Virus record (IMG/VR): IMGVR_UViG_3300042289_000986
Location: 124,001 to 188,000 of that record
Reading direction: 5' to 3' (one strand)
Length of the DNA: 64,000 nucleotides
The translations under genes were made by a program, and so were the position numbers. Within the stretch, counting starts at the first letter, position 1; every line of letters starts with the position of its first letter. Positions 1-64,000 of this stretch are shown here, in pieces. The notes below the pieces were generated by a model, which worked only from the letters and a program-made list of their open reading frames with translations, had not been told where the DNA came from and did not search any database.

Positions 1-1
1 A

Positions 2-553
2 GGTTATGGAACAGAATCTAGACCAGGCGCAACAATTACCGAAGCTGAAGCATCCAGAGCATTGATTGCAGATTTAAGTAAAAGAGCTATTGTGGTAAAT
101 AATGCATTAAATAATCGAGGAATTACGCTAACACAAAGTCAAAAAGAAGCGTTGATATCTTATACATTTAATAGAGGACCTCGCGGACTTAATGAACTTT
201 TAAATAAATCTGGTAAAACTTGGGATTCTATAGGACCAAACATGTTAAAATATTGGGGAAAAAATCCAGATGCTCAAGCAGGATTAGTTAATCGTCGCCA
301 AAAAGAACTAGCACATGCCAATAATGATGGTTCTGGTGGTGGTGCTGTAGAAGGAGACGGTTCAAATGTTTTTAGAACTACAAATGCTGGACAAAATGCA
401 TATGCCTCAATCAACAGTCCAAGAGCAGGAGGACCGATGGGCTTTTATTCTACACCCGCAGTTGGAGCAAAAGTTTGGGTATTTTTTGAAGCAGAAAATC
501 CACAAAGACCTGTATTTTTTGCAAATGCTTACGAACCTTCAAATATAATCTAA
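2..553 (+). CDS. 5'-truncated baseplate spike/hub protein: GH24-like lysozyme domain followed by the C-terminal half of a gp5/VgrG OB-fold
   Basis: Frame 2 is open from the window edge (GYGTESRPGATITEAEA...). ALISYTFNRG and GLVNRRQKE match phage lysozyme motifs. FYSTPAVGAKVWVFFEAENPQRPVFF matches the gp5/gpV OB-fold motif. Confidence 0.75.
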   Translation, partial: GYGTESRPGATITEAEASRALIADLSKRAIVVNNALNNRGITLTQSQKEALISYTFNRGPRGLNELLNKSGKTWDSIGPNMLKYWGKNPDAQAGLVNRRQKELAHANNDGSGGGAVEGDGSNVFRTTNAGQNAYASINSPRAGGPMGFYSTPAVGAKVWVFFEAENPQRPVFFANAYEPSNII

Positions 554-576
554 ACTTGTATATTTGAATGCTTTAA

Positions 577-582
577 TAAATA
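577..582 (+). promoter_or_regulatory. T4-like late promoter core TAAATA
   Basis: aaTAAATA lies 6 nt before the ATG at 589; the same motif recurs before many structural genes. Confidence 0.6.
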
Positions 583-588
583 TTAATA

Positions 589-2697
589 ATGGCTACTTTC
601 TCTTATAGTCCTACAAAATTAAACGAAAACGAATCCAAACAATATAGTGTAATTGGTGGTGAGGCAGGTTCTATTTCTATGGGACAACATGTGGTAAAAG
701 ATCCTTATGGTTCTTTTATTTCGGAAGATAGATCTCATATGATTTTATCCGATAAATTTGGTAGCTTAATACAATTTATTGGAGGAAAAGTAGTATTTAA
801 AACTGCATCCGATTTGTGCATGTTTACAAATCAAAACATGTTTATGTCGGTTACAGGTGATGTTCAATCGAGTATTGGTGGTAGTAAACATGATTTTGTT
901 GAGGGTGATGTTACTGCACAGGCAGGTAATGACAAACAAAGAGCCGCTGCTGAAAAACTTCAAGGATTAACAAGTCAAATAGATAAAGAAAAATTAGATA
1001 CTATTAAATCTACCGAAGGACAAGAAATGGATTGTCCAGTTTGTTCTCAAAAACATTTGTCAGAAAGAGGTTCTGCTTTAGTTGGAAAAATTTTTAAAAC
1101 GTTAAGAAGATTTTTACCAAACATGGCATATCCTTTAGATATTGTTCAAAAGATTATAAATTTTTTGGTAGTTCCTTTTTTAAATGCATCAACTACAAAT
1201 TTATCATTAACTGGAGGAAAAGGCTGTGGTAGTCCTGGCTGTAAAAATGGAAGAATAAAATCGCCAGCAACTGCTGTTCAAGAAGGAAACAGTAAAGCAG
1301 CCGATGCATATGAATCTAGAAAACTTCAAATTGCAAGCGCACAAACAGAAATGGGAAAAGGTGGTGCAAAGGTTGTTAGAGAAGGGGGCGATGTAGTTTG
1401 GCAGGTTGGTTTAGCAAAAAATGATGCACCAACAGTAACGTACAAAGATCCGGTTCCTACGGCATTATATTTACAAAATTCAAAAATACCTGGTGAATTT
1501 TTTGCTCTTGGCGCAAAAGGAACAGCAAAACAAGCTATACATTCAGATCCTTTAATTAATCCAGGTAGCTTATTGCTTGATGTTGCTAATAAGTTTGAAG
1601 TTTCGGCAGGATCGCCAGGTGTAGATTTAAAAACTTCTGGTAAAGCAACTTTTTCTGGTGCAGTTACAAATATTGTTGCAAACCAAGGAGAATTAACTTT
1701 AACATCAGGTAATAAAACAACTTTAAAAGGAAAAAATGTTTTAATTGATGCTAGAGATAGATCTGGTGATAGTGGAGTTAAAATTGAATCTGATAATACT
1801 CTTGTTGCTGGAAAGTTAAGTGTAACTGGAGATCTTGCTTTAAAAGGATCTTTGATGATGGATGGGGGATTGTATGTTACACATTTAACATGCCCATCAG
1901 AAAGAATTCAAACATCTCCTAGTGGTGGAGCACATTATGTTCATTCAAATGCAACGTGGAATGATTTTGCTCCAACAAAAGCAAGTGCTTTGGATATATT
2001 TGATAAAGTTTTTAAAAAAGCTACCCGTGATGTTTATAATGTTTTAACTGCAAATATTTTAAGTTTTGCCGAAATTCAAACTTTAGTAGAAGAAACATAT
2101 TCTACTATTATGATGAAAATTCCTTTGGATAATTTTGGTTTACCAACTGGTATTGGTATTAGTGGTTGGTATCCTACTGGAATGAAACCGTTGATGGTTA
2201 TTGTTCCAGGTGTTATGCCTGGTCCTGGTGCTGCTCTTGGTTTTGTTATTCCTGGCCAAGTAACCCCTGTATTCAATTTTACACATAATCATAACAGTCC
2301 AGGACAAAATCACTCACACGACACGACTGTACCAGCTTTTAATGGCTATACGGGTGCAGCAGCAGCAAGAGCAGCCAGACCAGATCCTACACACGTACCA
2401 ACACCTGCACCTGCTAGAGGTATGGGCGAGTCACCTGGACATAAAACAATGGGTGATATTTCTTCTTGTGGTGGAGGTGGTGGAGCGTTTGTAGGAAGTG
2501 GTGGGGGTGGTACTGCTTCTCCTAGTAGAGTTGATACGTCCCTTGGTAGAAGAAATCAGAAATATAACATCAATACAAACGATGCCTTTAACAATCAAAA
2601 TTATGTGGATATAACACCACAAACTGGAAACTACTCATTTAACCCAGACGGTAGTTTAAATCCACCACCAGACTTTAACGGACTAGGAAATTGTTAA
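589..2697 (+). CDS. Central spike (gp5-C/gpV-like beta-helix) with Zn-ribbon insertion and His-x-His tip motifs
   Basis: VTGDVQSSIGGSKHDFVEGDV and VAGKLSVTGDLALKGSLMMDGGLYV beta-helix repeats; CPVC...CGSPGC; THNHN and HSHD near the C-terminus; follows the OB-fold gene. Confidence 0.65.
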   Translation: MATFSYSPTKLNENESKQYSVIGGEAGSISMGQHVVKDPYGSFISEDRSHMILSDKFGSLIQFIGGKVVFKTASDLCMFTNQNMFMSVTGDVQSSIGGSKHDFVEGDVTAQAGNDKQRAAAEKLQGLTSQIDKEKLDTIKSTEGQEMDCPVCSQKHLSERGSALVGKIFKTLRRFLPNMAYPLDIVQKIINFLVVPFLNASTTNLSLTGGKGCGSPGCKNGRIKSPATAVQEGNSKAADAYESRKLQIASAQTEMGKGGAKVVREGGDVVWQVGLAKNDAPTVTYKDPVPTALYLQNSKIPGEFFALGAKGTAKQAIHSDPLINPGSLLLDVANKFEVSAGSPGVDLKTSGKATFSGAVTNIVANQGELTLTSGNKTTLKGKNVLIDARDRSGDSGVKIESDNTLVAGKLSVTGDLALKGSLMMDGGLYVTHLTCPSERIQTSPSGGAHYVHSNATWNDFAPTKASALDIFDKVFKKATRDVYNVLTANILSFAEIQTLVEETYSTIMMKIPLDNFGLPTGIGISGWYPTGMKPLMVIVPGVMPGPGAALGFVIPGQVTPVFNFTHNHNSPGQNHSHDTTVPAFNGYTGAAAARAARPDPTHVPTPAPARGMGESPGHKTMGDISSCGGGGGAFVGSGGGGTASPSRVDTSLGRRNQKYNINTNDAFNNQNYVDITPQTGNYSFNPDGSLNPPPDFNGLGNC

Positions 2698-3755
2698 CTA
2701 ACTTTAATACTCGAAACTGGAGCAGCATTTGATGTACTAATTTGTGTTCTGGCTTGTTGAAGAAACATATTAGTCATCGCACCAATCACCGATTGATTGT
2801 TTGCGTTATTTGGATTTAGAAGTGTATTATATGATAGTGCTGCATCTCTGGGATCTATTTGTAGATTGCTAATAATATAATTGTAATGATCTCTTTGTGA
2901 TTTTTCTGTGGTCATTATTTTTTTATAATCAAAAGTTTGTTCAGCAAACCCTTTCATAATTCCGATATTACCAAATGGCATATCATTATATACATCAATA
3001 TTTTTTATATTTAAATTTTTTGCTACTTTCATCATAACATCATCATAATATTTTAAATATATTCTTTGTGTTGATACGTTTGATGCATTTTTAAAATCTA
3101 ATACAACAAAATAATTTTTTGTCATTTGATAGAATGATAAACTTGCTTTCCATTGTGGGTTTGAAAGAAACCATTTACTAATAAAGGATGTAAAATCCGT
3201 AGCGTGTTTTTCTTTTTCTGTTTGTACAAAAGTAGATACAAATTCTTTGACATCTTCTGGTGTAAATCTTTTTAAAAGTTCATCTACGTTCCATGCGCTA
3301 GGGGGAACTGTTAAGGCCCCAAATTTGTACTCTTTTATTCCTGATAAATCTATTGATATCTCAACGTTTTGTGTGGTTCCCTTTCTTACTGGCATACCTT
3401 CTGAATCACAAACGACATTATTGATTACTTGGACGCCGCCAGCTTGAAGTACTTCAGTTTGAGTAATAACTCTTGGAAGAAAATAAAGCCATGTTGCAGA
3501 CAATGTTAATCCTAAAGACACTCTAGGATCACCAACCTCTAATAATCCAGTAAAACTTGTGAATGGGGTTAAATCGAATTCTGGTGGTTCTACAACCACT
3601 GGATCGACAGTCTCGTCATTTGCAACTTTTAAAATATCACAAAGAAATGGGAGGATGTTATAATTTGGGTTTAAAAAATTGGCAGAACCCGTTGGGAAAT
3701 TTGAAGGATTCCACAACGGACTTTTACACAAAATATCTTTATCTACTTCAAGCAT
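2694..3755 (-). CDS. Hypothetical protein
   Basis: 353-aa ORF, tightly packed at the end of the minus-strand block; no family recognised. Confidence 0.8.
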   Translation of the reverse strand: MLEVDKDILCKSPLWNPSNFPTGSANFLNPNYNILPFLCDILKVANDETVDPVVVEPPEFDLTPFTSFTGLLEVGDPRVSLGLTLSATWLYFLPRVITQTEVLQAGGVQVINNVVCDSEGMPVRKGTTQNVEISIDLSGIKEYKFGALTVPPSAWNVDELLKRFTPEDVKEFVSTFVQTEKEKHATDFTSFISKWFLSNPQWKASLSFYQMTKNYFVVLDFKNASNVSTQRIYLKYYDDVMMKVAKNLNIKNIDVYNDMPFGNIGIMKGFAEQTFDYKKIMTTEKSQRDHYNYIISNLQIDPRDAALSYNTLLNPNNANNQSVIGAMTNMFLQQARTQISTSNAAPVSSIKVS

Positions 3756-3757
3756 AA

Positions 3758-4150
3758 TTAATCATCAAGAAAATTTTCTTGTTGTTGTTTAATAAAAACT
3801 ATTTTTAAAAATTCCATAATGGCATCTCTATCTCTTGCCTTATTAAAACTTTGTAAAATAACTCTTTCTCCTTCTAAATTATATCCAAACAAAAGAAAAG
3901 AATCTAAATATTCTGTAACAATAGATTTCAATAAAGACAAATCTCGCATTGCAATTTGTTGAGATTGTTTATTTTCTTTTAACCACTTATCTAAACTTTT
4001 TTGTAGTTCTAAATTATTGATTGCATCAAAAACTTTTTTTTGTAATTCATCGTTTTGTTTTTGAGTCATTTTTTTTTCTATTATATTTTCAAAAGAAGAA
4101 AGCGAAGGACTATTTGTATTTTGTAAATTTTTCTTCTTGGAGTACGCCAT
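3758..4150 (-). CDS. Hypothetical protein
   Basis: 130-aa ORF in operon. Confidence 0.75.
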   Translation of the reverse strand: MAYSKKKNLQNTNSPSLSSFENIIEKKMTQKQNDELQKKVFDAINNLELQKSLDKWLKENKQSQQIAMRDLSLLKSIVTEYLDSFLLFGYNLEGERVILQSFNKARDRDAIMEFLKIVFIKQQQENFLDD

Positions 4151-4154
4151 ATTA

Positions 4155-4475
4155 TTACTTATTATACGTATTTGATTTATTATTGATGCTAAATTTTACT
4201 AGATATTCAATAACTGTTTCGATTGAACTGGTTTTAAGTTTAAAATTTTCAGGTATAAATTGTCCCCCATCATGGATTTCAAAATATTCTTCACCAAAGT
4301 AGTTGTGATTATTAAAACACGTTATAAACACCGAAGAAACTTTAGGGTCTACTACTACAGTCCAAGATCGGGCATCTGAATTGGAATAGTCTGTATACAG
4401 TTTATCTGTTACATACCCGCTGTCACGCAATCTTTTAATGAAATAACTAACTGTTGTGATTTTGTTTCTAGACAT
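4155..4475 (-). CDS. Hypothetical protein
   Basis: 106-aa ORF in operon. Confidence 0.75.
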   Translation of the reverse strand: MSRNKITTVSYFIKRLRDSGYVTDKLYTDYSNSDARSWTVVVDPKVSSVFITCFNNHNYFGEEYFEIHDGGQFIPENFKLKTSSIETVIEYLVKFSINNKSNTYNK

Positions 4476-4499
4476 ATATTATAATTTATTTTCAAACAG

Positions 4500-5258
4500 T
4501 TATTTAACAAGGGCAGAAATTATATATTTTAATTCTGTATTTTGTTCGTCTTTAATTTGAAATATAAAGACTTTGTATTCGTTATTTATTTTTACTGTGA
4601 TGTTATTTTTAAATGTTGCTAAACTTTTAAAAATTTCAATTTTTATTGAAAGAGGATTTGATATAGAATCGCCATCAAATTGATTCGAAACTAGCATTGA
4701 AACGTTATCAATATTTTGTAGGGTTTTATCATCAATCTCAGCATACACCTGATCTTCTTTAGTATAAAAATATATCTTATTAACTTCATTTACGAAAGAA
4801 TAAGCTGACATAATTTGTCTAACCTTTTGCGCCGAAATTTCAAAAATTGTGTTAAACTTTAATTTAGCAATTGTTTCAATATTAATTGTCGATTCTTTAA
4901 TAATGTTGTCATCAACTAAATGATATTTAAAATGTGTATTTTCTTTCGTGACTTCGTTTGAAGACTTACAAGTTAAGTGATTGTTTTTGTGTATAAGTTC
5001 AAAACTACCGCCTTCTCCTAAACACTCTAAACCTGTTAAAAACTTTTTGATGTTTATCAAATTTAACTTCAAGTCTTGAATTTCTATAGGCAATTTTGTT
5101 TTTGCGTATAGAATAACGCTGTTATCTATAGAAGAACAAACAGTATAAATGCTGTCTTTATTAGTTTTTAAAACACAGCTTTCAGTTAACCTATTAACTG
5201 GGAATAAAATTTTTTCTAAAGCTGATTTTGGAATTGGAATATGTCTTTCATTACTCAT
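4500..5258 (-). CDS. 45: Sliding clamp, gp45-like
   Basis: ~250 aa; alternating helix/strand pattern of a PCNA/gp45 fold (LNLINIKKFL...FKYHLVDDNII); replication context; start moved to the ATG at 5258. Confidence 0.6.
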   Translation of the reverse strand: MSNERHIPIPKSALEKILFPVNRLTESCVLKTNKDSIYTVCSSIDNSVILYAKTKLPIEIQDLKLNLINIKKFLTGLECLGEGGSFELIHKNNHLTCKSSNEVTKENTHFKYHLVDDNIIKESTINIETIAKLKFNTIFEISAQKVRQIMSAYSFVNEVNKIYFYTKEDQVYAEIDDKTLQNIDNVSMLVSNQFDGDSISNPLSIKIEIFKSLATFKNNITVKINNEYKVFIFQIKDEQNTELKYIISALVK

Positions 5259-5715
5259 TTTTATACTTTTCTTCAAGTAATTTTAGCATATTCTCTAATG
5301 TTTTGCTAATACTTTTTAAATGCTTTTCAATATTTTTATCGAAATTTACTACTGATTTATTATCAGTAGTTTCTTTAATTATATTAGCTTCTAGCTTTAC
5401 TGGTTGTGGTGGTTGTGGTATTTGTTGTGGTTGTGGGACGTTTGGTAATATTTGTGGCATTACCTGTGGTGCATCTGGAACCATTCTCCTAATAACATCC
5501 TCTGATGGTGGAGCAGCAAAACCAGAAGGAACTTGTGAGAATTTATTTTGAGTTCGAAAATTTGGGTCTTGAACTGAATTTATAAACTCTTGGATGTTAA
5601 TTTTATTAGCTGGTAGTGAACTTCGCTCAATGGTTAGCTGATCAACCTTTTTAAGTTGAGAGCTAACCATTGCTGCGAGTTTAGCAGCTTCTAAAGCTTC
5701 TAATCTTGGATCCAT
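5251..5715 (-). CDS. Hypothetical protein with Pro/Gln-rich linker
   Basis: 154-aa ORF between gp32 and the clamp. Confidence 0.75.
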   Translation of the reverse strand: MDPRLEALEAAKLAAMVSSQLKKVDQLTIERSSLPANKINIQEFINSVQDPNFRTQNKFSQVPSGFAAPPSEDVIRRMVPDAPQVMPQILPNVPQPQQIPQPPQPVKLEANIIKETTDNKSVVNFDKNIEKHLKSISKTLENMLKLLEEKYKNE

Positions 5716-5716
5716 T

Positions 5717-6562
5717 TTACAGGTCTTTTAAGATCTCTTGCATTTTTCTATCTTGTTCAGATAGCTCGTCTTCCGAATTAACTGTTTCGGTAATTTCTGG
5801 TTCAACTACATCAACTTTGAAATCATCTTCATGATGTTCTGTTTTTTGAACTTCTTCTTTACCGAGAAAGTGGAAATCCAAAATTTCCTTGATCTCATCA
5901 TAGTTTTTTCTTTGGAAGATTGTATCCAAGCTTTTAATTGAAGAGTATACCTCATCGCTATTTTCAAGACCCTCAATTTGTGAAGGTGACACAAATTTAG
6001 AGCTTGTGTAATTTGGATAACCAGCAGCATTCTTTTCTACTTTAATTCTAAGATTGCATCCTTTTTCGGACAAATCAAAAATTCTAAAACCAAATTCTGA
6101 TGCATCATCTCCATCAATAGCAGATTGAATTACTTTCTGTAATTGTGCTCCTGCATTGAGGATTTTAACTTGTCCTTCGTTTGAAGGATTCGATGGATCA
6201 CTGATTACATATACATTATAAAGCCACTTTTCTGCTTTTTTCAATGGTTTAACTTGGTCGATAAACGTTTGATTTTTGGTAGCCCACATTTTTGCACGAT
6301 ATTCATCGATTGGACACTTTTCTCCATAAGTGTTTGGGCAAAGAACTGAAACTTTTTTACCAGTTTGAATGCTATCAAAAATGTGTTGATAATAATGGAA
6401 TCTGGTCTTTTTACCATCTTCCAAATTAGGAAGAAGACGAACCAAATATGTCTTATCTGGTTCAAATTTCATGAAATCTTTGAAACCTGAATCAGTATTG
6501 GTTTTTGTGGTAAGTGCTTCCTTGAGGGAATCGAATAGGCTTTCGTTGTATTTGTTATTCAT
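5717..6562 (-). CDS. 32: Single-stranded DNA-binding protein, gp32-like
   Basis: YLVRLLP, CPNTYGEKCPIDE, NVYVISDPSNPSNEGQVKI, FDLSEKGCNLRIK, YPNYTSSKF; acidic C-terminal tail. Confidence 0.92.
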   Translation of the reverse strand: MNNKYNESLFDSLKEALTTKTNTDSGFKDFMKFEPDKTYLVRLLPNLEDGKKTRFHYYQHIFDSIQTGKKVSVLCPNTYGEKCPIDEYRAKMWATKNQTFIDQVKPLKKAEKWLYNVYVISDPSNPSNEGQVKILNAGAQLQKVIQSAIDGDDASEFGFRIFDLSEKGCNLRIKVEKNAAGYPNYTSSKFVSPSQIEGLENSDEVYSSIKSLDTIFQRKNYDEIKEILDFHFLGKEEVQKTEHHEDDFKVDVVEPEITETVNSEDELSEQDRKMQEILKDL

Positions 6563-6576
6563 AATTTATATCTTTT

Positions 6577-6604
6577 ATCTTAGCATGTTTTATTTAAGTG
6601 TCAA
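6577..6604 (-). promoter_or_regulatory. Sigma70-type promoter for gp32
   Basis: TTGACA-16 nt-TAAGAT, with TG extension. Confidence 0.55.
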
Positions 6605-7240
6605 ACTATTTTTGACAAAATTTTTGACTTTAGCGGTTGCTGTTTTTGTTAATTGTTGTGTTTTAGGGGATTGTTGATATCTTGTTTTAAAAGCTACCAA
6701 ATTTTCGTAAAGATTATTGGCAAAAAGATATATTTCATCTTTTGGAATTTTATCTAAAACTCTAATAAAGTCTCCAAGCTCCATAAGGCTATAAGGATTG
6801 ATTCGATGTTCTCTATAGTGATTCAACCAAGAATACATGTAGCCAGTTTTATGATAGATATAATCTTCAATAAAAATTTTATGTTCTAAACAAAACATTC
6901 CAACAAACCTTAAACTGTTTTTTATTTCATCTAATTGTTTTTCAGGATCTCTGTCTTCTTTTTGTTTTTGAAAAAGCGCATAGGTTTTTAAAGCACTTCT
7001 TGTTGTAAAATAATTTAAAGTGGGATATTTTTCATTGGGATGAAGTTCATTGAATGCCAAAAAATAATCATTCCAATTAATATGATTGTATCTTTTTAAG
7101 AAAGTTTCAATTTTATGAAGAAACGCAACCGTATTGGGATCAATGTCAGAAAAATTTTTTCTTAATTGATAAGGTTGTCCCTTTCTTAAGTGTTTGATAT
7201 AAAAATTGTAAATTTGTTTTTGTGAATCGTTAAGAGTCAT
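6590..7240 (-). CDS. 59: Helicase loader, gp59-like
   Basis: 216 aa (T4 gp59 is 217 aa); immediately upstream of gp32 as in T4; HRINPYSLMELGDFIRVLD resembles T4 NIISFETFILLDSFLNIID. Confidence 0.55.
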   Translation of the reverse strand: MTLNDSQKQIYNFYIKHLRKGQPYQLRKNFSDIDPNTVAFLHKIETFLKRYNHINWNDYFLAFNELHPNEKYPTLNYFTTRSALKTYALFQKQKEDRDPEKQLDEIKNSLRFVGMFCLEHKIFIEDYIYHKTGYMYSWLNHYREHRINPYSLMELGDFIRVLDKIPKDEIYLFANNLYENLVAFKTRYQQSPKTQQLTKTATAKVKNFVKNSLTLK

Positions 7241-7533
7241 CTTTTTTTATTAAATTTTGACCTAAACATTTTTTTATAAACGTTTGGTGTTGAACTTAAA
7301 TAGGTTCTAATAATTGATTGGAGGTTTGATTCTCCCAATAAAGCAAAATAAATTTTTTGCGTTTTTTTATCATCTACCAAAAATTTTAAAAAATTTAAAT
7401 AATTCATTTTTTTGTTTTTACAAATACAAACAAATGCTCCGAATTTCATTGTAATTTGTTCAAATTCTTCGACATCTAAAGCATTGGATGGGTTTGATAC
7501 TTCTTCTAGTTGTTGTGTTGATGTTATAATCAT
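7237..7533 (-). CDS. Hypothetical protein (occupies the position of T4 gp33)
   Basis: 98-aa ORF directly upstream of the gp59-like gene; no sequence similarity recognised. Confidence 0.65.
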   Translation of the reverse strand: MIITSTQQLEEVSNPSNALDVEEFEQITMKFGAFVCICKNKKMNYLNFLKFLVDDKKTQKIYFALLGESNLQSIIRTYLSSTPNVYKKMFRSKFNKKR

Positions 7534-8417
7534 AGCGGATTTAATTTTTTTGTCAACTCCATAAATAATGGAGTAATTTTGCCACCTGCGGATAATGTTG
7601 TTCCGTTACCATCGCAATATTTTTGTGCAAATTTTAAAAGATTGATCATTTCTTTTTGTTTTGGTTGACGAATACTAACATTTTCTGTTTGGGTATTAAT
7701 ATAAAATAATAATTCAGGTTTGTGTTTTTTGATTAAACTATCAACAACGATACTGTTGAATTTATTTGTCATAGCTGCTAACACCTTTTTAGGTTGTCCT
7801 TCTATCAAAATTTGACCAGCATAACATTTTGTCTCTGATAATTTTTTTTCAGCTTCTTTTTTAACACTTTGAATTAATTCTTTTTGAGAATCTGTAAATG
7901 GTTTAAATCCGTTTTTGTACGTATTAATAAACCTTGAGAAATCATTTTTAAATTGAGTCCAAAAAATAATATTTAAATCATAAGATTCGCTAAAATTAAA
8001 ATTACCAGATTCGTAATCATTAGCCAAAAGTATTAATTTTTTTTGATCATTGCTCAATTCTACATTTTTTTGAAAGAGTTTTCTAATAAACATAGAACCA
8101 GAATCATAATCTGAATAAACAATTTTTGATTTTTTAAATTGATCTACGTATTTTTTTGAATCAACGTGGTGGTCTATAATAACAACATTTTCTTGATCCA
8201 TGTTGGGAATAAAATCTTCCCTTAAATATAAATTTAATAAAATTGTTTTTGGTGGATTGATAGTTTTATTGATAAAATCTTTAACTGGGTTTATATCTAA
8301 ATTAGATATTTCTTGATATGTGATTGTATCGTTAGGATGCGACCATAAAAAGGTTAATAAACTAATTGCGCCATCGAGGTCTTTATGAGTAAAGACTTGA
8401 TACACTTTGTTTTGCAT
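7530..8417 (-). CDS. DHH-family phosphoesterase-like protein
   Basis: FTHKDLDG (motif I), IIDHH (motif III), DHHA1-like C-terminus (VSIR...SAGG). Confidence 0.85.
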   Translation of the reverse strand: MQNKVYQVFTHKDLDGAISLLTFLWSHPNDTITYQEISNLDINPVKDFINKTINPPKTILLNLYLREDFIPNMDQENVVIIDHHVDSKKYVDQFKKSKIVYSDYDSGSMFIRKLFQKNVELSNDQKKLILLANDYESGNFNFSESYDLNIIFWTQFKNDFSRFINTYKNGFKPFTDSQKELIQSVKKEAEKKLSETKCYAGQILIEGQPKKVLAAMTNKFNSIVVDSLIKKHKPELLFYINTQTENVSIRQPKQKEMINLLKFAQKYCDGNGTTLSAGGKITPLFMELTKKLNPL

Positions 8418-8439
8418 AAGGATATTTATGCACTATTGA

Positions 8440-9849
8440 TTATTTTTCATCATTTTCACTTAAATTTTCTACAAAATTTAGAGTGTCAACAATATTAGAA
8501 TTTAAACTAGCCTCAATATCATCGGTAAGTTTTGGCATTTTTCCTTTTACAGAATATTCTTCGGAAAACTCTTTTGGTTCTTTCAATGAAAGAGTTGGAT
8601 AATCAATTTCTAAATGAGTATAAACTTGGCGTGGACCAAATCTATTTTTTTCAACTCCCATATGTATGATACCCAAGTCAGAATCTCCTTCTTCCGTCCA
8701 AATGGAGATTTGAGCGTCCACGGTGTGAGAAAGACCCATAGACTCGCTTGTTTTGTCTAATTCTGGTTTGGGTGTAGAAACTGCCGCTCTATTTGCTTGT
8801 GTGGCAGAAATAACAGGACACTCAAAATCATAAGATAATGCACGTATACCCTCTGTTACTTGTTTAATTCCTTCATATGAGCTTAAATTGTTAATTGCTG
8901 GTGCTACAAGGTTAATATAGTCAATGATGATAACATCTGGTTTGATGTTATTTTTAACTAGTTTGTTTATGTATGCTTTTAAATTTAAAACTGTAACTGA
9001 TTTGGGTGGAAATTCTTTAATGATTAATTTTGAATTTTTATTCTTAACTTTATATTCATGTAAAAAGTTTCTTAATGGACTAATTTGTAATTTTAAATCA
9101 TCACAAGGAATTTTTGAAAGTTGAGCGGAAATTCTTTTTGCATAAACTTGTTCTGGCATTTCTAAAGAAATTAAGACAACTGTCTTGTCTTGATTTAAAA
9201 TATTAGTTGCAATGTTTCCAAGAAATATAGATTTTCCGACATTAGTAATTCCATAGAACACATACAAAGATCTACCTTCTGCCATAAAACCGCCACCCAA
9301 ATGACTATCAAGCCATTTCCAACCTGTAGATAGTGTTTTAAAAACTTTTTGAAGATCTTCGCAATGCGAGTCAATTTTTTCCAAATAATCAAATCCAATA
9401 TCATCCATTAATGATATACCACATGCTGATTCAAACTTTTTTAAAATTTTACTACTGTCAATTTCTCCAGATTGAACATCAAGGTGTGTCTCAACAACCG
9501 TATTCAACACGGCCTTTTCTTTTAAAAACTTTTCAGTATTTTTAATTAAAACATTTTTATTGTAGTTCTTATCAATAGAATTAAACGAAAGAACCAACTC
9601 TTTTAAAGCATCTTTTTGTTCTTGGGTAACTAGATGAGCTTTTAGTTCTGTGATATTTGGAACAGTTTTATGTTCTAGATAAAACTCTTTCAAAACAGAA
9701 AAAACGGTTTTGATATTTTTATCTTTAAAAAAAGATACTTCAGAATGTTCTAAAACAGTTTCTAGAAAATTTTGATCTAAAATAGCATTGTAGATAAAAA
9801 TCTTTTCAAACTGATCATGATCAAGAACCAAGCCTTTATTCACCATCAT
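8440..9849 (-). CDS. 41: Replicative DNA helicase, gp41/DnaB-like
   Basis: GITNVGKS Walker A, ISLEM, IIIDY, SATQANR, KNRFG. Confidence 0.95.
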   Translation of the reverse strand: MMVNKGLVLDHDQFEKIFIYNAILDQNFLETVLEHSEVSFFKDKNIKTVFSVLKEFYLEHKTVPNITELKAHLVTQEQKDALKELVLSFNSIDKNYNKNVLIKNTEKFLKEKAVLNTVVETHLDVQSGEIDSSKILKKFESACGISLMDDIGFDYLEKIDSHCEDLQKVFKTLSTGWKWLDSHLGGGFMAEGRSLYVFYGITNVGKSIFLGNIATNILNQDKTVVLISLEMPEQVYAKRISAQLSKIPCDDLKLQISPLRNFLHEYKVKNKNSKLIIKEFPPKSVTVLNLKAYINKLVKNNIKPDVIIIDYINLVAPAINNLSSYEGIKQVTEGIRALSYDFECPVISATQANRAAVSTPKPELDKTSESMGLSHTVDAQISIWTEEGDSDLGIIHMGVEKNRFGPRQVYTHLEIDYPTLSLKEPKEFSEEYSVKGKMPKLTDDIEASLNSNIVDTLNFVENLSENDEK

Positions 9850-9852
9850 AAA

Positions 9853-9880
9853 ATTATAATGCTTTTTAGATAAAAAGCAA
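9853..9880 (-). promoter_or_regulatory. Sigma70-type promoter for the helicase, overlapped by an inverted repeat
   Basis: TTGCTT-16-TATAAT; TGCTTTTTA-GA-TAAAAAGCA at 9860-9879. Confidence 0.55.
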
Positions 9881-9886
9881 TATTAA

Positions 9887-10984
9887 TCAGCTTTCTTTAT
9901 TAAATTTTAGTTCGGTTTTAAGCTTTTCTTCTAGTTTTGGTAGAATTTTTGCCCAAACTTCATCATTATCTTTCCAATCTTTATAAAATCCTAAAATATC
10001 ATCACCTAAAACATGTCGGTGTCCTTGTTTAGTTAGGATTCCATAACCCTCTGCCATTTCCAATAGTCCAGAATATTTGGATATACCAGATTTGAAATTC
10101 AAATACATTTCACATTCTAAAAATGGAGGAACGAATCTATTTTTAGTAGTCAGTGCCCTCATTGTTAAACCATTAATATCTTTAGAAAGCGGAGTTGTAT
10201 CGTCTGTTGCATTTTTGTTATCAGATCTACTAACTCTTTCTTGTTTTGTTGCCATTTGAACTAAAACCGAAGACATGTATAACGGTCCTGATCCTCCCGA
10301 TTGACTTTTTACCAAAGTTGGATACAGAGCACCAGGATTATCATACGTGTGATTTGTAAAAACGATTGGCGTATTTGCCTTTGCAGCAGCATGTGTAATT
10401 GCTCTGAGCATACTTTTTAAAGAAACGGCTCTTGCTCCCATGTCTGCTGAATCTTTTCCATCTTCAATAACTTTAGCTTCTCTTGTAGAAATTAAATTAC
10501 CTAAAGAATCGATTGCGATGATTACTTTTCCTTGAAGTCCTTTTTCGACGACAGTTTTTAAAAATTTTACCATTTGATTTCTGCAATCTTCGATAATTTC
10601 GATTGGACAATGTTTAATTTTAGATGAATCGCATCCCAAATTTTCGGCTGTATCTTTATCTAGAGCATTTTCAGTATCAAAATAAACAACGTGCATACCC
10701 TTTTTTTGGGCATTTGCCATTATTTTGTTGACCATTAATGTTTTACCACATGCTTGTGGTCCTGCAAATCCCGTTATTCTACCAACAGGAATTCCGCCGT
10801 ATAAAGATCCAGATATAATGGCATTAAGTGCCATACAACCAGTATCAATCCAATCGGTTACTGTTGATAGACTGTTTTCGTCTAAAAAAGCAGCATCTGG
10901 ATTTAATTCATCCAATATTTTGAATGCATCATTAATATCTGCTGAACCAAAATCAGCTTCGTTTTCAACTTTTCTTTTAGGCAT
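9887..10984 (-). CDS. uvsX: RecA-like recombinase UvsX
   Basis: IDTGCMALN, GPQACGKT, YFDTE, IDSLGNL, ADMGARA, FTNHTY. Confidence 0.95.
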   Translation of the reverse strand: MPKRKVENEADFGSADINDAFKILDELNPDAAFLDENSLSTVTDWIDTGCMALNAIISGSLYGGIPVGRITGFAGPQACGKTLMVNKIMANAQKKGMHVVYFDTENALDKDTAENLGCDSSKIKHCPIEIIEDCRNQMVKFLKTVVEKGLQGKVIIAIDSLGNLISTREAKVIEDGKDSADMGARAVSLKSMLRAITHAAAKANTPIVFTNHTYDNPGALYPTLVKSQSGGSGPLYMSSVLVQMATKQERVSRSDNKNATDDTTPLSKDINGLTMRALTTKNRFVPPFLECEMYLNFKSGISKYSGLLEMAEGYGILTKQGHRHVLGDDILGFYKDWKDNDEVWAKILPKLEEKLKTELKFNKES

Positions 10985-10986
10985 AA

Positions 10987-11385
10987 TTATTCGTCAAAAA
11001 GGTTCACTACGCTATGAGGTTGTGCTGGTGCTGCTTGTTGTGGGGCAGCTTGAGCTTGTGGCGTAACAAACTGATTTTGTTTGTTAAACATTTGACTGTA
11101 TTGTGCTTGTAGTCTGAAATCGATTGCGTCAATGTCGTTAGACGTAATAACGCTATTTTTATAGAAGAACGTAACATCTCCCGTTTTATCGGCAAGAAAT
11201 TCTCTAAAAAAGATTGGCAATAATTGAATTGACATTTTTCCACCACCTGCGTCTACAACATGTAAGATTACTGGATTTGTAATCGCTGTAATATCACTGG
11301 TACTTTTTTCTTTGTTGTGTTGTCCTAACACAGTTCTTCCGAGAGTATCTAAAATAATTGTCAATTGGTTGTTTTCGTTATTCAT
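10987..11385 (-). CDS. Hypothetical protein
   Basis: ATG at 11385 behind a TTGATT-16-TATATT promoter; beta-rich N-terminal domain, Gln/Ala/Pro tail. Confidence 0.7.
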   Translation of the reverse strand: MNNENNQLTIILDTLGRTVLGQHNKEKSTSDITAITNPVILHVVDAGGGKMSIQLLPIFFREFLADKTGDVTFFYKNSVITSNDIDAIDFRLQAQYSQMFNKQNQFVTPQAQAAPQQAAPAQPHSVVNLFDE

Positions 11386-11392
11386 ATATAAT

Positions 11393-11420
11393 AATATAGC
11401 ATTGTTTGAAAAATAATCAA
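11393..11420 (-). promoter_or_regulatory. Sigma70-type promoter
   Basis: TTGATT-16-TATATT, 7 nt before the ATG. Confidence 0.5.
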
Positions 11421-11426
11421 GTATTT

Positions 11427-12071
11427 TTACCAATTTAAAGCATCAGAAACATTTGGAAATTTTGATTTAAAAATGTTTTTTATTTCTAATGCGATTTCAC
11501 GATGTTCTTTTTGTGTGTCTTGCGTAGCTCTTAAATCAATATAATGAATCCAAGATCTAATAGAACCCGACATATATAATGTGGTTTTTGTGTTAAGTGG
11601 TAATACCATTCTGGCACATTCTTTAGCTATTCCTCTATTAATAAGTTTGTTATACAAACTTAAACTTTGGTGCTGTATCGAATCAATTTCTTCTGACAGA
11701 TCTATATATTCTGAAATATCAACAGGTTCGTCTCCAACTTGGCGATTTGTTTTTCCTTGTTTTCTTAATTCGAAATGTTCTAAATCAGTTGCTGTGGAAT
11801 AACGTTGACTAAATTCTTGAAAAGAAAAACTACGATGTCTCAAAATTTGAGCAGCAATCGCTCTCGTTGTTTGAATTTCTATTGTAGCATGAACCATTTC
11901 AAATGGACTCCAATGTTTATGTTTAATCAGATAATTCAAAAGTTTTGGTGCGCTTTCCATGTTTAATTGGTTAGATGGGTTGCTTACTCTAGCACAATAT
12001 GTGATTAATTCTTCGGGGTTACTAATTCCAGTAATTAATGGATTTGTTATAGCTATTAGTTTTGTATTCAT
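11427..12071 (-). CDS. thyX: FAD-dependent thymidylate synthase
   Basis: ARVSNP, HWSPFE, RHRSFSFQEFSQRY signature, ARMVLP. Confidence 0.97.
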   Translation of the reverse strand: MNTKLIAITNPLITGISNPEELITYCARVSNPSNQLNMESAPKLLNYLIKHKHWSPFEMVHATIEIQTTRAIAAQILRHRSFSFQEFSQRYSTATDLEHFELRKQGKTNRQVGDEPVDISEYIDLSEEIDSIQHQSLSLYNKLINRGIAKECARMVLPLNTKTTLYMSGSIRSWIHYIDLRATQDTQKEHREIALEIKNIFKSKFPNVSDALNW

Positions 12072-14653
12072 ATATTTGATTTAGAAAGTAGTTCAATCAA
12101 GTCTGTTGCTTCTTCACAACCTACTGCTGGAGTAGGCCATCCGATTACTTGAAAAATTCTTGAAATTATTGGTGTAACATTTTTTTCAAACATAAGTTTG
12201 TAGTCTGGTTTAACGTATTGTATCAATTCTTTTGGATAAGAACTAAGAAAACCCATTGTTTCATATCCAAATTTATTTTTAGAACAGTAAAAAGTTTTAA
12301 TTTTTGCTCCACTGTTAATTGGTGGATATTTTTTGTTTAAATCTAGTTTTATCAAAGCATCATTAAAGTTAATTGAGCTTTTAACGTGGTTGGGTGTACC
12401 TTTACCAAAATTTCCATCTTTATCAGCCATGTCAGCATATTTGCTATAATTGTTTACTTTTTTTCTTAAAGCAATTTCCTCAACAGACATTTTACAAAAT
12501 CTTTCAAATCCTTTTTGAAAAAGACTAGTTGCAGTTTTTCTCTCCTTGGACATAATCGCAGTTTCAATTACCTCTTTAATTAAGTCTTTCACTTCTTTAG
12601 AATGCATAGCCTTTGCTACTTCCATTCCTTTATATTCAAATTCATTTGTTTTAACACCTTCTTTATCTAGAATATGTAAAATATAATATTTTTTCTTTTG
12701 AAGGAGAGCAACATCACAGATTTTTTCTCTTTTGAAAAAGTATCGGGGATCGTTTGAATTTAACTCTTTATTAGCCCACAAATTAATCTCATCATTTAAA
12801 TAGCTACCAATATTTTCAATTTCTTTTTTTGCTTCTTCTGTTATCTGATTTTTTTCATTAACCAATTTTATGTTTTTAAAATCAAAATACTTTTTAAAAC
12901 AAAAATAAACACTATCTGTATCTGAGTACACGCAAATTTCTTCTTTTTTGCAATCGAATCCTTGTGATAAAATATAATTGTGGACTATTGTTGCTCCCAT
13001 TTTGGCAACAGCTTGTCCAGTTAAGGTGATGCTTTTTGCGTGATCGATATCAAACAATGGTGAATATTCTTGAGAAAAAATACCATAAATAGAATTCAAA
13101 AATGTTTTGTACACATTAGAAAGAGTATCATTATCATTGATAGATTCTTCTAATTTTTTAATTTCTTTTTCATCTTTAGTCTTTCGAATTAATTTTTTGG
13201 CTTCTAACATTTTATTTTTAGCTGATACTCTTTCATTATAAAGTCGATCAATTAGATTTGGTATAATTCCTTTAAACTTTTGAGTATATAAAATATTAGC
13301 TTTAGTAATAGAAAGTTTTTCCTCTTTTATCAAAGTTTTAAATTTTTCATGGCTGAGTTTTACAACTTTATTGTTTGTCAAACGTATTTCAATTTCTTTT
13401 TCACCCAATTCTAAAATTTTTCCAATTTTAGTTTCAGGTGAAATATTTAAAGTTATGATGGTATTTGGATAAAGACTATTAGCATCATATGTTATCAAAT
13501 CTTCATAAAGACCAGGAATAGGTTCATAAACATAACCACCCGCAAAATTCTTTTTTTCGTTTTTAGTATTAAAAGTTGGTATGATTAAATTTTGCTTTAA
13601 TGCTTGATAAGCAACAGCACCAGTAATCATAGAAACCTTGCCCATAGATTTCTCTAAAGGGATAAATCCTCTATATGATAGATTTCGAACAAGCTTTAAA
13701 TATTTTAACTTTTTTTCAAGATTAATTAAAAGACGAACGTCTTGGATGTTATATTCAACAAACTTATACCAATCCGTATCAGCCAGTGTTGATAACGATG
13801 TTGTTTCGATAGCAATTTTAGACTCGTTCAATTCATACTCTGCTATATAATTTAAAGACATTGATTCTCTTTTTCCGCCACAAAGAGTCTCATAAAGCTC
13901 CATATAATCCAAAATGCTTATACCGTATATACTCCATCTGTTGATTGCTCTACCTAGCTTGTTCACTGCTACATTCTCTCTATAGTAGATATGATTAACT
14001 GGAGATAAATTTTTGTTATAATCGTCTTCGAATAAATTACTAAGACGATTCATGATATAGGGAATGTCGTAACCATGAACATTCCAACCTGTAACAAGGT
14101 CTGGTGGATCGCTTTTCCAAAATTTTACAAAAGATTTAAGCAAATCTTTCTCGTTCCTACATTTGATGTATACTATTGATTCATCTTGTGTATAAAAATC
14201 CTTTGTACCCCATGTATAATATTTTTCGCTTAAAGAATCATATATTGTTATAAGGTTTACTGGGTCTGTTGCCGATTCTGGTGTAGCAAAATGGTCTGTC
14301 GCATAGGTTTCAATATCCAAATAAAAAATTTTGAGTGGGTTTTGTCCAAAATTTGAATCATCAATTTTGTCTTTAAAATATTCTAATAAAAACTGTTGTT
14401 CGACATTAAGATTATAAAACAATCGATTAATGGGTGTATCTTTAACAAATCTATTTCTATCAAATTGTGTTTTAAAAGATTTTTTCTTTAAAGGCGTATT
14501 AAAAATTGACGTTGCATCATTGCCTTTTTCAGATTCAAGATACAAAAAAGGCTCAAATGGGATAATTCTTTCTGTTCTTTCTCCAACATCATCCCAAGTC
14601 CAAAGATGGACATTTGATGTTTTAATATCATAATAGATATTTCTATAACCCAT
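12068..14653 (-). CDS. 43: Family B DNA polymerase, gp43-like
   Basis: ExoI DIET, GWNVHGYD, YNIQD; polymerase motifs YDANSLYP, KTFLNSIYG, YSDTDS, KKKYY. Confidence 0.97.
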   Translation of the reverse strand: MGYRNIYYDIKTSNVHLWTWDDVGERTERIIPFEPFLYLESEKGNDATSIFNTPLKKKSFKTQFDRNRFVKDTPINRLFYNLNVEQQFLLEYFKDKIDDSNFGQNPLKIFYLDIETYATDHFATPESATDPVNLITIYDSLSEKYYTWGTKDFYTQDESIVYIKCRNEKDLLKSFVKFWKSDPPDLVTGWNVHGYDIPYIMNRLSNLFEDDYNKNLSPVNHIYYRENVAVNKLGRAINRWSIYGISILDYMELYETLCGGKRESMSLNYIAEYELNESKIAIETTSLSTLADTDWYKFVEYNIQDVRLLINLEKKLKYLKLVRNLSYRGFIPLEKSMGKVSMITGAVAYQALKQNLIIPTFNTKNEKKNFAGGYVYEPIPGLYEDLITYDANSLYPNTIITLNISPETKIGKILELGEKEIEIRLTNNKVVKLSHEKFKTLIKEEKLSITKANILYTQKFKGIIPNLIDRLYNERVSAKNKMLEAKKLIRKTKDEKEIKKLEESINDNDTLSNVYKTFLNSIYGIFSQEYSPLFDIDHAKSITLTGQAVAKMGATIVHNYILSQGFDCKKEEICVYSDTDSVYFCFKKYFDFKNIKLVNEKNQITEEAKKEIENIGSYLNDEINLWANKELNSNDPRYFFKREKICDVALLQKKKYYILHILDKEGVKTNEFEYKGMEVAKAMHSKEVKDLIKEVIETAIMSKERKTATSLFQKGFERFCKMSVEEIALRKKVNNYSKYADMADKDGNFGKGTPNHVKSSINFNDALIKLDLNKKYPPINSGAKIKTFYCSKNKFGYETMGFLSSYPKELIQYVKPDYKLMFEKNVTPIISRIFQVIGWPTPAVGCEEATDLIELLSKSNI

Positions 14654-14659
14654 TTAGAA

Positions 14660-14688
14660 ATATTACACTATTTTAAGAAATAAATCAA
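14660..14688 (-). promoter_or_regulatory. Sigma70-type promoter for the DNA polymerase
   Basis: TTGATT-17-TAATAT, 6 nt before the ATG. Confidence 0.6.
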
Positions 14689-16001
14689 GGAGTGTCTTGA
14701 TCTGGATTGTTTTTAATTAAATTTGGTGCCATCGCTTTTCTAGCAGCAGACCCCCAATCTGTAGTATACAATGCCTCATATTCACCGATATGATCTTCTA
14801 GCCAAAGATTTTCGGTAAATTTTCTAGCATTGTCAGATGCTCTCATGTAACGGTCAAAGTCGGATGTGATATGTTCTAATTGATCAATTAAATCACTACC
14901 AGAATCAAATTTATAATCTGCTTCTTCGTATGTACACATGTCTTGGTATGCACCAGGAAGACCTATGCCACCCGCTTCTACCATTTTGATGTTACTCTTT
15001 GATTTATTAAATGTATTGTTTTGTAAAGAGGCAAACGCAACGTTACATTTTGTATCTGACAATCCTTTAGGATAATCTGGTAATGGGGACCAATCAATAT
15101 ATTCCATTTCACCATTATCAATATATGGTTTAAGAACTAGTGGATAGCAGCCTTTCCATACAAATTTAAATTTTTTACGAGCTTTAATGATAGCATCAGT
15201 TACGTGTTTGAAGTCATCGTTAAGACCAGTTCTATTCAAAACGTCGATGTGCGTCCCAGAACCAGAATACAAAATTCTCGGTCTTTTTTTGTTTTTTTCA
15301 AAAAGTTTAATAATACGTTCTCTATCATAAAATCTATCAAGCCAGAATTTTGGAGGATAGTTTGGTATGACTGTGATTTTTTTATTACCAGTTTTTTCTT
15401 GGTAATATTCTTTCATGAATTTGCATGTGACTGTCATTTCGTCACACATGTTAATGATTTCCAAAATACTATCTATAATTTCTTGTTGGACGAATGCGTC
15501 TTTGCAACGATTGTAATCTGGAATATCGTCTTTGAAGACGATATCATCGACTTCATACAGTAATTTAAATCCCATTTGAGGACTTGCTTTTTTAAGTTCT
15601 GCAATGAATTGCTTTTGAATTGGGGTAGCTTGTCTTTGCATTCTAATAGCTTTTAATCCTTGGTAAAATCTCAAATCTAATACCATTGCTGTTAAGCCAC
15701 TTATGCACATTTTTTGATAGCCATTTAAAACAAATTCTGGCCAAATCATTCTCCAGAAACCGCAACCACCATAATCAGCATAATAGTTTAATGCTCTAGG
15801 AAGCTTTGTTTCTGGCATTTCTACTGGTGGAGGTTGTGGAACGTGTACGGCATTGAACGCAACGTGGCTATATTCTGGTGCTCCAATTGGTAATCCTTTC
15901 GGAGGGTTGGGAATACCCGTTTTCATCGGGCGATATTCAAAAACCAAATTATTTCCAGTATAACTAGGTTGTGGGCTTTGTTCTTTTAATTTTAATGCCA
16001 T
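14685..16001 (-). CDS. GT-B fold glycosyltransferase
   Basis: GGCGFWRM, YEVDDIVF, VIPN, YSGSGTH, FNKSKSNIKMVEAG. Confidence 0.8.
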   Translation of the reverse strand: MALKLKEQSPQPSYTGNNLVFEYRPMKTGIPNPPKGLPIGAPEYSHVAFNAVHVPQPPPVEMPETKLPRALNYYADYGGCGFWRMIWPEFVLNGYQKMCISGLTAMVLDLRFYQGLKAIRMQRQATPIQKQFIAELKKASPQMGFKLLYEVDDIVFKDDIPDYNRCKDAFVQQEIIDSILEIINMCDEMTVTCKFMKEYYQEKTGNKKITVIPNYPPKFWLDRFYDRERIIKLFEKNKKRPRILYSGSGTHIDVLNRTGLNDDFKHVTDAIIKARKKFKFVWKGCYPLVLKPYIDNGEMEYIDWSPLPDYPKGLSDTKCNVAFASLQNNTFNKSKSNIKMVEAGGIGLPGAYQDMCTYEEADYKFDSGSDLIDQLEHITSDFDRYMRASDNARKFTENLWLEDHIGEYEALYTTDWGSAARKAMAPNLIKNNPDQDTP

Positions 16002-16030
16002 AATAAAACTTAACTATAAATGTTTAGAAT

Positions 16031-17827
16031 TCAACTTAATAAACTTGTGACTCCTTTGCTTTTTTCTAAAAGCAAAACATTATCAACGTTTACCTTTGTG
16101 TGATTTTTATGAGATATAATATAAACTGATTCTTCGTATTTCTCAACTTTATTTTTTAATATCTCGATGATTTTTTCAATCCCATTATCATCAATAGCTG
16201 AATCAAACAGTTCATCATAAAAATTTAATGAAAAACTTGTTCCAGTGTGAAGTCGCAAAATATCTTGGAACATAAAAAGAATTGCAATATCAATTCTTTT
16301 ACGTTCTCCACCACTAAAATTAAAGTAAGAGCATTCTTTTCCTTTATCGTTAAAAATTGTTTCTTCAAACAGTTCATCAAATTCACATTTGCATGGTGCT
16401 TGTAGTTTTTTTAAATAAAAATTTAAACGCTGATTAAAAACATCTATTAATTTTTTGACAATATATGTTTTAATTCCTTCTTCTGATACAATATATTTTG
16501 CGGTATTTAAAACTTTTAATTTATTTTTAATGTTTTCCAACTCACTTTGCGTGTTATCAATATCTTTTTTACATTTTTTAATGTCAGAATCAAAATTTGA
16601 TTTTTCTATTTCAATTTTATTGATATCTTTTTTATAATCAGTGTTTTGTTTTTTAAGAGTTTGAATATTTTGTTCTTTTAAACGTAAAGATGTTATTTCT
16701 TCATTTGTCTTTTTTTGTTTATTTTGAATTTTTTTAATTCCATCTTCAATTTCTTTGAGTTTTTCTTGTAAAGATTCTATTTGATTGTTTAATTCTTGAA
16801 GATCTTTTTGTAAATTTTTAATTTCAATTTCTATTGTTTTAACACTTTGTTGGATGTGGTTAATATCTTCTTTACAGTATTCTCTATTGCATGTCGGGCA
16901 AATATTTCCTTTACTAAGAATTTTTTGTTTTTCTTTGTTTTTTTGATCAATTGATGATTCTATTTTTATTTTTTCTTTTGTTTTATTTGAAATATCAGTG
17001 TGTTGTGTTTTATAAAACTTTTCTAAAAATTTAAGTTTTTCGTTTAATTCAGCAATTTCATTTTTTAAATTATTTCCAGATTTGGTAGTTTCATTTTCAA
17101 GTTTATTTATTTGTTTTTGATTGATTTCTATTTTTTGTTGAAGTTCTTTAATTTTATTTTTTTTATTGCTTTCATCATTATTTTTTAATTTTTCAAGCAT
17201 TTCTAAATTTTTTTGATGATTTATAAAATTATTACTCAAAAGATCATTTTGTTTTTTGCATTCATTAAAATCTGATCTAGTTTTAAGGAGCATTTCTCCA
17301 AAAACGTTTAGTTGCAAAATGCCTTCTATGAATTTTCTTTTATCGACTTTTTTTTGAGCCATAAAAGGCAGTGTATTATTTGAGGACATAATAACTGCAT
17401 TGTTAAAAACTTCTTCGTTTGCTCCTATTAGATTTTTTATATATTCATCACTTTTGGGTAAAGTTGATGGTGTTTCATCTTTACCATCAGATATAATAGT
17501 TATTTTACTGGGATTTAAAACTCTGTTAATTTCGTAACTTTTTTTATTTTTTTCTGTATGAATATCAAACTTAATAACCACATTACATTCTTTATTATTT
17601 TGATTGTGTTGTATTTTTTCTTTTTTCAGATCTCTAAGAGTGTTCCCAAACAAACACCAGTATAATGCATCTGCTATTGTGCTTTTTCCTATTCCATTTT
17701 TCCCGCCAATGTCTTTGTTTTCTCCAGTTATTAAATTAATTCCTTTTTGAAACTTTATTTCTAATGGTTTATCACCAATAGATAAAAAATTTTGAATTTT
17801 TATAGAATTAAAAATTACTTTTTTCAT
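16031..17827 (-). CDS. 46: Recombination nuclease ATPase subunit, gp46/SbcC/Rad50-like
   Basis: NFLSIG, NGIGKST, CPTC zinc hook, FSGGE, YDELFD, IISH. Confidence 0.95.
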   Translation of the reverse strand: MKKVIFNSIKIQNFLSIGDKPLEIKFQKGINLITGENKDIGGKNGIGKSTIADALYWCLFGNTLRDLKKEKIQHNQNNKECNVVIKFDIHTEKNKKSYEINRVLNPSKITIISDGKDETPSTLPKSDEYIKNLIGANEEVFNNAVIMSSNNTLPFMAQKKVDKRKFIEGILQLNVFGEMLLKTRSDFNECKKQNDLLSNNFINHQKNLEMLEKLKNNDESNKKNKIKELQQKIEINQKQINKLENETTKSGNNLKNEIAELNEKLKFLEKFYKTQHTDISNKTKEKIKIESSIDQKNKEKQKILSKGNICPTCNREYCKEDINHIQQSVKTIEIEIKNLQKDLQELNNQIESLQEKLKEIEDGIKKIQNKQKKTNEEITSLRLKEQNIQTLKKQNTDYKKDINKIEIEKSNFDSDIKKCKKDIDNTQSELENIKNKLKVLNTAKYIVSEEGIKTYIVKKLIDVFNQRLNFYLKKLQAPCKCEFDELFEETIFNDKGKECSYFNFSGGERKRIDIAILFMFQDILRLHTGTSFSLNFYDELFDSAIDDNGIEKIIEILKNKVEKYEESVYIISHKNHTKVNVDNVLLLEKSKGVTSLLS

Positions 17828-17838
17828 TAAACTTTCTT

Positions 17839-17867
17839 ATAATACCAGATTTATAAGAAAAAATCAA
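17839..17867 (-). promoter_or_regulatory. Sigma70-type promoter for gp46, overlapped by a 10-bp inverted repeat
   Basis: TTGATT-17-TATTAT; TTTCTTATAA(17833-42)/TTATAAGAAA(17851-60). Confidence 0.55.
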
Positions 17868-17869
17868 TT

Positions 17870-18589
17870 TTAAAAAAACTTAAAGTTTGTATAAAAATTT
17901 GAATCATATAAGTAATGATTACGATCCTCGTCATCTGGAAGCTCGATAACTCTTGGTATGTTCAAAGATGTTGCCCAAGCTGAAGGGCCTGTTAAATTTC
18001 CAACATAACACTTACAACTGTTTAATTTTAAAAAAAATTCATAAAGAGACTCAACTTTTTTCATTGGTAAAAGATCTTTATATGCAAATTTTTCATATTG
18101 TTCCGAATCAAAACAAATAAAAATGCAATTTTTATGCTTTTCTATTATTTGTTTATAAATTTCGTCTTTTTGTGGATGTGCTTTTCTTATAGATCTATTG
18201 ATCAAAACTGTATCTTTCAAAGAATCGTCTTTTTCTGAAATTTTAATCCACGAATAATTTTTTGGTGTTGTTTCTTCATCAAAAAAAGTTTTAAAATATA
18301 AATCAATCCAAGATGTTTTATATAAAAGTGGTGAATTTCTAAAATTTATTAAATTGATATCAATTTTTTGGTTATTATATATTTGTAAAGAGTTAAACCA
18401 TTCTTGTTTTTTTAAAATTGGAATTAAATCTTTAACAGTAACATCTAGGGATTTTTCAAAAGTATCTCCATTATTCGAAATAAATAAGTCGGCTTTGCTG
18501 TTTGTTTTTTCCCAAACATATTTGCAAACACAAAGACCGTGGATAAAATCTCCCAACTTTCCACCGCCCAAATAACTTTTATTTTCCAT
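17870..18589 (-). CDS. GT9/heptosyltransferase-like glycosyltransferase
   Basis: N-terminal GKLGDFI; C-terminal YVGNLTGPSAWATSLNIP. Confidence 0.6.
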   Translation of the reverse strand: MENKSYLGGGKLGDFIHGLCVCKYVWEKTNSKADLFISNNGDTFEKSLDVTVKDLIPILKKQEWFNSLQIYNNQKIDINLINFRNSPLLYKTSWIDLYFKTFFDEETTPKNYSWIKISEKDDSLKDTVLINRSIRKAHPQKDEIYKQIIEKHKNCIFICFDSEQYEKFAYKDLLPMKKVESLYEFFLKLNSCKCYVGNLTGPSAWATSLNIPRVIELPDDEDRNHYLYDSNFYTNFKFF

Positions 18590-18830
18590 ACATTTTGGTT
18601 GATCCTTGTTTATAGAGTTTCTGAAGTTTTCCGCTTCCCACTATTTCATTTATTTTTTCGTCAATTTCTTGGATAAGATCTGTACGATAAGAATTAGCTA
18701 CGTTTGTGACTCTTGTTGCATCAGCAATTTGTTTGTCCGATGCATTTTTGTCACGTTTAATGTCTTCAGCCATCCATATTCTAATGTTTGTAATTGTTAG
18801 TTTATCAATAAGATTTCCGATTGTTTCCAT
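18579..18830 (-). CDS. DUF4254-like small helical protein
   Basis: ETIGNLIDKLTITNIRIW...N..RTDLIQEID. Confidence 0.65.
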   Translation of the reverse strand: METIGNLIDKLTITNIRIWMAEDIKRDKNASDKQIADATRVTNVANSYRTDLIQEIDEKINEIVGSGKLQKLYKQGSTKMYGK

Positions 18831-18831
18831 T

Positions 18832-19764
18832 TTATATAATCCTTTCTATCATATTTTTATAATCTGAGGTCATTCTTTCTGGACTCCATTCATTATAAAG
18901 CATTTTTACCTTTTCGCAATTATTTAAAAAAGGTTTTAAGCTATTACACTGTTCATAATAGCCCAAATGATCGTGTAAATGTCTATACATGTGCGTTGAA
19001 TTGACAGCTAGAGCTTTTTGGGAGCTAATCGCAAGATCTGCACTACCTCCAACTCCAACATATATATCAGGAGCATTATAAAAATAAACATTTAAATCAT
19101 TTTTTGATAAAAACCCAATAACATCTAATTCTGTTTCAAAATAATGATTTGTAATATTCAATTTTACATTATTTTTTGTAATTTTATTTTTCCAAGACTC
19201 AAAAATTAAAGTCTCATCTTTCCCCCCAAAAGTGGCTTTTGTTAAGTTCATGTTAATATTAACTTCATCAAATTCGTGGTGGACAATATCAATAATAACG
19301 TCAAACATTTTCCAAGGAGAGACGCTAAATCCGTGTGATCCTATATTCAAAACATTATCAATTTTGCTATTTTTATTTTCGTATCTTCTAATTGGTCGAA
19401 TGGTTGTATATTTTTTTGAACTGACAATTGGATTTGTGTCATCGTGTATGATCCAAGCATCAAAGGTATCATTGTAAAAATCTATATCAGAAGGCTTTAA
19501 AGGATCGTGTATAATTCCTATATGTTTAATTTTTCCAAATTTTGATAAAATTTCTCTATTAATGTAGGGCAATGTTGAACAATAGTAATTGTATAAAATT
19601 ACGTCAGGTTTATTTTGTTCTATAAATTGAAAATATTCTTCTTTTGAAGAAGATTCTACATATGTTATATCTAATATATTTTTATCTAAAAGTTCAAAGA
19701 TTCTTTTTCCTATTTCATATACACCACATTGCGATTTTTGGTGATTAATAAATAAAATTTTCAT
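18832..19764 (-). CDS. GT-B fold glycosyltransferase-like protein
   Basis: MKILFIN...CGVYE, IIHD, IGSHGF, NDLNVYFY, SADLAIS; start at 19764. Confidence 0.65.
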   Translation of the reverse strand: MKILFINHQKSQCGVYEIGKRIFELLDKNILDITYVESSSKEEYFQFIEQNKPDVILYNYYCSTLPYINREILSKFGKIKHIGIIHDPLKPSDIDFYNDTFDAWIIHDDTNPIVSSKKYTTIRPIRRYENKNSKIDNVLNIGSHGFSVSPWKMFDVIIDIVHHEFDEVNINMNLTKATFGGKDETLIFESWKNKITKNNVKLNITNHYFETELDVIGFLSKNDLNVYFYNAPDIYVGVGGSADLAISSQKALAVNSTHMYRHLHDHLGYYEQCNSLKPFLNNCEKVKMLYNEWSPERMTSDYKNMIERII

Positions 19765-19765
19765 G

Positions 19766-20401
19766 TTAGTTTTTAACAAAAAAATCATTAACAAATGATC
19801 TCTGCTCTTTTTTCCAACCTAAACCATTTAAATATGTTTCAACTTCTGGTGTATTATAGTTATTTTCTATTATCAACAATTTTATATTATAAGAATTAAC
19901 ATCAAAAGATTTTAAAACATCTAATTCATTACCTTCTGTATCTATAGATATAAAATCTATTTCATTATGATCAAAATGATTTTGAATACACCAATCTAAT
20001 CTTCTTGTTTGGATTTTTATGGTTTTTCTTTCTATATTTGAAAAATGTTTTTGTATATCATTAACCAAAACATCATCTACTTGTAAACCGCTCATAGCAG
20101 AATGTGGTTGATCTACATCTTTAATTGTAAAAAGCTCAAAATCTACTTCATCTTTATTTTCAGAAGAAATGGCAAAGTTTAAACAATTTTTTCTATTATT
20201 TTTGAGTTTATTAAAAGTTTCTAAAACAGGTTCAATACAAAGACAATCCCAACCATTTTTTTCAAAATGGTATGTGTTCGAATAATAAACACCGTCAGTA
20301 GCTCCTACTTCAATACATTTTCCATTTTGTTTGTCTGGAAAATATTGTCTTATAATTTGATCTACTTTTGGATCGAATTGACCATAAAACTCATTAATCA
20401 T
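19766..20401 (-). CDS. FkbM-family SAM methyltransferase
   Basis: IEVGATDG...SNT, CIEP, FISIDTEGNELDVL. Confidence 0.9.
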   Translation of the reverse strand: MINEFYGQFDPKVDQIIRQYFPDKQNGKCIEVGATDGVYYSNTYHFEKNGWDCLCIEPVLETFNKLKNNRKNCLNFAISSENKDEVDFELFTIKDVDQPHSAMSGLQVDDVLVNDIQKHFSNIERKTIKIQTRRLDWCIQNHFDHNEIDFISIDTEGNELDVLKSFDVNSYNIKLLIIENNYNTPEVETYLNGLGWKKEQRSFVNDFFVKN

Positions 20402-21630
20402 TTTGAAATAATTTCAAATTTAGGACACGGAACAATGAATTTACCGCCATTTGACAAGTAATCGTCTTCTCTTTTAACGAACTCGTTAATAAAATGCCAA
20501 GGAAGCACTAACATGTAGTCTGGTTTCATTGCTCGGACTCTTTCTTCTGAGTAAATTGGGATATTTGTTCCAATTGTTTTTAAACCATATTTGTATGGGC
20601 TTCTTTCTGCGATGGCATCAATATAAGAATGATCTAAACCAAAATACTGTAAGAGAGTATTCCCTTTAGTTGATGCACCATAACCACAGATGACCTTTCC
20701 TTTGGCTTTTTCATTTTTAATGAAATCGACAGTTTCTTTTTTTAACCTTTCTGTTTGCTCAAAAAAGTTTAACCATATTTCTTTCTCATCTAATTTAAGA
20801 GTTTTCTCCCAAGACAGTAATGATTCTACTCTTACATTACAAACGTCTCTATATGGGGCCGTTGCGAACGAATGGTTGTCTGAAATTTTCTTTTTAATGT
20901 AAAGTCTAAAGCTTCCACCATTCACATCATTTAACTGACAATCAACTACCTTTAAGTTTGCTTCAGCTAAAACCTTTGTCATGGAGCTTAAAGCCCAATA
21001 ATAAACGTGTTCATGACAAATGTTATCAAATGCCATTTGTTTAATCATTAGTGGCGTATAGCTCATTTGAACAACAAACAAGCCATCGTCATCCAATACT
21101 TCATAAATGTCTTTTAAAAAGTCTACAGGCTCATCTAAATCATAAAACATGGCAATGCATGTAATAACTTTTGCTTTAACATCACGAAAACGAGATTTTT
21201 GATAGTTTTTCAATGTGAAAAAGTCTTGGATGATTTCATCGGCAAATTTTGATGACTCTTTTTTGAATGAATCATCCGCAGGATCAATCCCCAACTTTTT
21301 GATTTCTGTTGGAACATATGATAATAGAGTTCCATCGTTACATGCTATATCTAACCAAAGATCATCTTTTTCTAATTTTTGCAAGCTGCAAATGTTTTCA
21401 ACGATCCCCTTTAATTCGTTTTTCATGGTGGTGTTAATGCCACTGCGATACCAGTATTTTCCATACATTGTTTCGGTTGGAGTAATTTCTTTTAATCTTG
21501 CTGCTCCGTATCTTTCATCAATGACCAACGATAAATCGTGTTTACCCGCTCTTGCATCTGATTCTTGATCAATAAAATCTGAAACATATAATTCACCTAG
21601 ACTAAAAAGTTCTGTGTTGTATTTTTTCAT
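20398..21630 (-). CDS. NDP-sugar C-methyltransferase
   Basis: YWYRSG, LDIACNDGTLL, FDNICHEH, GGSFRLY, GYGASTKGNTLL, VLPWHF. Confidence 0.88.
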   Translation of the reverse strand: MKKYNTELFSLGELYVSDFIDQESDARAGKHDLSLVIDERYGAARLKEITPTETMYGKYWYRSGINTTMKNELKGIVENICSLQKLEKDDLWLDIACNDGTLLSYVPTEIKKLGIDPADDSFKKESSKFADEIIQDFFTLKNYQKSRFRDVKAKVITCIAMFYDLDEPVDFLKDIYEVLDDDGLFVVQMSYTPLMIKQMAFDNICHEHVYYWALSSMTKVLAEANLKVVDCQLNDVNGGSFRLYIKKKISDNHSFATAPYRDVCNVRVESLLSWEKTLKLDEKEIWLNFFEQTERLKKETVDFIKNEKAKGKVICGYGASTKGNTLLQYFGLDHSYIDAIAERSPYKYGLKTIGTNIPIYSEERVRAMKPDYMLVLPWHFINEFVKREDDYLSNGGKFIVPCPKFEIISK

Positions 21631-21635
21631 AAGGT

Positions 21636-22601
21636 TTATTTATTATATACTATTTTTAAGTCATTATCAACCATTTTCATAACCATTTCATTAAAACTTG
21701 TTTTTGGTTTCCAATTTAAAACATTTTGAGCTTTTGTTGAATTTCCTATTAAAACATCAACTTCCGCTGGTCTATAAAAATCTTTGTTAATTTTGATATA
21801 TTTTTCCCAATCTTTAATTCCTACATAATTAAAAGAAACATTTAAAAGATCTTTTATTGAGTGTAAAAGCCCAGTGGATATAACATAATCATCTGGTGTG
21901 TGGTGCTGTAACATAAGCCAAAAAGCCTCAACAAAATCAACAGCATATCCCCAATCTCTTTTTGATTCTATATTTCCAAGAGAAATATGATCTGTTAATC
22001 CTAATTTTATCTTGGCAACTCCTTGAGTTATTTTTCTAGAAACAAAAACTGGTTTTCTTCTTTCGCTTTCGTGATTAAACAAAATGCCATTACAAATAAA
22101 CATGTTATAGTTTTCTCTATAGTTTTTACACAACCAGTAACCATAAAGCTTAGAGCAGCCATATTGGGTTTTTGGACAAAATGGAGTATTTTCATTCGCT
22201 GGATTTTCAGTTATTCGTCCAAAAATTTCTGAAGATGCTGGTTGGAAAAATTTAATTTTTTTATTAAAAGTTTTAATTGATTCTAACCATCTTAATGTTC
22301 CTAAACCTGTTACGTTTGCATTGGATTCGGTATTTTTCCAGCAATCTTCCAAAAATGAATTACCTGCTAAGTTATAAATTTCATCAGGATTAGATTCTTC
22401 TAAACATTTTAAGATTGAAGATTGATCTGCTAAATCACCCTTAAGAAAAGTTATTTTATTTTTTAAATGGGTTGTATTTTCGTTTATGTTCTGATCTGGT
22501 TTTTGGATGCCGTAGATATGATATCCTCGATCAAGAAGAAAATCTGCTAGATGGCTACCATCCATTCCGTTGATACCTGCTATTAAAACTTTTTTAGACA
22601 T
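21636..22601 (-). CDS. gmd: GDP-mannose 4,6-dehydratase
   Basis: GINGMDGSHLA, YNLAG, SSEIFG, YGCSK, GILFNHES, RDWGYA, YRPAEV. Confidence 0.92.
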   Translation of the reverse strand: MSKKVLIAGINGMDGSHLADFLLDRGYHIYGIQKPDQNINENTTHLKNKITFLKGDLADQSSILKCLEESNPDEIYNLAGNSFLEDCWKNTESNANVTGLGTLRWLESIKTFNKKIKFFQPASSEIFGRITENPANENTPFCPKTQYGCSKLYGYWLCKNYRENYNMFICNGILFNHESERRKPVFVSRKITQGVAKIKLGLTDHISLGNIESKRDWGYAVDFVEAFWLMLQHHTPDDYVISTGLLHSIKDLLNVSFNYVGIKDWEKYIKINKDFYRPAEVDVLIGNSTKAQNVLNWKPKTSFNEMVMKMVDNDLKIVYNK

Positions 22602-23295
22602 AATCAGTTTCGTTTATTAATTTTTCATATTCTGTAAAATATGGAAAATATTTTGTTGAACCGTGAAAGCCAAAACTATTACCCAATATTGATTTTTCGT
22701 TAATATAGCTTTCTAATGAAAATTGTTGAGCAATTTGAACTGGTGCATATTTTATCCCTGCTTGTTTTAAATCTTTCCTGTGTAAAACCGATATTATTAC
22801 ATCTTCTTCTAATTCTGGATTTTTGTAATCTATTTTTGATGTTTCAATTAAAAGTTTTTTACTTCTTAAAGAAAAACCACCATTTCCAACAATATTTTTT
22901 ACATCACCTTGCATATTTGTTTTTTGCAAAACGTCTTTAGTTAAATGTTCGCCCCAAGGAGCACCAATATAATCATAATTGTAAAAAAAATCTGTCCACA
23001 GGTAAGGATTAACGACAAACCCATCAGGCTGAACAAACAAACAATACTCACTATCAATATATTTGTACATTTCTTTGATACAAAAAATATTATAATCCTT
23101 TAAACTGGCTAATCCATCAATTTTAATAACTTCAATATCAGAATATGATAAATTTTTATTAGTAATGATAATTTTTTGGTAAAAATTAATTTTTTCAGAA
23201 CTTATTTTAATAGCCTTTGCGCTATTTTCAGGATCTCTACCGTTTATTGAGACGATAGTTACTTTATTCAAATTTAGTTTTAAATTATCTTCCAT
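22594..23295 (-). CDS. DUF5672-type putative glycosyltransferase
   Basis: QPDGFV, YDYIGAPW, VGNGGFSLRSKKL, EDV, FGFHG. Confidence 0.8.
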   Translation of the reverse strand: MEDNLKLNLNKVTIVSINGRDPENSAKAIKISSEKINFYQKIIITNKNLSYSDIEVIKIDGLASLKDYNIFCIKEMYKYIDSEYCLFVQPDGFVVNPYLWTDFFYNYDYIGAPWGEHLTKDVLQKTNMQGDVKNIVGNGGFSLRSKKLLIETSKIDYKNPELEEDVIISVLHRKDLKQAGIKYAPVQIAQQFSLESYINEKSILGNSFGFHGSTKYFPYFTEYEKLINETDYV

Positions 23296-23981
23296 GTATT
23301 TTTAAGAATTGGGGTTGTAAGAGGACCAGTTCTCTTAAAGAAAATTTTTTTATTTTTCAAATTTGTTTGTTCGATTAAATTAGCAAAACAACTGTCGTAC
23401 ATAGCTAAAACTTTAGCATTTTCAAGAACATACATCCAATCAAAAACCGATTTAGAAAAAGGTTTTATCTCTATTAGTTGATAATCTTTTGGATATTCAA
23501 TTTGGTGTGGACATACACCATCAGAAACTTCTAATTGAACTACGCAATAATTGGGATTTTGTACTAATTGATTATATAAAGCAATTTCTCTTTCTTTTAT
23601 TCTATTAAATTTTAAATTCCATTTTTCTTCAAATGGAACTCTAGCAAGTTTATATCGAAATTCATCAAATGATAAACTATTTTGAGAAACAAACTGATGT
23701 GTATTTTTTCGGTGCCAAGTACCTGGTGATGTAAAAGATAAATCTAGCATAACACAACCTTTTTCAATAAAAATTTTTTCACTATCTTCTATGGGATTTA
23801 AATTTTGTGTATTAAGAGGATAGAATGATACATAATCAATATTGTCTTTAAAGTTATCAATTAAAAAATCATAAACTGGCCAATGAATATCATAACCTTG
23901 GTCGTGATAATATTTGGCAATAGGTAAACATATTATAATATCTCCTATTCTACCTGGTAATAAAATTCCTAACTTTTTCAT
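23280..23981 (-). CDS. GT9-like glycosyltransferase
   Basis: PGRIGDIIICLP; DSCFANL. Confidence 0.6.
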   Translation of the reverse strand: MKKLGILLPGRIGDIIICLPIAKYYHDQGYDIHWPVYDFLIDNFKDNIDYVSFYPLNTQNLNPIEDSEKIFIEKGCVMLDLSFTSPGTWHRKNTHQFVSQNSLSFDEFRYKLARVPFEEKWNLKFNRIKEREIALYNQLVQNPNYCVVQLEVSDGVCPHQIEYPKDYQLIEIKPFSKSVFDWMYVLENAKVLAMYDSCFANLIEQTNLKNKKIFFKRTGPLTTPILKNTWKII

Positions 23982-24748
23982 AGTTTTAAATATTTTTCTT
24001 CAAGTTCTTTTTCGTTTTCTAATGGAATTAAAAATTGCCCATAAGGTTCTCTTTTGATTAAATTTTCAAAAATAAACTGTTTCCATTTAATTGATAATGG
24101 ATTTTTTTCCCATAGCTTACTATTATACACTGCTTCTGGACTTGTTTCACTCCATTTTATATCATGTTTTTCATGAGCAGCATAAAATTCTTTATTTAAT
24201 ATAATACATTTACTAAGGTTATACATTTTTAATGTAAATGCCACATCCCAAAGATGTTCTGCATAAATATATTTTTCAAAATGAATATTGTTAGAATTCC
24301 ACCAATCTTTTTTGATTGCCCAAACATCAAAACCAGCTATTTCAATTCGATATGGTACAATATTTTCAAGTGATTGAATTGGGTGTGTGTCATGACGAGA
24401 CACACAATAAGTTTCATATTCTCCTGCTAAAACTAAATTTAAAAATTTTGGAGATAATAAAATATCACTATTTAAAAAAATAAAATAATCACAATTTTGT
24501 TTTGATAAAATATCAAAAAACTCTTTAGCTATTGGTTTTTGTGAATTAGAGTTATGAATAACATCTTTGGCCTTTTCATTTAACAAAGGTAAAGGAATAA
24601 ATGCCTCGTCCAAATTTTTTTCATTAGGATAGAATATATTGTATAGTTTAACATTAGAATATTTTAAAGAAATTTTTTTTAAAACTTCTATACATTTTTG
24701 TTGTCTTGGACAAGTTCCAAAAATATTAATTCCTATCGCTATATTCAT
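23978..24748 (-). CDS. GT-A-like putative glycosyltransferase
   Basis: FIFLNSDI, AGFDVW, HLWD, HEKH. Confidence 0.55.
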   Translation of the reverse strand: MNIAIGINIFGTCPRQQKCIEVLKKISLKYSNVKLYNIFYPNEKNLDEAFIPLPLLNEKAKDVIHNSNSQKPIAKEFFDILSKQNCDYFIFLNSDILLSPKFLNLVLAGEYETYCVSRHDTHPIQSLENIVPYRIEIAGFDVWAIKKDWWNSNNIHFEKYIYAEHLWDVAFTLKMYNLSKCIILNKEFYAAHEKHDIKWSETSPEAVYNSKLWEKNPLSIKWKQFIFENLIKREPYGQFLIPLENEKELEEKYLKL

Positions 24749-25532
24749 TTTTGATTGATTTTAAAAAATTAACTACATCTTCTTGGGTACTGTCTGGTAT
24801 TTCATTAACCATAATACCATGTTTGTTTATAAAAAGCTGCCACTGTTCTCTAATTCTTTCTTCTCTAGAACCGTCTGGTCTTTCGGATTGTAAACGACTT
24901 TTGGCGTTTTGGTTGTTTTCTATTAAATCATCTGAGTTTTTAAGATCAGGAAACCACCAAAAAGGAGGACAGTATTTTGTTTTTGACTCTCGGTAAGCCA
25001 TATCAATATCAAAGGGATCACGAAATTGGGTATCATATACGCCAACTTCGTCAAAACACGATGAATTGTGATAAGTGAATTCATTGCACATGTTTTTATA
25101 AAAAGATATCCCAACATTTTCACTATAGTTAACTGTAAGTCTTGGGGTCCTATTATTTGGACTTCCAGAATCCCATGACATGCTGACAAATGAAAAGTAA
25201 TTTATGCCTGATGTTTTAGACGCTTCGATATATTTTTCAAATATATGTTCATTTTTAATGATCATATCATCTTCTATTAAGAAAATATGCTTGCAGTTTC
25301 TATTTTTTAGAAAATTGATACAATCATTTCTACAAAAAGCTGGATAATAATTTTTGTGGTGTTGTATCCAGTTTGTATCATATAAAGATTCATTATATCG
25401 TTCTCCTCCGTTTACTGTTACCAGTTCGTCTATTTTATTTTTAGGAAGCGAGTTATATAAATCTTTAAAATAAGATTCAGAATTGTACGTAACGATACCT
25501 ACACCTATTTTTTCTATTGGTTGTTTTTCCAT
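24726..25532 (-). CDS. GT2-family glycosyltransferase
   Basis: IGVGIVTYN, HIFLIEDDM, VGVYD. Confidence 0.85.
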   Translation of the reverse strand: MEKQPIEKIGVGIVTYNSESYFKDLYNSLPKNKIDELVTVNGGERYNESLYDTNWIQHHKNYYPAFCRNDCINFLKNRNCKHIFLIEDDMIIKNEHIFEKYIEASKTSGINYFSFVSMSWDSGSPNNRTPRLTVNYSENVGISFYKNMCNEFTYHNSSCFDEVGVYDTQFRDPFDIDMAYRESKTKYCPPFWWFPDLKNSDDLIENNQNAKSRLQSERPDGSREERIREQWQLFINKHGIMVNEIPDSTQEDVVNFLKSIKNEYSDRN

Positions 25533-26314
25533 ATAACTTTTAAGTTATCTAAACATTGTTTTTCTGAAAAATTTTTTTCAACAGGACCATAACCTTGAAC
25601 TACACTAAACCCGTTTTTAGAAATGAAATAATCTAAAGCTTTAATAAAAGTTTGTTGAAAGTCATTTTCGTTTCTTATTTTACTTTGTTGGTGATCTGGA
25701 ACTATATCTTTTAAATAGTCGTTAGAATTTTCAATATCAGCAAACCACCTAAACGGTGGGTGATATTTTTTTTGAATTATTTGATATGTGTGATCTACGT
25801 GCTCAAGAGCATTATAAAAATTTTCATCCATTAATCCAATTTTTTTAAGTACATCTATATGATAATAGCTAAATGCTCCTAGTAAATTTGGATATAAATT
25901 TATTTTTGTGTTGTCTGGATAATTGACGGTTTTTCTAATTATTGGTGCGTTATTATAACCCAAGTTATGGTTACCATGAAGTCCATAATTAAAGTGCTTA
26001 ATACCTGTTGATTTCGATGCTTCGATATATTTTTCTAAAATTTCTTTATTTATAATTTCAATATCATCCTCCATTAAAAAAATATGATCACATTTTTGAT
26101 CAATTAAATATTCTAAAGCAATATTTTTTGCTTTAGCTACTCCTGATTTAGGAATGTTTGTATTTTTTTTATTTAGAGTAGAATTAACCTTATTTTCACC
26201 ATCATCTACTATAATTTTAATGCACTCTAAATCTAAAATAGAACTTTCAGATTTTTTGAAAAAATCTGGGCGGTCACAGGTTATTAAACCGATTCCAATT
26301 TTTTCATTGTTCAT
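25514..26314 (-). CDS. GT2-family glycosyltransferase
   Basis: IGIGLITCDR, GVAKAKN, HIFLMEDDI, IGLMDENF, EHVD. Confidence 0.88.
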   Translation of the reverse strand: MNNEKIGIGLITCDRPDFFKKSESSILDLECIKIIVDDGENKVNSTLNKKNTNIPKSGVAKAKNIALEYLIDQKCDHIFLMEDDIEIINKEILEKYIEASKSTGIKHFNYGLHGNHNLGYNNAPIIRKTVNYPDNTKINLYPNLLGAFSYYHIDVLKKIGLMDENFYNALEHVDHTYQIIQKKYHPPFRWFADIENSNDYLKDIVPDHQQSKIRNENDFQQTFIKALDYFISKNGFSVVQGYGPVEKNFSEKQCLDNLKVIWKNNQ

Positions 26315-27068
26315 TTTTACTATAATTTTTTTGAATTTCTTCTAAAGATTTTAACAATTCTTCTCTGGGAACTGGTGCAGGTTCATTTTGTAAAGGTATA
26401 TATTGATATTTGAACATGAAATAAGCATAAGACATGTGGACACTTTGATCAGCATTTAACATATCTTTGTAGTTTATTTTTTGGATTGTGCTACTTGATG
26501 AGTCTATATCTTTTTCAATAATAGGATGATAGTTATTTGGCGGATAAACTTTCTTTTCGCGCATTCTTAAAATATAATCAACAACATCTAAATCTTTGGT
26601 ATTAAAAAATCTTTCATCAAAATAGCCAACGTTAGAAACTATACCATTAAACAAATATATAAAATCGGCATTTAGTTTATTTGATATTGATAAACTTTCA
26701 TTTTTTTCTTCATCATCAATAGTTACAATGCTTTCAGACGGTCCCATCATAGCCCATGTTCCGAAAATTGAAGCTTTTTTAATTATGTTTTCAAAAACGT
26801 TTTCGTTTTTTATAATTTGATTTGAATTAATTAAGAAAAAATGTTTTAATCCTGCTATTCTAAATTGTGAAATGAGCCAATTACGTAAAGACGCAAACGG
26901 AACGCCATTTCCGTAAACTCTATAATTTTCTACGCTTTCAGGTATGTTATTTTTTGTATCAGAAACCACGAAGACTTTTAAATCTTTGGGAATGCTGTTA
27001 TAACAATTGTTTAAATCCTCTTGCGTATAAACGTCTAATATTCCTATTCCTATTTCTTCTTTATTCAT
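26304..27068 (-). CDS. Degenerate GT2-like protein (lacks DxD/EDD)
   Basis: IGIGI, LRN and VGYFDERF as in its two neighbours, but HFFLINSNQ in place of HIFLxEDD. Confidence 0.65.
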   Translation of the reverse strand: MNKEEIGIGILDVYTQEDLNNCYNSIPKDLKVFVVSDTKNNIPESVENYRVYGNGVPFASLRNWLISQFRIAGLKHFFLINSNQIIKNENVFENIIKKASIFGTWAMMGPSESIVTIDDEEKNESLSISNKLNADFIYLFNGIVSNVGYFDERFFNTKDLDVVDYILRMREKKVYPPNNYHPIIEKDIDSSSSTIQKINYKDMLNADQSVHMSYAYFMFKYQYIPLQNEPAPVPREELLKSLEEIQKNYSKNEQ

Positions 27069-28114
27069 ACTAATGAATTATACATTTCTTTTAAATATTC
27101 TACAACTTCTTTTTTATGATCAATATCTAAAGTATTGATATATTCTTCAATATCTTTTAATAAATCACCACTATTAAAGTTTTCTTCGTTTGAAATTTTT
27201 TGAATATCTTCTTCATTTTCAATATATTCTAAACGATATACTAAGGGATTCATGTTGTTAATTTTTGTGTTTAATCCCAATATAATATCATGTTCTATTT
27301 TTAGATCGACAACCAATGCCACAATATTATTGTGTATAATTTTTTTAAGTTCTTCAACTTCATATTCATCATTAATTAGTTTTTTAGCCGATATTTTATA
27401 ATGTTTTGGTGATAATGTGTTTTCAATAAAAGAAAAAGAATGTTTTTCTAAATCAAATATATAAATTCCTTTATCTTCTGCAACGGCTCCAAAATTTTGT
27501 TGATATGGACTTCCTAAATAAACTATATCACCTTCTTTATAGGTTCTGTGATCTCTTTTATGAAAATGTCCCGAAACAATCAAATTAGCTTTATTAAAAA
27601 GATTAGAGTAAGACAGTCCGTGATCACATTGTTTATAGTTATTCATATAAAATGAAACTATTTCAAAGTGACCAAAGATGATATCAACTTTTTCTAATTT
27701 TTCAATATCATATCCCCAAGGAACAAATGTTATTTTTTTATTAAAATCAGTTTCTAAAATTAATGGAGTTTTATCAACAATTTTTATATTTTTCCAACCA
27801 TCAAAAATAGATATTGAATTTATATTACTATCGTTTTTTAAAAAACTATCATGGTTTCCGGTGGAAATAATAATATTAAAATCTTTAAAATAATCAAAAA
27901 ATTGTTTTGCAATAGATAAAGTCTCTACTGATATTTCATTTCTATTGTGAAATATATCACCAGGTATAAAAATATCATCAATTCCTTCTTCTAAGAATTT
28001 TTGAGATGCCCATTTTGCAAAATTTAAACTAACCTCATGCCACATTTCGCTGTCTTGGCCTAAACCGAGATGAATATCTGAAAAACTTCCTATTTTTTTG
28101 TTTTTTAGTTTCAT
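27065..28114 (-). CDS. 47: Recombination nuclease subunit, gp47/SbcD/Mre11-like
   Basis: SDIHLG, GDIFH, GNHD, FGHFE, SGHFH, YLGSPYQ. Confidence 0.95.
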   Translation of the reverse strand: MKLKNKKIGSFSDIHLGLGQDSEMWHEVSLNFAKWASQKFLEEGIDDIFIPGDIFHNRNEISVETLSIAKQFFDYFKDFNIIISTGNHDSFLKNDSNINSISIFDGWKNIKIVDKTPLILETDFNKKITFVPWGYDIEKLEKVDIIFGHFEIVSFYMNNYKQCDHGLSYSNLFNKANLIVSGHFHKRDHRTYKEGDIVYLGSPYQQNFGAVAEDKGIYIFDLEKHSFSFIENTLSPKHYKISAKKLINDEYEVEELKKIIHNNIVALVVDLKIEHDIILGLNTKINNMNPLVYRLEYIENEEDIQKISNEENFNSGDLLKDIEEYINTLDIDHKKEVVEYLKEMYNSLV

Positions 28115-28848
28115 TCTAACAATCTATCTCTTTCTTTCATGATTCGAATATTATTATTTTTAAGCAAATTACTATATCCTTCTGACATGGACATTAATTC
28201 TCTGCGATATTTTTCATGAGTTTCATGTATATGTTTTTCTTTTTTAATTCTATTTCGAAAAGCATTAAAAGCAATTCTTGTAAAATATGAAAACGGATTG
28301 GTTCCCTTTTCTCTATTATATTTTTTAGATATTAAGGCTTTCATCATACGAATAATACCATCTCCAACCATTTCTTCTCTATAACTGTAATTAATAAAAT
28401 TGGGAGCATAGCTTAATTTGTTTGAAATCTTACTAACCATTTCTGCTAAATCATTAGTCATTATACCAGATTCGTAAAATTTTACAATTTCTTCATCAAA
28501 CTTTTTAGGTTCAACGTAAAAAACTTTTTTATCCGGTTTTTTTTTGTTTTTTATTTTTTCAATTACTGGTTCTTCTTCAACCTCTTCCGCTTCTTCAACT
28601 TCTTCATCCTCTTCTTTTTCGTGGTCGCTTACAGAGTCAAACATAGAGGATGCATAACTAATATTTTCATCTAGATCTTCTTCTAAAGAAGAATCTTCGT
28701 TTTCATCAATAAAATCATCGTAATCAATAATTTTTTTCTTTCTTTTTTTAAAGAAAGAAGGTTTTGGTTTAATAACTTCAACTTTTTTATCTTTTTTTAA
28801 TTTAGTTGTCTTGTTATCTTTTTTTAATTTAGATTGTTTTTTCTTCAT
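28111..28848 (-). CDS. 55: Late-transcription sigma factor, gp55-like, with charged N-terminal extension
   Basis: LSYAPNFINYSYREEMVGDG, NPFSYFTRIAFNAFRNRIKKEK. Confidence 0.9.
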   Translation of the reverse strand: MKKKQSKLKKDNKTTKLKKDKKVEVIKPKPSFFKKRKKKIIDYDDFIDENEDSSLEEDLDENISYASSMFDSVSDHEKEEDEEVEEAEEVEEEPVIEKIKNKKKPDKKVFYVEPKKFDEEIVKFYESGIMTNDLAEMVSKISNKLSYAPNFINYSYREEMVGDGIIRMMKALISKKYNREKGTNPFSYFTRIAFNAFRNRIKKEKHIHETHEKYRRELMSMSEGYSNLLKNNNIRIMKERDRLLE

Positions 28849-30250
28849 AGTTGTATTTTTCTGTATTATAGAGTTTTATGCGTTCGCTTAAATGTATTTG
28901 TCCATATTTCGTGTTATCTGCTATATCAAAAATAGTAGCCATTGTTTTTGTTGGGTGTAAACGCAATGCTCTACCTATTGATTGCATAATTTTAATTTTT
29001 GCTTTTCCAGCAGATGCAAAAATAATGTTATGTAAATTTGGAATATTGATTCCCGTACTAAAAATTTTTGAAACAGCGACTACTATTACATTGTTTTTTT
29101 TATTCATTAAATTTCTTACATTTTCTCTTTCTTCGATGTCGGTCGATCCTTGAATAAAATATATTGGTCTATTTTTCTCACAAATTTCTTTTAATTTTGA
29201 TTCCAAATTAAGCCCATGATCAATTCTATCCACCATTATAATAGTATTGTTTGGTAGTCTATCGGCTAGTTTGGCAATAACTTCGTTTCTTCTTTCATTG
29301 TGCATTAAATATTCAATTTCTTGATTGTATGCTTCGGTTGGACGCTCTGTATTTACTTTAAACTTAGGAATATTACAATGTCGAATGTTTAAAATTACAA
29401 TTTTAAAGTTTGAAACGTATTCTTGGTTTTTTAAATCTAATGTTTTTTCCTCGTAAACAACTGGACCAAGTTTTCCAAAAATATTCCATTGATCAATGTT
29501 TGATGGTGGTAATGTTCCAGTAAAACCAAATTTAAAATCTGTATTAATTAAATTAAAAATTTTATTTATTTCGTTTCCTTTTCTTAATCCGTGCGTTTCG
29601 TCCATTAATAATAGCTCGATGCTATCTAAAATTGATAGATCTGTCTTATTGCTTAATAGAATTTGTGTACCTGCAACTATAATTTCCGCACTTATATCTA
29701 ATTGGTTACTTCCTGACCACTTTGTAACATTTTTTAAACCATAAGATATGAAATCCGAAGCCGTTTGTTCAACTAGTTGGATAGATGGTACAATTACTAG
29801 TGTTAATGCTTTATCATTTTCGATGTTTTTGCGAAAACTTTTTATAAGTCCTGCCATAATAAGAGTTTTTCCACCCGCAGTTGGAATAGAAATCACACCC
29901 TTTCCTTTTTTTAAAGCATTAACAATTGATTTTTTTTGATAGTCTCTGTACGAAATTGATAATGTTTCTATAGTAGGATTTTTAAAACCATTATTATTTT
30001 TTTTATAAAGAGATTCTTCAATATTATATTGAATTTGATTAGATTCTAAATATGCACATATATGATCCAATAGTCCTAATTCAAATTTACCTGATGGTGT
30101 AATGGCATGTAAACGATTTGGTATAAATTTTTTATTACTTCTATAAGCAGGATTTAAAATAGAAAAATACTCCCTCATTAAACTAAGGGTTAATACATCC
30201 GTATTAATTTGGACTTGCTTATTATTTTTTATAAGTGATAAATTGACCAT
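28829..30250 (-). CDS. uvsW: UvsW helicase
   Basis: RDYQ, PTAGGKT, DETH, GFTGT, FSTGINIPNL, QSIGRALR. Confidence 0.95.
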   Translation of the reverse strand: MVNLSLIKNNKQVQINTDVLTLSLMREYFSILNPAYRSNKKFIPNRLHAITPSGKFELGLLDHICAYLESNQIQYNIEESLYKKNNNGFKNPTIETLSISYRDYQKKSIVNALKKGKGVISIPTAGGKTLIMAGLIKSFRKNIENDKALTLVIVPSIQLVEQTASDFISYGLKNVTKWSGSNQLDISAEIIVAGTQILLSNKTDLSILDSIELLLMDETHGLRKGNEINKIFNLINTDFKFGFTGTLPPSNIDQWNIFGKLGPVVYEEKTLDLKNQEYVSNFKIVILNIRHCNIPKFKVNTERPTEAYNQEIEYLMHNERRNEVIAKLADRLPNNTIIMVDRIDHGLNLESKLKEICEKNRPIYFIQGSTDIEERENVRNLMNKKNNVIVVAVSKIFSTGINIPNLHNIIFASAGKAKIKIMQSIGRALRLHPTKTMATIFDIADNTKYGQIHLSERIKLYNTEKYNYEEKTI

Positions 30251-30648
30251 TATGTTGTTTCCATTACCATTATTTTAGTTGCATTTCCTAAATCAAATGT
30301 TATCGAACTCATAATTTTTTCTACTTTTTCCAAGTATTCAACTATGAGTTTTAATTCTTCTATATCTTCATCAATTTTTCTAATTGGTTCTGATGATTCT
30401 ACTTTTAAATTTAAAGATGCTTTTGGAATTCCACTTGGTATTCCGTTTTTTTCTAAACTTTTTAAAACTTGCTCTTTTAAATCTTTTCTTTTACTTTCTA
30501 AATGATTTTTTTGTCTTTTATGATCAATAAGTCTAGACACCCATTTATGTTTTAAAGCGGGTAGCATAAGTTGCTTTTCTAAAATATTAATTTGATCGAA
30601 TTTAGTATCTTCAGCAATTTCTTCTTTGTATTTGTTGAATATATCCAT
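30250..30648 (-). CDS. uvsY: Recombination mediator UvsY
   Basis: ~132 aa, helical; LPALKHKW, IVEYLEKV...FDLGNA; adjacent to uvsW. Confidence 0.7.
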   Translation of the reverse strand: MDIFNKYKEEIAEDTKFDQINILEKQLMLPALKHKWVSRLIDHKRQKNHLESKRKDLKEQVLKSLEKNGIPSGIPKASLNLKVESSEPIRKIDEDIEELKLIVEYLEKVEKIMSSITFDLGNATKIMVMETT

Positions 30649-30674
30649 AAATATAGATACTACGATTATACACA

Positions 30675-30932
30675 ATGTTTAACAAATTTCAACAATTAGT
30701 TAGTGGATTATTAAAAGAAATGAATGTTTCTGGTGCTGGTGGATCTTTTGGAGCACCTGAAGCTGGATTTGAAATTAGTAATCCAACGTCTTTAAATCCA
30801 GACAAAGGTTATACCGATAATATCAAAGCAGCCATGTCTACTGCTCAACCAAATAAAAAATCAAAAAAGAAAAAACAACCTAAAGGTGTTTTATATACAA
30901 CAAGAAGAACTCTTAATAAAAAAGATTTATAA
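30675..30932 (+). CDS. Small late protein, possible internal head protein
   Basis: TAAATA at 30648-53; N-terminal KFQQLVSGLLKE; basic C-terminus. Confidence 0.6.
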   Translation: MFNKFQQLVSGLLKEMNVSGAGGSFGAPEAGFEISNPTSLNPDKGYTDNIKAAMSTAQPNKKSKKKKQPKGVLYTTRRTLNKKDL

Positions 30933-31372
30933 TGAATTTAGGTCATTGGGTTTTAAATGAAAACGTGGTCGTAGATGAAGAAACTTTTGGTTTTATATAC
31001 GAAATAACAAACTTGATTACCAATAAAAAATATATTGGTAAAAAACAATGTTTTTCTAGAATTAAAAGAAAACCCTTAAAAGGTAAAAAAAGAAACAGAA
31101 TATCTCAAACCGAGTCTGATTGGAAAAATTATACAAGTTCATCCAAAGATTTGAATGAAGACATTCAAAAATACGGAAAAGAAAACTTTGAATTTAAAAT
31201 TTTAAAAACTTGCAACTCAAAGTGGGCTTTAGCGTATTTTGAAATTAAAGAACAAATTGAAAAAAATGTTCTTTTGCGTGACGATTATTATAATGGAATT
31301 ATAAATGTAAGAATTGGAACACCACCAAAAGAAGAATTGAATAAAAACAATCAAAATGGGGTAATTATTTAA
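30932..31372 (+). CDS. GIY-YIG endonuclease
   Basis: GFIYEITN...KYIGKK, DWKNYTSSS, FEFKIL, YYNGII. Confidence 0.88.
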   Translation: MNLGHWVLNENVVVDEETFGFIYEITNLITNKKYIGKKQCFSRIKRKPLKGKKRNRISQTESDWKNYTSSSKDLNEDIQKYGKENFEFKILKTCNSKWALAYFEIKEQIEKNVLLRDDYYNGIINVRIGTPPKEELNKNNQNGVII

Positions 31373-31375
31373 GTT

Positions 31376-31915
31376 ATGGGCCACTGTATTTATTGTAATT
31401 CGACTACGTATGGACGCCCATGTCTTTTTTCACCATCTAATACCCATGTTCATTTCGATGATCCTAACAAATGCATCTATTGTGGATCAAAAAGTATAGG
31501 GAGCGGTTGTATCTATAATCCTCATGGCAAAATACATGTTAGAGGTCCTGAATTTTTAACTAACTCAAAAGATTATAGTAAAAAATCAGTAATTTTAAAA
31601 TATCTTTTTGAAAACGTTAATGATTTTGGTAATCAACATTATACATCACCGTTAAACAGGTTTTATAAAAGACTTTGCCATATTATTGCAACAGCAAGTC
31701 AACCATTGTTAGAGGCTTTAAGTATTCAAATACGTCCTTCCTATACAGCATTAGACAAACAACAAACATTAAGAGTAAATGAAATTAAAAATAGGTTAAA
31801 GGAACAGTATGGTGAAATTTACGAAACGATTAAATATGCAAACTTGTCACTTCCACAGGAAATAGTGGAAGAAATCATTATAGATGTTATAATGGCCGAC
31901 AGTGAAAAGAAATAA
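31376..31915 (+). CDS. Tandem Cys3His zinc-finger protein
   Basis: CIYCNSTTYGRPCLFSPSNTHVH and CIYCGSKSIGSGCIYNPHGKIHV. Confidence 0.7.
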   Translation: MGHCIYCNSTTYGRPCLFSPSNTHVHFDDPNKCIYCGSKSIGSGCIYNPHGKIHVRGPEFLTNSKDYSKKSVILKYLFENVNDFGNQHYTSPLNRFYKRLCHIIATASQPLLEALSIQIRPSYTALDKQQTLRVNEIKNRLKEQYGEIYETIKYANLSLPQEIVEEIIIDVIMADSEKK

Positions 31916-32396
31916 AAAACAATATTTGGTATATTATCTTAAAGATAATATTTTAATATTGGATGTTTTTGAATATTTGGAAAGTCTAGCTTCAGATATT
32001 GTTGATTATTTGTTTGAGTGGCATTTAGTAAAAGAAAATAAAGTAAAATTTCAAAAAAAGTTAGTCTTTTCTTTTTTAAATCAGAAAATAGAAGATGATA
32101 TTTTGGTTTTTCAAAAAATAGCCAAAGATATTGATTGTTCTCTCTTATGTTTTTATAAACTTAATAACACATGTAAACAGTGGGAACTTTTTTATGAAAA
32201 TCCAAATAAAGTTATAAGTGTTTGTAAATCAATGCTTAAAAATAAACTTCCTAATTTTTTTGAAAATAAAAATGAAGATGTTCGTTTATTTGAAAACATA
32301 AAAGGAACATTTAAAACTGTTCCGTGTTTAATTCCAACAGGAGAAGATGAATATTTTTTACAAAATTTTTTAAAAAAATTAAAAAGAGTATCTTGA
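31902..32396 (+). CDS. Hypothetical protein
   Basis: 164-aa ORF overlapping the upstream gene. Confidence 0.7.
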   Translation: MKRNKKQYLVYYLKDNILILDVFEYLESLASDIVDYLFEWHLVKENKVKFQKKLVFSFLNQKIEDDILVFQKIAKDIDCSLLCFYKLNNTCKQWELFYENPNKVISVCKSMLKNKLPNFFENKNEDVRLFENIKGTFKTVPCLIPTGEDEYFLQNFLKKLKRVS

Positions 32397-32421
32397 CAAA
32401 AGATATCCAAGTGGATAAAAT
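32393..32421 (+). promoter_or_regulatory. Near-consensus sigma70 promoter
   Basis: TTGACA-17-TAAAAT. Confidence 0.6.
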
Positions 32422-32535
32422 AGAATGTCGTCTTTAAGTTTTCTTCTTTATTTAAAATATAATAAAGTAAAAGGTATTTAATTTATATTTAAAATTATTC
32501 ATAGGTTTTTTAAAAACATGTGTAAATATTAATAT

Positions 32536-32820
32536 ATGAATTATTTTTTAGCATTGGTTTGTGTGGCTTTTTTGTCTGGATGTGTGTGTTTAAACCCTGA
32601 ACACAAGAAATTAGCACCACCTATAGCAAACACAAACAGAGTAATTGACTCGTTAGAACAAACAAAAGATGAGTTAACTAAAGCTGGTGATGCTAATACT
32701 ATAGTTGGAACAAAGGTAGAAAGAGCTTTAACGTTAGCAGAACGCTTAGAGGTTATTCTTAAACAGATTGAAGAAGAAAAACAAACATCAGAATCAAAAG
32801 AAGTTAAAAAACCTAATTAA
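32536..32820 (+). CDS. Lipoprotein, possible outer-membrane spanin
   Basis: Signal peptide with lipobox FLSG-C; coiled coil; first gene of the lysis cluster; TAAATA at 32523-28. Confidence 0.6.
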   Translation: MNYFLALVCVAFLSGCVCLNPEHKKLAPPIANTNRVIDSLEQTKDELTKAGDANTIVGTKVERALTLAERLEVILKQIEEEKQTSESKEVKKPN

Positions 32821-32822
32821 TT

Positions 32823-33347
32823 ATGAAAAAAATATTACCCCTATTAATCTTAATAGTTTTATCTAGTTCTAGCTTTGGACAGTTTTGGAAACCAAAAGCT
32901 AAAGCCACTCCAACACCTGCAAAACCACCTGTTACTGTTGTAGAAAAATCAAAAAATCCAATACAAGAAGCAAAAGCACTTGTTAAAGAATTGCAAAACG
33001 AGTTAACTGTAGCAAAAACAGAAAATACAAAGTTAAAAAATAACCTCAACCAAGCGAATGAAAACGTTAAAAAAGGTTTTTTAGAAATTACAAAATTAAA
33101 TGAAGAAATTAATGCATTAAAAGAATGGGGAGTTATTCAACAAGCAGAGGCTCAAAAATTTATGGAGAAATATAATAGTGCTGTTAAGCGTTATCATAGA
33201 TTAAAGATCATTGCAGCAATTATTGCCGCTGCTGGTGGGGTTTTGCTTGGACTACAGTTTATGAATCTTGCACCACCTCCTTATAATTTAGGAATTCCTG
33301 TTGGTGGTGCAGCTTTATTTGCATTTTTAGTTTGGATATTTTTATAA
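32823..33347 (+). CDS. Membrane-anchored coiled-coil protein, possible spanin partner
   Basis: N-terminal signal, long coiled coil, two C-terminal hydrophobic helices. Confidence 0.55.
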   Translation: MKKILPLLILIVLSSSSFGQFWKPKAKATPTPAKPPVTVVEKSKNPIQEAKALVKELQNELTVAKTENTKLKNNLNQANENVKKGFLEITKLNEEINALKEWGVIQQAEAQKFMEKYNSAVKRYHRLKIIAAIIAAAGGVLLGLQFMNLAPPPYNLGIPVGGAALFAFLVWIFL

Positions 33348-33350
33348 ACT

Positions 33351-33827
33351 ATGTGGAACGCAGTCACCAATACCTTTAAAAATATATATGCTTTTTTAAA
33401 TACTGGTGTTGTGCCGCCAAATACTCCACTACCAGTTAGAGAAGAAATGAAGCGAATTAATCACTTTGCTTCTAGAAAGTTTTTTATTGTTTTTACTTCC
33501 TTTTTAGGTCTTTGTTTTTTTTATTTTGCAAGTGTTGGAATATTGTTTTTACTTCCACAAAATGGAACAGAATTGATAAGTGGTTATGTGACTATTTTTA
33601 CTAAAACAATCGAAGTTTTGGCCGTTATTATTGCAGCATATTTAGGTGTTCAAGCTGTTGTCGATTTAAAGTACAGTAGTTCTTCTAATGTTTCATCTGA
33701 AACAGTTAAAAGTATTGAAAAAATAGACGAAAAGGTTATCACAGAACAAACTATGAAATATGCCGAAATTTATAAAGATGATCCGTCATATGCTCCTATA
33801 GAATGGGCTTTAAGTTATGACAAATAA
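33351..33827 (+). CDS. Holin-like membrane protein
   Basis: SRKFF followed by two TM helices (...IIAAYLGVQAVVD); directly upstream of the endolysin. Confidence 0.6.
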   Translation: MWNAVTNTFKNIYAFLNTGVVPPNTPLPVREEMKRINHFASRKFFIVFTSFLGLCFFYFASVGILFLLPQNGTELISGYVTIFTKTIEVLAVIIAAYLGVQAVVDLKYSSSSNVSSETVKSIEKIDEKVITEQTMKYAEIYKDDPSYAPIEWALSYDK

Positions 33828-34524
33828 CATGAAAGTATTAGAAAGAGGGGATTTTGGCGAAGAAGTAAAACAATGGCAATTGTTTTTACAATCTGCTGGT
33901 TATAAGATCCCATACGTTGATGGTGCGTTTGGTCCTGAAACTGAAAGAGAAACATTAAAATTTCAAACCAAAAACGGTTTAAAGCCCGATGGTGTCGTTG
34001 GTCCTAAAACTTGGAAGTTCGTAACTACTGTCAGTAGTAATACACCACTTTCACAAAAATGGCCTAAACAAAACTATAATTCTATGGTAAATTTTTATGG
34101 ACCAGTTGGCGAAAACCAAACAAAATTGGATGTTCCATATAAATTAAAAATTGCTTGGGATAAAAACGTATCTTTGAGCAAGATTACATGTCATCAAAAG
34201 TGTGCTAAATCTTTATATACAATATTTGAAAAAACTTTGAGCACATATGGGCAAAAAGAAATTACTCGATTAAGATTAGACATCTTTGGTGGCTGTTTAA
34301 ATGTCAGAAAGATGCGTGGTGGTTCTGCATGGTCTATTCATTCTTGGGGTGCTGCTGTTGATTTAGATCCAGACAACAATCAGCTAAGATGGGGTAAAGA
34401 TAAAGCATCTTTTGGTAAAAAAGAATATGAAGATTTTTGGAAAATAGTTGAATCTGAAGGCTGGATCAGTTTGGGAAGAGCCAGAAACTACGATTGGATG
34501 CATTTTCAAGCAGCAACTCTATAA
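33817..34524 (+). CDS. Endolysin: peptidoglycan-binding domain + M15 peptidase
   Basis: LERGDFGEEVKQWQ, DGAFGPET, DGVVGPKTW; R..RGG..WSIHSWGAAVD, DWMHFQ. Confidence 0.92.
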   Translation: MTNNMKVLERGDFGEEVKQWQLFLQSAGYKIPYVDGAFGPETERETLKFQTKNGLKPDGVVGPKTWKFVTTVSSNTPLSQKWPKQNYNSMVNFYGPVGENQTKLDVPYKLKIAWDKNVSLSKITCHQKCAKSLYTIFEKTLSTYGQKEITRLRLDIFGGCLNVRKMRGGSAWSIHSWGAAVDLDPDNNQLRWGKDKASFGKKEYEDFWKIVESEGWISLGRARNYDWMHFQAATL

Positions 34525-34541
34525 TATTTTGATTATCAACA

Positions 34542-34584
34542 ACTTACAAAATTAACATTTATGTTTTTGTAAGTCTTTAATTTT
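34542..34584 (+). terminator. Possible intrinsic terminator after the endolysin
   Basis: ACTTACAAA...AACA-ttta-TGTT-TTTGTAAGT hairpin followed by ctttaatttt. Confidence 0.4.
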
Positions 34585-34601
34585 GAACAATTTATAAAAA
34601 A

Positions 34602-34844
34602 ATGGATTTATCAGACATATATTCTAAACAAGTTAAAAAAACATCTGTATCCATGTTACAAGTTGGTGGAAATTTTCCACAAATTGAAAAAGATCCAAAC
34701 ATCAGAAGATTAGAACAAGAAGTATATGCTAAAATGCGTAGCATAATGCCAAAAGAAGAACCACAACAAGCACCTAAAGACGAAGTTGTTGCACTATCAT
34801 TTCAAGACGCATTAAAAGAACTTGCTGAATTTCAAAAAAAATAG
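34602..34844 (+). CDS. Hypothetical protein
   Basis: 80-aa ORF. Confidence 0.65.
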   Translation: MDLSDIYSKQVKKTSVSMLQVGGNFPQIEKDPNIRRLEQEVYAKMRSIMPKEEPQQAPKDEVVALSFQDALKELAEFQKK

Positions 34845-34852
34845 TATAAATA
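34845..34852 (+). promoter_or_regulatory. T4-consensus late promoter TATAAATA
   Basis: Exact T4 late consensus, 5 nt before the ATG at 34858. Confidence 0.7.
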
Positions 34853-34857
34853 AACAT

Positions 34858-35229
34858 ATGAGTAAATTTTCCGAACTTTTTGAACAAATGTATCTTCCAT
34901 TACAAGGCTTAGTAAATGAACAAGAAGATATGGCAAACGAAATACCTGAAGCCCAACCAGAAGTCGGTGTAGATGCCGAAACAATGAGTGAACTTCCAAT
35001 TTTATCAAATGATGAAATAGCACAATTTATTGCAGGATTAAAACAATTTTATTCTCAAGAAAATCCAGCATTAACACAAGACCAAATTGATCAAATTAAA
35101 AATGTAAACCCAAGAGACTCTAGAGAAGATTCTGCTATCAAAGCATCGATTGATGTTTTAATGAAAATTTTTAATGTTGGTGGAGTACAAACATCTCCAT
35201 CAACTATTCCTGATTCAACGTTTGAATAA
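34858..35229 (+). CDS. Acidic late protein, possible internal head protein
   Basis: MSKFSELFEQMYLPLQGLVNE; late promoter. Confidence 0.65.
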   Translation: MSKFSELFEQMYLPLQGLVNEQEDMANEIPEAQPEVGVDAETMSELPILSNDEIAQFIAGLKQFYSQENPALTQDQIDQIKNVNPRDSREDSAIKASIDVLMKIFNVGGVQTSPSTIPDSTFE

Positions 35230-35233
35230 AAAT

Positions 35234-35261
35234 TTGATTTATTCTAATATACTAGTAATAT
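35234..35261 (+). promoter_or_regulatory. Sigma70-type promoter
   Basis: TTGATT-16-TAATAT, 7 nt before the ATG at 35269. Confidence 0.5.
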
Positions 35262-35268
35262 AGTATAC

Positions 35269-35562
35269 ATGAATAACGTAAGTTTTAATTTAAAGTCTTT
35301 AACCAAAGAAGAAGTATCAACAATTTTAGAATCTTTATTGTTCAGTTCTTCTGTTGATGTTTGTGCTAGTTGGTATAAAGAAGATTCTTTAAACATGTTT
35401 AATTTAGCAAAAAAAATTCGAAATATTTTTCCAGAAATTTTAATTGATAATGTTTATATTATCGAAGATAAACAAAACAATTTTGAACTTAATGATAAAC
35501 ATACGAAAAAAATTGTAGAATTTTTTCCTGAAATCAAAAAAGAAAAAATAGAAAATTTATGA
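35269..35562 (+). CDS. Hypothetical protein
   Basis: 97-aa ORF. Confidence 0.7.
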   Translation: MNNVSFNLKSLTKEEVSTILESLLFSSSVDVCASWYKEDSLNMFNLAKKIRNIFPEILIDNVYIIEDKQNNFELNDKHTKKIVEFFPEIKKEKIENL

Positions 35563-36203
35563 AAATTGCAGTAATTGGAACAGCTAACATAGGAAAGTCA
35601 ACTTATATAAAAGACTTTTTAAAAAAATGGCCAATGTATAAATTGGTCGATAGCGAATATCGAAAACTTTTAAAAGAAAAAAATCTTTCTCATAGCAAAG
35701 ATGGAAATGAAGAAAGTCAAAGAATCATTCTAAATTGTTTAGTTGATGAAGTAGTCAAGTATTCAAAAGATGAATTTGCTATTTTCGATAGATGTGTTGT
35801 TGATGTATTGGCATATTCAACTTGGTTGCATTTAAATGGGAAAATTTCTGAAAAGTTTTTAGATGAACAAAGAATTTTAATTCGAGAGACTTTAAAATTA
35901 TATGATGTTTTATTTTTTATACCTTTAACTAAAGTTGCTCCAGTAGAAATAGAAGATAATGGAATTAGAGAAACCGATCCAGTTTATCGTGAAGAAATAG
36001 ATACAATATTCAAAGCATTTCAAGAATCTTATCATCGTGGTGATGGTAGAGTTTTTCCAAAAGATGATTGTCCAGCAATCATTGAAATATTCGGAAATCC
36101 AGAACAAAGATTGAAAATGACAGAGCTTTATCTGACACAAGAAGGTAAATGCTATGGAGAAGAAGAAAGTTTAATCTCTGATATTATCCCTGCTAAATTT
36201 TAA
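35559..36203 (+). CDS. P-loop nucleotide kinase-like protein (AAA_28/dNMP kinase type)
   Basis: IAVIGTANIGKST, IFDRCVVDVLAYS, EDNGIRETD. Confidence 0.75.
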   Translation: MKIAVIGTANIGKSTYIKDFLKKWPMYKLVDSEYRKLLKEKNLSHSKDGNEESQRIILNCLVDEVVKYSKDEFAIFDRCVVDVLAYSTWLHLNGKISEKFLDEQRILIRETLKLYDVLFFIPLTKVAPVEIEDNGIRETDPVYREEIDTIFKAFQESYHRGDGRVFPKDDCPAIIEIFGNPEQRLKMTELYLTQEGKCYGEEESLISDIIPAKF

Positions 36204-36205
36204 TC

Positions 36206-36234
36206 TTGATATTTTTAAATTTATGGGTTAAGAT
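36206..36234 (+). promoter_or_regulatory. Sigma70-type promoter for the primase
   Basis: TTGATA-17-TAAGAT, 8 nt before the ATG at 36243. Confidence 0.55.
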
Positions 36235-36242
36235 TGGGAATA

Positions 36243-37205
36243 ATGACCATACCCCAAACTTACATTCTTAATAAACTTTATTCATATGCAATGGATCCAG
36301 TTTTTAGAAAACATGATGGAACTTACAATGCGGGTTGTCCTATTTGTCGAGAGGGTAAAAGTCTAGGAAAAAAGAAAAGACTTTTTTATTATCCAACATC
36401 AAACACATTTCATTGTTTTAATTGCTCAAAAACTTGGTCTGCTTATTCTTGGATTTTGAAAGTATCTGGTCTTTCAAAAGAAGAGATGCAGTATGAAATA
36501 AATAACAATACTTTTTCAACAGATGTTGGATCAAAGCCACTTTTTAATCCACAAAAAAGAAAAAAAGTTACAGATCTTCCATATGATTCAATAAACCTTT
36601 TTGATGAAACACAACAAAAGTATTATTTGGATAATCCGTATTTTAAAAAAGCTTTGACTTATATCAAAGAAAGAAAATTAGATCAAGCTATTAACAAATC
36701 TCCGAATCTTTTTATAAGTTTAACAGATTTTACACACAAAAATAGAATTTGTATACCTTTTTACGATAGAAATAAAAAAATTTGTTTTTATCAAACAAGG
36801 GCTATTGATAATACAGAACCTAGATATTTGGGCAAAGAGAATTCCGATAAAACAATATTTGGGATTGATAGAATTGATACATCTTTAAATTATATTTTTA
36901 TTTTCGAAGGACCGATTGATGCAATGTTTGTAAAAAATGCTATTAGTGCAGCAGGTTTAAGTTTGACACAAACACAAAAATCACAATTAAGTGAATTTCC
37001 ATTTTATGAAAAAATTTGGGTTTTAGATAATCCTAAATTTGATGAAACAGCTAAAGAAAAAACAAAAGAGCTTTTATTAAAGGGAGAAAAAGTTTTTAAA
37101 TGGCCATCTGGCATGTCCTATAAGGATTTCAATGCAATGGCTATGTTTGAAGATCTTAACGAAATTCCTTATCAAAGGATTATCGATAATGTTTTAAAGC
37201 TTTAG
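36243..37205 (+). CDS. 61: DNA primase, gp61-like
   Basis: CPIC...HCFNC zinc finger, RICIPF, YQTR, IFEGPIDAMF, LDN, KDFN (TOPRIM). Confidence 0.92.
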   Translation: MTIPQTYILNKLYSYAMDPVFRKHDGTYNAGCPICREGKSLGKKKRLFYYPTSNTFHCFNCSKTWSAYSWILKVSGLSKEEMQYEINNNTFSTDVGSKPLFNPQKRKKVTDLPYDSINLFDETQQKYYLDNPYFKKALTYIKERKLDQAINKSPNLFISLTDFTHKNRICIPFYDRNKKICFYQTRAIDNTEPRYLGKENSDKTIFGIDRIDTSLNYIFIFEGPIDAMFVKNAISAAGLSLTQTQKSQLSEFPFYEKIWVLDNPKFDETAKEKTKELLLKGEKVFKWPSGMSYKDFNAMAMFEDLNEIPYQRIIDNVLKL

Positions 37206-37801
37206 CTACCTGCTTTTAATTGTTCCGTATCACGAAGTTTTTTAGGAGCCGTAATGATATAGGTGTTAAGAATTTCTTTTAATTTTTCAACTTCACCAGC
37301 AATACGAGTAATACTATCCGAAGCTTTTCTTGTTACACCACGTAACAAACTACCTGCACGATCACCGTCTGCCAAAATTTTATGCAAAGATTCAGAAGAA
37401 GGATCATTTAAAAAACTTGCAAATTCATCTAATTTTGAAGACCAGCTTCTAATAGAATTAATAGTTTCTGATGTCATTTCTGCTGGATTACCCTCCACAT
37501 CAAATTGATCAGGAGCAGTTTCTGCTTCTAAAGAATTTTCAAAATCTTTTTTATTTGTTTCTGGTGTAAATTCTTCTGGTGACTTCATATCACCACTTGC
37601 TGGTTCTTCTGATGGTGTTATAGTGACTTCTTCTTGTTCTTTTAACAAAGCAGCCATGAATCTAGCTGAAAAAGCATCATACGAGGAAAGATCCAAAGAA
37701 ATTCTTTTAGTATTATCTTTTAAAATTCGATTTCTTTCTTTCTTTTGGCAGCAACAGTCTTTTTTCATAGTTGTTTTTGGGCTTTTTTTCTTGGATTTCA
37801 T
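37202..37801 (-). CDS. Hypothetical late protein (acidic, helical)
   Basis: 199 aa; TAAATA at 37821-16; FMAALLKE motif. Confidence 0.7.
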   Translation of the reverse strand: MKSKKKSPKTTMKKDCCCQKKERNRILKDNTKRISLDLSSYDAFSARFMAALLKEQEEVTITPSEEPASGDMKSPEEFTPETNKKDFENSLEAETAPDQFDVEGNPAEMTSETINSIRSWSSKLDEFASFLNDPSSESLHKILADGDRAGSLLRGVTRKASDSITRIAGEVEKLKEILNTYIITAPKKLRDTEQLKAGS

Positions 37802-37830
37802 GTGTATGTATGATATATTTACTCTTATCT

Positions 37831-38505
37831 ATGTCTGAAATTTTAAATAATTATCATTTTGTTGTTGCAACTCCACAAACTAAAAAAGATTTTCACAGTA
37901 AAAGTCAAATTGGTTTGTTTTTTGATAAAGCAAATATTGAAAATTACACTGTAGTTTATGAAAATAAAGAAGGTTTAGCTAAAATATATAATAAGTTTCT
38001 TACAGAAGATAATAGAAACAAAAAGATTGTTTTTGTGCATGATGACGTTCTTATTGAAGATTTGTTTTGGAAAGAAAAGTTGGATATTGCTTTTGAAAAA
38101 TATGATATTATCGGTTTAGCTGGTTCTAAAAAATGTAATTTGTCATCTGAGATTCCTGCATGGCATTTGATGTGCGAAAGAAATGATTTAGTTGGCGAAG
38201 TTTCGCACTCAAAAGACAAACAAAATTGGACTACCGTTTTTGGTCCATCAGATTCCAGAGCATTAATATTGGACGGTCTTTTTATTGCTGTTAAAGTTTC
38301 AAAACTTTTAGATACAAATACTAAATTTGATGAAGATTTTACTTTTCATCATTATGATATAACATTTTGTTTAAATGCAAATAAAAATAAATTGAAAATG
38401 GGTGTTTATCCAGTTAAAGTTACCCACTTTGGATTAGGAGATAGTATGAATTCCGATCAATGGCGTCAAAGCGCAATACATTTTAAACAAAAATATAAAA
38501 TATGA
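37831..38505 (+). CDS. GT2-like glycosyltransferase (Glyco_tranf_2_5 type)
   Basis: LAKIYN, FVHDDV, IIGLAG, LDGLFIAV, FDE.F.FHHYD. Confidence 0.85.
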   Translation: MSEILNNYHFVVATPQTKKDFHSKSQIGLFFDKANIENYTVVYENKEGLAKIYNKFLTEDNRNKKIVFVHDDVLIEDLFWKEKLDIAFEKYDIIGLAGSKKCNLSSEIPAWHLMCERNDLVGEVSHSKDKQNWTTVFGPSDSRALILDGLFIAVKVSKLLDTNTKFDEDFTFHHYDITFCLNANKNKLKMGVYPVKVTHFGLGDSMNSDQWRQSAIHFKQKYKI

Positions 38506-38879
38506 AAAATAGAGATACGAGATTTTTTGATTTTTTAAATTGGGTTTTTAAGAAAAGTAAAAATAAACCCGAAAACTATCAACCATCAATATTTTTATTG
38601 AATCGTTGGTTGTCTATGGCTGAATTTCACTTTGCTAAAATTGTAAATTTGACTACAAACAAATGGGCCAAGAATTTTTCTGAAATTAATTATGGAGATT
38701 TTTATTATACAATGTTTCCCAAATACGGAAAAAATATAAATTATATTAAAAAAACAAAAAACGAAAGAAGTAAGGATAACGAAGATTATAAAAACATAGC
38801 TAATTTACTGGAATGTTCTGTTAGAGAAGTGGAAATGTATAAAAATACACTTGAAGAACTGAGGATACAGTCTAATTAA
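38502..38879 (+). CDS. 62: Clamp-loader small subunit, gp62-like
   Basis: FFDFLN, FLLNRWLSM, YIKK, IANLLECSVREVEMY. Confidence 0.65.
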   Translation: MKNRDTRFFDFLNWVFKKSKNKPENYQPSIFLLNRWLSMAEFHFAKIVNLTTNKWAKNFSEINYGDFYYTMFPKYGKNINYIKKTKNERSKDNEDYKNIANLLECSVREVEMYKNTLEELRIQSN

Positions 38880-38885
38880 ACTTAT

Positions 38886-39266
38886 ATGATAGCAAGACCC
38901 AAGCAAGAAGACCGCATTGGCGGAAAAGTACAATTAGACAACTACATAGGACATGAAATGAACCTAGAAGGTTGGTCTTTAACAAAAGTTTTAGATGACA
39001 TTTTAATGTGTCAATATATCGATGTGAACGAAGATGGAACTGAAATAAAAAGAGGTTCTATTTGGGTTCCAATTAATACAGTTAATTTTACATGGCGTTT
39101 AGCAAAAGTATTGATCGCAGGACCTGATTGTAAAACTGTTAAAAAAGATGATGTTGTTATGTTTCCTAATGACAAAGGAATACAAGTAGCAAACATGAAT
39201 GGTTTAAAAAATGTAGTATTTTTAAACGAAAGTCGTATTTTTGGTGTTTGTGAACCAAAAGATTAA
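38886..39266 (+). CDS. groES: GroES-like co-chaperonin (gp31 analogue)
   Basis: LDDIL, GSIWVP, AKVLIAGPDCKTVKKDDVVMF, FLNESRIFGV. Confidence 0.82.
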   Translation: MIARPKQEDRIGGKVQLDNYIGHEMNLEGWSLTKVLDDILMCQYIDVNEDGTEIKRGSIWVPINTVNFTWRLAKVLIAGPDCKTVKKDDVVMFPNDKGIQVANMNGLKNVVFLNESRIFGVCEPKD

Positions 39267-39268
39267 TA

Positions 39269-39649
39269 ATGAAAGTTAGTTGGGGCGATTTAAGAAAACT
39301 TTGTTTAAAAAATGTTGTTGAATTAAAGTTTGTTCGTCGCAACAAATTAAGATATCCAGCAACTAGAAGAATGCTTTGCACTTTAGATACGGTTCTTTTA
39401 AATTCTGATTTTGGAAAAGAAACATTAAATTTTAAACCTCCTAGATATGCTCCACCATATGATGCAAAGTCAAAAAGTTTATTAACAGTTTGGGATATCA
39501 TCATGCAAGATTGGAGAAATGTTCCAGTTGATGCTTGTGAAATGGTAGTAGCAGTCCCTACATCACCACAAAATAAATTTTTAGAATTTTTCGATAAAAA
39601 AATAGGAAAAATGTCTGCCTTACAAAAGAAATCCTTTATGGACAAATAA
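39269..39649 (+). CDS. WYL_2/DUF2693-like SH3-barrel protein
   Basis: VVELKFVRR, RRMLCTL, VWDIIMQDWRNV. Confidence 0.7.
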   Translation: MKVSWGDLRKLCLKNVVELKFVRRNKLRYPATRRMLCTLDTVLLNSDFGKETLNFKPPRYAPPYDAKSKSLLTVWDIIMQDWRNVPVDACEMVVAVPTSPQNKFLEFFDKKIGKMSALQKKSFMDK

Positions 39650-39650
39650 T

Positions 39651-40007
39651 ATGACTATTCACGGTTCAAAACTTGAAACTGCTTGTAAATTTTTACTTCA
39701 AAAAGATTTAAATTTAGAATTTAAAAATAAAACTTATAAACAAGGAAAATTAATTTTATTTTATCAACGTAATTTTTACATTACTTTTGTAATGAATACT
39801 CTAAAAAAAGATAATGAAAAAATAGAAATACCAATTCCATACGAAATAGAGCTTTACGAAGAAGATAATTTGGTGTACTTTGATTATAGACTAAAAACGT
39901 TGGCAAAACATGCACCAGAAATTGAAACAAATATTATTCTTTACCCAAAAAAAGTTAAAAACAGTAAATTTTGGGATAGTATATTATTAATCAATACAAA
40001 TGAATAA
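39651..40007 (+). CDS. Hypothetical protein
   Basis: 118-aa ORF. Confidence 0.7.
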   Translation: MTIHGSKLETACKFLLQKDLNLEFKNKTYKQGKLILFYQRNFYITFVMNTLKKDNEKIEIPIPYEIELYEEDNLVYFDYRLKTLAKHAPEIETNIILYPKKVKNSKFWDSILLINTNE

Positions 40008-40254
40008 CAATAGACAAATATATAGTGTATTTTCTGGTACATTTTACGAAATTCCAGAAAAAGATATCAAATTAATTGATATTGGTCAATTACCATTGAT
40101 TAAAAAACCAAGTTCTAGCTGTAATAAATGCTATGGTAGAGGTCATTTAGGGCGCGATGCTAAAAATCTAACATATCAAATATGCAAATGTATTAGAAAA
40201 AACATCGATTTTGAAGTAATAGAGAACTTAAAGAAACAAAATATTCCTTTATAA
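40000..40254 (+). CDS. Small zinc-finger protein
   Basis: CNKCYGRG...CKC. Confidence 0.65.
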   Translation: MNNNRQIYSVFSGTFYEIPEKDIKLIDIGQLPLIKKPSSSCNKCYGRGHLGRDAKNLTYQICKCIRKNIDFEVIENLKKQNIPL

Positions 40255-40270
40255 TACTTGTAACCGCGCA

Positions 40271-40276
40271 TAAGTA
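40271..40276 (+). promoter_or_regulatory. Late promoter variant TAAGTA
   Basis: caTAAGTA, 6 nt before the gp15 ATG. Confidence 0.55.
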
Positions 40277-40282
40277 ATTTCA

Positions 40283-41161
40283 ATGAAAAATTACACCTTT
40301 GCGTGGGAAATTCAAACTTTATTAGAGCAGTTTGTTTCGGCTTTTAATGATGTAATCATTAAAAGATATGATAAAAACAAAAATGCTATCGCTCCAACGA
40401 GCGGTTTTAAAGTTAGATATATTTATGCACCAAAACAAAGGGTAATAAATAGTCTAACAACACCCGCACCGGGTGGAATTACTGCACCTGTCATTGCTGT
40501 TAATATAACAAGTATTTCAAGAGACAATAGTCGCGTGTTTAACAAACATGAAGGGTTTGATGTTGCTTATGTACCCAACGATGGAAGCGGAACATACGTA
40601 AAAAATATACACCAGCCAGTTCCAATTAATATTAGCGTCAATATGACAATATTGACAAAATATCAATCGGATATGGATCAAATTTTAACTAATTTTATTC
40701 CATATTGTGATCCTTATGTTATTATTTCTTGGAAATTACCAGCAGTATCTAAATCGTCTATTCCATATGAAATAAGATCAGAAATTTTATGGAGCGGAAA
40801 TGTTAATTTAAACTATCCAACTGATATATCTCCAACTCAAGCCTTTCGTCTAACAGCAGATACAAGTTTTACAATTAAAGGTTGGCTGTTTAAAAAGATG
40901 GATGAAACTATCAATAAAATTTACACAATACAATCTGATTATTACGATGGAAGGTTATTGGTACAAGATCCTGCAAAATCTCTCATACAAAGTTTTGAAG
41001 ATGTTTTCGGTCCTTGGGAAAATTACCCAGGTACAGAACTTCCACCAGAAGAAATATCTGAACTTCCTCCATTAATTGATGATAATATCTCAAATGCATT
41101 AATAGCATTCGACGGAGCAATATTAGTTGATATTGAAGGGAACATTTTGATAAATATATAA
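40283..41161 (+). CDS. 15: Tail sheath stabiliser/terminator, gp15-like, with C-terminal extension
   Basis: FVSAFNDVIIKR, YAPKQR, SRDNSR, PVPINI, DQILTNFIPY, FTIKGWLF. Confidence 0.85.
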   Translation: MKNYTFAWEIQTLLEQFVSAFNDVIIKRYDKNKNAIAPTSGFKVRYIYAPKQRVINSLTTPAPGGITAPVIAVNITSISRDNSRVFNKHEGFDVAYVPNDGSGTYVKNIHQPVPINISVNMTILTKYQSDMDQILTNFIPYCDPYVIISWKLPAVSKSSIPYEIRSEILWSGNVNLNYPTDISPTQAFRLTADTSFTIKGWLFKKMDETINKIYTIQSDYYDGRLLVQDPAKSLIQSFEDVFGPWENYPGTELPPEEISELPPLIDDNISNALIAFDGAILVDIEGNILINI

Positions 41162-41167
41162 TAATAT

Positions 41168-43057
41168 ATGGCACAAAGGAATTTTACACAATTTAGTCCA
41201 AGAACTTTTCCTTTAACTGGTGATTATGTCGTTGGTTATAAAAATGATGGTTCAGAAGAAATGCGAACAACCCTTCAGAACATTATTGATTTAGTTTATA
41301 ACTCAGAACCAAGAAACTCAAGTGGATTTAGTATTGTTAAAGCCAATTCTTCATTTTGGGCTTATAATGGAACAGATTTAAAACAACTTTCTGGTAATTG
41401 GCAAAGTACATTCAACACAGTATGCTCTTTATCTACTCTTTGGGATGCACAAGCAGAATTTATTGACTTAACTAATTTTGTAAGCTCTAATTCTGCTAAT
41501 TGGGAATATCAAGGAACAGATATTAAAGCCTTAACGGCAAATTGGCAATCAACTTATATCTCAGTTCAAAATAATGGAGGAACCACTTGGGCTTATAATG
41601 GAACAGATGTTAAACAATTAACAGGTAATTGGCAAACAACATATTCAATTGTTAGCAGTAATTCTGCTTTATGGAACTTGGGTGGTTTCGGTTCTGGAGC
41701 AACAGGCGCAACTGGCGCAACAGGTGTCGGAGTAACTGGTGCTACTGGAACACAGGGTCCAATTGGTTCTATCGGACCAACGGGCGCAGCAGGACCATCT
41801 ACTTCATATTATGAATTTAAAGCAGATGTTAATGCAACAAATACACCACCAAATGCTGGTACTATTAGATGGAATAATTTAACACAGTTAAGTGCAACAC
41901 AAATTCATACAAGTCATTTAACTGATACCTTTCTTGATGTTGATATATTTTTAGCCTTACTTAAAGAAAATGATACATTAATTATTCAAGATAGAAATAA
42001 TTCTGCAAATTATCAAAGATGGAGAGTTAATGCAGCACCAATTGTAGCTGATAATAGTTTTATTACATTTCCAGTTACTTTAATAAATTCAACAACAACA
42101 TTTACTAGTAATCAATCTTTAATTTTAGCAGTAGTATCAGCAGGTATAGCTGGACCTACTGGTCCAACTGGACCAACTGGAGCAGGACAAACTGGAGCCA
42201 CAGGACCAACAGGAGCTACTGGTTCAAATTTTAATTATACATCAATTACATTAAATAGAACACTTTCATCGAATGCTGGTTATATTTTTGATACAACAAG
42301 TAGTCCATTAACTGCAACATTACCTTTAAGTCCCGCAATTGGTGATTTTATTAATATAACAGCAACGATTCAACCAGGAAATCTATTAACTATCGATAGA
42401 AATGGTAGTAATATAAATTCTTCTGCTAGTGCTTTAGGTGTTGATATATCAAGTAATTTTTCTTTGGTTTACACAACATCATCTATTGGATGGAGGTTTA
42501 TTCCATATTCAGGATTAACAAACCCAACTATTAAAATTTATAAAGCTGTTTGGAATACTCTTCTTACAAATTTAACTGGTACTAGTAGAATACCATTTAC
42601 AACAACAGTTGTTAATACAGATCCAGAAATATTTGGTGGAATTACGAATCCTGGCATTTTAGGAGCACAATACATTACCATCAAAAAAACTGGTTATTAT
42701 ATGATTAATTCTAACCTTCACTTGTATGATTTACAAAACGGTTTGCAATTAATGGTTTCACTTTGGAAAAATGAACCTTCTACTGGATACGCAACACCAG
42801 TAAAAGTCCAATCAATCGTAGATTTTCAAAGTGGAACAGTTTCACAAGACCAAATTTTATTTGGTAATGCGTTGTTAAACGTAACTCAAGATGATACTAG
42901 AATTTGGTTACAAGTTGAACACAATGGAACAAGTTTAGTTCCACCGATACCTAATGGTGGACCATTCCCATCTCTTAGAGACGTTTTAGTTGATCCTGCT
43001 CCACCAAACCAAACAACTTCAACACCACCAGATATTATCATAACAAAATTAGCATAA
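41168..43057 (+). CDS. Modular fibre protein: Trp/Asn repeat stalk, short collagen segments, gp9/gp10-like domain, C1q/BclA-CTD-like head
   Basis: W.Y.GTD.K.L..NWQ repeats; GATGATG; DTTSSPLTATLP..P..GD...LTIDRNG; TIKKTGYYMI...IIITKLA. Confidence 0.75.
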   Translation: MAQRNFTQFSPRTFPLTGDYVVGYKNDGSEEMRTTLQNIIDLVYNSEPRNSSGFSIVKANSSFWAYNGTDLKQLSGNWQSTFNTVCSLSTLWDAQAEFIDLTNFVSSNSANWEYQGTDIKALTANWQSTYISVQNNGGTTWAYNGTDVKQLTGNWQTTYSIVSSNSALWNLGGFGSGATGATGATGVGVTGATGTQGPIGSIGPTGAAGPSTSYYEFKADVNATNTPPNAGTIRWNNLTQLSATQIHTSHLTDTFLDVDIFLALLKENDTLIIQDRNNSANYQRWRVNAAPIVADNSFITFPVTLINSTTTFTSNQSLILAVVSAGIAGPTGPTGPTGAGQTGATGPTGATGSNFNYTSITLNRTLSSNAGYIFDTTSSPLTATLPLSPAIGDFINITATIQPGNLLTIDRNGSNINSSASALGVDISSNFSLVYTTSSIGWRFIPYSGLTNPTIKIYKAVWNTLLTNLTGTSRIPFTTTVVNTDPEIFGGITNPGILGAQYITIKKTGYYMINSNLHLYDLQNGLQLMVSLWKNEPSTGYATPVKVQSIVDFQSGTVSQDQILFGNALLNVTQDDTRIWLQVEHNGTSLVPPIPNGGPFPSLRDVLVDPAPPNQTTSTPPDIIITKLA

Positions 43058-43066
43058 ATAAAAAAT

Positions 43067-44170
43067 ATGATTACACTTTCAAATTTATATCCAATACAAA
43101 ACATAGGTTTTACTGGACCTACTGGTGGAATCGGACCAACAGGTGCTCAAGGAAACACTGGTAACATTGGGCCAACTGGATCGCAAGGAAACACTGGTTT
43201 AATTGGTCCAACAGGTGCTCAAGGAAATACTGGTTTAATTGGTCCAACAGGTGCTCAAGGAAATACTGGTTTAATTGGACCAACAGGAACACAAGGAAAT
43301 ACTGGTATAGTAGGACCAACAGGAACACAAGGAAATACTGGCTTAACAGGACCAACTGGTGCAGGAAATACAGGATCAACAGGACCAACTGGTATTCAAG
43401 GAAACACAGGTGAAACTGGTCCAACGGGTGCTCAAGGAAATACTGGTCCAACTGGTATTCAAGGAAACACAGGTATAATGGGTCCAACTGGATCGCAAGG
43501 AAACACAGGAGCAACTGGAGCAGGAACAACAGGACCAACTGGTGCAACTGGCACAACATTTGATTATGTATCAATAGAAACAAATAATACGCTTTTAAGT
43601 TCTAACGAAGGTTTTATTTTTAATACATACACATCACCAATCACCGCAACACTTCCATTAAATCCATTAACTGGTGCATTTATTAATATTACATTTGAAA
43701 AATACAGTTCAAATAATTTAACAATTGAAAGAAATGGAAGTAATATCGATGGTGTTGCTGAAGATTTAATTTGTGATGTATCAGGAAACTTTTCTTTAAT
43801 TTATACAAATATTGTAGTTGGTTGGAAATTTATTCCATATTCAGGATTAACATTTGCACCAGCAACTCTAACATTAGATACAGTTACTACAAGTAGATCT
43901 TTTGAATTAACAGATAGTAGTGAATTTATCACTGCTAATTCTAATAATGCAATTACATTAACTATTCCAGATGATAATTCTGTTAATTTTACCAACGGAA
44001 CACAAATTAGTATACTTCGTTTAAATACAGGAACAGTTGCATTATCTGCTGCAAACGGAGTAACATTAAGAAGTGCAGAAAATAAACGCAGCATAAGAGC
44101 ACAAAATTCTGTTGCTACTGTTGTTAAATTATCTGCCAATGATTGGAGTCTTTTTGGAGATATATCATAA
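43067..44170 (+). CDS. Collagen-like fibre protein with gp9/gp10-like domain
   Basis: ~150 aa of G-X-Y (GPT/GNT/GAQ); [10 protein letters not shown]...LTIERNG; C-terminal TLTIP...F.NGTQI...[12 protein letters not shown] domain. Confidence 0.8.
43106..43560 (+). repeat. Collagen triplet repeat with 36-bp higher-order unit
   Basis: ggaaatactggtttaattggtccaacaggtgctcaa-like units ([12 protein letters not shown]). Confidence 0.85.
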
Positions 44171-44874
44171 TGAGAGTATTTTCGGGATCTTTAGCAGGAT
44201 CAAACTCTTTAATAGGTGAAGATCGCGCCATTAATTACGGAGGTTCTTTCGCTGGTGCATCTAATTTTGGCTATGGTTTTGATGCTTGGGATTTTACATC
44301 AACAGGTAATGCGGGTGCGTTTATTGGACCTTCGTTTGGTGGTTTAATAGATACAAACGGTTCTTCTTTTGGATTATATGGTAATGGAGCAGGAAGTAAT
44401 TTTATTGATGTAAGAAGAAACCTTCCTGCAAATTTATCGGTAGGATATGCATTATCCGCAGCAATATCTGTCAATTTTAGAAATGGAAATAAAGGATTTA
44501 GTGTTTACCATAATAACACTTGGGATCCCAACCAAGAAGTCTTTAACTTTAATGTAGGATCCAATGATTATATTATTAATGGAGTAGGAACTGGACAGGC
44601 ATATTCTTCAACAATGGTTGCAAAGATTGTTTTGAAAAAAACTAATTTAAATTCTTATAGTTATTCTGTTACATTGGGAACAACGACATATACTGCAAAT
44701 GATATAACACGTAACGGTTATAGTAATATTAGAGGTTTTAAATTTTATATTTCAAATACTGAAGGAGCACCAAATAACGATTTATATTTTAACAGTATAA
44801 AAGTTTATAAAATAGACGAACCTATCAGTACAATACCAACATCAACATTTACAACTTTTGTGTCTTATGAATAA
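44170..44874 (+). CDS. Beta-rich putative adhesin/lectin-like protein
   Basis: TAATG coupling to the upstream gene; Gly/Asn/aromatic-rich, beta-sandwich-like sequence. Confidence 0.6.
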   Translation: MRVFSGSLAGSNSLIGEDRAINYGGSFAGASNFGYGFDAWDFTSTGNAGAFIGPSFGGLIDTNGSSFGLYGNGAGSNFIDVRRNLPANLSVGYALSAAISVNFRNGNKGFSVYHNNTWDPNQEVFNFNVGSNDYIINGVGTGQAYSSTMVAKIVLKKTNLNSYSYSVTLGTTTYTANDITRNGYSNIRGFKFYISNTEGAPNNDLYFNSIKVYKIDEPISTIPTSTFTTFVSYE

Positions 44875-46090
44875 CATTAAAGATATAGAAAAATTAACAC
44901 AAAAGCTTTTAGCAGAAACTCCAGAATATGTTCATTCGGTTGGTTATGGTTTTAAAGAAGTTGATGGAAAATTAACAGACGAATTTTCTATAGTTTTTGG
45001 TGTTACAGAAAAAAAACCATTATCATCTATTCCACAAAATGAAATTTTACCATCAACAATAACAACAGAAGATGGTAGTATTTTTACTACTGATGTTATT
45101 CAAATACCACAAGCTGTTGCATACCCATCTTGCTATGAAATTAGTAATTCAGTTGAACCCGTTTCATTACATAGATCATCTCGAACAACATATATCGGTG
45201 GAACAAGAATATCAATAGATAATCCATTAAATTTAGGAAACAGTGCATTTACAGGAACTATGGGACTTATCTGTAAAGATCTCACCGACAATACTCTTGT
45301 TGCATTAACAAATGCACACGTTGCTGCTTATACAGAAAGAGACGCATCTTTATTGTCTTCAAGTTTTAGCAATAGACAAACAACAGTATACCAAGCTTTC
45401 CCTTGGTCAAATCAATCTACAATGAAATTAAAAAGGTATGTTCCGCTTTTAGCAAGTGGAAACACAATTGATGCAGCAGTTGTAGCCATAACAAATTCAA
45501 GTAGAGTAAACACACTTACATCTTTTAAACAATTAAATTTAAATTATGGAAATCTTGAATTTGCCACTACCTCTGAAATTGATAATTTGGTCATAAATAA
45601 AAATCCAATTTTTAAATCAGGTGCAACAACTGGTCCTGTTGGATGGCCAGGTTCTATACCTTGGGGTTCTGAATCGTGTTCTCTTACTGCTACCCAAGTC
45701 GGAGTTTCTGTAGGTGTTAATTTTAGTGGAAATATTTTAAATTTTACATCATGTTTAACTTATAGAGGAACATTTACTGTTGCTAGTAGTGGTGGAGATT
45801 CGGGTAGTGCTGTTTGTGCATTAATAAACCCCGAAAGTCAATCTTTAAGCGCATGGAAAGTGGTTGGTTTAACTTTTGCTGGTTCAGATTTAGGAGATAA
45901 TAGTCCATCGTATGCATGTCGCATCGATAATATTTGTTCTACTTTACAATTAACAGCATGGGATGGTCAAACCACCGCTTTAACAAATTTGGGAAATGAA
46001 AGAGTTAAATATGTAGAAGGAAAATCATCAGAACCGTTTGTTATAGAAAATGGAAAAAGATATTGGCAGACAGGATTAACCGTTATTTAA
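44867..46090 (+). CDS. Trypsin-like (S1, Nal1-type) serine protease
   Basis: GTMG, LTNAHV (His), IDAAVV (Asp), GGDSGSAV (Ser), VVGLTFAG; N-terminal pro-like domain. Confidence 0.88.
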   Translation: MNNIKDIEKLTQKLLAETPEYVHSVGYGFKEVDGKLTDEFSIVFGVTEKKPLSSIPQNEILPSTITTEDGSIFTTDVIQIPQAVAYPSCYEISNSVEPVSLHRSSRTTYIGGTRISIDNPLNLGNSAFTGTMGLICKDLTDNTLVALTNAHVAAYTERDASLLSSSFSNRQTTVYQAFPWSNQSTMKLKRYVPLLASGNTIDAAVVAITNSSRVNTLTSFKQLNLNYGNLEFATTSEIDNLVINKNPIFKSGATTGPVGWPGSIPWGSESCSLTATQVGVSVGVNFSGNILNFTSCLTYRGTFTVASSGGDSGSAVCALINPESQSLSAWKVVGLTFAGSDLGDNSPSYACRIDNICSTLQLTAWDGQTTALTNLGNERVKYVEGKSSEPFVIENGKRYWQTGLTVI

Positions 46091-46092
46091 TT

Positions 46093-46431
46093 ATGAAAAA
46101 CGTAGAAATATATGATCAATATGCAAATGTTTATTTGAATAATCAAACTAATGAATTAGTTGTATTAAATTTAAATTATAATGAAGAATTAGATACAAGT
46201 TTATATACTTTGGTTCATTCTAGTTCTGGTTTTGTTATATCAAAAGGTGAAAATTTAAACACGGAAAGTGCATTAAGTTTAGTCGAAGAACTTTATGTAG
46301 AATCCCAAAATTTAGGAGAAAATTATCAAGAAAAAAATATAAATTTAGAAAATGGCTACGTGGAAATGATTATATCTTTCAATGACGGTAAAAAACTTAA
46401 TAGAGTTATCTATATTAAGGATAATTTATAA
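46093..46431 (+). CDS. Hypothetical protein
   Basis: 112-aa acidic ORF, ATG at 46093. Confidence 0.65.
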   Translation: MKNVEIYDQYANVYLNNQTNELVVLNLNYNEELDTSLYTLVHSSSGFVISKGENLNTESALSLVEELYVESQNLGENYQEKNINLENGYVEMIISFNDGKKLNRVIYIKDNL

Positions 46432-46455
46432 TGTAAAGTGATAAATATTTAGAAT

Positions 46456-47907
46456 ATGGCTTTATTATCTGAAAAATATCCAATTACTCAGTCTACAGGA
46501 CCAACAGGTTCAACAGGAGCAACTGGTGCTGGCCAAACTGGTGCTACTGGAAACACTGGTATAGTAGGACCAACTGGAGCACAAGGAAATACTGGTGATA
46601 TTGGACCAACAGGCTCTCAAGGAAACACAGGTATAGTAGGCCCAACTGGAGCACAAGGAAATACTGGTGATATTGGACCAACAGGCTCTCAAGGAAACAC
46701 AGGTATAGTAGGCCCAACTGGAGCACAAGGAAATACTGGCCAAACAGGTTCGCAAGGAAACACTGGCGCAACTGGTAATGATGGATCAACTGGTCCTACA
46801 GGTTCAGGAAACACAGGAGCAACAGGTCAAACTGGAGCACAAGGAAATACAGGTGATATCGGTCCAACTGGAGCACAAGGAAATACAGGCCAAACTGGTG
46901 CTCAAGGAAATACAGGCATAGTGGGTCCAACTGGAACACAAGGAAATACAGGTGCAACAGGATCCACTGGTTTAGCAGGAGACAAATATACTACAACATC
47001 AACTACTAATACAAACATAGCCACAGGGTCAAAAACATTCACTGTTGATAGTGGTCTTGCTTATAGTATAGGACAATCTGTAATAGTTTCTTTTGATTCT
47101 TCTAATAAAATGGAAGGATCTGTTACAAGTTATTCTGGTACAACATTGATTGTAGATGTAACAACAATTACAGGTTCTGGAACATATAATAGTTGGAGCG
47201 TAAGCTTGTCTGGAGCACCTGGACCCGCTGGTTTAACAGGCGCAACGGGAGCCACTGGTACTAATGGTACGAATGGAACAACTGGAGCAACAGGTGCTAC
47301 TGGTACGGATGGAACAACAGGCGCAACGGGAGCCACTGGTACTAATGGTACGAATGGAACAACTGGAGCAACAGGTGCTACTGGTACGGATGGAACAACA
47401 GGCGCAACAGGTGCTACTGGTACGAATGGAACAAACGGATCAACTGGATCAACTGGAACAACAGGAACTACTGGTGATTCCGCTTGGAAAATATTTGATA
47501 TGAGTTTTGATTACGGTGAATATGATGTAAATAACGTTGTTACAAATGCAATTATTAGCAATGCTATAGTCACAATTCCATCTTGTGTCTTAATGGATAA
47601 TACCAGCAATACTCATGCAAGCGCAAACGTAAACATAAGACTTGTAATCTTACAAGAGTATGGAGGAATTACAAACATGACATATGATATACTTGCATAT
47701 TCTGGAGGAAGTCCAACTGTTTATACTCCAACACTAACACAATTTACAACAAATGGACCCAATAATGCTGCTACAGAGCATGTTATTGGTAACTGGTTTA
47801 CCCATAACATATCTGCACAAGGTACAACATTTCAACTAAGAGCATCTCGAAACGCTAATGGTTTTACAAGAATTAAAAAAGTTTATTTACAAGTTAGGAA
47901 AAACTGA
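46456..47907 (+). CDS. Collagen-like fibre protein with two collagen stretches
   Basis: Long G-X-T repeats; internal TTSTT...[15 protein letters not shown]...[12 protein letters not shown] domain; TAAATA at 46442-47. Confidence 0.85.
46549..46739 (+). repeat. 72-bp tandem repeat, ~2.6 copies
   Basis: Units start at 46549, 46621 and 46693; near-identical. Confidence 0.9.
47235..47408 (+). repeat. 81-bp tandem repeat, ~2.1 copies
   Basis: Units start at 47235 and 47316; identical by eye. Confidence 0.9.
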
Positions 47908-47919
47908 TAAATTAATAAT

Positions 47920-48135
47920 ATGGCATATTTTGATACAGAATTAAATGAAGCATGGGCATGGTTTGCGGTAAACTGGGAATTGTGGATAAATTTAAATACA
48001 TCACTAACTGATGGTTTAAAATTTGTGTTTGATAATACTGGTGGACCATCTGGACCGCATAAAGAAACACATTGGCAGTGGGTTAGAAATAATAGAGAAG
48101 AATTATTAAATTTATACAATTCTTTAAAGAACTAA
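47920..48135 (+). CDS. Small Trp-rich protein
   Basis: 71 aa, 6 Trp; follows the collagen gene. Confidence 0.65.
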   Translation: MAYFDTELNEAWAWFAVNWELWINLNTSLTDGLKFVFDNTGGPSGPHKETHWQWVRNNREELLNLYNSLKN

Positions 48136-49233
48136 TTTTTCTTTAAAAAAATTTATATTTTGTTGAATTCTTGGTTTTTGGTCTTCAGGTATTTTGTGAA
48201 TTAATTCTTCACAGATCCTTAAACCTTCTTCATAATGTCCTGTCCAATAACAAGAGACAGAAAATTCATCATCTAAACCATAATCCCATATCCAACTTTC
48301 AACAAACAAACCTGTTTTATCAATCTTTAATGTTTTAGCATATCTACCAAGAATATAAGCTTGATGATCTCTTTGATGCATTCTACAAAAACGAATAGCA
48401 CCATGCAATGCTTCAATTCTTGATGTGCATTTTTCATATGCTCGAAGATAACTTTGTACAATATCATCTTCAGGATATCCCATGATTTCTTTTAATCGAG
48501 CTATTTGATATAAAGACCAATAAACTTCTTGATCCCAACCTCCCAACTCTGCTCTTTTATTGTACCAATATATTGCCTTTCCTTTTTGTTCACAATCTTT
48601 GTATGATTGAGCAAGATAAAAAGTATATCTTGGAATTAAATGCGGGTCTTTTTCTGTTTTTAATGCATCTTCTAAGACTTTAGCATCTTTTTGATACTTT
48701 TCATTATCACTATTTCTCGCAGAATCTTGTATAGGTACATTATATATTCCTTTTGCAGTATCCCTGCTTAAAATTGGCTCTGCACACTCAAGATATTCGT
48801 GTAAAATGCTTTTATAAAAATATTTTTTAGAATTTTTAAATAAATTTGTTCTTGCATATTCAATATTTGCATATTTGCATGTTATATAATATAAATCTGC
48901 TGTTAAATTGTTTTTAAAATCGTTTACATTAAAGTTTTCATCAAATTTTAATATTTCATCAGCATCAATTGTTAAAACATAATCAATATCAGCATGTTTT
49001 CGAAGGTTTTCTAATGACTTAGTTCTGTTAAATGAAAAGTTTTCCCATTTTTCTTCATTTACTTCTCCATCAACGTTGTTATTTTTTAACCAATCTTTAA
49101 TAATTTGAATTGTATTGTCTGTTGAACCAGTATCCGATATACAAACATAATCGATTAGTGGTTTTACACTATCTAAACATCGCTGAATCACTTTAGATTC
49201 ATTTTTAACTATCATACACAAACCTATCTTCAT
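48124..49233 (-). CDS. GT2 glycosyltransferase with TPR-like C-terminus (protein-glycosyltransferase type)
   Basis: LCMIVKNE, DTGSTDNT, FSFNR, IDADE, LHEY, RYTFYLAQSY.D, helical repeats. Confidence 0.9.
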   Translation of the reverse strand: MKIGLCMIVKNESKVIQRCLDSVKPLIDYVCISDTGSTDNTIQIIKDWLKNNNVDGEVNEEKWENFSFNRTKSLENLRKHADIDYVLTIDADEILKFDENFNVNDFKNNLTADLYYITCKYANIEYARTNLFKNSKKYFYKSILHEYLECAEPILSRDTAKGIYNVPIQDSARNSDNEKYQKDAKVLEDALKTEKDPHLIPRYTFYLAQSYKDCEQKGKAIYWYNKRAELGGWDQEVYWSLYQIARLKEIMGYPEDDIVQSYLRAYEKCTSRIEALHGAIRFCRMHQRDHQAYILGRYAKTLKIDKTGLFVESWIWDYGLDDEFSVSCYWTGHYEEGLRICEELIHKIPEDQKPRIQQNINFFKEKLVL

Positions 49234-50126
49234 GTTTTAATTAACTTTAATACATTTAAATATACCATTTCTACACTAATTCCAGCCATACAAGCATGTT
49301 TTGGATCTTCATAAGTTTGATCTGGTGGATTTTGACATGGACCCATCGACATTGTACTGATTTTAGGATCTTCTTTAAAGCATGGTTGACAAGGCAAATT
49401 TAATGATATGTTAATATTAAAAGGATAACCTGTTCCGTTATATTGAGTTGAACCAAAAAGTATTATTGCTTTAGTTCTTCCCTTATTTCTCCATTGAATG
49501 TTTGATGTAACCTGAAAAACAGAATCCAATCCAATGTGACCTAGTGCCCATGCTTGGGCCGCAACTTTTTCTTCAAAAGAATCACTACAAAATGAACCAT
49601 CTATGTTATTCATGATGATATCATGAGGTCCTCCTATTTGGTATATTTCAATTTCAGGATGATTTTGTTTTATTAAATCAATTAATTTTTGCCAACCCCA
49701 CCATTCTTTATATGCAGACCACCCAGTTTTGTTTTGAAATGTAATATATCTTGGAGTATTTCGATTCTTAATTTTTTTAGGTAATGGTGGAAGATCAAGT
49801 TCAAAGTCATCAAATGTAAAATTTACACCCAATTCATTTGCAAAATAATAGAGTATATGATTTTGCATTTTTTTATGAGGATATCCTTCGTGCAATGGAT
49901 ACCCAACAAGATTTACAGTTTTTGAGAAATTATTTGAATCATATTTTTCTAACGGATAAAAATGTTCTAACAAATTATTATTTTTTACAAAATTATTTAA
50001 AATTGAATGAATAGATTCATGACAAAAATAATGCACTTCGTATTTTTCTTTTAACTGTTTTACAAAATTAAAATTTAATAAAACATCGCCAATTGCACCT
50101 GGTCGATATAAGGCTACTTTTTGCAT
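49230..50126 (-). CDS. GT9-like glycosyltransferase
   Basis: RPGAIGDVL, YKEW..W..L, QIGG, IGLDS, ILFGST, LPCQPC...C..CM.GI. Confidence 0.82.
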   Translation of the reverse strand: MQKVALYRPGAIGDVLLNFNFVKQLKEKYEVHYFCHESIHSILNNFVKNNNLLEHFYPLEKYDSNNFSKTVNLVGYPLHEGYPHKKMQNHILYYFANELGVNFTFDDFELDLPPLPKKIKNRNTPRYITFQNKTGWSAYKEWWGWQKLIDLIKQNHPEIEIYQIGGPHDIIMNNIDGSFCSDSFEEKVAAQAWALGHIGLDSVFQVTSNIQWRNKGRTKAIILFGSTQYNGTGYPFNINISLNLPCQPCFKEDPKISTMSMGPCQNPPDQTYEDPKHACMAGISVEMVYLNVLKLIKT

Positions 50127-50132
50127 TTATAT

Positions 50133-50160
50133 AGTATATTTTAATATAAATAAAAATCAA
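50133..50160 (-). promoter_or_regulatory. Sigma70-type promoter for the GT9/TPR-GT2 pair
   Basis: TTGATT-16-TATACT, 6 nt before the ATG. Confidence 0.5.
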
Positions 50161-51059
50161 TAAGGACTATTGGATACTCTTGTAATAAGCATATATGGTT
50201 GAGTACCAAAATTATTATTAAATACTGGATACCCTTGATTACCGTTTCCGCCGTTTGCACCGCCATGTAAAACTGTTACCGCATAAAAAGTTTGTGGTGA
50301 TAAAAGTACACTAATAGAACCTCTTTGAGAAGATTCTCCATTTCCTGTTGTATCCGTAAATCCTTGCGCTATATTTCCAATTAAAGTTGCAAGATTTACG
50401 TTTGATGTATTAATAAATTGATTGTTTTGATATAAACGAAGTCTCATAAAATCTGTTGGATCTGTCATATCATACGAAGCATATCTTATTTCAATATTAT
50501 ATAAACCACCTTCAGTAACAGTAAAATTTGTATGTGTTCCAGTGTTGTTTCCAGTTTCTAAAACAGGAGATATATAAAACGTCAGAGGAGTATTAAAAGA
50601 AATTACATTTTCTAAATTATACAACCATCGATTCCATCGAATAACGTTTTCAATTCCATTTGTTGTGTTTGATAATCCATTATTTAAATTTATATCAAAT
50701 CTTAAATAACAAGGATTAACTGAACCAGAAGGACCAGTTGGTCCAGTTGGTCCTATTGGCCCTCCTGATGGACCAGTTGGTCCAGTTGGTCCTATTGGCC
50801 CTCCTGATGGACCAGTTGGACCTGTAACCCCTGTTGGTCCTGTGTTTCCAAAACCTGTAGCTCCAGTTGGTCCCGTTGGTCCAGTTACTCCTGTATTTCC
50901 AGAACCCGTAGCTCCAGTTGGACCAGTTGATCCTGTGTTTCCTGTAGCACCAATTGCACCCAAATTTGGGATATCAGAAGTTTCTATTACATTAATAGAA
51001 CGAACCGTAGCATCTTTGGGTTCTATATGCTTTCCATAAATGTTAAATTCCAATGCCAT
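50157..51059 (-). CDS. BclA-like protein: collagen segment + C1q/TNF-like head
   Basis: GPT/GAT repeats, then [19 protein letters not shown]...PYMLITRV. Confidence 0.78.
50731..50819 (-). repeat. 39-bp tandem repeat, ~2.3 copies
   Basis: ggaccagttggtccagttggtcctattggccctcctgat x2 on the + strand. Confidence 0.88.
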
Positions 51060-51060
51060 T

Positions 51061-51270
51061 TTAATTAAATGTACCAGTTATAGGATCGTATGTTTTATCT
51101 AAAAGACTTATATCGTAATCACTTTCTATGCATAATGCGTTTTGAGTATTTGCGCTTCTATTATTATTTTCATCAATAGAAATATTAGTAACTTCAAAAT
51201 TTTCATCTTTAAAAGATGAAAATTGAATTGGTTTATTTGTAAATGGATTTATTAGAATATAGTAGTTCAT
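51061..51270 (-). CDS. Small protein, possible fibre adaptor or chaperone
   Basis: 69 aa, ends [12 protein letters not shown]; sits between two fibre genes. Confidence 0.55.
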
Positions 51271-51272
51271 AA

Positions 51273-51968
51273 TTAAGATATTTTTATTACATGAAAATAA
51301 GGTCTGGTTCCATATGAATTTTCAAAAACAGGAAAACCACCAGTTCCAGGAGTAGGTGTAGTAATAACTGCTGTTCCTCCAGTATGGAAAAATGTTGCAA
51401 CTATATAATAAGGAACTGCATTAACATCCAATATAAATGTACCTCTTCTTTGGGCAGCAGCGTTATTAGATGTTCCGACAATGCCATCACCGATTGTATC
51501 AATTAAAGTTCCGCCGACTGTTGTAGTTATTGGCGTTGATTGTTGTCCTCTTAATCTTAATCTTAGTGTTGCTCCAGTTGGATTATTTAAATCATAAGAA
51601 GCATATCTAATATCTATTAAATATCTTCCAGTTTGTTTTAAAATCATGTTATTTAAAGTAGCATCTGCTTCAATGATATTCGTATTTGTTTGAAGTGTTA
51701 CTGCATTCCAATCAACAATATATTCAACACTATTATATGTATTTACTAATCCAGCATTTGATGTTATTTCCATTTCGGCGGCTGGAAATGATACAGCACC
51801 ACTAGACCAACTAGCAGAATTTTGTCTTACGAAAGTTGTTACAGGTAAACCATTAGAAAAATTTATATAATTAATTTTTTTAGTTGTGCCATTATTTACA
51901 ATAGGCAAAACATCAGTATTCGCGGGTTGACTTATTTCTAATAATTGAGATATTTTTTTATCAGCCAT
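51273..51968 (-). CDS. Short fibre protein with C1q/TNF-like head
   Basis: N-terminal MADKKISQL...DVLPIVNNGTTKKI; head (TGRYLIDIRYASYD...PYFHVIKI) is paralogous to 50157..51059. Confidence 0.75.
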   Translation of the reverse strand: MADKKISQLLEISQPANTDVLPIVNNGTTKKINYINFSNGLPVTTFVRQNSASWSSGAVSFPAAEMEITSNAGLVNTYNSVEYIVDWNAVTLQTNTNIIEADATLNNMILKQTGRYLIDIRYASYDLNNPTGATLRLRLRGQQSTPITTTVGGTLIDTIGDGIVGTSNNAAAQRRGTFILDVNAVPYYIVATFFHTGGTAVITTPTPGTGGFPVFENSYGTRPYFHVIKIS

Positions 51969-52007
51969 AATATTATTTATTCGTTTTTTTCATTTTTAAA
52001 GAACAAA

Positions 52008-52838
52008 TCAAGGAGGGGGTAATACAGGTGTATCATCTTGCATAAGTCTGTCATTATCTTCAGTTAATATATATCCAAACATATTATCTAATAACAAACC
52101 AAACAATGTAGTTGATACATATTGTTGTGGTTGATTTAAATCAAACAACTCAGTAGAACCAAAAAATGTATTATTAACATTAGTCAGTGTAATTTTTGTT
52201 ATTTTTCCAGTAATTGTTAAAACGTAATTTGATTCTCCAATATTATTAAAATATGTATTTGTTGGAAATTGATGTAAAATATCATCATTTGAACCCCATA
52301 TATTTTCACCACCACTTAAATAAAAAATAATTGTTTTTCCAGTTGTAAAATTAACATAAGAATATACTTCTCCTTGAACGACACTCCGAAAAAACACATT
52401 TCCTTTGGAAGCATCAATAATATATGATCCTCCTGAAGATAAGGAAAAAGAAGTAACTACATTAGAATAAGTCCAAAAAGATGAATTAGTGTTTACTAAA
52501 GAATAAACACTGTTCCAATTAGAACTTAATGCACAAACAGTACTTGTCGAAGATGTCCATTGTGAACTTAAATTCCCAACTAAAGTTAAATCAGCACTAT
52601 TACCACCAGTACCCGTTGATTTTAAAATTAAATCGGTGTTTTGTATACCATTTTTATACCAATATTCAGTTACACCAACACCAACAGCAGAAACACCTAC
52701 CGTTAAACCAATTCTTCTGACATTTGGGTTAATATTATCATTGGCATCATTAATAGAAGACCAAGGACCGTAACGCGAATCTACGTTCGCATATGGATCA
52801 ACTAAATAAATTGGTGCTGATAAGTTAAAAGTACTCAT
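52008..52838 (-). CDS. Fibre segment protein
   Basis: N-terminal D.RYGPW...R.IGLTV...EYW.KNGI...DLI.K domain; short NWNSVYS stalk; C-terminal GYILTEDNDRLM. Confidence 0.75.
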   Translation of the reverse strand: MSTFNLSAPIYLVDPYANVDSRYGPWSSINDANDNINPNVRRIGLTVGVSAVGVGVTEYWYKNGIQNTDLILKSTGTGGNSADLTLVGNLSSQWTSSTSTVCALSSNWNSVYSLVNTNSSFWTYSNVVTSFSLSSGGSYIIDASKGNVFFRSVVQGEVYSYVNFTTGKTIIFYLSGGENIWGSNDDILHQFPTNTYFNNIGESNYVLTITGKITKITLTNVNNTFFGSTELFDLNQPQQYVSTTLFGLLLDNMFGYILTEDNDRLMQDDTPVLPPP

Positions 52839-52839
52839 T

Positions 52840-54735
52840 TTATGCTAAAGTAAAATCAATTCTAAGATTAAATGGAACTGATGTGGTTTGTACATATCTT
52901 TTATATGGCCTATCGACGCCACTTGCATCTTTCACGCTAGTTGCACTTAAAGTAAATGCGCTCGTAACGTTTTGGAAATTTTCTGTTCTTGCTAATATTA
53001 AAGATTTATTATCTGGAATAGTTAAAACCGTATTATTTTCTGTCACTTGTATTGAAAAACTATTTACGTTATCAAAACTACTCAAAGGTAAAGTTCTTAA
53101 ATTAATTGGTATTATAGCAACAGATCCATAAAATTGAATATATCTTCCCGTGTAAGATCGACTTGTTTCTACCGAATCTGCTAAAATTCTACCTCTACTA
53201 TCAGGATTTCCCAAAATATTATTTAATATCGGTCCATTATTATAAGACACAACATTTTTAAACGTTGTTGTTCCTAGTTCTACAACCTCGTTTAGAGGAT
53301 AAACAAAAGAAGCTGGTAATTGTGCTTGTAAAATGTTATTTCTATATAAAGTAAAACTTATTGCCGAACCTGCTAGGTTTTGATTCCAATTTAAATTTAA
53401 ATTTTGTACAATAACCTGTCCAACTTCATAATTTGTTGTGTTAAAATTTGTTAAACTTGCTGTTGGTGGCAAATAACCAGTCGGAGCAGGTACTAACAAG
53501 TTTAAATTGTTTTCAATATTTTGAATTTTGAATGCTATAGCACTATTTTGAACCGCATTAGTTGAACTTAAATTTAAAGCACTATCATAAATAGAAATTG
53601 TACTCCAACTTGATGATAAAGCACACACACTACTATAAACGGAGTTCCAATTTAATCCGTTAATATTAATTAAATTTCTTGCACTTAATTCAAAACCACT
53701 TGTACTTTGCCAAGTAGAATAAACAGAATTCCAATTAGAAGATAAAGAACAAGTTGTATTAAATGTACTCTCCCATTTTCCACTTAAACTGTTTAATTGA
53801 AAATTAGCATTTCCAGAATTATTGTTAACCCAAGTGTTTACTTGATTTATATTTGCACTATTATTGTTTACAAATGTTCTTGCAGATATATCGAATGCAC
53901 TATTGTTATTCCAGCTACTGTAAACACTGTTCCAATTTCCACTATTTGCATTAACATTAGTTAATACGTTTTGTATGTTAGCACTATTTGAATTTACATT
54001 ACTGAAAACACTTTCATATTTTCCACTATTGGTATTGTATATCGTATATACACTTTGATTATTACTACTATTTGTGTTTACATTACTGAAAACACTATTC
54101 CAATTACTACTATTTGAATTTACATTACTGAAAACACTTTCATACTTTCCACTGTTTGTGTTAAAAATAGTATAGTTGCTTTCATATTTTGCACTGTTTG
54201 AATTTACATTACTGAAAACACTTTCATACTTTCCACTATTGGTATTAAAAGTAGTATAATTGTTTTGATTATTAGCACTATTTGCATTTACATTACTGAA
54301 AACACTTTCGTATCTTCCGCTATTTGTGTTAAAAATGTTATATACCGAATTTAAATTTGAAGACAAAGAACAAACTGTAAAAAAATTAGAATTCCATTGA
54401 TCAGAATTTCCAGTTTTTGCATAAATTATGTTATTGGTGCTAAAGGAACTAGTGGTAGTCAAATTACCTGTTAACGCTCCACCACTCAAAGGAAGATATC
54501 CACTTAAATCAACGCTTTTTATAATTAAGTCGGTGTCAGTTATTCCATTTTTAAAATGATATTCAACAGCACCCGTTGATATTGATGATATAGCAACGGT
54601 TAAGCCTAATTGTCTCAAACCAGCCGTAACTTCTAATGCACGTTGAATGGTTGGCCAAGGACCATAGCGATAATCTAAGTTAGCCGCTGGCTGAACTATT
54701 CCTATTTTTTTGGCTAATGGAAATGTATCACTCAT
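52840..54735 (-). CDS. Long fibre protein with 14-aa Asn/Ser repeats
   Basis: Same N-terminal domain as 52008; YLPLSGG; NSGKYESVFSNVNS repeats; shared C-terminal domain. Confidence 0.8.
   Translation of the reverse strand: MSDTFPLAKKIGIVQPAANLDYRYGPWPTIQRALEVTAGLRQLGLTVAISSISTGAVEYHFKNGITDTDLIIKSVDLSGYLPLSGGALTGNLTTTSSFSTNNIIYAKTGNSDQWNSNFFTVCSLSSNLNSVYNIFNTNSGRYESVFSNVNANSANNQNNYTTFNTNSGKYESVFSNVNSNSAKYESNYTIFNTNSGKYESVFSNVNSNSSNWNSVFSNVNTNSSNNQSVYTIYNTNSGKYESVFSNVNSNSANIQNVLTNVNANSGNWNSVYSSWNNNSAFDISARTFVNNNSANINQVNTWVNNNSGNANFQLNSLSGKWESTFNTTCSLSSNWNSVYSTWQSTSGFELSARNLININGLNWNSVYSSVCALSSSWSTISIYDSALNLSSTNAVQNSAIAFKIQNIENNLNLLVPAPTGYLPPTASLTNFNTTNYEVGQVIVQNLNLNWNQNLAGSAISFTLYRNNILQAQLPASFVYPLNEVVELGTTTFKNVVSYNNGPILNNILGNPDSRGRILADSVETSRSYTGRYIQFYGSVAIIPINLRTLPLSSFDNVNSFSIQVTENNTVLTIPDNKSLILARTENFQNVTSAFTLSATSVKDASGVDRPYKRYVQTTSVPFNLRIDFTLA
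53600..54400 (-). repeat. 42-bp (14-aa) tandem repeat array
   Basis: Recurrent tttacattactgaaaacactttc; boundaries approximate. Confidence 0.85.
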
Positions 54736-57470
54736 GATAAGGTTATAGTAAAGTTGCTGTTATATGGATTAACAGTTGTATATGTATACAACTTATAATC
54801 TCTTGGTGTTCCACCAGCATCTGGAACTTGGATTGAAGATAAACTAAATTCAGTTGTAAGAGTTTCAAAACTTCCTGTGATAATACTTACGAGTTGTTTT
54901 GAAGATGGTATAGCTATAGCAATATTTCTAGTGTAAACATAAAATGTAAAACTATTAGTGGTTGTGTAGTTCGATCCTGTTAAATTTCTAATTAAAGATG
55001 GTGTAGCAGGAATAGAATTAACCGATCCAAAAAATTGTCGATAATATGCATTATAATCACGATTGATGCTCTTTGTTCCAGCAGGAATTACATCTCTTGC
55101 ATCTGGTAAACCAAGCGCATTTTGTTTTACTGCGCCCGATAAGTGAGTTACAATACAAGTATATCTAGTCAATCCTAAATCTGCTGGTTCACTTACATTA
55201 CGAGTAAATGGAGTAGATTGCTCTTGAACTAATGTAGAATTTTTTTCTAATCTATAATTTGTAGCAGCACCACCATCGTTTTGCGTATAACCTAAAACCA
55301 AACTTCTTGTTACAGTTTGTCCAACTTCAAATTCTGTTGGACTAAATGTGGTAAGAGTGGCGGCTGGTGCTGTATATGTTGGCGCAGGAACTAATACGTT
55401 TAGACTATTTTCAATTTGTAAAATTCTATTTGTTACGGCACTGTTTGTTACTGTATTTGTAGATGTAGCATTTAATTGTTGATCAACACTGCTTAAAGGA
55501 ATGAATTTACTGTTACTAAACAATATAGTTGCATACGTAGAACTATTCGAACATACACTACTATAAAGACTGTTAAAGTTGGAAGAATTTTGATTTACAA
55601 AAGTTCTAGCATTTAAATCCAATGAACTATTTGCATTTGAATTTGTATAAACACTCTCCCATCTTCCAGAAAGTGCTTTTAAATCAGTTCCTTGATAATT
55701 CCAAACTGTCCCTGAATTATTTTGTACTGTAATATAAGTTTCTTGCCAATTACTTGAATTTGAATTTACATTACTAAAAACGCTATTAAAGTTATCTGAT
55801 AAAGAACAAACAGTTGAAAAATTACTAACCCAAAATGAAGAATTGTTTAATGTGTTTGTATAGTTACTATTCCAATTAGCACTATTTGAATTTACATTAC
55901 TGAAAACATTTTCATACTTGGAAGAGTTTGAATTTACATTACTGAAAACACTTTCATACTTTCCACTGTTTGTATTGTATATCGTATATACACTTTGATT
56001 GTTAGCACTATTTGAATTTACATTACTAAAAACACTTTCATATTTTCCACTATTTGAATTAAACGTAGTATAGTTGCTTTCATATTTCCCACTATTGGCA
56101 TTAAATCTACTAAAAACACTTTCATACTTGGAAGAGTTAGAGTTTACATTACTGAAAACACTTTGATTGTTAGCACTATTTGAATTTACATTACTGAAAA
56201 CACTTTCATATTTTCCACTATTTGTGTTAAATGTAGTGTAATTGCTACCATACTGTGCGCTATTTGAATTAAACGTAGTATAGTTGCTTTCATATTTCCC
56301 ACTATTGGCATTAAATCTACTAAAAACACTTTCATATTTTGCAGAATTTGAATTGTTAGTCGAATAAACACTATCCCAATTTTGAATATTTAAATTATTT
56401 CCTAAAACTTTTCCTGATGCACTTAAATCACCAAATATTAAAGTATTACCGACCAAATTACCTTCAATATTAGCTTTTAATGTATCAATTTTTAAAGTAG
56501 AATCATTAATATCAACATTTTGACCAGAAATTGAACTTAAGTTTGAAAACAAAAACCATTTTTTTGTAAAAGCATCTCTAACTAATCCTGAATACCTTTG
56601 ACCTAAGTCAATTGCTGATGTATAACCAACAAAACCAATATCAACAATATCCGCAGGATTTCCAGAAGCCAAATAAATTAAAGAATTGCTTAATACTAAA
56701 TCTTCAGTTGTAATTTGGGTCGAAGATCCTAAAAGGAATAAATTTCCACCAATACTAACATCACCTAAAACATAACCACCACTTAATGCTAAAAAATTAT
56801 TAGCAGTATATTGTTTTGTGGCAAAACTACTACTGTTTGAATTGTAGTTTGAATAAACACTGTCCCAATTTGCGCTTGTAGTGTTTACTTTAGAGTTAAC
56901 ATTATTGAGATTGGCACTATTATTGTTTACAAAAGTTCGAACATCAACAAAACTAGAACTATTATTGTTAAAAGAACTATAAACACTATTCCAAATTGCA
57001 GAATTAGAATTTACATTACTAAAAACGCTTTCATATTTTGCAGAATTTAAATTATTAGTCGAATAAACACTATTCCAATTATTAGAATATAAATTGACAA
57101 TAGATTCAGTGTTTTCCCAGCCTGAAGAATTATTAAGCGTGATTGTATAAACACTATCCCAATTTGCAGAGTTTGAATTTACAAAATTATAATTTGAAAT
57201 CCAATTAGCAGAATTTGTATTAACTGTATTAAAAGTATTTTCCCAATTAGCGGATAATGTTCCTGTTTGTAACGGAAGAACAGACTTATCTCCTCTTATT
57301 ATATAAGCAGCATTTAAAGCTGTAACAGAAACAATCTGTCCAACATATGCCGTTGGATTTGTCGCTGCATATGCTGTTAACTGCTGATATGTAGCAACAA
57401 CAAGAGTATCATCAATTGGAAAATTTCCCAATCTTAAAAAATTTGTTGGTAATGATACAGGATCTGCCAT
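54732..57470 (-). CDS. Long fibre protein with 14-aa Asn/Ser repeats
   Basis: N-terminal F.R.GNFPID...TAYVGQIVSV; repeats; central DIGF.G...YSGLVRDA domain; shared C-terminal domain. Confidence 0.8.
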   Translation of the reverse strand: MADPVSLPTNFLRLGNFPIDDTLVVATYQQLTAYAATNPTAYVGQIVSVTALNAAYIIRGDKSVLPLQTGTLSANWENTFNTVNTNSANWISNYNFVNSNSANWDSVYTITLNNSSGWENTESIVNLYSNNWNSVYSTNNLNSAKYESVFSNVNSNSAIWNSVYSSFNNNSSSFVDVRTFVNNNSANLNNVNSKVNTTSANWDSVYSNYNSNSSSFATKQYTANNFLALSGGYVLGDVSIGGNLFLLGSSTQITTEDLVLSNSLIYLASGNPADIVDIGFVGYTSAIDLGQRYSGLVRDAFTKKWFLFSNLSSISGQNVDINDSTLKIDTLKANIEGNLVGNTLIFGDLSASGKVLGNNLNIQNWDSVYSTNNSNSAKYESVFSRFNANSGKYESNYTTFNSNSAQYGSNYTTFNTNSGKYESVFSNVNSNSANNQSVFSNVNSNSSKYESVFSRFNANSGKYESNYTTFNSNSGKYESVFSNVNSNSANNQSVYTIYNTNSGKYESVFSNVNSNSSKYENVFSNVNSNSANWNSNYTNTLNNSSFWVSNFSTVCSLSDNFNSVFSNVNSNSSNWQETYITVQNNSGTVWNYQGTDLKALSGRWESVYTNSNANSSLDLNARTFVNQNSSNFNSLYSSVCSNSSTYATILFSNSKFIPLSSVDQQLNATSTNTVTNSAVTNRILQIENSLNVLVPAPTYTAPAATLTTFSPTEFEVGQTVTRSLVLGYTQNDGGAATNYRLEKNSTLVQEQSTPFTRNVSEPADLGLTRYTCIVTHLSGAVKQNALGLPDARDVIPAGTKSINRDYNAYYRQFFGSVNSIPATPSLIRNLTGSNYTTTNSFTFYVYTRNIAIAIPSSKQLVSIITGSFETLTTEFSLSSIQVPDAGGTPRDYKLYTYTTVNPYNSNFTITLS
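55740..56385 (-). repeat. 42-bp (14-aa) tandem repeat array
   Basis: Includes a ~77-bp duplicate at ~56050 and ~56260 (210 bp = 5 units apart). Confidence 0.85.
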
Positions 57471-57471
57471 A

Positions 57472-60456
57472 TTAGATAGTTATAATATAAGAAGTTGCCG
57501 ATCCAAACGGAATTAAAGGTGTGAAATAATACACTCTATAATTAGTTGGAAAAAGATTGTTTGCAGCAGATACGCTGACTGTTGTTTGTGTAAATGTAGT
57601 TTTTACATCGCTTTGAAGCGGTGGATAGAAAATTGTAGTTACTGCTTGAAGAGATGCAGGATATGCAAGTATGACTCTGTTTGCTCCTGCTGGAACATTT
57701 ATAGTGAATTGACTTCCATTTTGAGGGTTTAAAAGATTTTGAGTTAAAGCTCTTACTTGTGGTGAAGTTGTTGGTACAAAATTTTGAACATCGGCCCCAA
57801 AAAATGCTCTTCTTCTACCGTTTAAAGTCATGGATGTCGATACACTATTTTCTGGATCTGGAGTTAGATATATATTATTTCTACTATCGTATGGCTGATC
57901 ACCTTGTCCATAATTACAGGTAACATTATAAACGTTTGATCCATCTAAAATAATTGCTTGAGCAGATGTAGTTGTAAATGTAGAATTTGTTGTATTTGTT
58001 GCGGAGCTAAAAGCAACATAACTCGTTGCTGGACCCGTTCTAAAATTCTGAAACGTATTTGGTTCCCATATACTATTAACAGTTTTACCAACAATTTGTC
58101 CGCGAGTATAATTTAATGTTAATTGAACTGATGTTGTTCCTATTTCTACGTTTGTTCCATTACCACCATGATTACTTGTAACTGTTAACGTTCTGTTTGT
58201 AAAAGTTGGATAATAAATTTTTGTTAAAAGTGCTTGAACAAATTGTTGAAAAGTTGTTCCTGCATTAAAAACCTGTGCAGCAGTTATTGCACCCACAGAC
58301 AAATCACTTGTTACGGTAGATGTTAATTTTCCTAAATTTGACCAATCCGAACTTAATCCAGTAGCCAATGAATATATTGAACTCCAACTGGCACTGTTTG
58401 TATTAACTGTTGTATTTAAGCTAATAATATTAGAACTATTATTGTTTACAAAAGTCCTTGCTGCTAAATCCAAACCACTATTTTGATTCAAAGTCGTATA
58501 AGAACTATTCCAATTTGCAGATAAACTAAAAACAGTATTATAAACACTATTATCGGCACTAGTAGTTTGTACAAAATTTTGAACTTCTAATAAGTTTCCA
58601 CTATTTTGATTCCACGTAGTATAAGCACTATCCCAGTTCGCACTAGTATTATTAGTGACAGAATTTACGGCTAAAATATTTGAACTATTACTGTTTACAA
58701 AAGTCCTTGCTGCTAAATCCAAACTACTATTTTGATTCCAAGTAGTATAAACACTGTTCCAATTTGTTGATAATGAACAAACAGTATTATAAACACTATT
58801 GTTAGCACTTGTAGTTTGTACAAAATTTTCAACTGCTTTTAAATTTGAACTAAGATTATTCCAGCTACTATAAACACTATCCCAATTTCCACTTGTGGTG
58901 TTAACTTTAGTGTTAACATTAATAATATTTGAACTGTTTGTGTTTACAAAAGTCCTTGCTGCTAAATCTAAACCACTATTTTGATTCCAAGTAGTAAAAG
59001 AACTATTCCAGTTAGCACTAGTGTTGTTAGTGACAGAATTTACTTGTAATATATTTGAACTGTTTGTGTTTACAAAAGTCCTTGCTGCTAAATCTAAACC
59101 ACTATTTTGATTCCACGTAGTATAAGCACTATCCCAGTTCGCACTTGTTGAGTTTACTTTAGTGTTAACATTAATAATATTTGAACTATTACTGTTTACA
59201 AAACTTCTTGCGGCTAAATCAAATGCACTGTTAGAATTCCAGCTACTATAAACACTATCCCAATTTCCACTCGTTTGAATGACTTTACTATTAACTTGTA
59301 AAGAATTTGAACTATTATTGTTTACAAAACTTCTTGCGGCTAAATTCAAACCACTATTTTGATTCCAAGTAGTATAAACACTGTCCCAGTTCGCACTCGT
59401 TTGATTGACTTTACTATTAACTTGTAAAGAATTTGCGCTGTTATTATTAACAAAAGTTCTTGCGGCTAAATCAAATGCACTATTAGAATTCCAGCTACTA
59501 TAAACACTATTCCAGTTGGCACTAGTATTGTTAGTAAGTGAATTTACTTGTAATATGTTTGAACTATTTGATAAAACAAAACTTACGATTTCATTTTGAT
59601 CTTCTTCGTTTGCACTAGTTTGATTAATATATGAATAAACACTATTCCATAAATTGGAATTTCCACCTAAAGCATAGATGACATTTGTTGAGCTTAAAAT
59701 TGCACTAGTAGAAAGATTACCAATTAAATAACCCCCACTTAGTGGCAAATATCCAGTAACAATATTGACTAAATTACCACCTGCTGCATAAGATGCTGAA
59801 TTTGCTAAAAGATTTGTATAAGCTTGTTGCCAAAACGATGAGTTACTACGAGTTGTACTATAAACAGAATTCCAAATAGCAGCACTGACTGTTGAAAGAT
59901 TAACATAAAATGAAGAACTTTTGGAAATGTTTGTAAATGATTGATTCCAATTTTCATAATTTGAAAGAACTTGTTGTGAAGTAAAAATCCAGTTTGCGGA
60001 GTTGGTTATTACTAAATTTCCAACAGGTCCAAATTTTAAAATTTTATTTGCAGTGTCAACATAAAATGCATCCTGTGCAGCACTAACTAAAGATAAATCA
60101 CTTTGGTTGGCTTTTAATGCCAAAGCTGTAATTTGTGCTAAAGAAAGAGGCTTATTTAAATCACTGGTATTATCAACTTGATCTAAACCAATTTCATCTT
60201 TAGTTATGATTACATGACCAATTTTTCCATTAACACTAAAAACAAAACCACCTTGATTTATGTTTATTGTTTCGTTTATATTTAAATCCGTTGGATTAAT
60301 TGAAACGTTTGGTGAAGAAATAGAACTAACGTTTATTATAGATGTATCAATACCATCATTTACATTTACAGATTGATTGGTTGTATTTGGGTTTGCATTT
60401 ATTACAACCAAATCTGTAGATGATGGATTAACATTTACTATAATTGAATCACTCAT
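57472..60456 (-). CDS. Very long fibre protein with NW(N/D)SVY repeats
   Basis: SVNGKIG.V...IGLDQVDNTSDLNKP fibre motif; YLPLSGG; repeats; shared C-terminal domain. Confidence 0.8.
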   Translation of the reverse strand: MSDSIIVNVNPSSTDLVVINANPNTTNQSVNVNDGIDTSIINVSSISSPNVSINPTDLNINETININQGGFVFSVNGKIGHVIITKDEIGLDQVDNTSDLNKPLSLAQITALALKANQSDLSLVSAAQDAFYVDTANKILKFGPVGNLVITNSANWIFTSQQVLSNYENWNQSFTNISKSSSFYVNLSTVSAAIWNSVYSTTRSNSSFWQQAYTNLLANSASYAAGGNLVNIVTGYLPLSGGYLIGNLSTSAILSSTNVIYALGGNSNLWNSVYSYINQTSANEEDQNEIVSFVLSNSSNILQVNSLTNNTSANWNSVYSSWNSNSAFDLAARTFVNNNSANSLQVNSKVNQTSANWDSVYTTWNQNSGLNLAARSFVNNNSSNSLQVNSKVIQTSGNWDSVYSSWNSNSAFDLAARSFVNSNSSNIINVNTKVNSTSANWDSAYTTWNQNSGLDLAARTFVNTNSSNILQVNSVTNNTSANWNSSFTTWNQNSGLDLAARTFVNTNSSNIINVNTKVNTTSGNWDSVYSSWNNLSSNLKAVENFVQTTSANNSVYNTVCSLSTNWNSVYTTWNQNSSLDLAARTFVNSNSSNILAVNSVTNNTSANWDSAYTTWNQNSGNLLEVQNFVQTTSADNSVYNTVFSLSANWNSSYTTLNQNSGLDLAARTFVNNNSSNIISLNTTVNTNSASWSSIYSLATGLSSDWSNLGKLTSTVTSDLSVGAITAAQVFNAGTTFQQFVQALLTKIYYPTFTNRTLTVTSNHGGNGTNVEIGTTSVQLTLNYTRGQIVGKTVNSIWEPNTFQNFRTGPATSYVAFSSATNTTNSTFTTTSAQAIILDGSNVYNVTCNYGQGDQPYDSRNNIYLTPDPENSVSTSMTLNGRRRAFFGADVQNFVPTTSPQVRALTQNLLNPQNGSQFTINVPAGANRVILAYPASLQAVTTIFYPPLQSDVKTTFTQTTVSVSAANNLFPTNYRVYYFTPLIPFGSATSYIITI
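58380..59660 (-). repeat. Higher-order repeat of three 14-aa subunits (126 bp)
   Basis: SANWDSVYTTWNQNSGLDLAARTFVNTNSSNILQVNSVTNNT-like units; boundaries approximate. Confidence 0.85.
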
Positions 60457-60842
60457 TGTGGAATAGGCGAATGTTCAGGTATTTGTGTCATTACCTCCCA
60501 ATAATTTTGAGGAAGATTTGAAACAATTGGCCAATGACCCATGAGATATGTTTTTACTTCATTGTTTTGTAATTTTAATCGAATACGCCATTTATACAAA
60601 TCAACAGGAATGTTTACCGTGGTGGCTGGAACTGATATTGTTCCATTTAATGGGTTTGTTATTAAAACACCGCTATTTGAAGAATTTAATGAAAAAACAA
60701 CAGGACTGTCAATTGATCTTAAAACTTCCATTTCAACAAATGCATTTGTAAGATTTAATGCAGAGTTGTTTCTTTGAAAAGTTATACTGTTAATACCTTC
60801 CCAAGTATCACCAGTTATGTGTGGCGGAATATCATAAGTCAT
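60453..60842 (-). CDS. BppU-N-like Ig-fold adaptor protein
   Basis: GDTW...ALNLTNA.V.M.V...NGTI.V...YKW.I.L......KTYL.G; TAAGTA at 60854-49. Confidence 0.6.
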   Translation of the reverse strand: MTYDIPPHITGDTWEGINSITFQRNNSALNLTNAFVEMEVLRSIDSPVVFSLNSSNSGVLITNPLNGTISVPATTVNIPVDLYKWRIRLKLQNNEVKTYLMGHWPIVSNLPQNYWEVMTQIPEHSPIPQ

Positions 60843-60876
60843 ATTCTATACTTATGATTTTAAACTGTATATTTGA

Positions 60877-62745
60877 TTAGCTTGCTGTAGGAATTGTAGG
60901 AGTTTCTGATGCTGCCGTTTCTGGTGCTGCTGTTTCTCCTCCACCTTCCGTTCCAGCTTCTGCTTCAGGGGTTTCTGCTGCTTCTCCACCGCCAGTTTCA
61001 CCAAATTCTGGTATTTCGGATGCACTTGTTCCACCACCACCAGAATCAAGTCCACCGCCTTCTGTAGATGCATCTTCTGCTGCTTGAATGTGTTCTCTCC
61101 AATTTGGACCTGTTGTTGCAATTTGTTCCAATTCCCATTTCAATGCTGCATCCTTTCTTAACCATTCCATATTTTCACTTATACGAGAATCATTATATTC
61201 CAGATAATGTCTTTGAGCAAAAGTTTTTGATATAGATTCGTTTTGACACATATCATTGAAAATTTTGAATTTTAATTCAAATTCTTGATTTTTGCGAATA
61301 GCAAAGAAGTTTGATGGTGGATTAAATTCTAAATTAAAGTAAGATTCGTGAAGTTTGTAATCTTTCCACCAGTTTCTTATTTTTAAATGTGTAATAAATG
61401 CGTTTTTAATTCCTTCTGCAAATTGACTTTGTAAACGGACAATAAATTTTGCAAAACGGAGTTCCTCTCTTAAAATTTCTGCACCATCTTTGTAACCTTC
61501 TTCAGGATTTAATCTGGTTAAAGGAACTTTTAAACTTTTATAAAGTTTATTGACAAAATACATCAAGTCTTTAAGCTCTCCAAGGTTTTGTCCACCTTGC
61601 ATTAACTCTACGTCTGATCCTTGTTCTCCAGAACGCTTGGCAAACCAATATGAGTCTAACATTGATTGTGGATCATATATATTTGCTGCTCCCGATTGTC
61701 CCTTATTACTATCGTAAGATTTTTTATTCCAATAAGATTGCATTAACTGGCGCAAATATGCTTCTGCTTTTGCTGGTGGCATATTTCCGACATCAATTTT
61801 GAATTTTAATCTTTCAGGGGCACGAACCATTCTATAAATAACAATAGAGTCTTCAATCAAAGAAAGTTGTTTATATGCTCTTCTTGCGTTTTCAATAAAA
61901 GGAACTCGCATCGTCATATCCTCATTCCATAAACCAGAATTTACATATGTTACTTGGTTTCCTTGAAACGTCACAATTTGTTGTTGTAAAGCATTTGCTG
62001 GAGTTGGTGGTTGGAAGTTGGATTGGCTTAATTGGGCCGCTGGATTTTGTTGTAAACTAATTGGTTTTTGAAAAACAAAATTTTGTACAACGTTGTTTTG
62101 AACATTATCATATACCGGATTTATTAATTCAGAAGGAACACTCAAAACACCAATAATACCAAGTTCTTTTTTTGCTTCATGGATAATATTTTCAAAAAAT
62201 ACTTCTCCTTCTACTAATAATTGACGACAATATCCCCAACCTTTATTTTCAAAATCAAAAACATTTACGAACTTGTAAAATTCTTTTTCGAGTTCGCTTC
62301 TTTCTTTATTTTCTAATTTAGAAAAACTAGAAAATTGAATTTTTATAACTTTTCCATTTTCATCTTTATTGACAAATTCATCACAAATTTCATCTAAACA
62401 ATCGCCAACTTCAGCATAAGCTGCCATTCTTCTATATTCAGCCAATCTTCTTGTCTTATCAGTATCTACTTGGGCATAAATGTATTTGTGATAAGCTTGA
62501 TCTGAAACAAAACTATTTGGACTATATGAGTCACCAACATCCTTCATATAAGGACCTGTGATGACAGATTGTTGCATCAACCTTAGTTCTTTTCTTTTAG
62601 AAAGACGGTCAAATAATTCATATCTTGGATTATTAACGTCAGCTTCTATTGTTTGTTGAACATAAGGAAGTTTTGATAAAATTGAAGAAACAAAACTTCT
62701 ACCAGTATCTGGTTGACGGTTACTTGTTTGGAAAAAATCTGCCAT
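60877..62745 (-). CDS. 20: Portal protein, gp20-like
   Basis: EYRRMA, QLSLIEDSIVIYRMVRAPER, IDVGNMP..KAEAYL, SMLDSYWF, GGQNLGE, LYKSLKVP..RL, REELRFAKF. Confidence 0.97.
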   Translation of the reverse strand: MADFFQTSNRQPDTGRSFVSSILSKLPYVQQTIEADVNNPRYELFDRLSKRKELRLMQQSVITGPYMKDVGDSYSPNSFVSDQAYHKYIYAQVDTDKTRRLAEYRRMAAYAEVGDCLDEICDEFVNKDENGKVIKIQFSSFSKLENKERSELEKEFYKFVNVFDFENKGWGYCRQLLVEGEVFFENIIHEAKKELGIIGVLSVPSELINPVYDNVQNNVVQNFVFQKPISLQQNPAAQLSQSNFQPPTPANALQQQIVTFQGNQVTYVNSGLWNEDMTMRVPFIENARRAYKQLSLIEDSIVIYRMVRAPERLKFKIDVGNMPPAKAEAYLRQLMQSYWNKKSYDSNKGQSGAANIYDPQSMLDSYWFAKRSGEQGSDVELMQGGQNLGELKDLMYFVNKLYKSLKVPLTRLNPEEGYKDGAEILREELRFAKFIVRLQSQFAEGIKNAFITHLKIRNWWKDYKLHESYFNLEFNPPSNFFAIRKNQEFELKFKIFNDMCQNESISKTFAQRHYLEYNDSRISENMEWLRKDAALKWELEQIATTGPNWREHIQAAEDASTEGGGLDSGGGGTSASEIPEFGETGGGEAAETPEAEAGTEGGGETAAPETAASETPTIPTAS

Positions 62746-62821
62746 GATTATATTATATTTAGTCTGACTTATAAGTAATCAATGTTTTTTGTTTATTAAA
62801 GAATAAGTATTCAAAATTAGC

Positions 62822-63367
62822 ATGGCAAACACTTATATTCACACATTACCAGATGTTTTAGCAACTGATCCTAATGCATATACTATTTTAGATTATGAAA
62901 ATCAATTTGAAGAATATGTAACAGCAAAAGTTACTCTTGCATCTTTAGCTAATTTTACAAACAATACATTTTTAAATAGTACACCATATTTAAATAGTCT
63001 TTCTGCTACAACATACGTAGAAAACAATAGCGCAAACATTCAAGGAATTTCAAATGTCGTAAATTCGTTTAGTTCAAACAGTATTAATGTTAATACTTTT
63101 GTTAATAGTAATAGTTCAAATATACAATCTGTTTATACTCATTATAATTCACAAAGTGCTAATTTTGCGACTAGAAACTATGTCAATGGCGGGTTTTTAC
63201 CGCTGTCTGGTGGAGATGTTATTGGTGAATTGTTTGCTACACAATATGGAGTAGGAAACACAGTAATTGTCGATGGAACGTTGGGTACGGTTGTTAGAAA
63301 AATGCAAATATTTGATATAAATGGCGCTTCTATAGGATTTATCCCAATTTATAATTCTATAACTTAA
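62822..63367 (+). CDS. Short fibre-like protein
   Basis: NSANIQ/NSSNIQSVY repeats, FLPLSGG; TAAGTA at 62804-09. Confidence 0.7.
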   Translation: MANTYIHTLPDVLATDPNAYTILDYENQFEEYVTAKVTLASLANFTNNTFLNSTPYLNSLSATTYVENNSANIQGISNVVNSFSSNSINVNTFVNSNSSNIQSVYTHYNSQSANFATRNYVNGGFLPLSGGDVIGELFATQYGVGNTVIVDGTLGTVVRKMQIFDINGASIGFIPIYNSIT

Positions 63368-63921
63368 ACCAAATAAGAAATTGTTATTTGTTGGTTTGTA
63401 TCTGAAGTTAAAATAAATTTATTATCAGAAGCAACTAAAACAAATTCAACCATAAAATCCAACGGATCAATAACTTGGACACCGGAAACACATGGAAGCT
63501 GTATATCTACTGCTCCAACAAATGAACTAACAAACGGGACACGACTATCTCTACTAAGTTTACCATATCCTGCTTCGTTTTCTATAATAATATCAAAAAA
63601 ACCATCTCTCTTTGGGGTTTGCGGTATTGTAAATGCTAGATATTTTTCTTTATAAATATAAAAAGGAACTTTAATTCCTTCAAACGGTAAATTTGATGCA
63701 GATAAGTTTTTAACAGCAGAAAAAGGATTCCAAATAGTTGTTCCTTCAAACATAACTTCATTATCAGGAACTAAATACACTGCTCTTATATCAAAAAAAT
63801 TATTACCTTTAACTAAAATGTTAAAATTTTGAACAGATGTCAAAAGCGGGTTAGTAACTACAAATTTATAAGGCTTAACATCGGTAATTTTTGGTTTTCC
63901 GTGAATAAAAAAGCGATCCAT
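63364..63921 (-). CDS. IPT/TIG-like Ig-domain structural protein
   Basis: PKITDVKP, ILVKGNNF, FTIP, DIIIENEAGY; TAAGTA at 63936-31. Confidence 0.6.
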   Translation of the reverse strand: MDRFFIHGKPKITDVKPYKFVVTNPLLTSVQNFNILVKGNNFFDIRAVYLVPDNEVMFEGTTIWNPFSAVKNLSASNLPFEGIKVPFYIYKEKYLAFTIPQTPKRDGFFDIIIENEAGYGKLSRDSRVPFVSSFVGAVDIQLPCVSGVQVIDPLDFMVEFVLVASDNKFILTSDTNQQITISYLV

Positions 63922-64000
63922 TGTTAATATTACTTATTAAAGATCTATTTGTTTTTATTTAAAGAAATAAATAAGTATAGTCTAAGTATATTTGAATGAG

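What the first reader, a model, noticed from the sequence alone, without database searches (positions are those of the whole stretch)
577..63936. Late promoter motif TAA(A/G)TA often 5-8 nt from the ATG: possible leaderless late mRNAs
Seen: gap from motif end to ATG is 6 nt (589), 5 (8417), 7 (32536), 5 (34858), 6 (40283), 6 (43067), 8 (46456), 5 (51968), 6 (60842), 9 (63921), 10 (62745), 11 (41168), 12 (62822). None of these has a GGAG/GAGG Shine-Dalgarno. Established: T4 gp55 initiates a few nt downstream of TATAAATA. Inference: a relaxed gp55 consensus, with many transcripts starting at or within a few nt of the AUG, pointing to a host lineage that barely uses SD. Caveat: TAAATA is common in AT-rich DNA; the evidence is positional.
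Basis: partly seen in the sequence, partly recalled or inferred. Interest (0 to 1): 0.6.

Follow-up and report, generated by a model that had tools for sequence, protein, structure and literature searches.

The report
Late promoters abutting start codons
An uncultured freshwater T4-like phage, and its whole clade, places both its late-promoter box (TAARTA) and its host-type promoters 5-7 bases before the ATG, so most first genes of its operons are probably made from mRNAs with almost no leader and no Shine-Dalgarno site; no RNA data exist to confirm the start sites.

Summary
All 13 sites exist at the stated coordinates and gaps. In the complete 211.6-kb phage genome that contains the window, TAAGTA and TAAATA are the two most enriched 6-mers just before start codons. 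A box lies 5-6 nt before the start of 31 genes, against 1.7 in dinucleotide shuffles (z 21). Gaps of 0-4 nt are not enriched.

In 69 related IMG/VR sequences plus this genome, the count jumps from 6 at gap 4 to 60 at gap 5 and 89 at gap 6.

The phage is a very distant T4-like myovirus. It has a gp55 late-sigma homologue (w28111-28848) and a PCNA-fold sliding clamp (w4500-5258). The boxes precede sheath, tube, portal, terminase, neck and fibre genes.

In T4 the same box lies 13-34 nt from the ATG. Here it sits where the predicted transcription start falls on or next to the A of ATG.

A second class, TTGAYW-N16-18-TAnnnT, shows the same geometry, with a peak at exactly 6 nt. The habit is therefore genome-wide, not late-specific. 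Shine-Dalgarno cores occur only at chance level.

No RNA run holds this phage, so start sites remain inferred. The host is unknown.

The parts
577..582 (+). late box TAAATA, 6 nt before ATG 589 (702-aa unknown protein)
8423..8428 (-). late box TAAATA, 5 nt before ATG 8417 (DHH phosphoesterase-like, 295 aa)
32523..32528 (+). late box TAAATA, 7 nt before ATG 32536 (94 aa)
34847..34852 (+). late box inside a full TATAAATA, 5 nt before ATG 34858; this supports 34858 rather than TTG 34822 as the start
40271..40276 (+). late box TAAGTA, 6 nt before ATG 40283 (gp15-like tail sheath stabiliser)
41151..41156 (+). late box TAAATA, 11 nt before ATG 41168 (collagen-like tail fibre, 629 aa)
43055..43060 (+). 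late box TAAATA, 6 nt before ATG 43067 (tail fibre, 367 aa)
46442..46447 (+). late box TAAATA, 8 nt before ATG 46456 (tail fibre, 483 aa)
51974..51979 (-). late box TAAATA, 5 nt before ATG 51968 (231 aa, first gene of a long minus-strand operon)
60849..60854 (-). late box TAAGTA, 6 nt before ATG 60842 (129 aa, heads the 994/912/631-aa operon)
62756..62761 (-). late box TAAATA, 10 nt before ATG 62745 (portal, gp20); 30 of 39 relatives keep a box 5-15 nt from the ATG
62804..62809 (+). late box TAAGTA, 12 nt before ATG 62822 (181 aa), divergent from the portal promoter in a 76-nt spacer
63931..63936 (-). late box TAAGTA, 9 nt before ATG 63921 (185 aa)
28111..28848 (-). gp55-family late sigma factor (245 aa; core at residues ~103-222, with a K/E/D-rich N-terminal extension); the only sigma-like gene in the genome
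   Evidence: phmmer vs T4 gp55 6e-10; phrog_234 7e-26; matches gp55 of T4, Mosig and P-SSM4; Sigma70_r2 1e-5
4500..5258 (-). sliding clamp (gp45 analogue), 252 aa, recognised only by fold
   Evidence: AF2 pLDDT 87.6; Foldseek PCNA TM 0.75, E 6e-12; no sequence-level match
14660..14688 (-). host-type promoter TTGATT-N17-TAATAT, with the -10 ending 6 nt before ATG 14653 of the DNA polymerase gene (gp43)
17839..17867 (-). host-type promoter TTGATT-N17-TATTAT, 11 nt before ATG 17827 (gp46)
9853..9880 (-). host-type promoter TTGCTT-N16-TATAAT before the gp41 helicase gene; the -10 ends 3 nt before the first ATG (9849) and 6 nt before the second (9846)
35234..35261 (+). host-type promoter TTGATT-N16-TAATAT, 7 nt before ATG 35269 (97 aa)
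16007..16034 (-). host-type promoter TTGAAT-N16-TAAGTT, 5 nt before ATG 16001 (glycosyltransferase-like, 438 aa)

Best explanation
The window belongs to a complete 211.6-kb genome of an uncultured freshwater T4-like myovirus.

TAARTA (usually ATAARTA) is its late promoter. It is a single -10-like box without a -35 element, read by host RNA polymerase carrying the phage's gp55-family sigma. By analogy with T4, the phage sliding clamp probably assists.

Unlike in T4, the box sits 5-12 nt (mode 5-6) before the ATG of the first gene of each late transcription unit. T4 geometry places the box at -13 to -6. Sigma-70 geometry places a -10 hexamer at -12 to -7. Under either, the transcript starts on the A of the AUG or 1 nt before it at gaps 5-6, and carries a leader of at most about 7 nt at the longer gaps.

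Such mRNAs would be translated without a Shine-Dalgarno site, by binding of the ribosome to the 5'-terminal AUG. Downstream genes would be translated by coupling, because their starts overlap or touch the preceding stop.

The host-type -35/-10 promoters of replication and other non-structural genes follow the same rule. The layout therefore reflects how this clade's host starts translation, not something peculiar to late genes.

Shown: the motif, its position, its conservation, the gp55 and clamp genes, and the absence of SD sites. Inferred: the start sites, the dependence on gp55, and the translation mode.
For: Motif and position:
- Statistics as in the observation check.
- Sharp onset across the clade. 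Of 1247 distinct gene starts, gaps 0-4 hold 10, 3, 11, 9 and 6 sites. Gaps 5-12 hold 60, 89, 44, 34, 34, 25, 18 and 19. An ATG closer than 5 nt would lie upstream of the predicted start, which explains the cliff.
- T4's box lies at -13 to -6 (PMC1524935).

Start-site context:
- At gap 5 the base before the ATG is T or C in 80% of sites, and the predicted +1 is the A.
- 94% of box-proximal starts are ATG.

Promoter rather than mRNA signal:
- There is no information at -35.
- The box occurs at 56 of 172 unit-first genes but only 5 of 111 tightly coupled genes.
- It precedes sheath, tube, terminase, portal, neck, prohead protease, gp15 and fibre genes. It does not precede gp43, gp41, UvsX, gp46, gp47, Dda or gp32.
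- A divergent pair has start codons only 12 nt apart. A 14-nt palindrome between them carries one box for each strand.

Machinery:
- A gp55 homologue is present.
- A PCNA-fold clamp is present.

Conservation:
- 30 of 39 portal orthologues, 23 of 26 neck orthologues (15 at gap 6) and 20 of 22 protease orthologues keep a box 5-15 nt from the ATG in otherwise divergent DNA. A and G swap at position 4.

Contrast with other phages:
- The gap is 13-34 nt in T4, mostly 15-28 in Pelagibacter phage Mosig and 19-31 in P-SSM4.

Independent second class:
- TTGAYW-N16-18-TAnnnT with the -10 ending 4-11 nt from the start occurs at 16 genes, against 0.5 in shuffles.
- The peak is at exactly 6 nt in a 226-kb relative (12 genes) and in the 68 other relative loci (20 genes).

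No SD:
- Cores occur at chance level and G is depleted upstream of starts.
- 165 of 212 genes of at least 80 aa either abut a promoter or are coupled to the gene before.
Against: - No RNA data exist. All 24 runs that hold the phage are DNA metagenomes, so no start site is observed.
- gp33 was not found by profiles built from T4, Mosig and P-SSM4.
- The mode is gap 6, which under T4 numbering leaves a 1-nt leader.
- About half of the sites have gaps of 7-12. These imply leaders of 1-7 nt, and how such mRNAs are translated without an SD site is not explained by classic leaderless initiation.
- The base after the box is T in about 60% of sites. AARTAT could therefore also serve as a sigma-70 -10 hexamer. 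Some portal orthologues have TTGAT 15-16 nt upstream of the box.
- The major capsid gene has no box and has AGGAG 6 nt before its ATG.
- Only 14% of TAAATA copies lie near starts.
- The host is unknown.
Confidence: 0.6

Rival explanations
1. The box is a -10 element read by the host's primary sigma factor, as a -10-only or weak -35 promoter. It is not a gp55-dependent late promoter. The transcripts would still be leaderless, but not under late control.
For: The base after the box is T in 51-67% of sites, giving AARTAT with the key A at -11 and T at -7. Several portal orthologues carry TTGAT 15-16 nt upstream of the box. One window site (w21630) has a full TTGATA-N17-TATAAT next to the box. Both promoter classes peak at gap 6.
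Against: All six box positions are strict: changing the first T or the last A drops the site to background. This resembles T4 late promoters and differs from sigma-70 -10 hexamers, which tolerate variation. No -35 signal is seen over 66 sites. The box marks virion genes and is absent from replication genes. A gp55 homologue is encoded and conserved in relatives.
Confidence: 0.15
2. The box acts on the mRNA, not the DNA. It would be an A/U-rich translation enhancer or ribosome landing site (S1-type or Kozak-like) on transcripts that start further upstream.
For: The phage lacks SD sites and has A-rich, G-poor regions before all starts, with A at -3 in 57%. The position is fixed relative to the ATG.
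Against: The box is rare at internal, coupled genes (5 of 111), which need translation signals just as much. It matches the T4 late promoter core, and in T4, Mosig and P-SSM4 the same box lies 13-34 nt away from the ATG. In the divergent pair with start codons 12 nt apart there is no room for upstream promoters outside coding DNA. An unrelated -35/-10 promoter class shows the same spacing rule.
Confidence: 0.1
3. The pattern is an artefact of AT-rich DNA and ORF calling: the first ATG after an in-frame TAA.
For: TAAATA is common, with 321 copies on both strands. At gaps 6, 9 and 12 the TAA is in frame with the ATG.
Against: Shuffles give z above 20. Control TAA hexamers and the reverse complement are flat. 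Gap 5 is out of frame and as strong as gap 6. The TAA is the upstream stop in only 5 of 61 cases. The frame-agnostic test holds. The box is conserved across orthologues.
Confidence: 0.02

Closest known systems
Phage T4 late promoters (TATAAATA at -13 to -6) read by gp55 with gp33 and the gp45 clamp
   Same: The box shares the core TAAATA. It has no -35 element, lies before virion genes, and the phage encodes a gp55-family sigma and a sliding clamp.
   Different: The first T is not conserved, the preceding A is kept in only 62% of sites, and G is accepted at box position 4 in 29%. The box lies 5-12 nt from the ATG instead of 13-34 nt, leaving no room for an SD site. gp33 was not detected. The clamp is recognisable only by fold.
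Late promoter variants in other T4-like phages (NATAAATA in RB49, KVP40 and S-PM2; CTAAATA in Aeh1; PMC1524935)
   Same: These also lose the T at -13 and keep the core box.
   Different: Those phages keep leaders with SD sites. TAAGTA has not been described as a late box in that paper. Here the relocation next to the ATG is clade-wide.
Leaderless mRNAs (lambda cI from PRM; many genes of Actinobacteria, Deinococcus and haloarchaea)
   Same: A -10-type element lies about 6 nt before an AUG, there is no SD site, and AUG is strongly preferred as the start codon.
   Different: Here the pattern is inferred from sequence only. It applies to two promoter classes of one phage clade and is combined with near-universal coupling of downstream genes. 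In those organisms leadered genes still use SD sites.
SD-independent translation of Bacteroidia and bS21-encoding freshwater phages (PMC7797042, PMC9976891, PMC9723584)
   Same: SD sites are absent, the regions before starts are A-rich and G-poor, the phage carries a bS21 gene, and the habitat is a freshwater lake. The closest cellular ThyX homologues are from the Bacteroidota/Chlorobiota group.
   Different: The non-late promoters are TTGACA/TATAAT-like, not the Bacteroidota -33 TTTG / -7 TAnnTTTG type. bS21 lies among tRNA genes, not in the structural module described for those phages. Abundant leaderless mRNAs are not, to my knowledge, reported for Bacteroidia.
Poxvirus late promoters (TAAATG initiator overlapping the ATG); analogy from general knowledge, not tested here
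   Same: A short A/T-rich late element lies right at the start codon.
   Different: The polymerase is unrelated. There the element overlaps the ATG and the mRNAs gain poly(A) leaders. Here a gap of at least 5 nt is obligatory.

Membership tests
T4-type late transcription | Phage-encoded gp55-family sigma factor | tested here: met
   w28111-28848: phmmer vs T4 gp55 6e-10; phrog_234 7e-26; reciprocal hits in T4, Mosig and P-SSM4
T4-type late transcription | Promoter is a single, highly conserved -10-like box with no -35 element | tested here: met
   No information at -40 to -7 over 66 aligned sites; every position of the hexamer is required
T4-type late transcription | Box sequence TATAAATA | tested here: inconclusive
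   The core TAAATA is kept. The T at -13 is present in only 29% of sites, the A at -12 in 62%, and G replaces A at box position 4 in 29%. Only 21 full TATAAATA copies exist in the genome
T4-type late transcription | Precedes virion and late genes, not replication genes | tested here: met
   Boxes precede sheath, tube, TerL, portal, neck, protease, gp15 and fibre genes. None precedes gp43, gp41, UvsX, gp46, gp47, Dda or gp32. Exceptions: the DHH phosphoesterase gene has a box, and the major capsid gene has none
T4-type late transcription | Sliding clamp (gp45) as activator | tested here: inconclusive
   A PCNA-fold clamp gene exists (w4500-5258). Its role in transcription cannot be tested here. 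No T4-like clamp-binding motif is evident at the gp55 C-terminus
T4-type late transcription | gp33 co-activator | tested here: inconclusive
   Not found with a T4+Mosig+P-SSM4 profile. A 98-aa ORF (w7237-7533) sits at the syntenic position beside the gp59-like and gp32 genes but shows no similarity
T4-type late transcription | Transcription starts about 6 nt after the box | not testable with these tools
   No RNA run holds the phage
Leaderless mRNA | 5' end of the transcript at the A of the AUG | not testable with these tools
   No RNA data
Leaderless mRNA | -10-type promoter element 5-7 nt upstream of the start codon | tested here: met
   Late box mode is 5-6 nt with a cliff below 5. The sigma-70-like -10 peaks at exactly 6 nt
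Leaderless mRNA | AUG start codon and no Shine-Dalgarno site | tested here: met
   305 of 323 box-proximal starts are ATG; SD cores occur at chance level
Bacteroidota-infecting phage | Host-type promoters with -33 TTTG and -7 TAnnTTTG | tested here: not met
   TAnnTTTG and TTTG show no positional peak before starts. TTGAYW peaks 34-40 nt before the ATG with a TAnnnT partner
Bacteroidota-infecting phage | No SD sites, with A-rich and G-poor regions before starts | tested here: met

The most novel reading that the evidence does not exclude
A whole, abundant clade of freshwater T4-like phages (at least 70 IMG/VR contigs) expresses nearly every cistron either from a leaderless or near-leaderless mRNA or by coupling to the gene before it. 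It uses two promoter classes re-positioned onto the start codon. Its own bS21, tmRNA and about 22 tRNAs may help to bias host ribosomes toward such SD-free, 5'-end-dependent initiation. This would be the first T4-like lineage with an essentially leader-free transcriptome, and it would point to an unrecognised, common lake bacterium in which leaderless initiation is the main route.
Probability: 0.35. Interest if true: 0.8.

Novelty: new variant of a known kind. Interest (0 to 1): 0.6.

Why it matters
T4 late transcription is a textbook system. Its promoters have been described with ordinary SD-bearing leaders in the phages compared here. My library searches found no report of leaderless late mRNAs in T4-like phages.

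A clade that moved both its gp55-type and host-type promoters onto the start codon shows that promoter position co-evolves with the host's way of starting translation.

It gives practical rules for these genomes. The box plus 5-6 nt fixes the true start codon: for example ATG 34858 rather than TTG 34822, and probably the second ATG of the gp41 gene. The boxes also define the late regulon.

It offers a sequence-only signature of host translation biology for uncultured phages. It also supplies a natural set of several hundred predicted leaderless and very-short-leader mRNAs for testing how such messages are translated without an SD site.

Tried and rejected
- RNA evidence. The look-up of sequencing runs returned 24 lake-water DNA metagenomes and no RNA run. 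I did not use read laying, because assembled DNA contigs cannot show transcript ends.
- Close cultured relatives. There are none: no megablast match, and DNA polymerase and major capsid protein are at most 31-35% identical to any phage record.
- Host identification.
  - The phage bS21 matches only other phage or metagenome bS21 proteins.
  - No psbA, WhiB or T9SS tail domain was found.
  - The best cellular ThyX hits lean toward Bacteroidota and Chlorobiota, but only by a few percent identity.
  - The four genomes I checked that carry top ThyX hits (three MAGs and the Fibrisoma isolate genome) hold no T4-like polymerase.
  - The tmRNA is the one-piece type, which argues against an alphaproteobacterial origin.
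  - The host stays unresolved.
- gp45 by sequence. Pfam, PHROGs, hhalign and PDB sequence searches all failed. The first AF2 model, from a 2-sequence alignment, was useless at pLDDT 40. A 35-sequence alignment solved it.
- gp33. Not found.
- TTGA-N20-TAARTA. An apparent excess of this spacing came from 147-bp coding repeats in one gene, not from promoters.
- T4 at gap 5. In the frame-agnostic test T4 showed 13 sites at gap 5, but most are followed by very short ORFs, so this is noise.
- Literature. Searches found no report of leaderless late mRNAs in T4-like phages.

Full report
**What the window is**

The window is bases 124,001-188,000 of a 211,587-bp IMG/VR virus record with direct terminal repeats, rated complete. 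GC content is 32%.

It encodes T4-type core genes:
- In the window: DNA polymerase gp43, gp41 helicase, UvsX, gp46/gp47, Dda, gp32, portal gp20, gp15 and collagen-like tail fibres.
- Elsewhere in the genome: sheath, tube, large terminase, neck proteins, prohead protease, scaffold and major capsid protein gp23.

It is very far from every sequenced phage. There is no nucleotide match. The polymerase is at most 31% identical, and the capsid protein at most 35% identical, to pelagi- and cyanomyophage proteins.

The DNA occurs in at least 24 lake-water metagenomes. Seventy related IMG/VR loci were found through the portal protein. Most are 62-83% identical; a few reach 99-100% or only 43-53%.

**The observation**

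Three more lie in the window.

I called ORFs crudely over the whole genome (283 ORFs) and asked which 6-mers are enriched in the 25 nt before starts. TAAGTA (30-fold) and TAAATA (11-fold) came out on top without any prior.

The distance from the end of the box to the start codon peaks at 5 nt (13 sites) and 6 nt (18 sites), with a tail to 12 nt. The reverse complement and five TAA-containing control hexamers show no peak.

Results against 1000 dinucleotide-preserving shuffles of the upstream regions:

| Gap | Genes observed | Expected from shuffles |
|---|---|---|
| 5-6 nt | 31 | 1.7 (z 21) |
| 5-12 nt | 61 | 6.8 |
| 0-4 nt | 6 | 4.2 |
| 13-40 nt | 12 | 22.7 |

A test that ignores ORF calls gives the same answer. 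The hexamer is strict: every single-base variant except A/G at position 4 falls to background. The TAA of the box is the preceding gene's stop codon in only 5 of 61 cases.

**What the box is**

The box matches the core of the T4 late promoter. That promoter, TATAAATA, lies at -13 to -6, and its first T is already known to be poorly conserved in other T4-like phages (PMC1524935).

Evidence that this box is the phage's late promoter:
- Sixty-six aligned sites show a preference for A before the box and no -35 signal.
- The genome encodes one sigma-like protein, a gp55 homologue at w28111-28848, placed next to gp47.
- A 252-aa protein at w4500-5258 has no sequence-level annotation but folds as a PCNA-type sliding clamp. 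The model has pLDDT 87.6 and matches PCNA with TM 0.75.
- gp33 was not detected.
- Boxes precede sheath, tube, terminase, portal, neck, prohead protease, gp15 and three fibre genes. They do not precede the replication genes.
- Boxes are common at the first gene of a unit (56 of 172) and rare at tightly coupled genes (5 of 111).

This is the behaviour of a promoter, not of a general translation signal.

**Why the spacing implies leaderless mRNAs**

With the box at -13 to -6, the sixth base after it is +1. If the hexamer is instead placed like a sigma-70 -10 element (-12 to -7), the seventh base is +1. Gaps of 5 and 6 therefore put +1 on the A of the ATG.

The clade-wide data fit this closely. 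The set is this genome, a 226-kb relative and the 68 other relative loci, giving 1247 distinct starts. Gaps 0-4 hold 10, 3, 11, 9 and 6 sites. Gap 5 then holds 60, gap 6 holds 89 and gap 7 holds 44, with a slow decline after that. An ATG closer than 5 nt would be cut off by the transcript start, which explains the cliff.

Further support:
- In gap-5 sites the base before the ATG is a pyrimidine in 80%, the usual -1/+1 context of bacterial start sites.
- 94% of box-proximal starts are ATG.
- Orthologues keep the arrangement in otherwise divergent DNA, and A and G swap at box position 4. The counts are 30 of 39 portal genes, 23 of 26 neck genes (15 at gap 6) and 20 of 22 protease genes.
- One divergent gene pair outside the window has start codons only 12 nt apart. 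A 14-nt palindrome there carries one box for each strand.

**Contrast with known T4-like phages**

I ran the same pipeline on three reference genomes:

| Phage | Gap from box to ATG |
|---|---|
| T4 | 13-34 nt |
| Pelagibacter phage Mosig | mostly 15-28 nt |
| Prochlorococcus phage P-SSM4 | 19-31 nt |

All of these leave room for an SD site. Mosig nevertheless has six real ORFs, and P-SSM4 two, with the box exactly 5 nt from the ATG. This is a small independent sign that the geometry is functional elsewhere.

**Not only late genes**

A second, unrelated class, TTGAYW-N16-18-TAnnnT, also abuts start codons. This is a classical -35/-10 pair, which I take to be read by the host's primary sigma.
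- In this genome, 16 genes have the -10 ending 4-11 nt from the start, against 0.5 in shuffles. They include the polymerase gene (gap 6) and gp46.
- In the 226-kb relative and the other loci, the peak is at exactly 6 nt (12 and 20 genes).
- For the gp41 gene, the -10 ends 3 nt before the first ATG and 6 nt before a second ATG.

Of 212 genes of at least 80 aa, 75 abut one of the two promoter types and 90 start within 4 nt of the preceding stop. SD cores occur at chance level, and G is depleted before starts.

**Limits**

- No RNA run holds this phage, so no start site has been seen.
- About half of the boxes have gaps of 7-12 nt. These imply leaders of 1-7 nt, and how such mRNAs are translated without an SD site is open.
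- The base after the box is often T. Host sigma could therefore read AARTAT, and some portal orthologues have a TTGAT 15-16 nt upstream of the box. Dual recognition is possible.
- The major capsid gene breaks the rule. It has no box, a hairpin upstream, and AGGAG 6 nt before the ATG. A purine-rich element is conserved there in relatives.
- The host is unknown, and the clues conflict:
  - The absence of SD sites, the A-rich starts, a phage bS21 gene and the ThyX affinities hint at Bacteroidota or their relatives.
  - The non-late promoters are not of the Bacteroidota -33/-7 type.
  - T4-like phages are often far more AT-rich than their hosts, so GC content does not help.

**Verdict**

- The box as a gp55-type late promoter: likely, about 0.85.
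- Transcripts that start at or within a few nt of the AUG: well supported by geometry, about 0.65, but unproven.
- The case is a new variant of a known system, conserved across a large uncultured clade.

Noticed in passing
window 4500-5258 (-): A 252-aa ORF with no Pfam, PHROG or PDB sequence match folds as a PCNA-type sliding clamp (pLDDT 87.6, TM 0.75). More than 260 homologues at 55-98% identity exist in metagenomes, all unnamed.
   Followed up: yes
window 5717-7533 (-): gp32 (w5717-6562) is followed upstream by a 216-aa ORF and a 98-aa ORF, in the order of T4 genes 32, 59 and 33. The 98-aa ORF is a positional gp33 candidate but shows no detectable similarity.
   Followed up: partly
window 20398-27068 (-): A sugar-modification cluster lies between gp46 and gp47, about where T4 has its glucosyltransferase. 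It holds GDP-mannose 4,6-dehydratase, a C-methyltransferase, DUF5672 and five unknown 233-268-aa ORFs. It may modify DNA or a surface glycan.
   Followed up: partly
genome 191176-191213 (outside the window; locus L127): The major capsid gene has no late box. Upstream it has a hairpin and AGGAG 6 nt before the ATG, one of the very few SD-like sites in the genome. A CCATAGGAG / CCATAGAAAGG element is kept in relatives at variable distance.
   Followed up: partly
genome 70276-70491, 65194-65653 and 36-84 kb (loci L005-L007, L126): The phage encodes ribosomal protein bS21 (behind a host-type promoter 6 nt from its ATG), a one-piece tmRNA (tag ADEEMLLAA) and about 22 tRNAs. The bS21 matches only phage or metagenome proteins.
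   Followed up: partly
window 28111-28848 (-): The gp55 homologue carries a lysine/glutamate/aspartate-rich N-terminal extension of about 100 aa that T4, Mosig and P-SSM4 gp55 lack. The 226-kb relative has it too.
   Followed up: no
genome 1577-4744 (locus L003): A 1055-aa ORF contains about a dozen 147-bp (49-aa) tandem repeats. On the opposite strand these mimic a TTGACC-N20-TAAATA pattern.
   Followed up: partly
Pelagibacter phage Mosig MT647606 (loci L098-L105): Six ORFs of 185-245 aa have (A/T)ATAAATA exactly 5 nt before the ATG, and three have a -35/-10 pair 6 nt before it. A minority of pelagimyophage genes may also be leaderless. A published attempt to predict late promoters in these phages had failed (PMC7029224).
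   Followed up: partly
genome 34640-34657 (loci L004/L005): Divergent genes have start codons 12 nt apart. The 14-nt palindrome ATAAATATATTTAT between them carries a late box for each strand, each touching the other gene's start codon.
   Followed up: yes
genome 38000-58000 (loci L005/L006): This stretch has a few tRNA genes and only short ORFs on mixed strands, mostly with TTG or GTG starts. My ORF calls there are unreliable, so it may hold small early genes or non-coding RNAs.
   Followed up: no

What the first reader, a model, noticed from the sequence alone, without database searches (positions are those of the whole stretch)
17870..27068. 12-gene glycan-synthesis cassette splitting the gp47-gp46 pair
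Seen: gp47 and gp46, near-adjacent in T4, are separated by 9.2 kb of overlapping or abutting genes: three GT2-like, one GT-A-like, two GT9-like, DUF5672, Gmd, NDP-sugar C-methyltransferase, FkbM methyltransferase, a GT-B and a DUF4254-like gene. gp46 has its own promoter downstream of the insert. Established: Gmd makes GDP-4-keto-6-deoxymannose, the type of keto-sugar that sugar C-methyltransferases act on; T4's DNA alpha-glucosyltransferase maps close to gene 47. Inference: the pathway builds an oligosaccharide containing a branched, possibly O-methylated 6-deoxyhexose. The acceptor is unresolved: virion proteins, host LPS/surface (superinfection exclusion) or DNA.
Basis: partly seen in the sequence, partly recalled or inferred. 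Interest (0 to 1): 0.75.

Follow-up and report, generated by a model that had tools for sequence, protein, structure and literature searches.

The report
Variable glycan-synthesis island in lake phage
An uncultured T4-like lake phage carries 12 sugar-building genes between two recombination genes, at a site where its relatives carry quite different sugar-gene sets, so these phages seem to make strain-specific glycans whose target (most likely their own tail fibres, otherwise the host surface) is untested.

Summary
Twelve tightly packed minus-strand ORFs (17870-27068) lie between gp47 and gp46 of a complete 211.6-kb T4-like phage found in at least 24 lake metagenomes. Gmd, a TylC3/MtmC-type sugar C-methyltransferase, FkbM, DUF5672 and DUF4254 pass Pfam. 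Three paralogous GT-A-type transferases match only a phage family. One GT-A-like and two GT9-like genes rest on Atlas neighbours. One GT-B gene rests on a confident model.

It is not a one-off insertion. In about 60 relatives the order uvsW-gp55-gp47-[0 to more than 10 kb]-gp46-GT-B is conserved, and the gap holds more than 115 protein clusters. The ten commonest and seven further clusters were scanned; 13 of the 17 hit sugar enzymes and four hit nothing. None is a multi-pass membrane protein.

The phage has no base hydroxymethylase, TET enzyme, T4 DNA glucosyltransferase, lipid-carrier priming enzyme or second sugar reductase. DNA is therefore an unlikely acceptor. The enzymes must work on something reachable from the cytoplasm.

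My best guess is the phage's own collagen-like Gly-X-Thr tail fibres, which flank another GT2 gene. The host's LPS core is the main rival. This is a new variant of the known glycan gene clusters of aquatic T4-like phages.

The parts
27065..28114 (-). gp47 (Mre11/SbcD-like nuclease subunit). Conserved upstream border of the island. Its stop overlaps the start of gene A.
   Evidence: Metallophos 2e-8. 36-91% identical and syntenic in about 50 relatives.
26304..27068 (-). A: GT-A-type paralogue, 254 aa, probably non-catalytic. The EDD (DXD) motif is replaced by NSN and VNDG by VSDT.
   Evidence: phrog_2456 5e-6. Paralogue of B and C. The motif loss is shared by all 7 orthologues, each the first gene after gp47.
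25514..26314 (-). B: GT-A/GT2-like glycosyltransferase, 266 aa, EDD motif kept.
   Evidence: phrog_2456 2e-24. Weak TIGR01556 rhamnosyltransferase hit, 2e-4. Alignment A4. Weak profile hits to the GT-A enzymes GmaR, GalT1 and Mimivirus R699.
24726..25532 (-). C: GT-A/GT2-like glycosyltransferase, 268 aa, EDD motif kept.
   Evidence: phrog_2456 1e-17. 31% identical to B. Alignment A4.
23978..24748 (-). D: GT-A-like protein, 256 aa, with an invariant N-S-D at the DXD position.
   Evidence: No Pfam or PDB hit. The Atlas nearest cluster has a fold like GT2/Glyco_transf_7C proteins, TM 0.62-0.86. Alignment A6.
23280..23981 (-). E: short GT9-like protein, 233 aa, with an N-terminal G-R-I-G-D motif.
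   Evidence: Atlas structural neighbours carry PF01075, DUF6165 or DUF5672 fusions, TM 0.75-0.93. Shares its N-terminal motif with L. No Pfam hit.
22594..23295 (-). F: DUF5672 protein, 233 aa, presumed glycosyltransferase-like. The domain is fused to GT2 or GT9 domains in many phage proteins.
   Evidence: PF18922 3e-23. Fusion clusters in the Atlas. Expanded to 489 aa in relative L008.
21636..22601 (-). G: GDP-mannose 4,6-dehydratase, 321 aa.
   Evidence: PF16363 7e-106. TIGR01472 361 bits, below its 415 cut-off. P. aeruginosa GMD 1rpn 2e-93, with the GxxGxxG, SSE, YxxxK and NHES motifs kept.
20398..21630 (-). H: NDP-hexose C-methyltransferase of the TylC3/TcaB9/MtmC type, 410 aa, lacking the N-terminal Cys4 zinc domain.
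   Evidence: PF08484 3e-46 and PF13489 7e-12. MtmC 4rv9 1.5e-40, TcaB9 3e-27. No Cys in residues 1-80.
19766..20401 (-). I: FkbM-family methyltransferase, 211 aa.
   Evidence: PF05050 7e-20. Directly followed by a J homologue in the window, L008, L010 and L011.
18832..19794 (-). J: GT-B (GT4-like) glycosyltransferase. The true start is probably at 19788 (318 aa).
   Evidence: No Pfam or PDB sequence hit. 81 homologues, mostly on phage-sized contigs. Model pLDDT 92, pTM 0.90. Foldseek: HepE, TreT, GlgM, BshA at 1e-11 to 1e-9. 30% identical homologue annotated as GT4 in cyanophage DSL-LC02.
18579..18830 (-). K: DUF4254 fragment-sized protein, 83 aa, probable partner of L.
   Evidence: PF14063 6e-8. 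The Atlas holds giant-virus proteins carrying DUF6165, with DUF4254 in a tenth of members, that align to L at TM 0.90. K overlaps L by 11 nt.
17870..18589 (-). L: short GT9-like / DUF6165-like protein, 239 aa. This is the most exchangeable end of the cassette.
   Evidence: Atlas. Replaced by an unrelated 210-aa ORF in L002, whose gp46 is 94% identical.
17839..17867 (-). Sigma-70-like promoter candidate for gp46: TTGATT, 17 nt spacer, TATTAT, then 11 nt to the ATG.
   Evidence: Sequence. A -10 box, and a -35/-10 pair, are positionally conserved in island-bearing relatives. The single-window scan alone is not above chance.
16031..17827 (-). gp46 (Rad50/SbcC-like subunit). Conserved downstream border of the island.
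   Evidence: AAA_23 and SMC_N. 27-29% identical to T4-like gp46 proteins.
14685..16001 (-). M: lineage-core GT-B (GT4-like) glycosyltransferase, 438 aa, with a proline-rich N-terminus.
   Evidence: phrog_7162 6e-19. Next to gp46 in nearly every relative, including island-less ones, at 38-99% identity. Model pLDDT 88.5. Foldseek: BshA, WaaG, MshA at about 1e-10.
48124..49233 (-). Additional Pfam GT2 gene, 369 aa, among the tail-fibre genes.
   Evidence: PF00535 3e-10. Conserved at 80% identity in relative G001 next to the fibre genes.
41168..51059 (.). Four collagen-like tail-fibre genes (41168-43057 +, 43067-44170 +, 46456-47907 +, 50157-51059 -) rich in Gly-X-Thr triplets. These are my candidate acceptors; this is inference.
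   Evidence: Collagen Pfam 8e-36 for the 483-aa protein. Tail-fibre PHROGs. Thr at the third position in 27 of 46, 48 of 80 and 9 of 13 triplets.

Best explanation
Shown:
- The 12 genes are one allele of a hypervariable glycan-assembly island. It sits at a fixed site (gp47 | gp46) in an uncultured aquatic T4-like lineage and is co-oriented with the recombination and replication genes. Co-transcription with them is inferred from the overlapping junctions.
- Every island protein is soluble or at most single-anchored. The phage encodes no enzyme that makes GDP-mannose or primes a lipid carrier.

Inferred pathway:
1. Host GDP-mannose is converted by Gmd to GDP-4-keto-6-deoxymannose.
2. H C-methylates it, most likely at C3 as in the virenose or mycarose routes.
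3. The 4-keto group is reduced by a host enzyme, by Gmd itself or by H.
4. The GT-B enzyme J transfers the sugar, and its constant neighbour FkbM O-methylates it.
5. The GT-A enzymes B, C and D, the GT9-like E and K+L, and DUF5672 build the rest of a short oligosaccharide.
6. The conserved GT-B enzyme M next to gp46 may add the first, invariant sugar.

Inferred acceptor: most likely the phage's own virion proteins, specifically the collagen-like Gly-X-Thr tail fibres, glycosylated in the cytoplasm before assembly. Exchange of island content between relatives would then give each strain a different glycan coat.
For: Gene identities.

Fixed site with variable content:
- 25 loci have no insert, 24 have 3.5-10 kb, and at least 8 have more than 10 kb.
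- 320 island ORFs fall into more than 115 clusters, 65 of them singletons.
- The representatives scanned are GT2, GT1/4, GT7C, GT10, GT11, GT47, HtrL, FkbM, sugar isomerase, UDP-GlcNAc 2-epimerase and DegT.

Cytoplasmic chemistry only:
- None of the 337 island and flanking proteins screened has more than one hydrophobic 19-mer.
- The genome has no Bac_transf or WecA-type primer and no NTP_transferase.

Against DNA.

Candidate acceptor: four collagen-like Gly-X-Thr fibre genes flank a GT2 gene. They are kept in relative G001, whose island is different.

Other pointers:
- The island's families (DUF5672, DUF6165-like, DUF4254) are shared mainly with phages and giant viruses. That giant viruses glycosylate their own particles is my recollection.
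- The weak profile hits of A/B/C include the GmaR and GalT1 chains. That both are protein O-glycosyltransferases is my recollection.
Against: - No glycan or glycoprotein has been observed; the acceptor is pure inference.
- The island lies in the early/middle replication module, not with the structural genes as in mycobacteriophages.
- Several families in relatives' islands (GT9-like, HtrL_YibB, GT10/GT11, GT25) are typical of LPS core or O-antigen synthesis. LPS core is also built on the cytoplasmic face without Wzx or Wzy.
- I could not test whether island-less relatives lack the Gly-X-Thr fibres.
- No 4-ketoreductase is encoded, so the sugar product is uncertain.
- No RNA run was listed.
Confidence: 0.4

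Rival explanations
1. The island remodels the host envelope. Its soluble transferases extend or cap the host's lipid A-core, or a host-primed undecaprenyl-linked glycan, on the cytoplasmic face, and host MsbA or flippases export it. The altered surface would block superinfection by competing phages and stop progeny from adsorbing to infected cells or debris.
For: - GT9-like, HtrL_YibB, GT10, GT11 and GT25 families occur in the window or in relatives' islands.
- Expression alongside early/middle genes would suit host takeover (layout).
- This is the reading given in the literature for glycosyltransferase clusters of pelagimyophages and cyanomyophages (PMC7029224, PMC12801897).
- Lacking its own primer or flippase is compatible with core-type assembly.
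Against: - Strain-specific glycans normally need matching flippases, polymerases or ligases, and none occurs in about 45 islands.
- The host is unknown, so even the presence of LPS is unverified.
- The GT-B enzyme M is conserved in relatives without any island.
- The families are shared mainly with viruses rather than with cellular LPS loci.
Confidence: 0.3
2. The island hypermodifies phage DNA with an oligosaccharide, as T-even phages glucosylate hydroxymethylcytosine, to evade restriction.
For: - In T4 the alpha-glucosyltransferase gene lies beside genes 55 and 47 (established knowledge).
- J and M are GT-B enzymes. T4 AGT appears among their Foldseek hits at rank 12 and rank 30, with TM about 0.5-0.6.
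- M sits in the replication module and is conserved across the lineage.
Against: - The complete genome has no ThyA-type base hydroxymethylase, no Tet_JBP dioxygenase and no AGT or BGT family member.
- A ThyX gene lies downstream of the polymerase in relative L008, suggesting ordinary thymidine. The syntenic window ORF was not scanned.
- The AGT similarity is the generic GT-B fold.
- Eight or more transferases plus a C-methyl deoxysugar pathway are far beyond any known DNA glycan.
Confidence: 0.04
3. The enzymes make a free or lipid-linked small glycoconjugate, or glycosylate a host cytoplasmic protein, as a metabolic or takeover function unrelated to any surface.
For: C-methyl and O-methyl deoxysugars are typical of natural-product pathways: H is closest to MtmC and TcaB9. 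Relatives' islands hold 2,3-dehydratase, B12-radical-SAM and aminotransferase genes.
Against: - There are no aglycone-synthesis genes (PKS, NRPS or terpene) among the island genes annotated so far.
- O-antigen-like turnover of content at a fixed site argues for a surface-exposed product under diversifying selection.
Confidence: 0.1

Closest known systems
LPS / cell-wall glycan gene clusters of T4-like cyanomyophages and pelagimyophages (P-SSM2, S-SCSM1, S-SCSM2R, PMP genomes; PMC12801897, PMC7029224)
   Same: Aquatic T4-like phages with many glycosyltransferases and NDP-sugar enzymes in plastic regions. Function never tested; usually read as host-surface modification.
   Different: Here the genes occupy one defined site between gp47 and gp46 inside the recombination module. 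The site has conserved borders and cassette replacement among relatives. In pelagimyophages the glycosyltransferases lie mainly in the tail-fibre 'host recognition cluster', and the published freshwater group is reported to lack LPS genes (PMC7029224). No cultured phage is closer than about 30% identity in gp46 or portal.
Cassette of Synechococcus phage DSL-LC02 (OR032571): Gmd, methyltransferase, GDP-L-fucose synthase, GT, GT4, FkbM, then a GT, a hypothetical protein and four more GTs
   Same: Shares Gmd (44%), the C-methyltransferase (33%), the J-type GT-B (31%) and FkbM (21%), in one co-directional cluster.
   Different: It lies at another genome position, not between gp47 and gp46. It encodes the epimerase/reductase that the window lacks. 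The remaining transferases are unrelated.
Proposed GDP route to virenose (6-deoxy-3-C-methyl-hexose) of Coxiella burnetii LPS: GMD, TylCIII-like C-3 methyltransferase, GMER (PMC3539893)
   Same: A GDP-mannose dehydratase feeds a TylC3-type C-methyltransferase.
   Different: No GMER or RMD homologue is present here. H lacks the zinc domain. The Coxiella route is itself only an in-silico proposal.
Bacterial O-antigen / capsule loci (variable cassette between conserved flanking genes)
   Same: Fixed chromosomal site, conserved borders, wholesale exchange of glycosyltransferase and sugar-pathway genes between close relatives.
   Different: No Wzx, Wzy, ABC transporter, ligase or priming transferase in any island, and the replicon is a lytic-type phage genome.
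Virus-encoded virion glycosylation (mycobacteriophage capsid and tail glycans, Freeman et al. 2023 as cited in PMC12619734; chlorovirus and mimivirus glycans, from my own knowledge)
   Same: Soluble virus-encoded transferases and sugar-nucleotide enzymes (chloroviruses also encode GMD). DUF5672, DUF6165 and DUF4254 families are shared with giant viruses.
   Different: No evidence yet that this phage's particles are glycosylated. The island is not in the structural operon; only the separate GT2 at 48124-49233 is.

Membership tests
GDP-mannose 4,6-dehydratase (Gmd) | Full-length match to the family profile | tested here: met
   PF16363 covers 6-310 of 321 aa, 7e-106. Eleven solved GMDs at 1e-81 to 1e-93.
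GDP-mannose 4,6-dehydratase (Gmd) | Score above NCBIfam's equivalog cut-off (TIGR01472, 415 bits) | tested here: not met
   361 bits. It is still far the best family; the next, dTDP-glucose dehydratase, scores 81 bits.
GDP-mannose 4,6-dehydratase (Gmd) | Catalytic Ser/Thr-x-Glu, Tyr-x3-Lys and the N-terminal glycine-rich NADP motif | tested here: met
   Alignment to 1rpn shows GINGMDG, SSE, YGCSK and FNHES. The catalytic roles are as listed for P. aeruginosa GMD in PMC3539893.
GDP-mannose 4,6-dehydratase (Gmd) | Enzyme activity, and whether it also reduces the 4-keto product | not testable with these tools
   Needs an assay.
NDP-hexose 3-C-methyltransferase (TylC3 / TcaB9 / MtmC) | SAM-methyltransferase domain plus the C-terminal Methyltransf_14 domain | tested here: met
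   PF13489 7e-12 and PF08484 3e-46. MtmC 1.5e-40 and TcaB9 3e-27 over residues 44-408.
NDP-hexose 3-C-methyltransferase (TylC3 / TcaB9 / MtmC) | N-terminal four-cysteine zinc-binding domain | tested here: not met
   PDB alignments start at residue 44 (chain residue 62), and residues 1-80 hold no Cys. No PF08421 hit.
NDP-hexose 3-C-methyltransferase (TylC3 / TcaB9 / MtmC) | Nucleotide specificity (GDP versus TDP) and carbon methylated | not testable with these tools
   GDP is inferred from the adjacent Gmd and from the same pairing in L008, L026 and DSL-LC02.
GT2 (inverting GT-A transferases), for A, B and C | Match to the Pfam GT2 profiles | tested here: not met
   No Pfam hit at E up to 10. 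The six-frame PF00535 search of the genome found only the gene at window 48124-49233. Support comes from phrog_2456 and weak profile hits to GT-A chains.
GT2 (inverting GT-A transferases), for A, B and C | DXD metal and nucleotide-sugar motif | tested here: inconclusive
   B and C and their orthologues keep E-D-D. A and its 6 orthologues have NSN, GSN, TSN, HSN, SSN or HTD instead.
GT9 (heptosyltransferase-like GT-B), for E and L | Match to PF01075 | tested here: not met
   No hit. The genome-wide PF01075 search found only a weak hit elsewhere, at genome 5559-5657.
GT9 (heptosyltransferase-like GT-B), for E and L | Fold and neighbourhood resemblance to GT9 proteins | tested here: inconclusive
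   Atlas structural neighbours include PF01075-bearing clusters at TM 0.65-0.78, but the nearest clusters are unnamed viral families. At 233-239 aa, E and L are about 100 aa shorter than typical GT9 enzymes.
GT4-like GT-B, for J and M | Two-Rossmann GT-B fold | tested here: met
   Models at pLDDT 92 and 88.5. Top Foldseek hits are all GT-B enzymes at 1e-11 to 1e-9.
GT4-like GT-B, for J and M | Sequence membership (Pfam Glycos_transf_1 / Glyco_transf_4) | tested here: not met
   J has none. M has only PF13439 at E 0.13.
O-antigen / capsule locus | Priming phosphoglycosyl transferase | tested here: not met
   No PF02397 or PF00953 in the genome.
O-antigen / capsule locus | Flippase and polymerase, or an ABC transporter | tested here: not met
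   No island protein in the window or in about 45 relatives has more than one hydrophobic segment.
O-antigen / capsule locus | Variable cassette between conserved flanking genes | tested here: met
T-even type DNA glycosylation | Base hydroxymethylase (ThyA-like) or TET/JBP dioxygenase providing the handle | tested here: not met
   the genome is 100% complete with terminal repeats.
T-even type DNA glycosylation | AGT or BGT family transferase | tested here: not met
Virus-encoded virion glycosylation | Glycan attached to capsid, tail or fibre proteins | not testable with these tools
   Needs particles or co-expression. Candidate acceptors are named from sequence only.

The most novel reading that the evidence does not exclude
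These phages carry a 'serotype locus' of their own. It would be a recombination-prone island, bordered by gp47 and gp46 and anchored by a conserved GT-B enzyme. It would dress collagen-like Gly-X-Thr tail fibres, or other virion proteins, with strain-specific oligosaccharides containing rare sugars such as a 6-deoxy-C-methyl-O-methyl-hexose. Phage particles would then show O-antigen-like glycan diversity that affects host recognition, grazing or stability.
Probability: 0.3. Interest if true: 0.8.

Novelty: new variant of a known kind. Interest (0 to 1): 0.55.

Why it matters
Glycosyltransferase clusters have been noted in aquatic T4-like phages since 2005, but nobody knows what they glycosylate.

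This lineage offers a clean natural experiment. It has one fixed site, conserved borders, dozens of alternative cassettes and a sister clade with none.

It also narrows the acceptor question. DNA is unlikely, the phage encodes no lipid-carrier priming or export step of its own, and Thr-rich collagen-like fibres are a concrete candidate.

If virions are the target, phage particles would have glycan 'serotypes', with consequences for adsorption, decay and recognition in lakes. The Gmd plus zinc-less C-methyltransferase pair is also a compact candidate route to a rare branched GDP-sugar.

Tried and rejected
- **Sigma-70 and terminator scan.** The scan of 14-31 kb found 100 promoter-like sites against 104 expected, so it is uninformative in this AT-rich DNA.
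- **T4 late-promoter motif TATAAATA.** It is depleted: 5 in the window against 14 expected, and 21 in the genome. Its positions do not mark gene starts convincingly. The copy inside gene B (26047-26054) was not taken as a promoter.
- **PDB searches.** Single-sequence searches for D, E, J, L and F, and a profile search for J, found nothing useful.
- **Profile-profile comparison.** Comparing the F and D families with the A/B/C family was not significant; only the DXD-strand region aligned.
- **Megablast.** The cassette found nothing among GenBank phages.
- **Cellular J homologue.** The Planctomycetota copy sits in an uninformative context.
- **Literature.** The 'moraphage' paper (PMC12619734) and the DUF5672/DUF4254 searches added nothing specific.
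- **Expression data.** No RNA run was listed, so expression timing could not be examined.
- **Metagenome contigs laid on the cassette.** These confirmed presence but showed no informative structural variant.
- **Host.** I did not pursue host identity. The published freshwater pelagimyophages are reported to lack LPS genes, so equating this phage with them was rejected.
- **Outgroup rooting of the gp46 tree.** It rests on branches of 4-6 changes per site and is only suggestive.

Full report
**1. What is there**

The window is bases 124001-188000 of a 211,587-bp virus record with direct terminal repeats, rated 100% complete, at 32% G+C.

Genes run on the minus strand in this order:
- UvsY (30250-30675)
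- a UvsW-like helicase
- a gp55-like sigma factor
- gp47 (27065-28114)
- twelve ORFs
- gp46 (16031-17827)
- a 438-aa glycosyltransferase-like gene, here called M
- DNA polymerase

From gp47 to the twelfth ORF, every junction overlaps by 4-29 nt or leaves 1-5 nt. The only gap (42 bp) precedes gp46.

**2. Gene identities**

I name the twelve A to L, starting from the gp47 side.

Five have solid Pfam matches:
- G is Gmd (PF16363, 7e-106).
- H is a sugar C-methyltransferase (PF08484, 3e-46).
- I is FkbM (7e-20).
- F is DUF5672 (3e-23).
- K is a DUF4254 fragment (6e-8).

G aligns to P. aeruginosa GMD at 2e-93 with the cofactor and catalytic motifs intact. It scores 361 bits against NCBIfam's 415-bit equivalog cut-off.

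H is closest to MtmC (1.5e-40) and TcaB9 (3e-27) from residue 44 on. It lacks the N-terminal four-cysteine zinc domain.

A, B and C are mutual paralogues at 24-31% identity. They match only a phage glycosyltransferase family (phrog_2456) and no Pfam profile. In an alignment of 25 family members, B- and C-type proteins keep an E-D-D motif at the DXD position. All seven A-type proteins have NSN, GSN, TSN, HSN, SSN or HTD there. Each A-type protein is the first gene after gp47. They have also changed the upstream VNDG motif. A is therefore probably a non-catalytic partner.

D, E and L have no Pfam or PDB sequence match. ESM Atlas neighbours place D with GT-A/GT2-like folds. They place E and L with short GT9-like and DUF6165-like viral proteins. 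E and L share the N-terminal G-(R/K)-(I/L)-G-D motif.

J has 81 homologues, almost all unannotated. An AlphaFold model at pLDDT 92 is a GT-B fold closest to GT4 enzymes.

Only five are family members by curated thresholds.

**3. The cassette is one allele of a lineage-wide island**

Close relatives:
- L008 (gp46 82% identical) has the same 12 genes at 54-91% identity, with DUF5672 enlarged to 489 aa.
- L002 (gp46 94%) has L replaced by an unrelated ORF, and its J is only 79% identical.
- L003 (gp46 54%) has a different gene set.

A metagenome scan gave 80 more loci with gp46 at 35-58% identity. The order uvsW-gp55-gp47-[gap]-gp46-M holds throughout. Gap sizes are as follows:
- about 0 bp in 25 loci, where gp47 and gp46 are at most 37 bp apart and mostly abut or overlap
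- 3.5-10 kb in 24 loci
- more than 10 kb in at least 8 loci

The 320 island ORFs fall into more than 115 clusters, 65 of them singletons.

I scanned the ten commonest clusters and seven further ones; 13 of these 17 representatives hit sugar enzymes and four hit nothing. The hits are GT2, GT1/4, Glyco_transf_7C, Glyco_trans_1_2, GT10, GT11, GT47, Gly_transf_sug, HtrL_YibB, FkbM, a sugar-isomerase fusion, UDP-GlcNAc 2-epimerase and a DegT aminotransferase. A further contig (L010) adds RmlC-like, 2,3-dehydratase, 3-ketoreductase and B12-radical-SAM genes, plus GT10 and GT25.

A second near-complete relative is G001 (210.6 kb, gp46 49% identical). Its island is about 8 kb and holds 10 genes that include a GT11-like transferase.

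On a gp46 tree the island-less loci form one well-supported group (96/94). A single change explains the distribution. With midpoint or outgroup rooting that group is nested among island-bearing ones. This suggests an old island lost once, but the outgroup branches are very long.

**4. The gp46 promoter**

A consensus scan of the window alone is at chance level. The 42-bp gap does hold TTGATT-17-TATTAT, ending 11 nt before the ATG.

Across 26 island-bearing relatives with unrelated upstream genes:
- a -10-like hexamer ends 6-16 nt before the gp46 start in 18 (background 13.6%, binomial p about 1e-10)
- a full -35/-10 pair is present in 11 (background 1.7%)

Some of these loci are related, so the p-values are optimistic. 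The spacing implies a very short leader or none.

**5. Pathway logic**

The genome encodes no mannose-1-phosphate guanylyltransferase, so GDP-mannose must come from the host.

Gmd should give GDP-4-keto-6-deoxymannose. H should C-methylate it. C3 is the position methylated by its solved relatives, which are named 3-C-methyltransferases.

The C-methyltransferase occurs only together with a Gmd: in the window, L002, L008 and L026.

Cyanophage DSL-LC02 has Gmd, a 33%-identical methyltransferase and a GDP-L-fucose synthase side by side. A J homologue follows two genes downstream, with FkbM next to it. That triad is the GDP route proposed for virenose in Coxiella (PMC3539893).

Here Gmd is the only SDR in the genome. 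The 4-keto reduction could be done in three ways:
- by a host enzyme
- by Gmd itself; bifunctional GMDs are reported, including that of P. aeruginosa (PMC3539893)
- by H; MtmC is a bifunctional 4-ketoreductase and 3-C-methyltransferase, although the methylated sugar there is reduced by a separate enzyme (PMC10269268)

FkbM is immediately followed by a J homologue in four independent contexts. This suggests a unit that transfers a sugar and then O-methylates it.

**6. Acceptor**

DNA. The complete genome lacks a ThyA-type hydroxymethylase, Tet_JBP, AGT and BGT. The similarity of J and M to T4 AGT is generic GT-B fold similarity.

Lipid-linked export. No island protein, in the window or in about 45 relatives, has more than one hydrophobic segment. 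The genome has neither class of priming transferase. Whatever is glycosylated must be reachable from the cytoplasm: phage or host proteins, or the host's lipid A-core or host-primed carriers.

A lead from the window's structural block. Four tail-fibre genes carry collagen-like repeats in which Thr fills the third position of about 60% of the triplets in the three longest arrays (27 of 46, 48 of 80 and 9 of 13). They flank a bona fide Pfam GT2 gene. The arrangement is kept in G001. Thr-rich collagen-like repeats are the O-glycosylation sites of the Bacillus exosporium protein BclA. That is my own recollection, not something checked here.

I therefore rank virion (fibre) glycosylation first at about 0.4. 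Host envelope remodelling follows at about 0.3. A small glycoconjugate or host protein target is about 0.1, and DNA about 0.04.

The gene M is a GT-B enzyme. It stays beside gp46 even in island-less relatives. It may add a conserved first sugar that the island then elaborates. This is inference.

**7. Context and novelty**

The phage recurs in at least 24 lake-water runs. One run holds an identical 64.7-kb contig.

No cultured phage is closer than about 30% identity in gp46 or portal.

Glycosyltransferase clusters in aquatic T4-like phages are known and uncharacterised (PMC7029224, PMC12801897). Three things are new here:
- the defined hot spot with O-antigen-like cassette turnover
- the zinc-less C-methyltransferase module shared with a cyanophage
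- the narrowed set of possible acceptors

I rate it a new variant of a known kind, with interest 0.55.

Noticed in passing
window 41168-51059: Four collagen-like tail-fibre genes with Gly-X-Thr triplets (46, 80 and 13 triplets in three of them, plus a weaker fourth) surround a Pfam GT2 gene at 48124-49233. The fibres are about 50-74% identical in relative G001, while a neighbouring 410-aa gene is 96% identical.
   Followed up: partly
window 14685-16001 (-): A GT-B glycosyltransferase with a proline-rich, low-confidence N-terminus lies directly downstream of gp46 in nearly every relative of the lineage, including those without any island. It appears to be a core gene of unknown acceptor.
   Followed up: partly
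genome 36105-84242, outside the window: ARAGORN finds 20 tRNA genes and a tmRNA (genome 65196-65653, complement, tag ADEEMLLAA) in this phage genome. There are none inside the window.
   Followed up: no
window, whole: The T4 late-promoter octamer TATAAATA is under-represented: 5 copies against 14.1 expected from shuffles, with all 100 shuffles having at least 5. Six of the 21 genome copies end 6-12 nt before an ORF start.
   Followed up: partly
L023, L024, L026, L051, L073, L078, L083, L050 and others, just upstream of gp46: The conserved -10-like box ends only 6-8 nt before the gp46 ATG in most island-bearing relatives. This implies leaderless or nearly leaderless mRNAs in this lineage.
   Followed up: partly
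window 26304-27068 and its orthologues in L008, L024, L031, L037, L040 and L047: The first gene after gp47 is a conserved GT-A paralogue that has lost the DXD motif. It is seen only in the clade that holds the window.
   Followed up: partly
L010 (ena ERZ27247880 k141_791274), 1-20933: A relative carries at least 20 kb of sugar genes. They include a 2,3-dehydratase, a 3-ketoreductase, an RmlC-like isomerase, a B12-binding radical-SAM enzyme, a SPASM radical-SAM enzyme, GT10 and GT25. This looks like a 2,6-dideoxy or C-alkylated sugar pathway of natural-product type inside a phage.
   Followed up: no
window 11427-12071 (-): The 214-aa ORF after the DNA polymerase is syntenic with a ThyX (PF02511) gene annotated in L008. 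The genome has no ThyA homologue.
   Followed up: partly
genome 5559-5657 (L005): A 360-aa ORF near the left end gives a weak GT9 (PF01075) hit at 8e-4. It is a possible further glycosyltransferase outside the island.
   Followed up: no
window 16000-18000: The gp46 region is the most AT-rich part of the stretch (22-25% G+C against 32% for the genome). The cassette itself (25-34%) is not compositionally distinct from its surroundings.
   Followed up: no

What the first reader, a model, noticed from the sequence alone, without database searches (positions are those of the whole stretch)
41095..41290. Second connector type: C-terminal 'L..xDG.IL...G' hook with an N-terminal 'KISQL-like' partner, seen three times
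Seen: gp15 has a non-T4 C-terminal tail ending ALIAFDGAILVDIEGNILINI, and the next gene begins MAQRNFTQF..P..GDYVVGY. The 52008 protein ends LLLDNMFGYILTEDNDRLM, and its next gene begins MADKKISQL..P..TDVLPIV. The 63364 protein ends LVASDNKFILTSDTNQQI and abuts (convergently) a gene beginning MANTYIHTLP...AYTILDY. Inference: a reusable peptide hook that attaches fibres to structural hubs; here it would hang a collagen/C1q fibre on the tail terminator (neck whiskers).
Basis: partly seen in the sequence, partly recalled or inferred. Interest (0 to 1): 0.62.

Follow-up and report, generated by a model that had tools for sequence, protein, structure and literature searches.

The report
Portable fibre hook on tail terminator

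Summary
The quoted sequences are all present. The window belongs to a 211.6 kb, 32% GC, uncultured T4-like phage. The gp15 tail (window 41093-41158) is real and recurrent. It is a roughly 22-residue C-terminal hook with the pattern h-h-x-h-x-G/D-x-x repeated 2.5 times. It sits on a Pro/Glu linker beyond the conserved gp15 core.

In related metagenomic phages the same hook ends about 14 different carrier proteins: gp15 with two linker types, Ig-like neck proteins, fibres, and small 54-140 aa proteins. The next gene then starts with a roughly 44-residue head, MAxxNFTxF..GD[YF][IVL]VGYKxDG.

- Among distinct gp15 genes, 6-7 have both hook and head, 55 have neither, and none is discordant.
- Tails upstream of such heads resemble each other far more than background tails do (z = 7.5).
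- A hook HMM trained elsewhere picks out gp15 alone among 286 genes of this genome.

The fibre has collagen-like Gly-X-Y runs and a TNF/C1q-fold tip.

The 52008 and 63364 tails do not match the hook profile (hhalign probability 1.4% or less). Relatives of the 52008 protein that lack its tail still precede the KISQL gene. Binding is inferred and not shown; the co-fold gave no answer. Verdict: partly supported, a new variant of phage fibre attachment.

The parts
40283..40954 (+). gp15 tail terminator / tail sheath stabiliser core (residues 1-224)
   Evidence: Pfam PF16724 T4-gp15_tss, E 1.6e-19, residues 10-224; PHROG 227; 1231 homologues found.
40955..41011 (+). Conserved C-terminal segment of this gp15 clade (residues 225-243, ..KSLIQSFEDVFG). 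It is the likely counterpart of the sheath-binding C-terminal strand of other terminators.
   Evidence: The segment 'SLIxxFExxFG' is kept in many relatives that end there, at 238-250 aa. The T4 and XM1 C-terminal segments bind the sheath (PMC12929629). The assignment here is an inference.
41012..41092 (+). Pro/Glu-rich linker (residues 244-270, PWENYPGTELPPEEISELPPLIDDNIS)
   Evidence: Its length and sequence vary among the closest relatives (A3). In another gp15 lineage it is replaced by a long TPTPT linker (L058, L098).
41093..41158 (+). C-terminal hook (residues 271-292, NALIAFDGAILVDIEGNILINI): 2.5 octads of h-h-x-h-x-G/D-x-x
   Evidence: A hook HMM trained on other phages scores it 11.7 bits, top of 286 genes. 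The same module ends about 14 other carriers upstream of head genes.
41159..41167 (+). TAA TAA TAT spacer. The fibre ATG is in the same frame as gp15.
   Evidence: Read directly from the alignment.
41168..41299 (+). N-terminal head module of the fibre (residues 1-44, MAQRNFTQFSPRTFPLTGDYVVGYKNDGSEEMRTTLQNIIDLVY)
   Evidence: A4 alignment. There are 267 clusters in 1.84e9 representative proteins, and the module is N-terminal in 148 of the 150 listed. No Pfam match and no PDB match by sequence.
41300..42487 (+). Fibre shaft: NSxxW-type repeats and two collagen-like Gly-X-Y runs (residues about 177-211 and 324-353)
   Evidence: PHROG tail-fibre / collagen-like hits on residues 177-352; Gly-X-Y runs seen in the translation. 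The Pfam Collagen model did not reach E 0.01 for this protein.
42488..43054 (+). C-terminal TNF/C1q-like jelly-roll domain of the fibre (residues 441-629)
   Evidence: AF2 model, pLDDT 74.3, pTM 0.74. Foldseek against PDB: TL1A, TNF and F-BclA C-terminal domain, E 4e-6, TM up to 0.74.
52008..52838 (-). 276-aa fibre-like protein. Its tail (nt 52011-52130, ..LLLDNMFGYILTEDNDRLMQDDTPVLPPP) is a different tail type.
   Evidence: The tail is conserved in close relatives (A10). It is not hit by the hook HMM. hhalign against the hooks gives probability 0.5%. The L009 homologue carries a true hook after this segment.
51273..51968 (-). 231-aa protein with a KISQL-type head (nt 51846-51968) and a TNF/C1q-like C-terminal domain
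   Evidence: jackhmmer group; A8 alignment. hhalign of A8 against the INFTQF heads: probability 48%, E 2e-4, full length and in register. Aligned with the fibre tip in A7.
63364..63921 (-). 185-aa Ig-like neck protein, homologous to the C-terminal domain of long gp15 variants. Its tail is at nt 63367-63471.
   Evidence: A6 alignment, 37-52% identity to separate and gp15-fused copies. AF2 model pLDDT 72.8, with the tail below 50. Foldseek hits are weak and all Ig-like / IPT.
62822..63367 (+). 181-aa fibre with a TYIHTLP-type head, convergent with the Ig-like gene and overlapping it by 4 nt
   Evidence: The same arrangement with 558- and 592-aa versions occurs in L114 and L010.

Best explanation
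The tail terminator gp15 of this uncultured T4-like phage carries two additions beyond its conserved core and conserved C-terminal segment. These are a flexible Pro/Glu linker and a 22-residue hook of 2.5 octads, h-h-x-h-x-G/D-x-x, predicted to form beta strands.

The gene 6 nt downstream encodes a trimeric-type fibre with collagen-like Gly-X-Y runs and a TNF/C1q-fold tip. Its first 44 or so residues form a conserved head module.

I propose that hook and head dock on each other. [quoted passage not shown]

What is shown: hook and head are a co-inherited, portable pair that has been moved between many carrier proteins. What is inferred: that they bind, the geometry and stoichiometry of binding, and the location on the virion.

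The two other tails in the window are different tail types. At best they are separate connector pairs, and the 52008 tail is probably not one.
For: - All 6-7 distinct gp15 genes with a hook are followed by a head gene. None of the 55 distinct gp15 genes without a hook is. The hook-bearing genes fall into two gp15 lineages with unrelated linkers (short Pro/Glu, long TPTPT).
- Searches that started from the head found hooks at the C-terminus of the upstream gene on about 14 distinct carriers (viral contigs, metagenome contigs, the 1.84e9-protein library). The carriers are gp15 x2, Ig-like neck proteins (L101, L147), a 355-aa fibre (L093), and proteins of 54-140, 245-314, 270, 423/1308, 550 and 915 aa. 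About 7-9 distinct heads have no hook in the adjacent gene.
- Permutation test: tails upstream of INFTQF-type heads are more alike than tails drawn from this genome's own genes, z = 7.5, 0 of 1000.
- Train/test split: the HMM built from 8 viral-contig hooks scores new carriers at 7.9-19.1 bits (L125, L128, L135, L147, L149). The best background tail scores 5.8 bits.
- Among 1855 predicted proteins, every HMM hit of 7 bits or more lies in a protein just upstream of a head gene, with one exception. That exception is two genes upstream of a head (L105).
- Hook similarity tracks head similarity across 16 pairs: Mantel r = 0.43, 0 of 5000 permutations.
- The hook follows the conserved clade C-terminus 'SLIxxFExxFG', so it is an add-on and not the terminator's own C-terminal strand.
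- The Ig-like protein's tail is low-confidence in isolation. That fits tails that fold on binding, but the model is of a different tail type.
Against: - There is no direct evidence of binding. The only complex prediction (3 heads + 3 tails) scored 0.00 and counts as no answer.
- About a third of distinct head genes lack a recognisable hook in the adjacent upstream gene (L087, L102, L105, L148, L131, L136). The rule is therefore not absolute, or the partner is encoded elsewhere.
- Co-inheritance alone would also result from any cassette that moves as one DNA piece.
- A hexameric gp15 does not match a trimeric fibre in symmetry, and this mismatch is unresolved.
- All sequences come from uncultured phages; no virion data exist.
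Confidence: 0.6

Rival explanations
1. The gp15 tail is simply this clade's version of the sheath-binding C-terminal domain of tail terminators. In T4, gp15 residues 209-272 form a shared beta sheet with gp18. On this reading the tail has nothing to do with the fibre.
For: T4 gp15 and other myophage terminators use C-terminal beta strands to augment the sheath C-terminal domain (PMC12929629). The hook is predicted to be strand-like and sits at the C-terminus of gp15.
Against: 55 distinct gp15 genes of the same clade lack the hook yet must still cap a sheath. The hook follows a conserved C-terminal segment and a variable linker. The same hook ends non-gp15 carriers such as fibres, Ig-like proteins and small proteins.
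Confidence: 0.08
2. The hook is a transient assembly aid and not a stable anchor. On this reading it acts as a template or chaperone-like strand that nucleates trimerisation of the downstream fibre's N-terminus.
For: This fits the same adjacency and co-inheritance data. Phage fibres often need dedicated assembly factors encoded next to them (general knowledge). Small 54-140 aa carriers exist that could be pure helpers.
Against: Placing the hook on structural hubs (the gp15 ring, the Ig-like neck protein, the ends of other fibres) via flexible linkers is what a tether would need, not what a chaperone would need. Known fibre chaperones are usually encoded downstream and are separate proteins. 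Nothing here tests whether binding is stable or transient.
Confidence: 0.17
3. The peptide is incidental. On this reading the conserved feature is DNA at the gene junction: a recombination joint for swapping fibre cassettes, or a translational coupling signal. It would merely happen to be translated as the end of whatever gene lies upstream.
For: The last codons of gp15, the spacer and the first codons of the fibre are nearly invariant at DNA level among the closest relatives. The pair clearly moves as a cassette.
Against: Across distant carriers the heads are only 23-60% identical, and the hooks keep a residue pattern rather than a sequence. That points to selection on the peptide. Spacers between hook and head vary from 3 to 49 nt and in frame. 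PT-linker gp15 proteins carry 2-3 tandem hook units, which a junction signal would not need.
Confidence: 0.08
4. The resemblance among the three window tails (gp15, 52008, 63364) is a chance product of a low-GC, Ile/Leu/Asn/Asp-rich proteome and post hoc selection.
For: The HMM does not hit the 52008 and 63364 tails. hhalign probabilities are 1.4% or less. Tails upstream of KISQL-type heads are no more alike than random tails, z = -0.35. L118 and L119 keep the KISQL gene without the tail.
Against: All three share a loose period-8 alternation of hydrophobic pairs and acidic/Gly turns. The L009 homologue of the 52008 protein continues from the same segment into a true hook. Ig-like proteins show tail types that track the head type of the next gene.
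Confidence: 0.6

Closest known systems
T4 fibritin (Wac) collar and whiskers on neck protein gp13
   Same: Trimeric fibres decorate the head-tail junction of a T4-type virion. They are attached through the fibre's N-terminal domain (PMC12929629).
   Different: In T4 the anchor is domain III of gp13 and the fibre is a coiled coil. Here the proposed anchor is a short C-terminal peptide on a linker of the tail terminator gp15. The fibre is collagen-like with a TNF/C1q-fold tip. No wac-like gene was seen in the window.
Neck fibres of Anabaena myophage A-1(L) (gp82-gp81-gp80 chain on neck protein gp5)
   Same: Neck fibres are hooked on by an N-terminal domain. Successive trimers are joined head to tail through N-terminal beta hairpins, and their genes lie in one operon (PMC10966104).
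   Different: The hub differs (pentadecameric neck protein versus hexameric tail terminator). There is no sequence relation, and A-1(L) has no portable C-terminal peptide on the hub.
T4 gp15 C-terminal domain / XM1 terminator C-terminal strand binding the sheath
   Same: A C-terminal beta-strand element of the tail terminator is used for beta-sheet augmentation of a partner (PMC12929629).
   Different: In those phages the partner is the sheath and the element is part of every terminator. Here the hook is an optional add-on, present only when a head-bearing fibre gene follows, and it also occurs on non-terminator proteins.
BclA-type collagen-like filaments with a TNF/C1q-like C-terminal domain (for example the Bacillus F-ENA tip fibrillum F-BclA)
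   Same: The fibre architecture matches: collagen-like Gly-X-Y region plus a TNF/C1q jelly-roll tip. Foldseek hit 9h38, E 4e-6.
   Different: BclA-type filaments are bacterial spore and endospore-appendage proteins with other N-terminal anchoring motifs. The similarity concerns only the fibre body and tip, not the connector.

Membership tests
T4 gp15 tail terminator / sheath stabiliser (PF16724) | Sequence match to the family profile above the curated cut-off | tested here: met
   70.5 bits against a cut-off of 25, E 1.6e-19, residues 10-224; PHROG 227.
T4 gp15 tail terminator / sheath stabiliser (PF16724) | Genomic context with other T4-type neck, head and tail genes | tested here: met
   A Portal_T4-type portal lies at 60877-62745, about 30% identical to cyanophage portals. 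Relatives' loci carry Portal_T4, Phage_T4_gp13 and the prohead protease next to gp15. The sheath and tube genes of the whole genome are assigned only by size and position in an ORF list, with no family scan.
Hook module (defined here) | Match to an HMM built from hooks of other phages, at the extreme C-terminus | tested here: met
   gp15 tail: 11.7 bits, iE 0.004, ends at the last residue, top of 286 genes.
Hook module (defined here) | The 52008 and 63364 tails belong to the same motif | tested here: not met
   No HMM hit. hhalign probability 0.5% and 0.1% against the hooks; 1.4% between the two tails.
Hook module (defined here) | The next gene begins with the INFTQF..GD[YF]xVGYK head | tested here: met
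   Window 41168; 7/7 versus 0/55 among gp15 genes; about 14 other carriers.
Hook module (defined here) | Physical binding of hook to head | tested here: inconclusive
   Complex prediction gave no answer, score 0.00. Experiments are needed.
Collagen-like fibre with TNF/C1q-type tip | Gly-X-Y repeats | tested here: met
   Gly-X-Y runs at residues about 177-211 and 324-353 in the translation. PHROG collagen-like and tail-fibre hits. The Pfam Collagen model did not reach E 0.01 for this protein but does for its neighbours 43067 and 46456.
Collagen-like fibre with TNF/C1q-type tip | C-terminal TNF/C1q jelly-roll fold | tested here: met
   AF2 model pTM 0.74. 302 PDB matches at E 0.001 or better; the listed ones are mostly TNF-family ligands (several are chains of their complexes with receptors or antibodies) plus F-BclA, best E 4e-6. 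No Pfam C1q hit by sequence.
T4 fibritin whisker system | Wac-type coiled-coil fibre bound to gp13 domain III | not tested
   No wac-like protein appeared among the family scans of the fibre genes. gp13 domain III was not examined.

The most novel reading that the evidence does not exclude
These phages may use a small, combinatorial plug-and-socket code. Several distinct C-terminal tail types would each pair with their own N-terminal head type:
- hook with INFTQF..GDYxVGYK heads;
- Trp-rich WIDDYxW tails with ILNNRESL heads;
- TEDG-like tails with KISQL or TYIHTLP heads.

Fibres could then be daisy-chained and re-plugged by recombination onto different hubs: the gp15 ring, the Ig-like neck protein, or the ends of other fibres. 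That would give modular host-range hardware that can be read from sequence alone.
Probability: 0.3. Interest if true: 0.75.

Novelty: new variant of a known kind. Interest (0 to 1): 0.55.

Why it matters
If hook and head bind, two things follow.

- It gives a sequence-readable rule for which fibre sits on which structural hub in a large, uncultured group of aquatic T4-like phages. It also identifies the tail terminator as a fibre anchor, a role not reported for T4 gp15 in the paper read here.
- Short portable connectors would explain how fibre cassettes move between attachment points. They could also serve as simple handles for attaching foreign fibres or cargo to phage particles in laboratory strains.

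The head module has no Pfam family and no solved relative. It occurs in 267 protein clusters.

Tried and rejected
- Complex prediction with 3 copies of the head (residues 1-60, alignment A4) and 3 copies of the gp15 tail (residues 243-292, alignment A3): score 0.00, controls not run, verdict 'no answer'. It is not used as evidence either way.
- megablast of the region against cultured phages: no match.
- Pfam at E up to 10 on heads and tails: nothing.
- PDB by sequence for the head profile and the KISQL protein: only chance-level hits.
- ESM Atlas for the head: only unannotated clusters. Mtd_N and T4_gp9_10_N appear only as sub-threshold leads.
- Single-protein scans of viral contigs for the 51273 and 62822 proteins found nothing, or only near-identical copies.
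- The first permutation test used a background drawn from all fetched loci and gave z = 1.2. That background is full of homologous tails from 80 related phages, so I repeated the test with this genome's own genes as background.
- The 8 short training hooks were copied from the output.
- A stop-codon read-through fusion of gp15 and the fibre (same frame) was considered and dropped. There are two consecutive TAA codons, and the spacers in other pairs are not multiples of three.
- Read laying and the look-up of sequencing runs were not used. No alternative genetic code was used.
Full report
**Context.** The window is bases 124001-188000 of a single 211,587-bp contig with 32% GC. It encodes a T4-type structural module. 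Its gp15 and portal are only about 28-31% identical to those of cultured cyanomyophages, and megablast finds no cultured relative. Close relatives are metagenomic contigs of 140-226 kb. The host is unknown.

**Observation.**
- gp15 (40283-41161, +, 292 aa) matches Pfam T4-gp15_tss on residues 10-224. It ends ...NALIAFDGAILVDIEGNILINI.
- Six bases later, in the same frame after TAA TAA TAT, a 629-aa ORF begins MAQRNFTQFSPRTFPLTGDYVVGYKNDGSEE.
- The 52008-52838 (-) protein really ends ...YILTEDNDRLMQDDTPVLPPP.
- The 63364-63921 (-) protein really ends ...FILTSDTNQQITISYLV.

**The gp15 tail is an optional add-on.** Among 120 listed homologues the first 220 or so residues are 60-87% identical, but the C-termini differ widely.
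- Many proteins stop at 229-260 aa, often right after a conserved 'SLIxxFExxFG' segment.
- About 390-aa forms are fused to an extra domain.
- Only the closest relatives (P0002-P0007) keep a linker plus '..ENALIAxDGxILVxIDxxILINI'.
- In T4 the C-terminal domain of gp15 (residues 209-272) forms a shared beta sheet with the sheath, and other terminators use a short C-terminal strand for the same purpose (PMC12929629). In this clade that role most plausibly falls to the conserved segment. The linker and hook lie beyond it.

**Co-occurrence around gp15.** I examined eighty IMG/VR loci around gp15 relatives.
- Every distinct gp15 gene with a hook (6-7) is followed by a gene that starts with the same head.
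- None of the 55 distinct gp15 genes without a hook is followed by such a gene.
- The hook-bearing genes belong to two lineages with unrelated linkers. One has a short Pro/Glu linker. The other has a long TPTPT linker with one to three tandem hook units (L058, L096, L098).

**Starting from the head instead.** I used an alignment of heads to scan several collections: viral contigs, metagenome contigs and the 1.84-billion-protein library, with four look-ups by protein.
- In about 14 distinct cases the upstream same-strand gene ends in a hook.
  - The carriers include a 355-aa fibre (L093), Ig-like neck proteins (L101, L147), and proteins of 54-140 aa (L099, L125, L128, L135).
  - They also include proteins of 245-314 aa (L106, L144), 270 aa (L103), 423/1308 aa (L110/111), 550 aa (L109) and 915 aa (L149).
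- About 7-9 distinct heads have no recognisable hook in the adjacent gene (L087, L102, L105, L131, L136, L148; L090 has no upstream gene on its strand). In L105 a hook sits two genes upstream.

**Statistics.**
- Tails upstream of INFTQF-type heads are much more alike than random sets of tails from this genome: z = 7.5, 0 of 1000. A first test against all fetched loci gave z = 1.2, because that background is full of homologous tails.
- A hook HMM built from eight viral-contig hooks scores gp15 at 11.7 bits in this genome; the next best of 286 genes scores 3.0 bits.
- The same HMM scores carriers it never saw at 7.9-19.1 bits, against 5.8 bits for the best background tail.
- In 1855 predicted proteins, all hits of 7 bits or more lie upstream of head genes.
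- Hook similarity tracks head similarity: Mantel r = 0.43, 0 of 5000 permutations.

**The head.** It is a roughly 44-residue module. It sits at residue 1 in 148 of the 150 listed library hits, on bodies of 52 to over 1000 aa. It occurs in 267 clusters at E 0.001 or better. It has no Pfam family, no solved relative by sequence and only unannotated Atlas neighbours. It is almost absent from 185,579 prokaryote genomes.

**The fibre.** It has NSxxW-type repeats and two Gly-X-Y runs. Its C-terminal domain folds as a TNF/C1q jelly roll: AF2 pTM 0.74, Foldseek matches to TL1A, TNF and F-BclA at E 4e-6.

**The other two tails.**
- Neither is hit by the hook HMM, and profile-profile comparison does not join the three families.
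- *The 52008 tail.* It is conserved in close relatives. It is homologous to the segment that precedes a true hook in the L009 homologue, which is followed there by an INFTQF-type fibre. However, relatives whose C-terminus is a different domain are still followed by the KISQL gene (L118, L119). Tails upstream of KISQL-type heads show no mutual similarity, z = -0.35. This pair is not supported.
- *The 63364 protein.* It is the detached counterpart of the extra domain fused to long gp15 variants (A6, 37-52% identity). The model is a weakly supported Ig-like beta sandwich with a low-confidence tail.
- Across relatives this neck protein carries different tails that go with different neighbouring genes.
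  - Hook goes with an INFTQF head (L101, L147).
  - 'FVTEQGLEFITENNIFFISEG' goes with a KFSQLP head (L061).
  - Trp-rich tails go with 'ILNNRESL' heads (L054, L057, L076, L083).
  - 'FILTSD..ISYLV' and its L010 counterpart go with a convergent TYIH[TS]LP fibre.
  - No tail goes with the portal or gp13 gene.
  This suggests that several connector types exist, but each rests on only a few lineages.
- KISQL and INFTQF heads align in register over their full length with modest support: hhalign probability 48%, E 2e-4.

**Mechanism.**
- Shown: hook and head are a portable, co-inherited pair. The hook is tethered by variable linkers to hubs that are, or are likely to be, virion parts.
- Inferred: the hook docks on the fibre's N-terminal module, so that gp15 carries collagen-like neck fibres.
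- Open: the stoichiometry (six hooks against trimeric fibres) and the fold of the joint.
- The octad periodicity recalls beta-helical phage proteins, but that rests on my memory only.
- The single co-folding job gave no answer and is not evidence.

**Comparison with known systems.** Neck fibres are known in T4 (fibritin on gp13) and in A-1(L) (gp82 on gp5, with head-to-tail chaining). Terminators are known to use C-terminal strands for the sheath. Two things appear new in the sources I could search: a short transplantable C-terminal peptide paired with a dedicated N-terminal fibre module, and its use on the tail terminator.

**Verdict.** This is a new variant of a known kind of system. Interest 0.55.

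Noticed in passing
window 60453-63921, compared with L003:6001-11795: In relatives the order is gp15-Ig fusion, portal, 126-aa gene, fibre, all on one strand. In the window the Ig-like gene, portal, 129-aa gene and fibres are inverted and lie about 22 kb from gp15, with fibre and glycosyltransferase-like genes in between. gp15 seems to have been split from its extra domain by a rearrangement.
   Followed up: partly
L054, L057, L076, L083 (genes after gp15): Ig-like neck proteins ending in Trp-rich tails (..LWIDDYxWxE) are followed by genes starting MA(R/Q)xILNNRESL..IRxKINSNF. Those proteins in turn end in a hook and are followed by an INFTQF-type head. This looks like a three-step chain of tail/head joints.
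   Followed up: partly
window 41156-41170: The gp15 stop and the fibre start are in one reading frame (ATA TAA TAA TAT ATG). In L007 a single stop separates them. Spacers in other hook/head pairs are not in frame, so read-through is unlikely.
   Followed up: partly
L098:2262-3989 (575-aa gp15), L096, L095: gp15 proteins with long TPTPT linkers carry two or three tandem hook units of about 22-30 residues. Three hooks on one chain could match the three heads of one trimeric fibre. The copy number varies, so this is only a hint.
   Followed up: no
window 51273-51968 (-) and 50157-51059 (-): Both proteins share the TNF/C1q-like C-terminal domain of the 41168 fibre (19-23% identity in A7). The window thus holds at least three fibres with this tip, two of them collagen-like.
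   Followed up: partly
window 44858-46090 (+): This 410-aa protein in the fibre cluster contains a ...SSGGDSGSAV... stretch reminiscent of the chymotrypsin-type serine protease active-site motif. Pfam finds nothing. A related gene follows the INFTQF fibre in L058.
   Followed up: no
G000:C1:22204-23431 (-), outside the window: A 106-aa ORF ending ..FNLETILANLDTGDAEILL is followed by a 296-aa gene starting MAGVRIPELIELSTVESNDQFVVV (KISQL-type head). The tail is not hit by the hook HMM.
   Followed up: partly
G000:C1:109892-110617 (+), outside the window: The 241-aa gene after the putative tail tube gene ends ..YGILDEETGTLMSLP, another TEDG-like ending. The next gene has no recognisable head.
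   Followed up: no
G000:C1:208693-211587 and 45-1106: The contig ends repeat (..AAASSDWNTSFNRST..). A long fibre gene with a KLITQLP-type head runs off one end and continues at the other. This is consistent with a circularly permuted or terminally redundant assembly.
   Followed up: no
L104:2302-3915: A 537-aa protein between a hook-less gp15 and a head-bearing 1374-aa gene begins with a hook-like peptide (MILEAIDGSILIALDDAILLDVG) at its N-terminus. This was seen by eye; it is not among the HMM hits of 7 bits or more listed.
   Followed up: no
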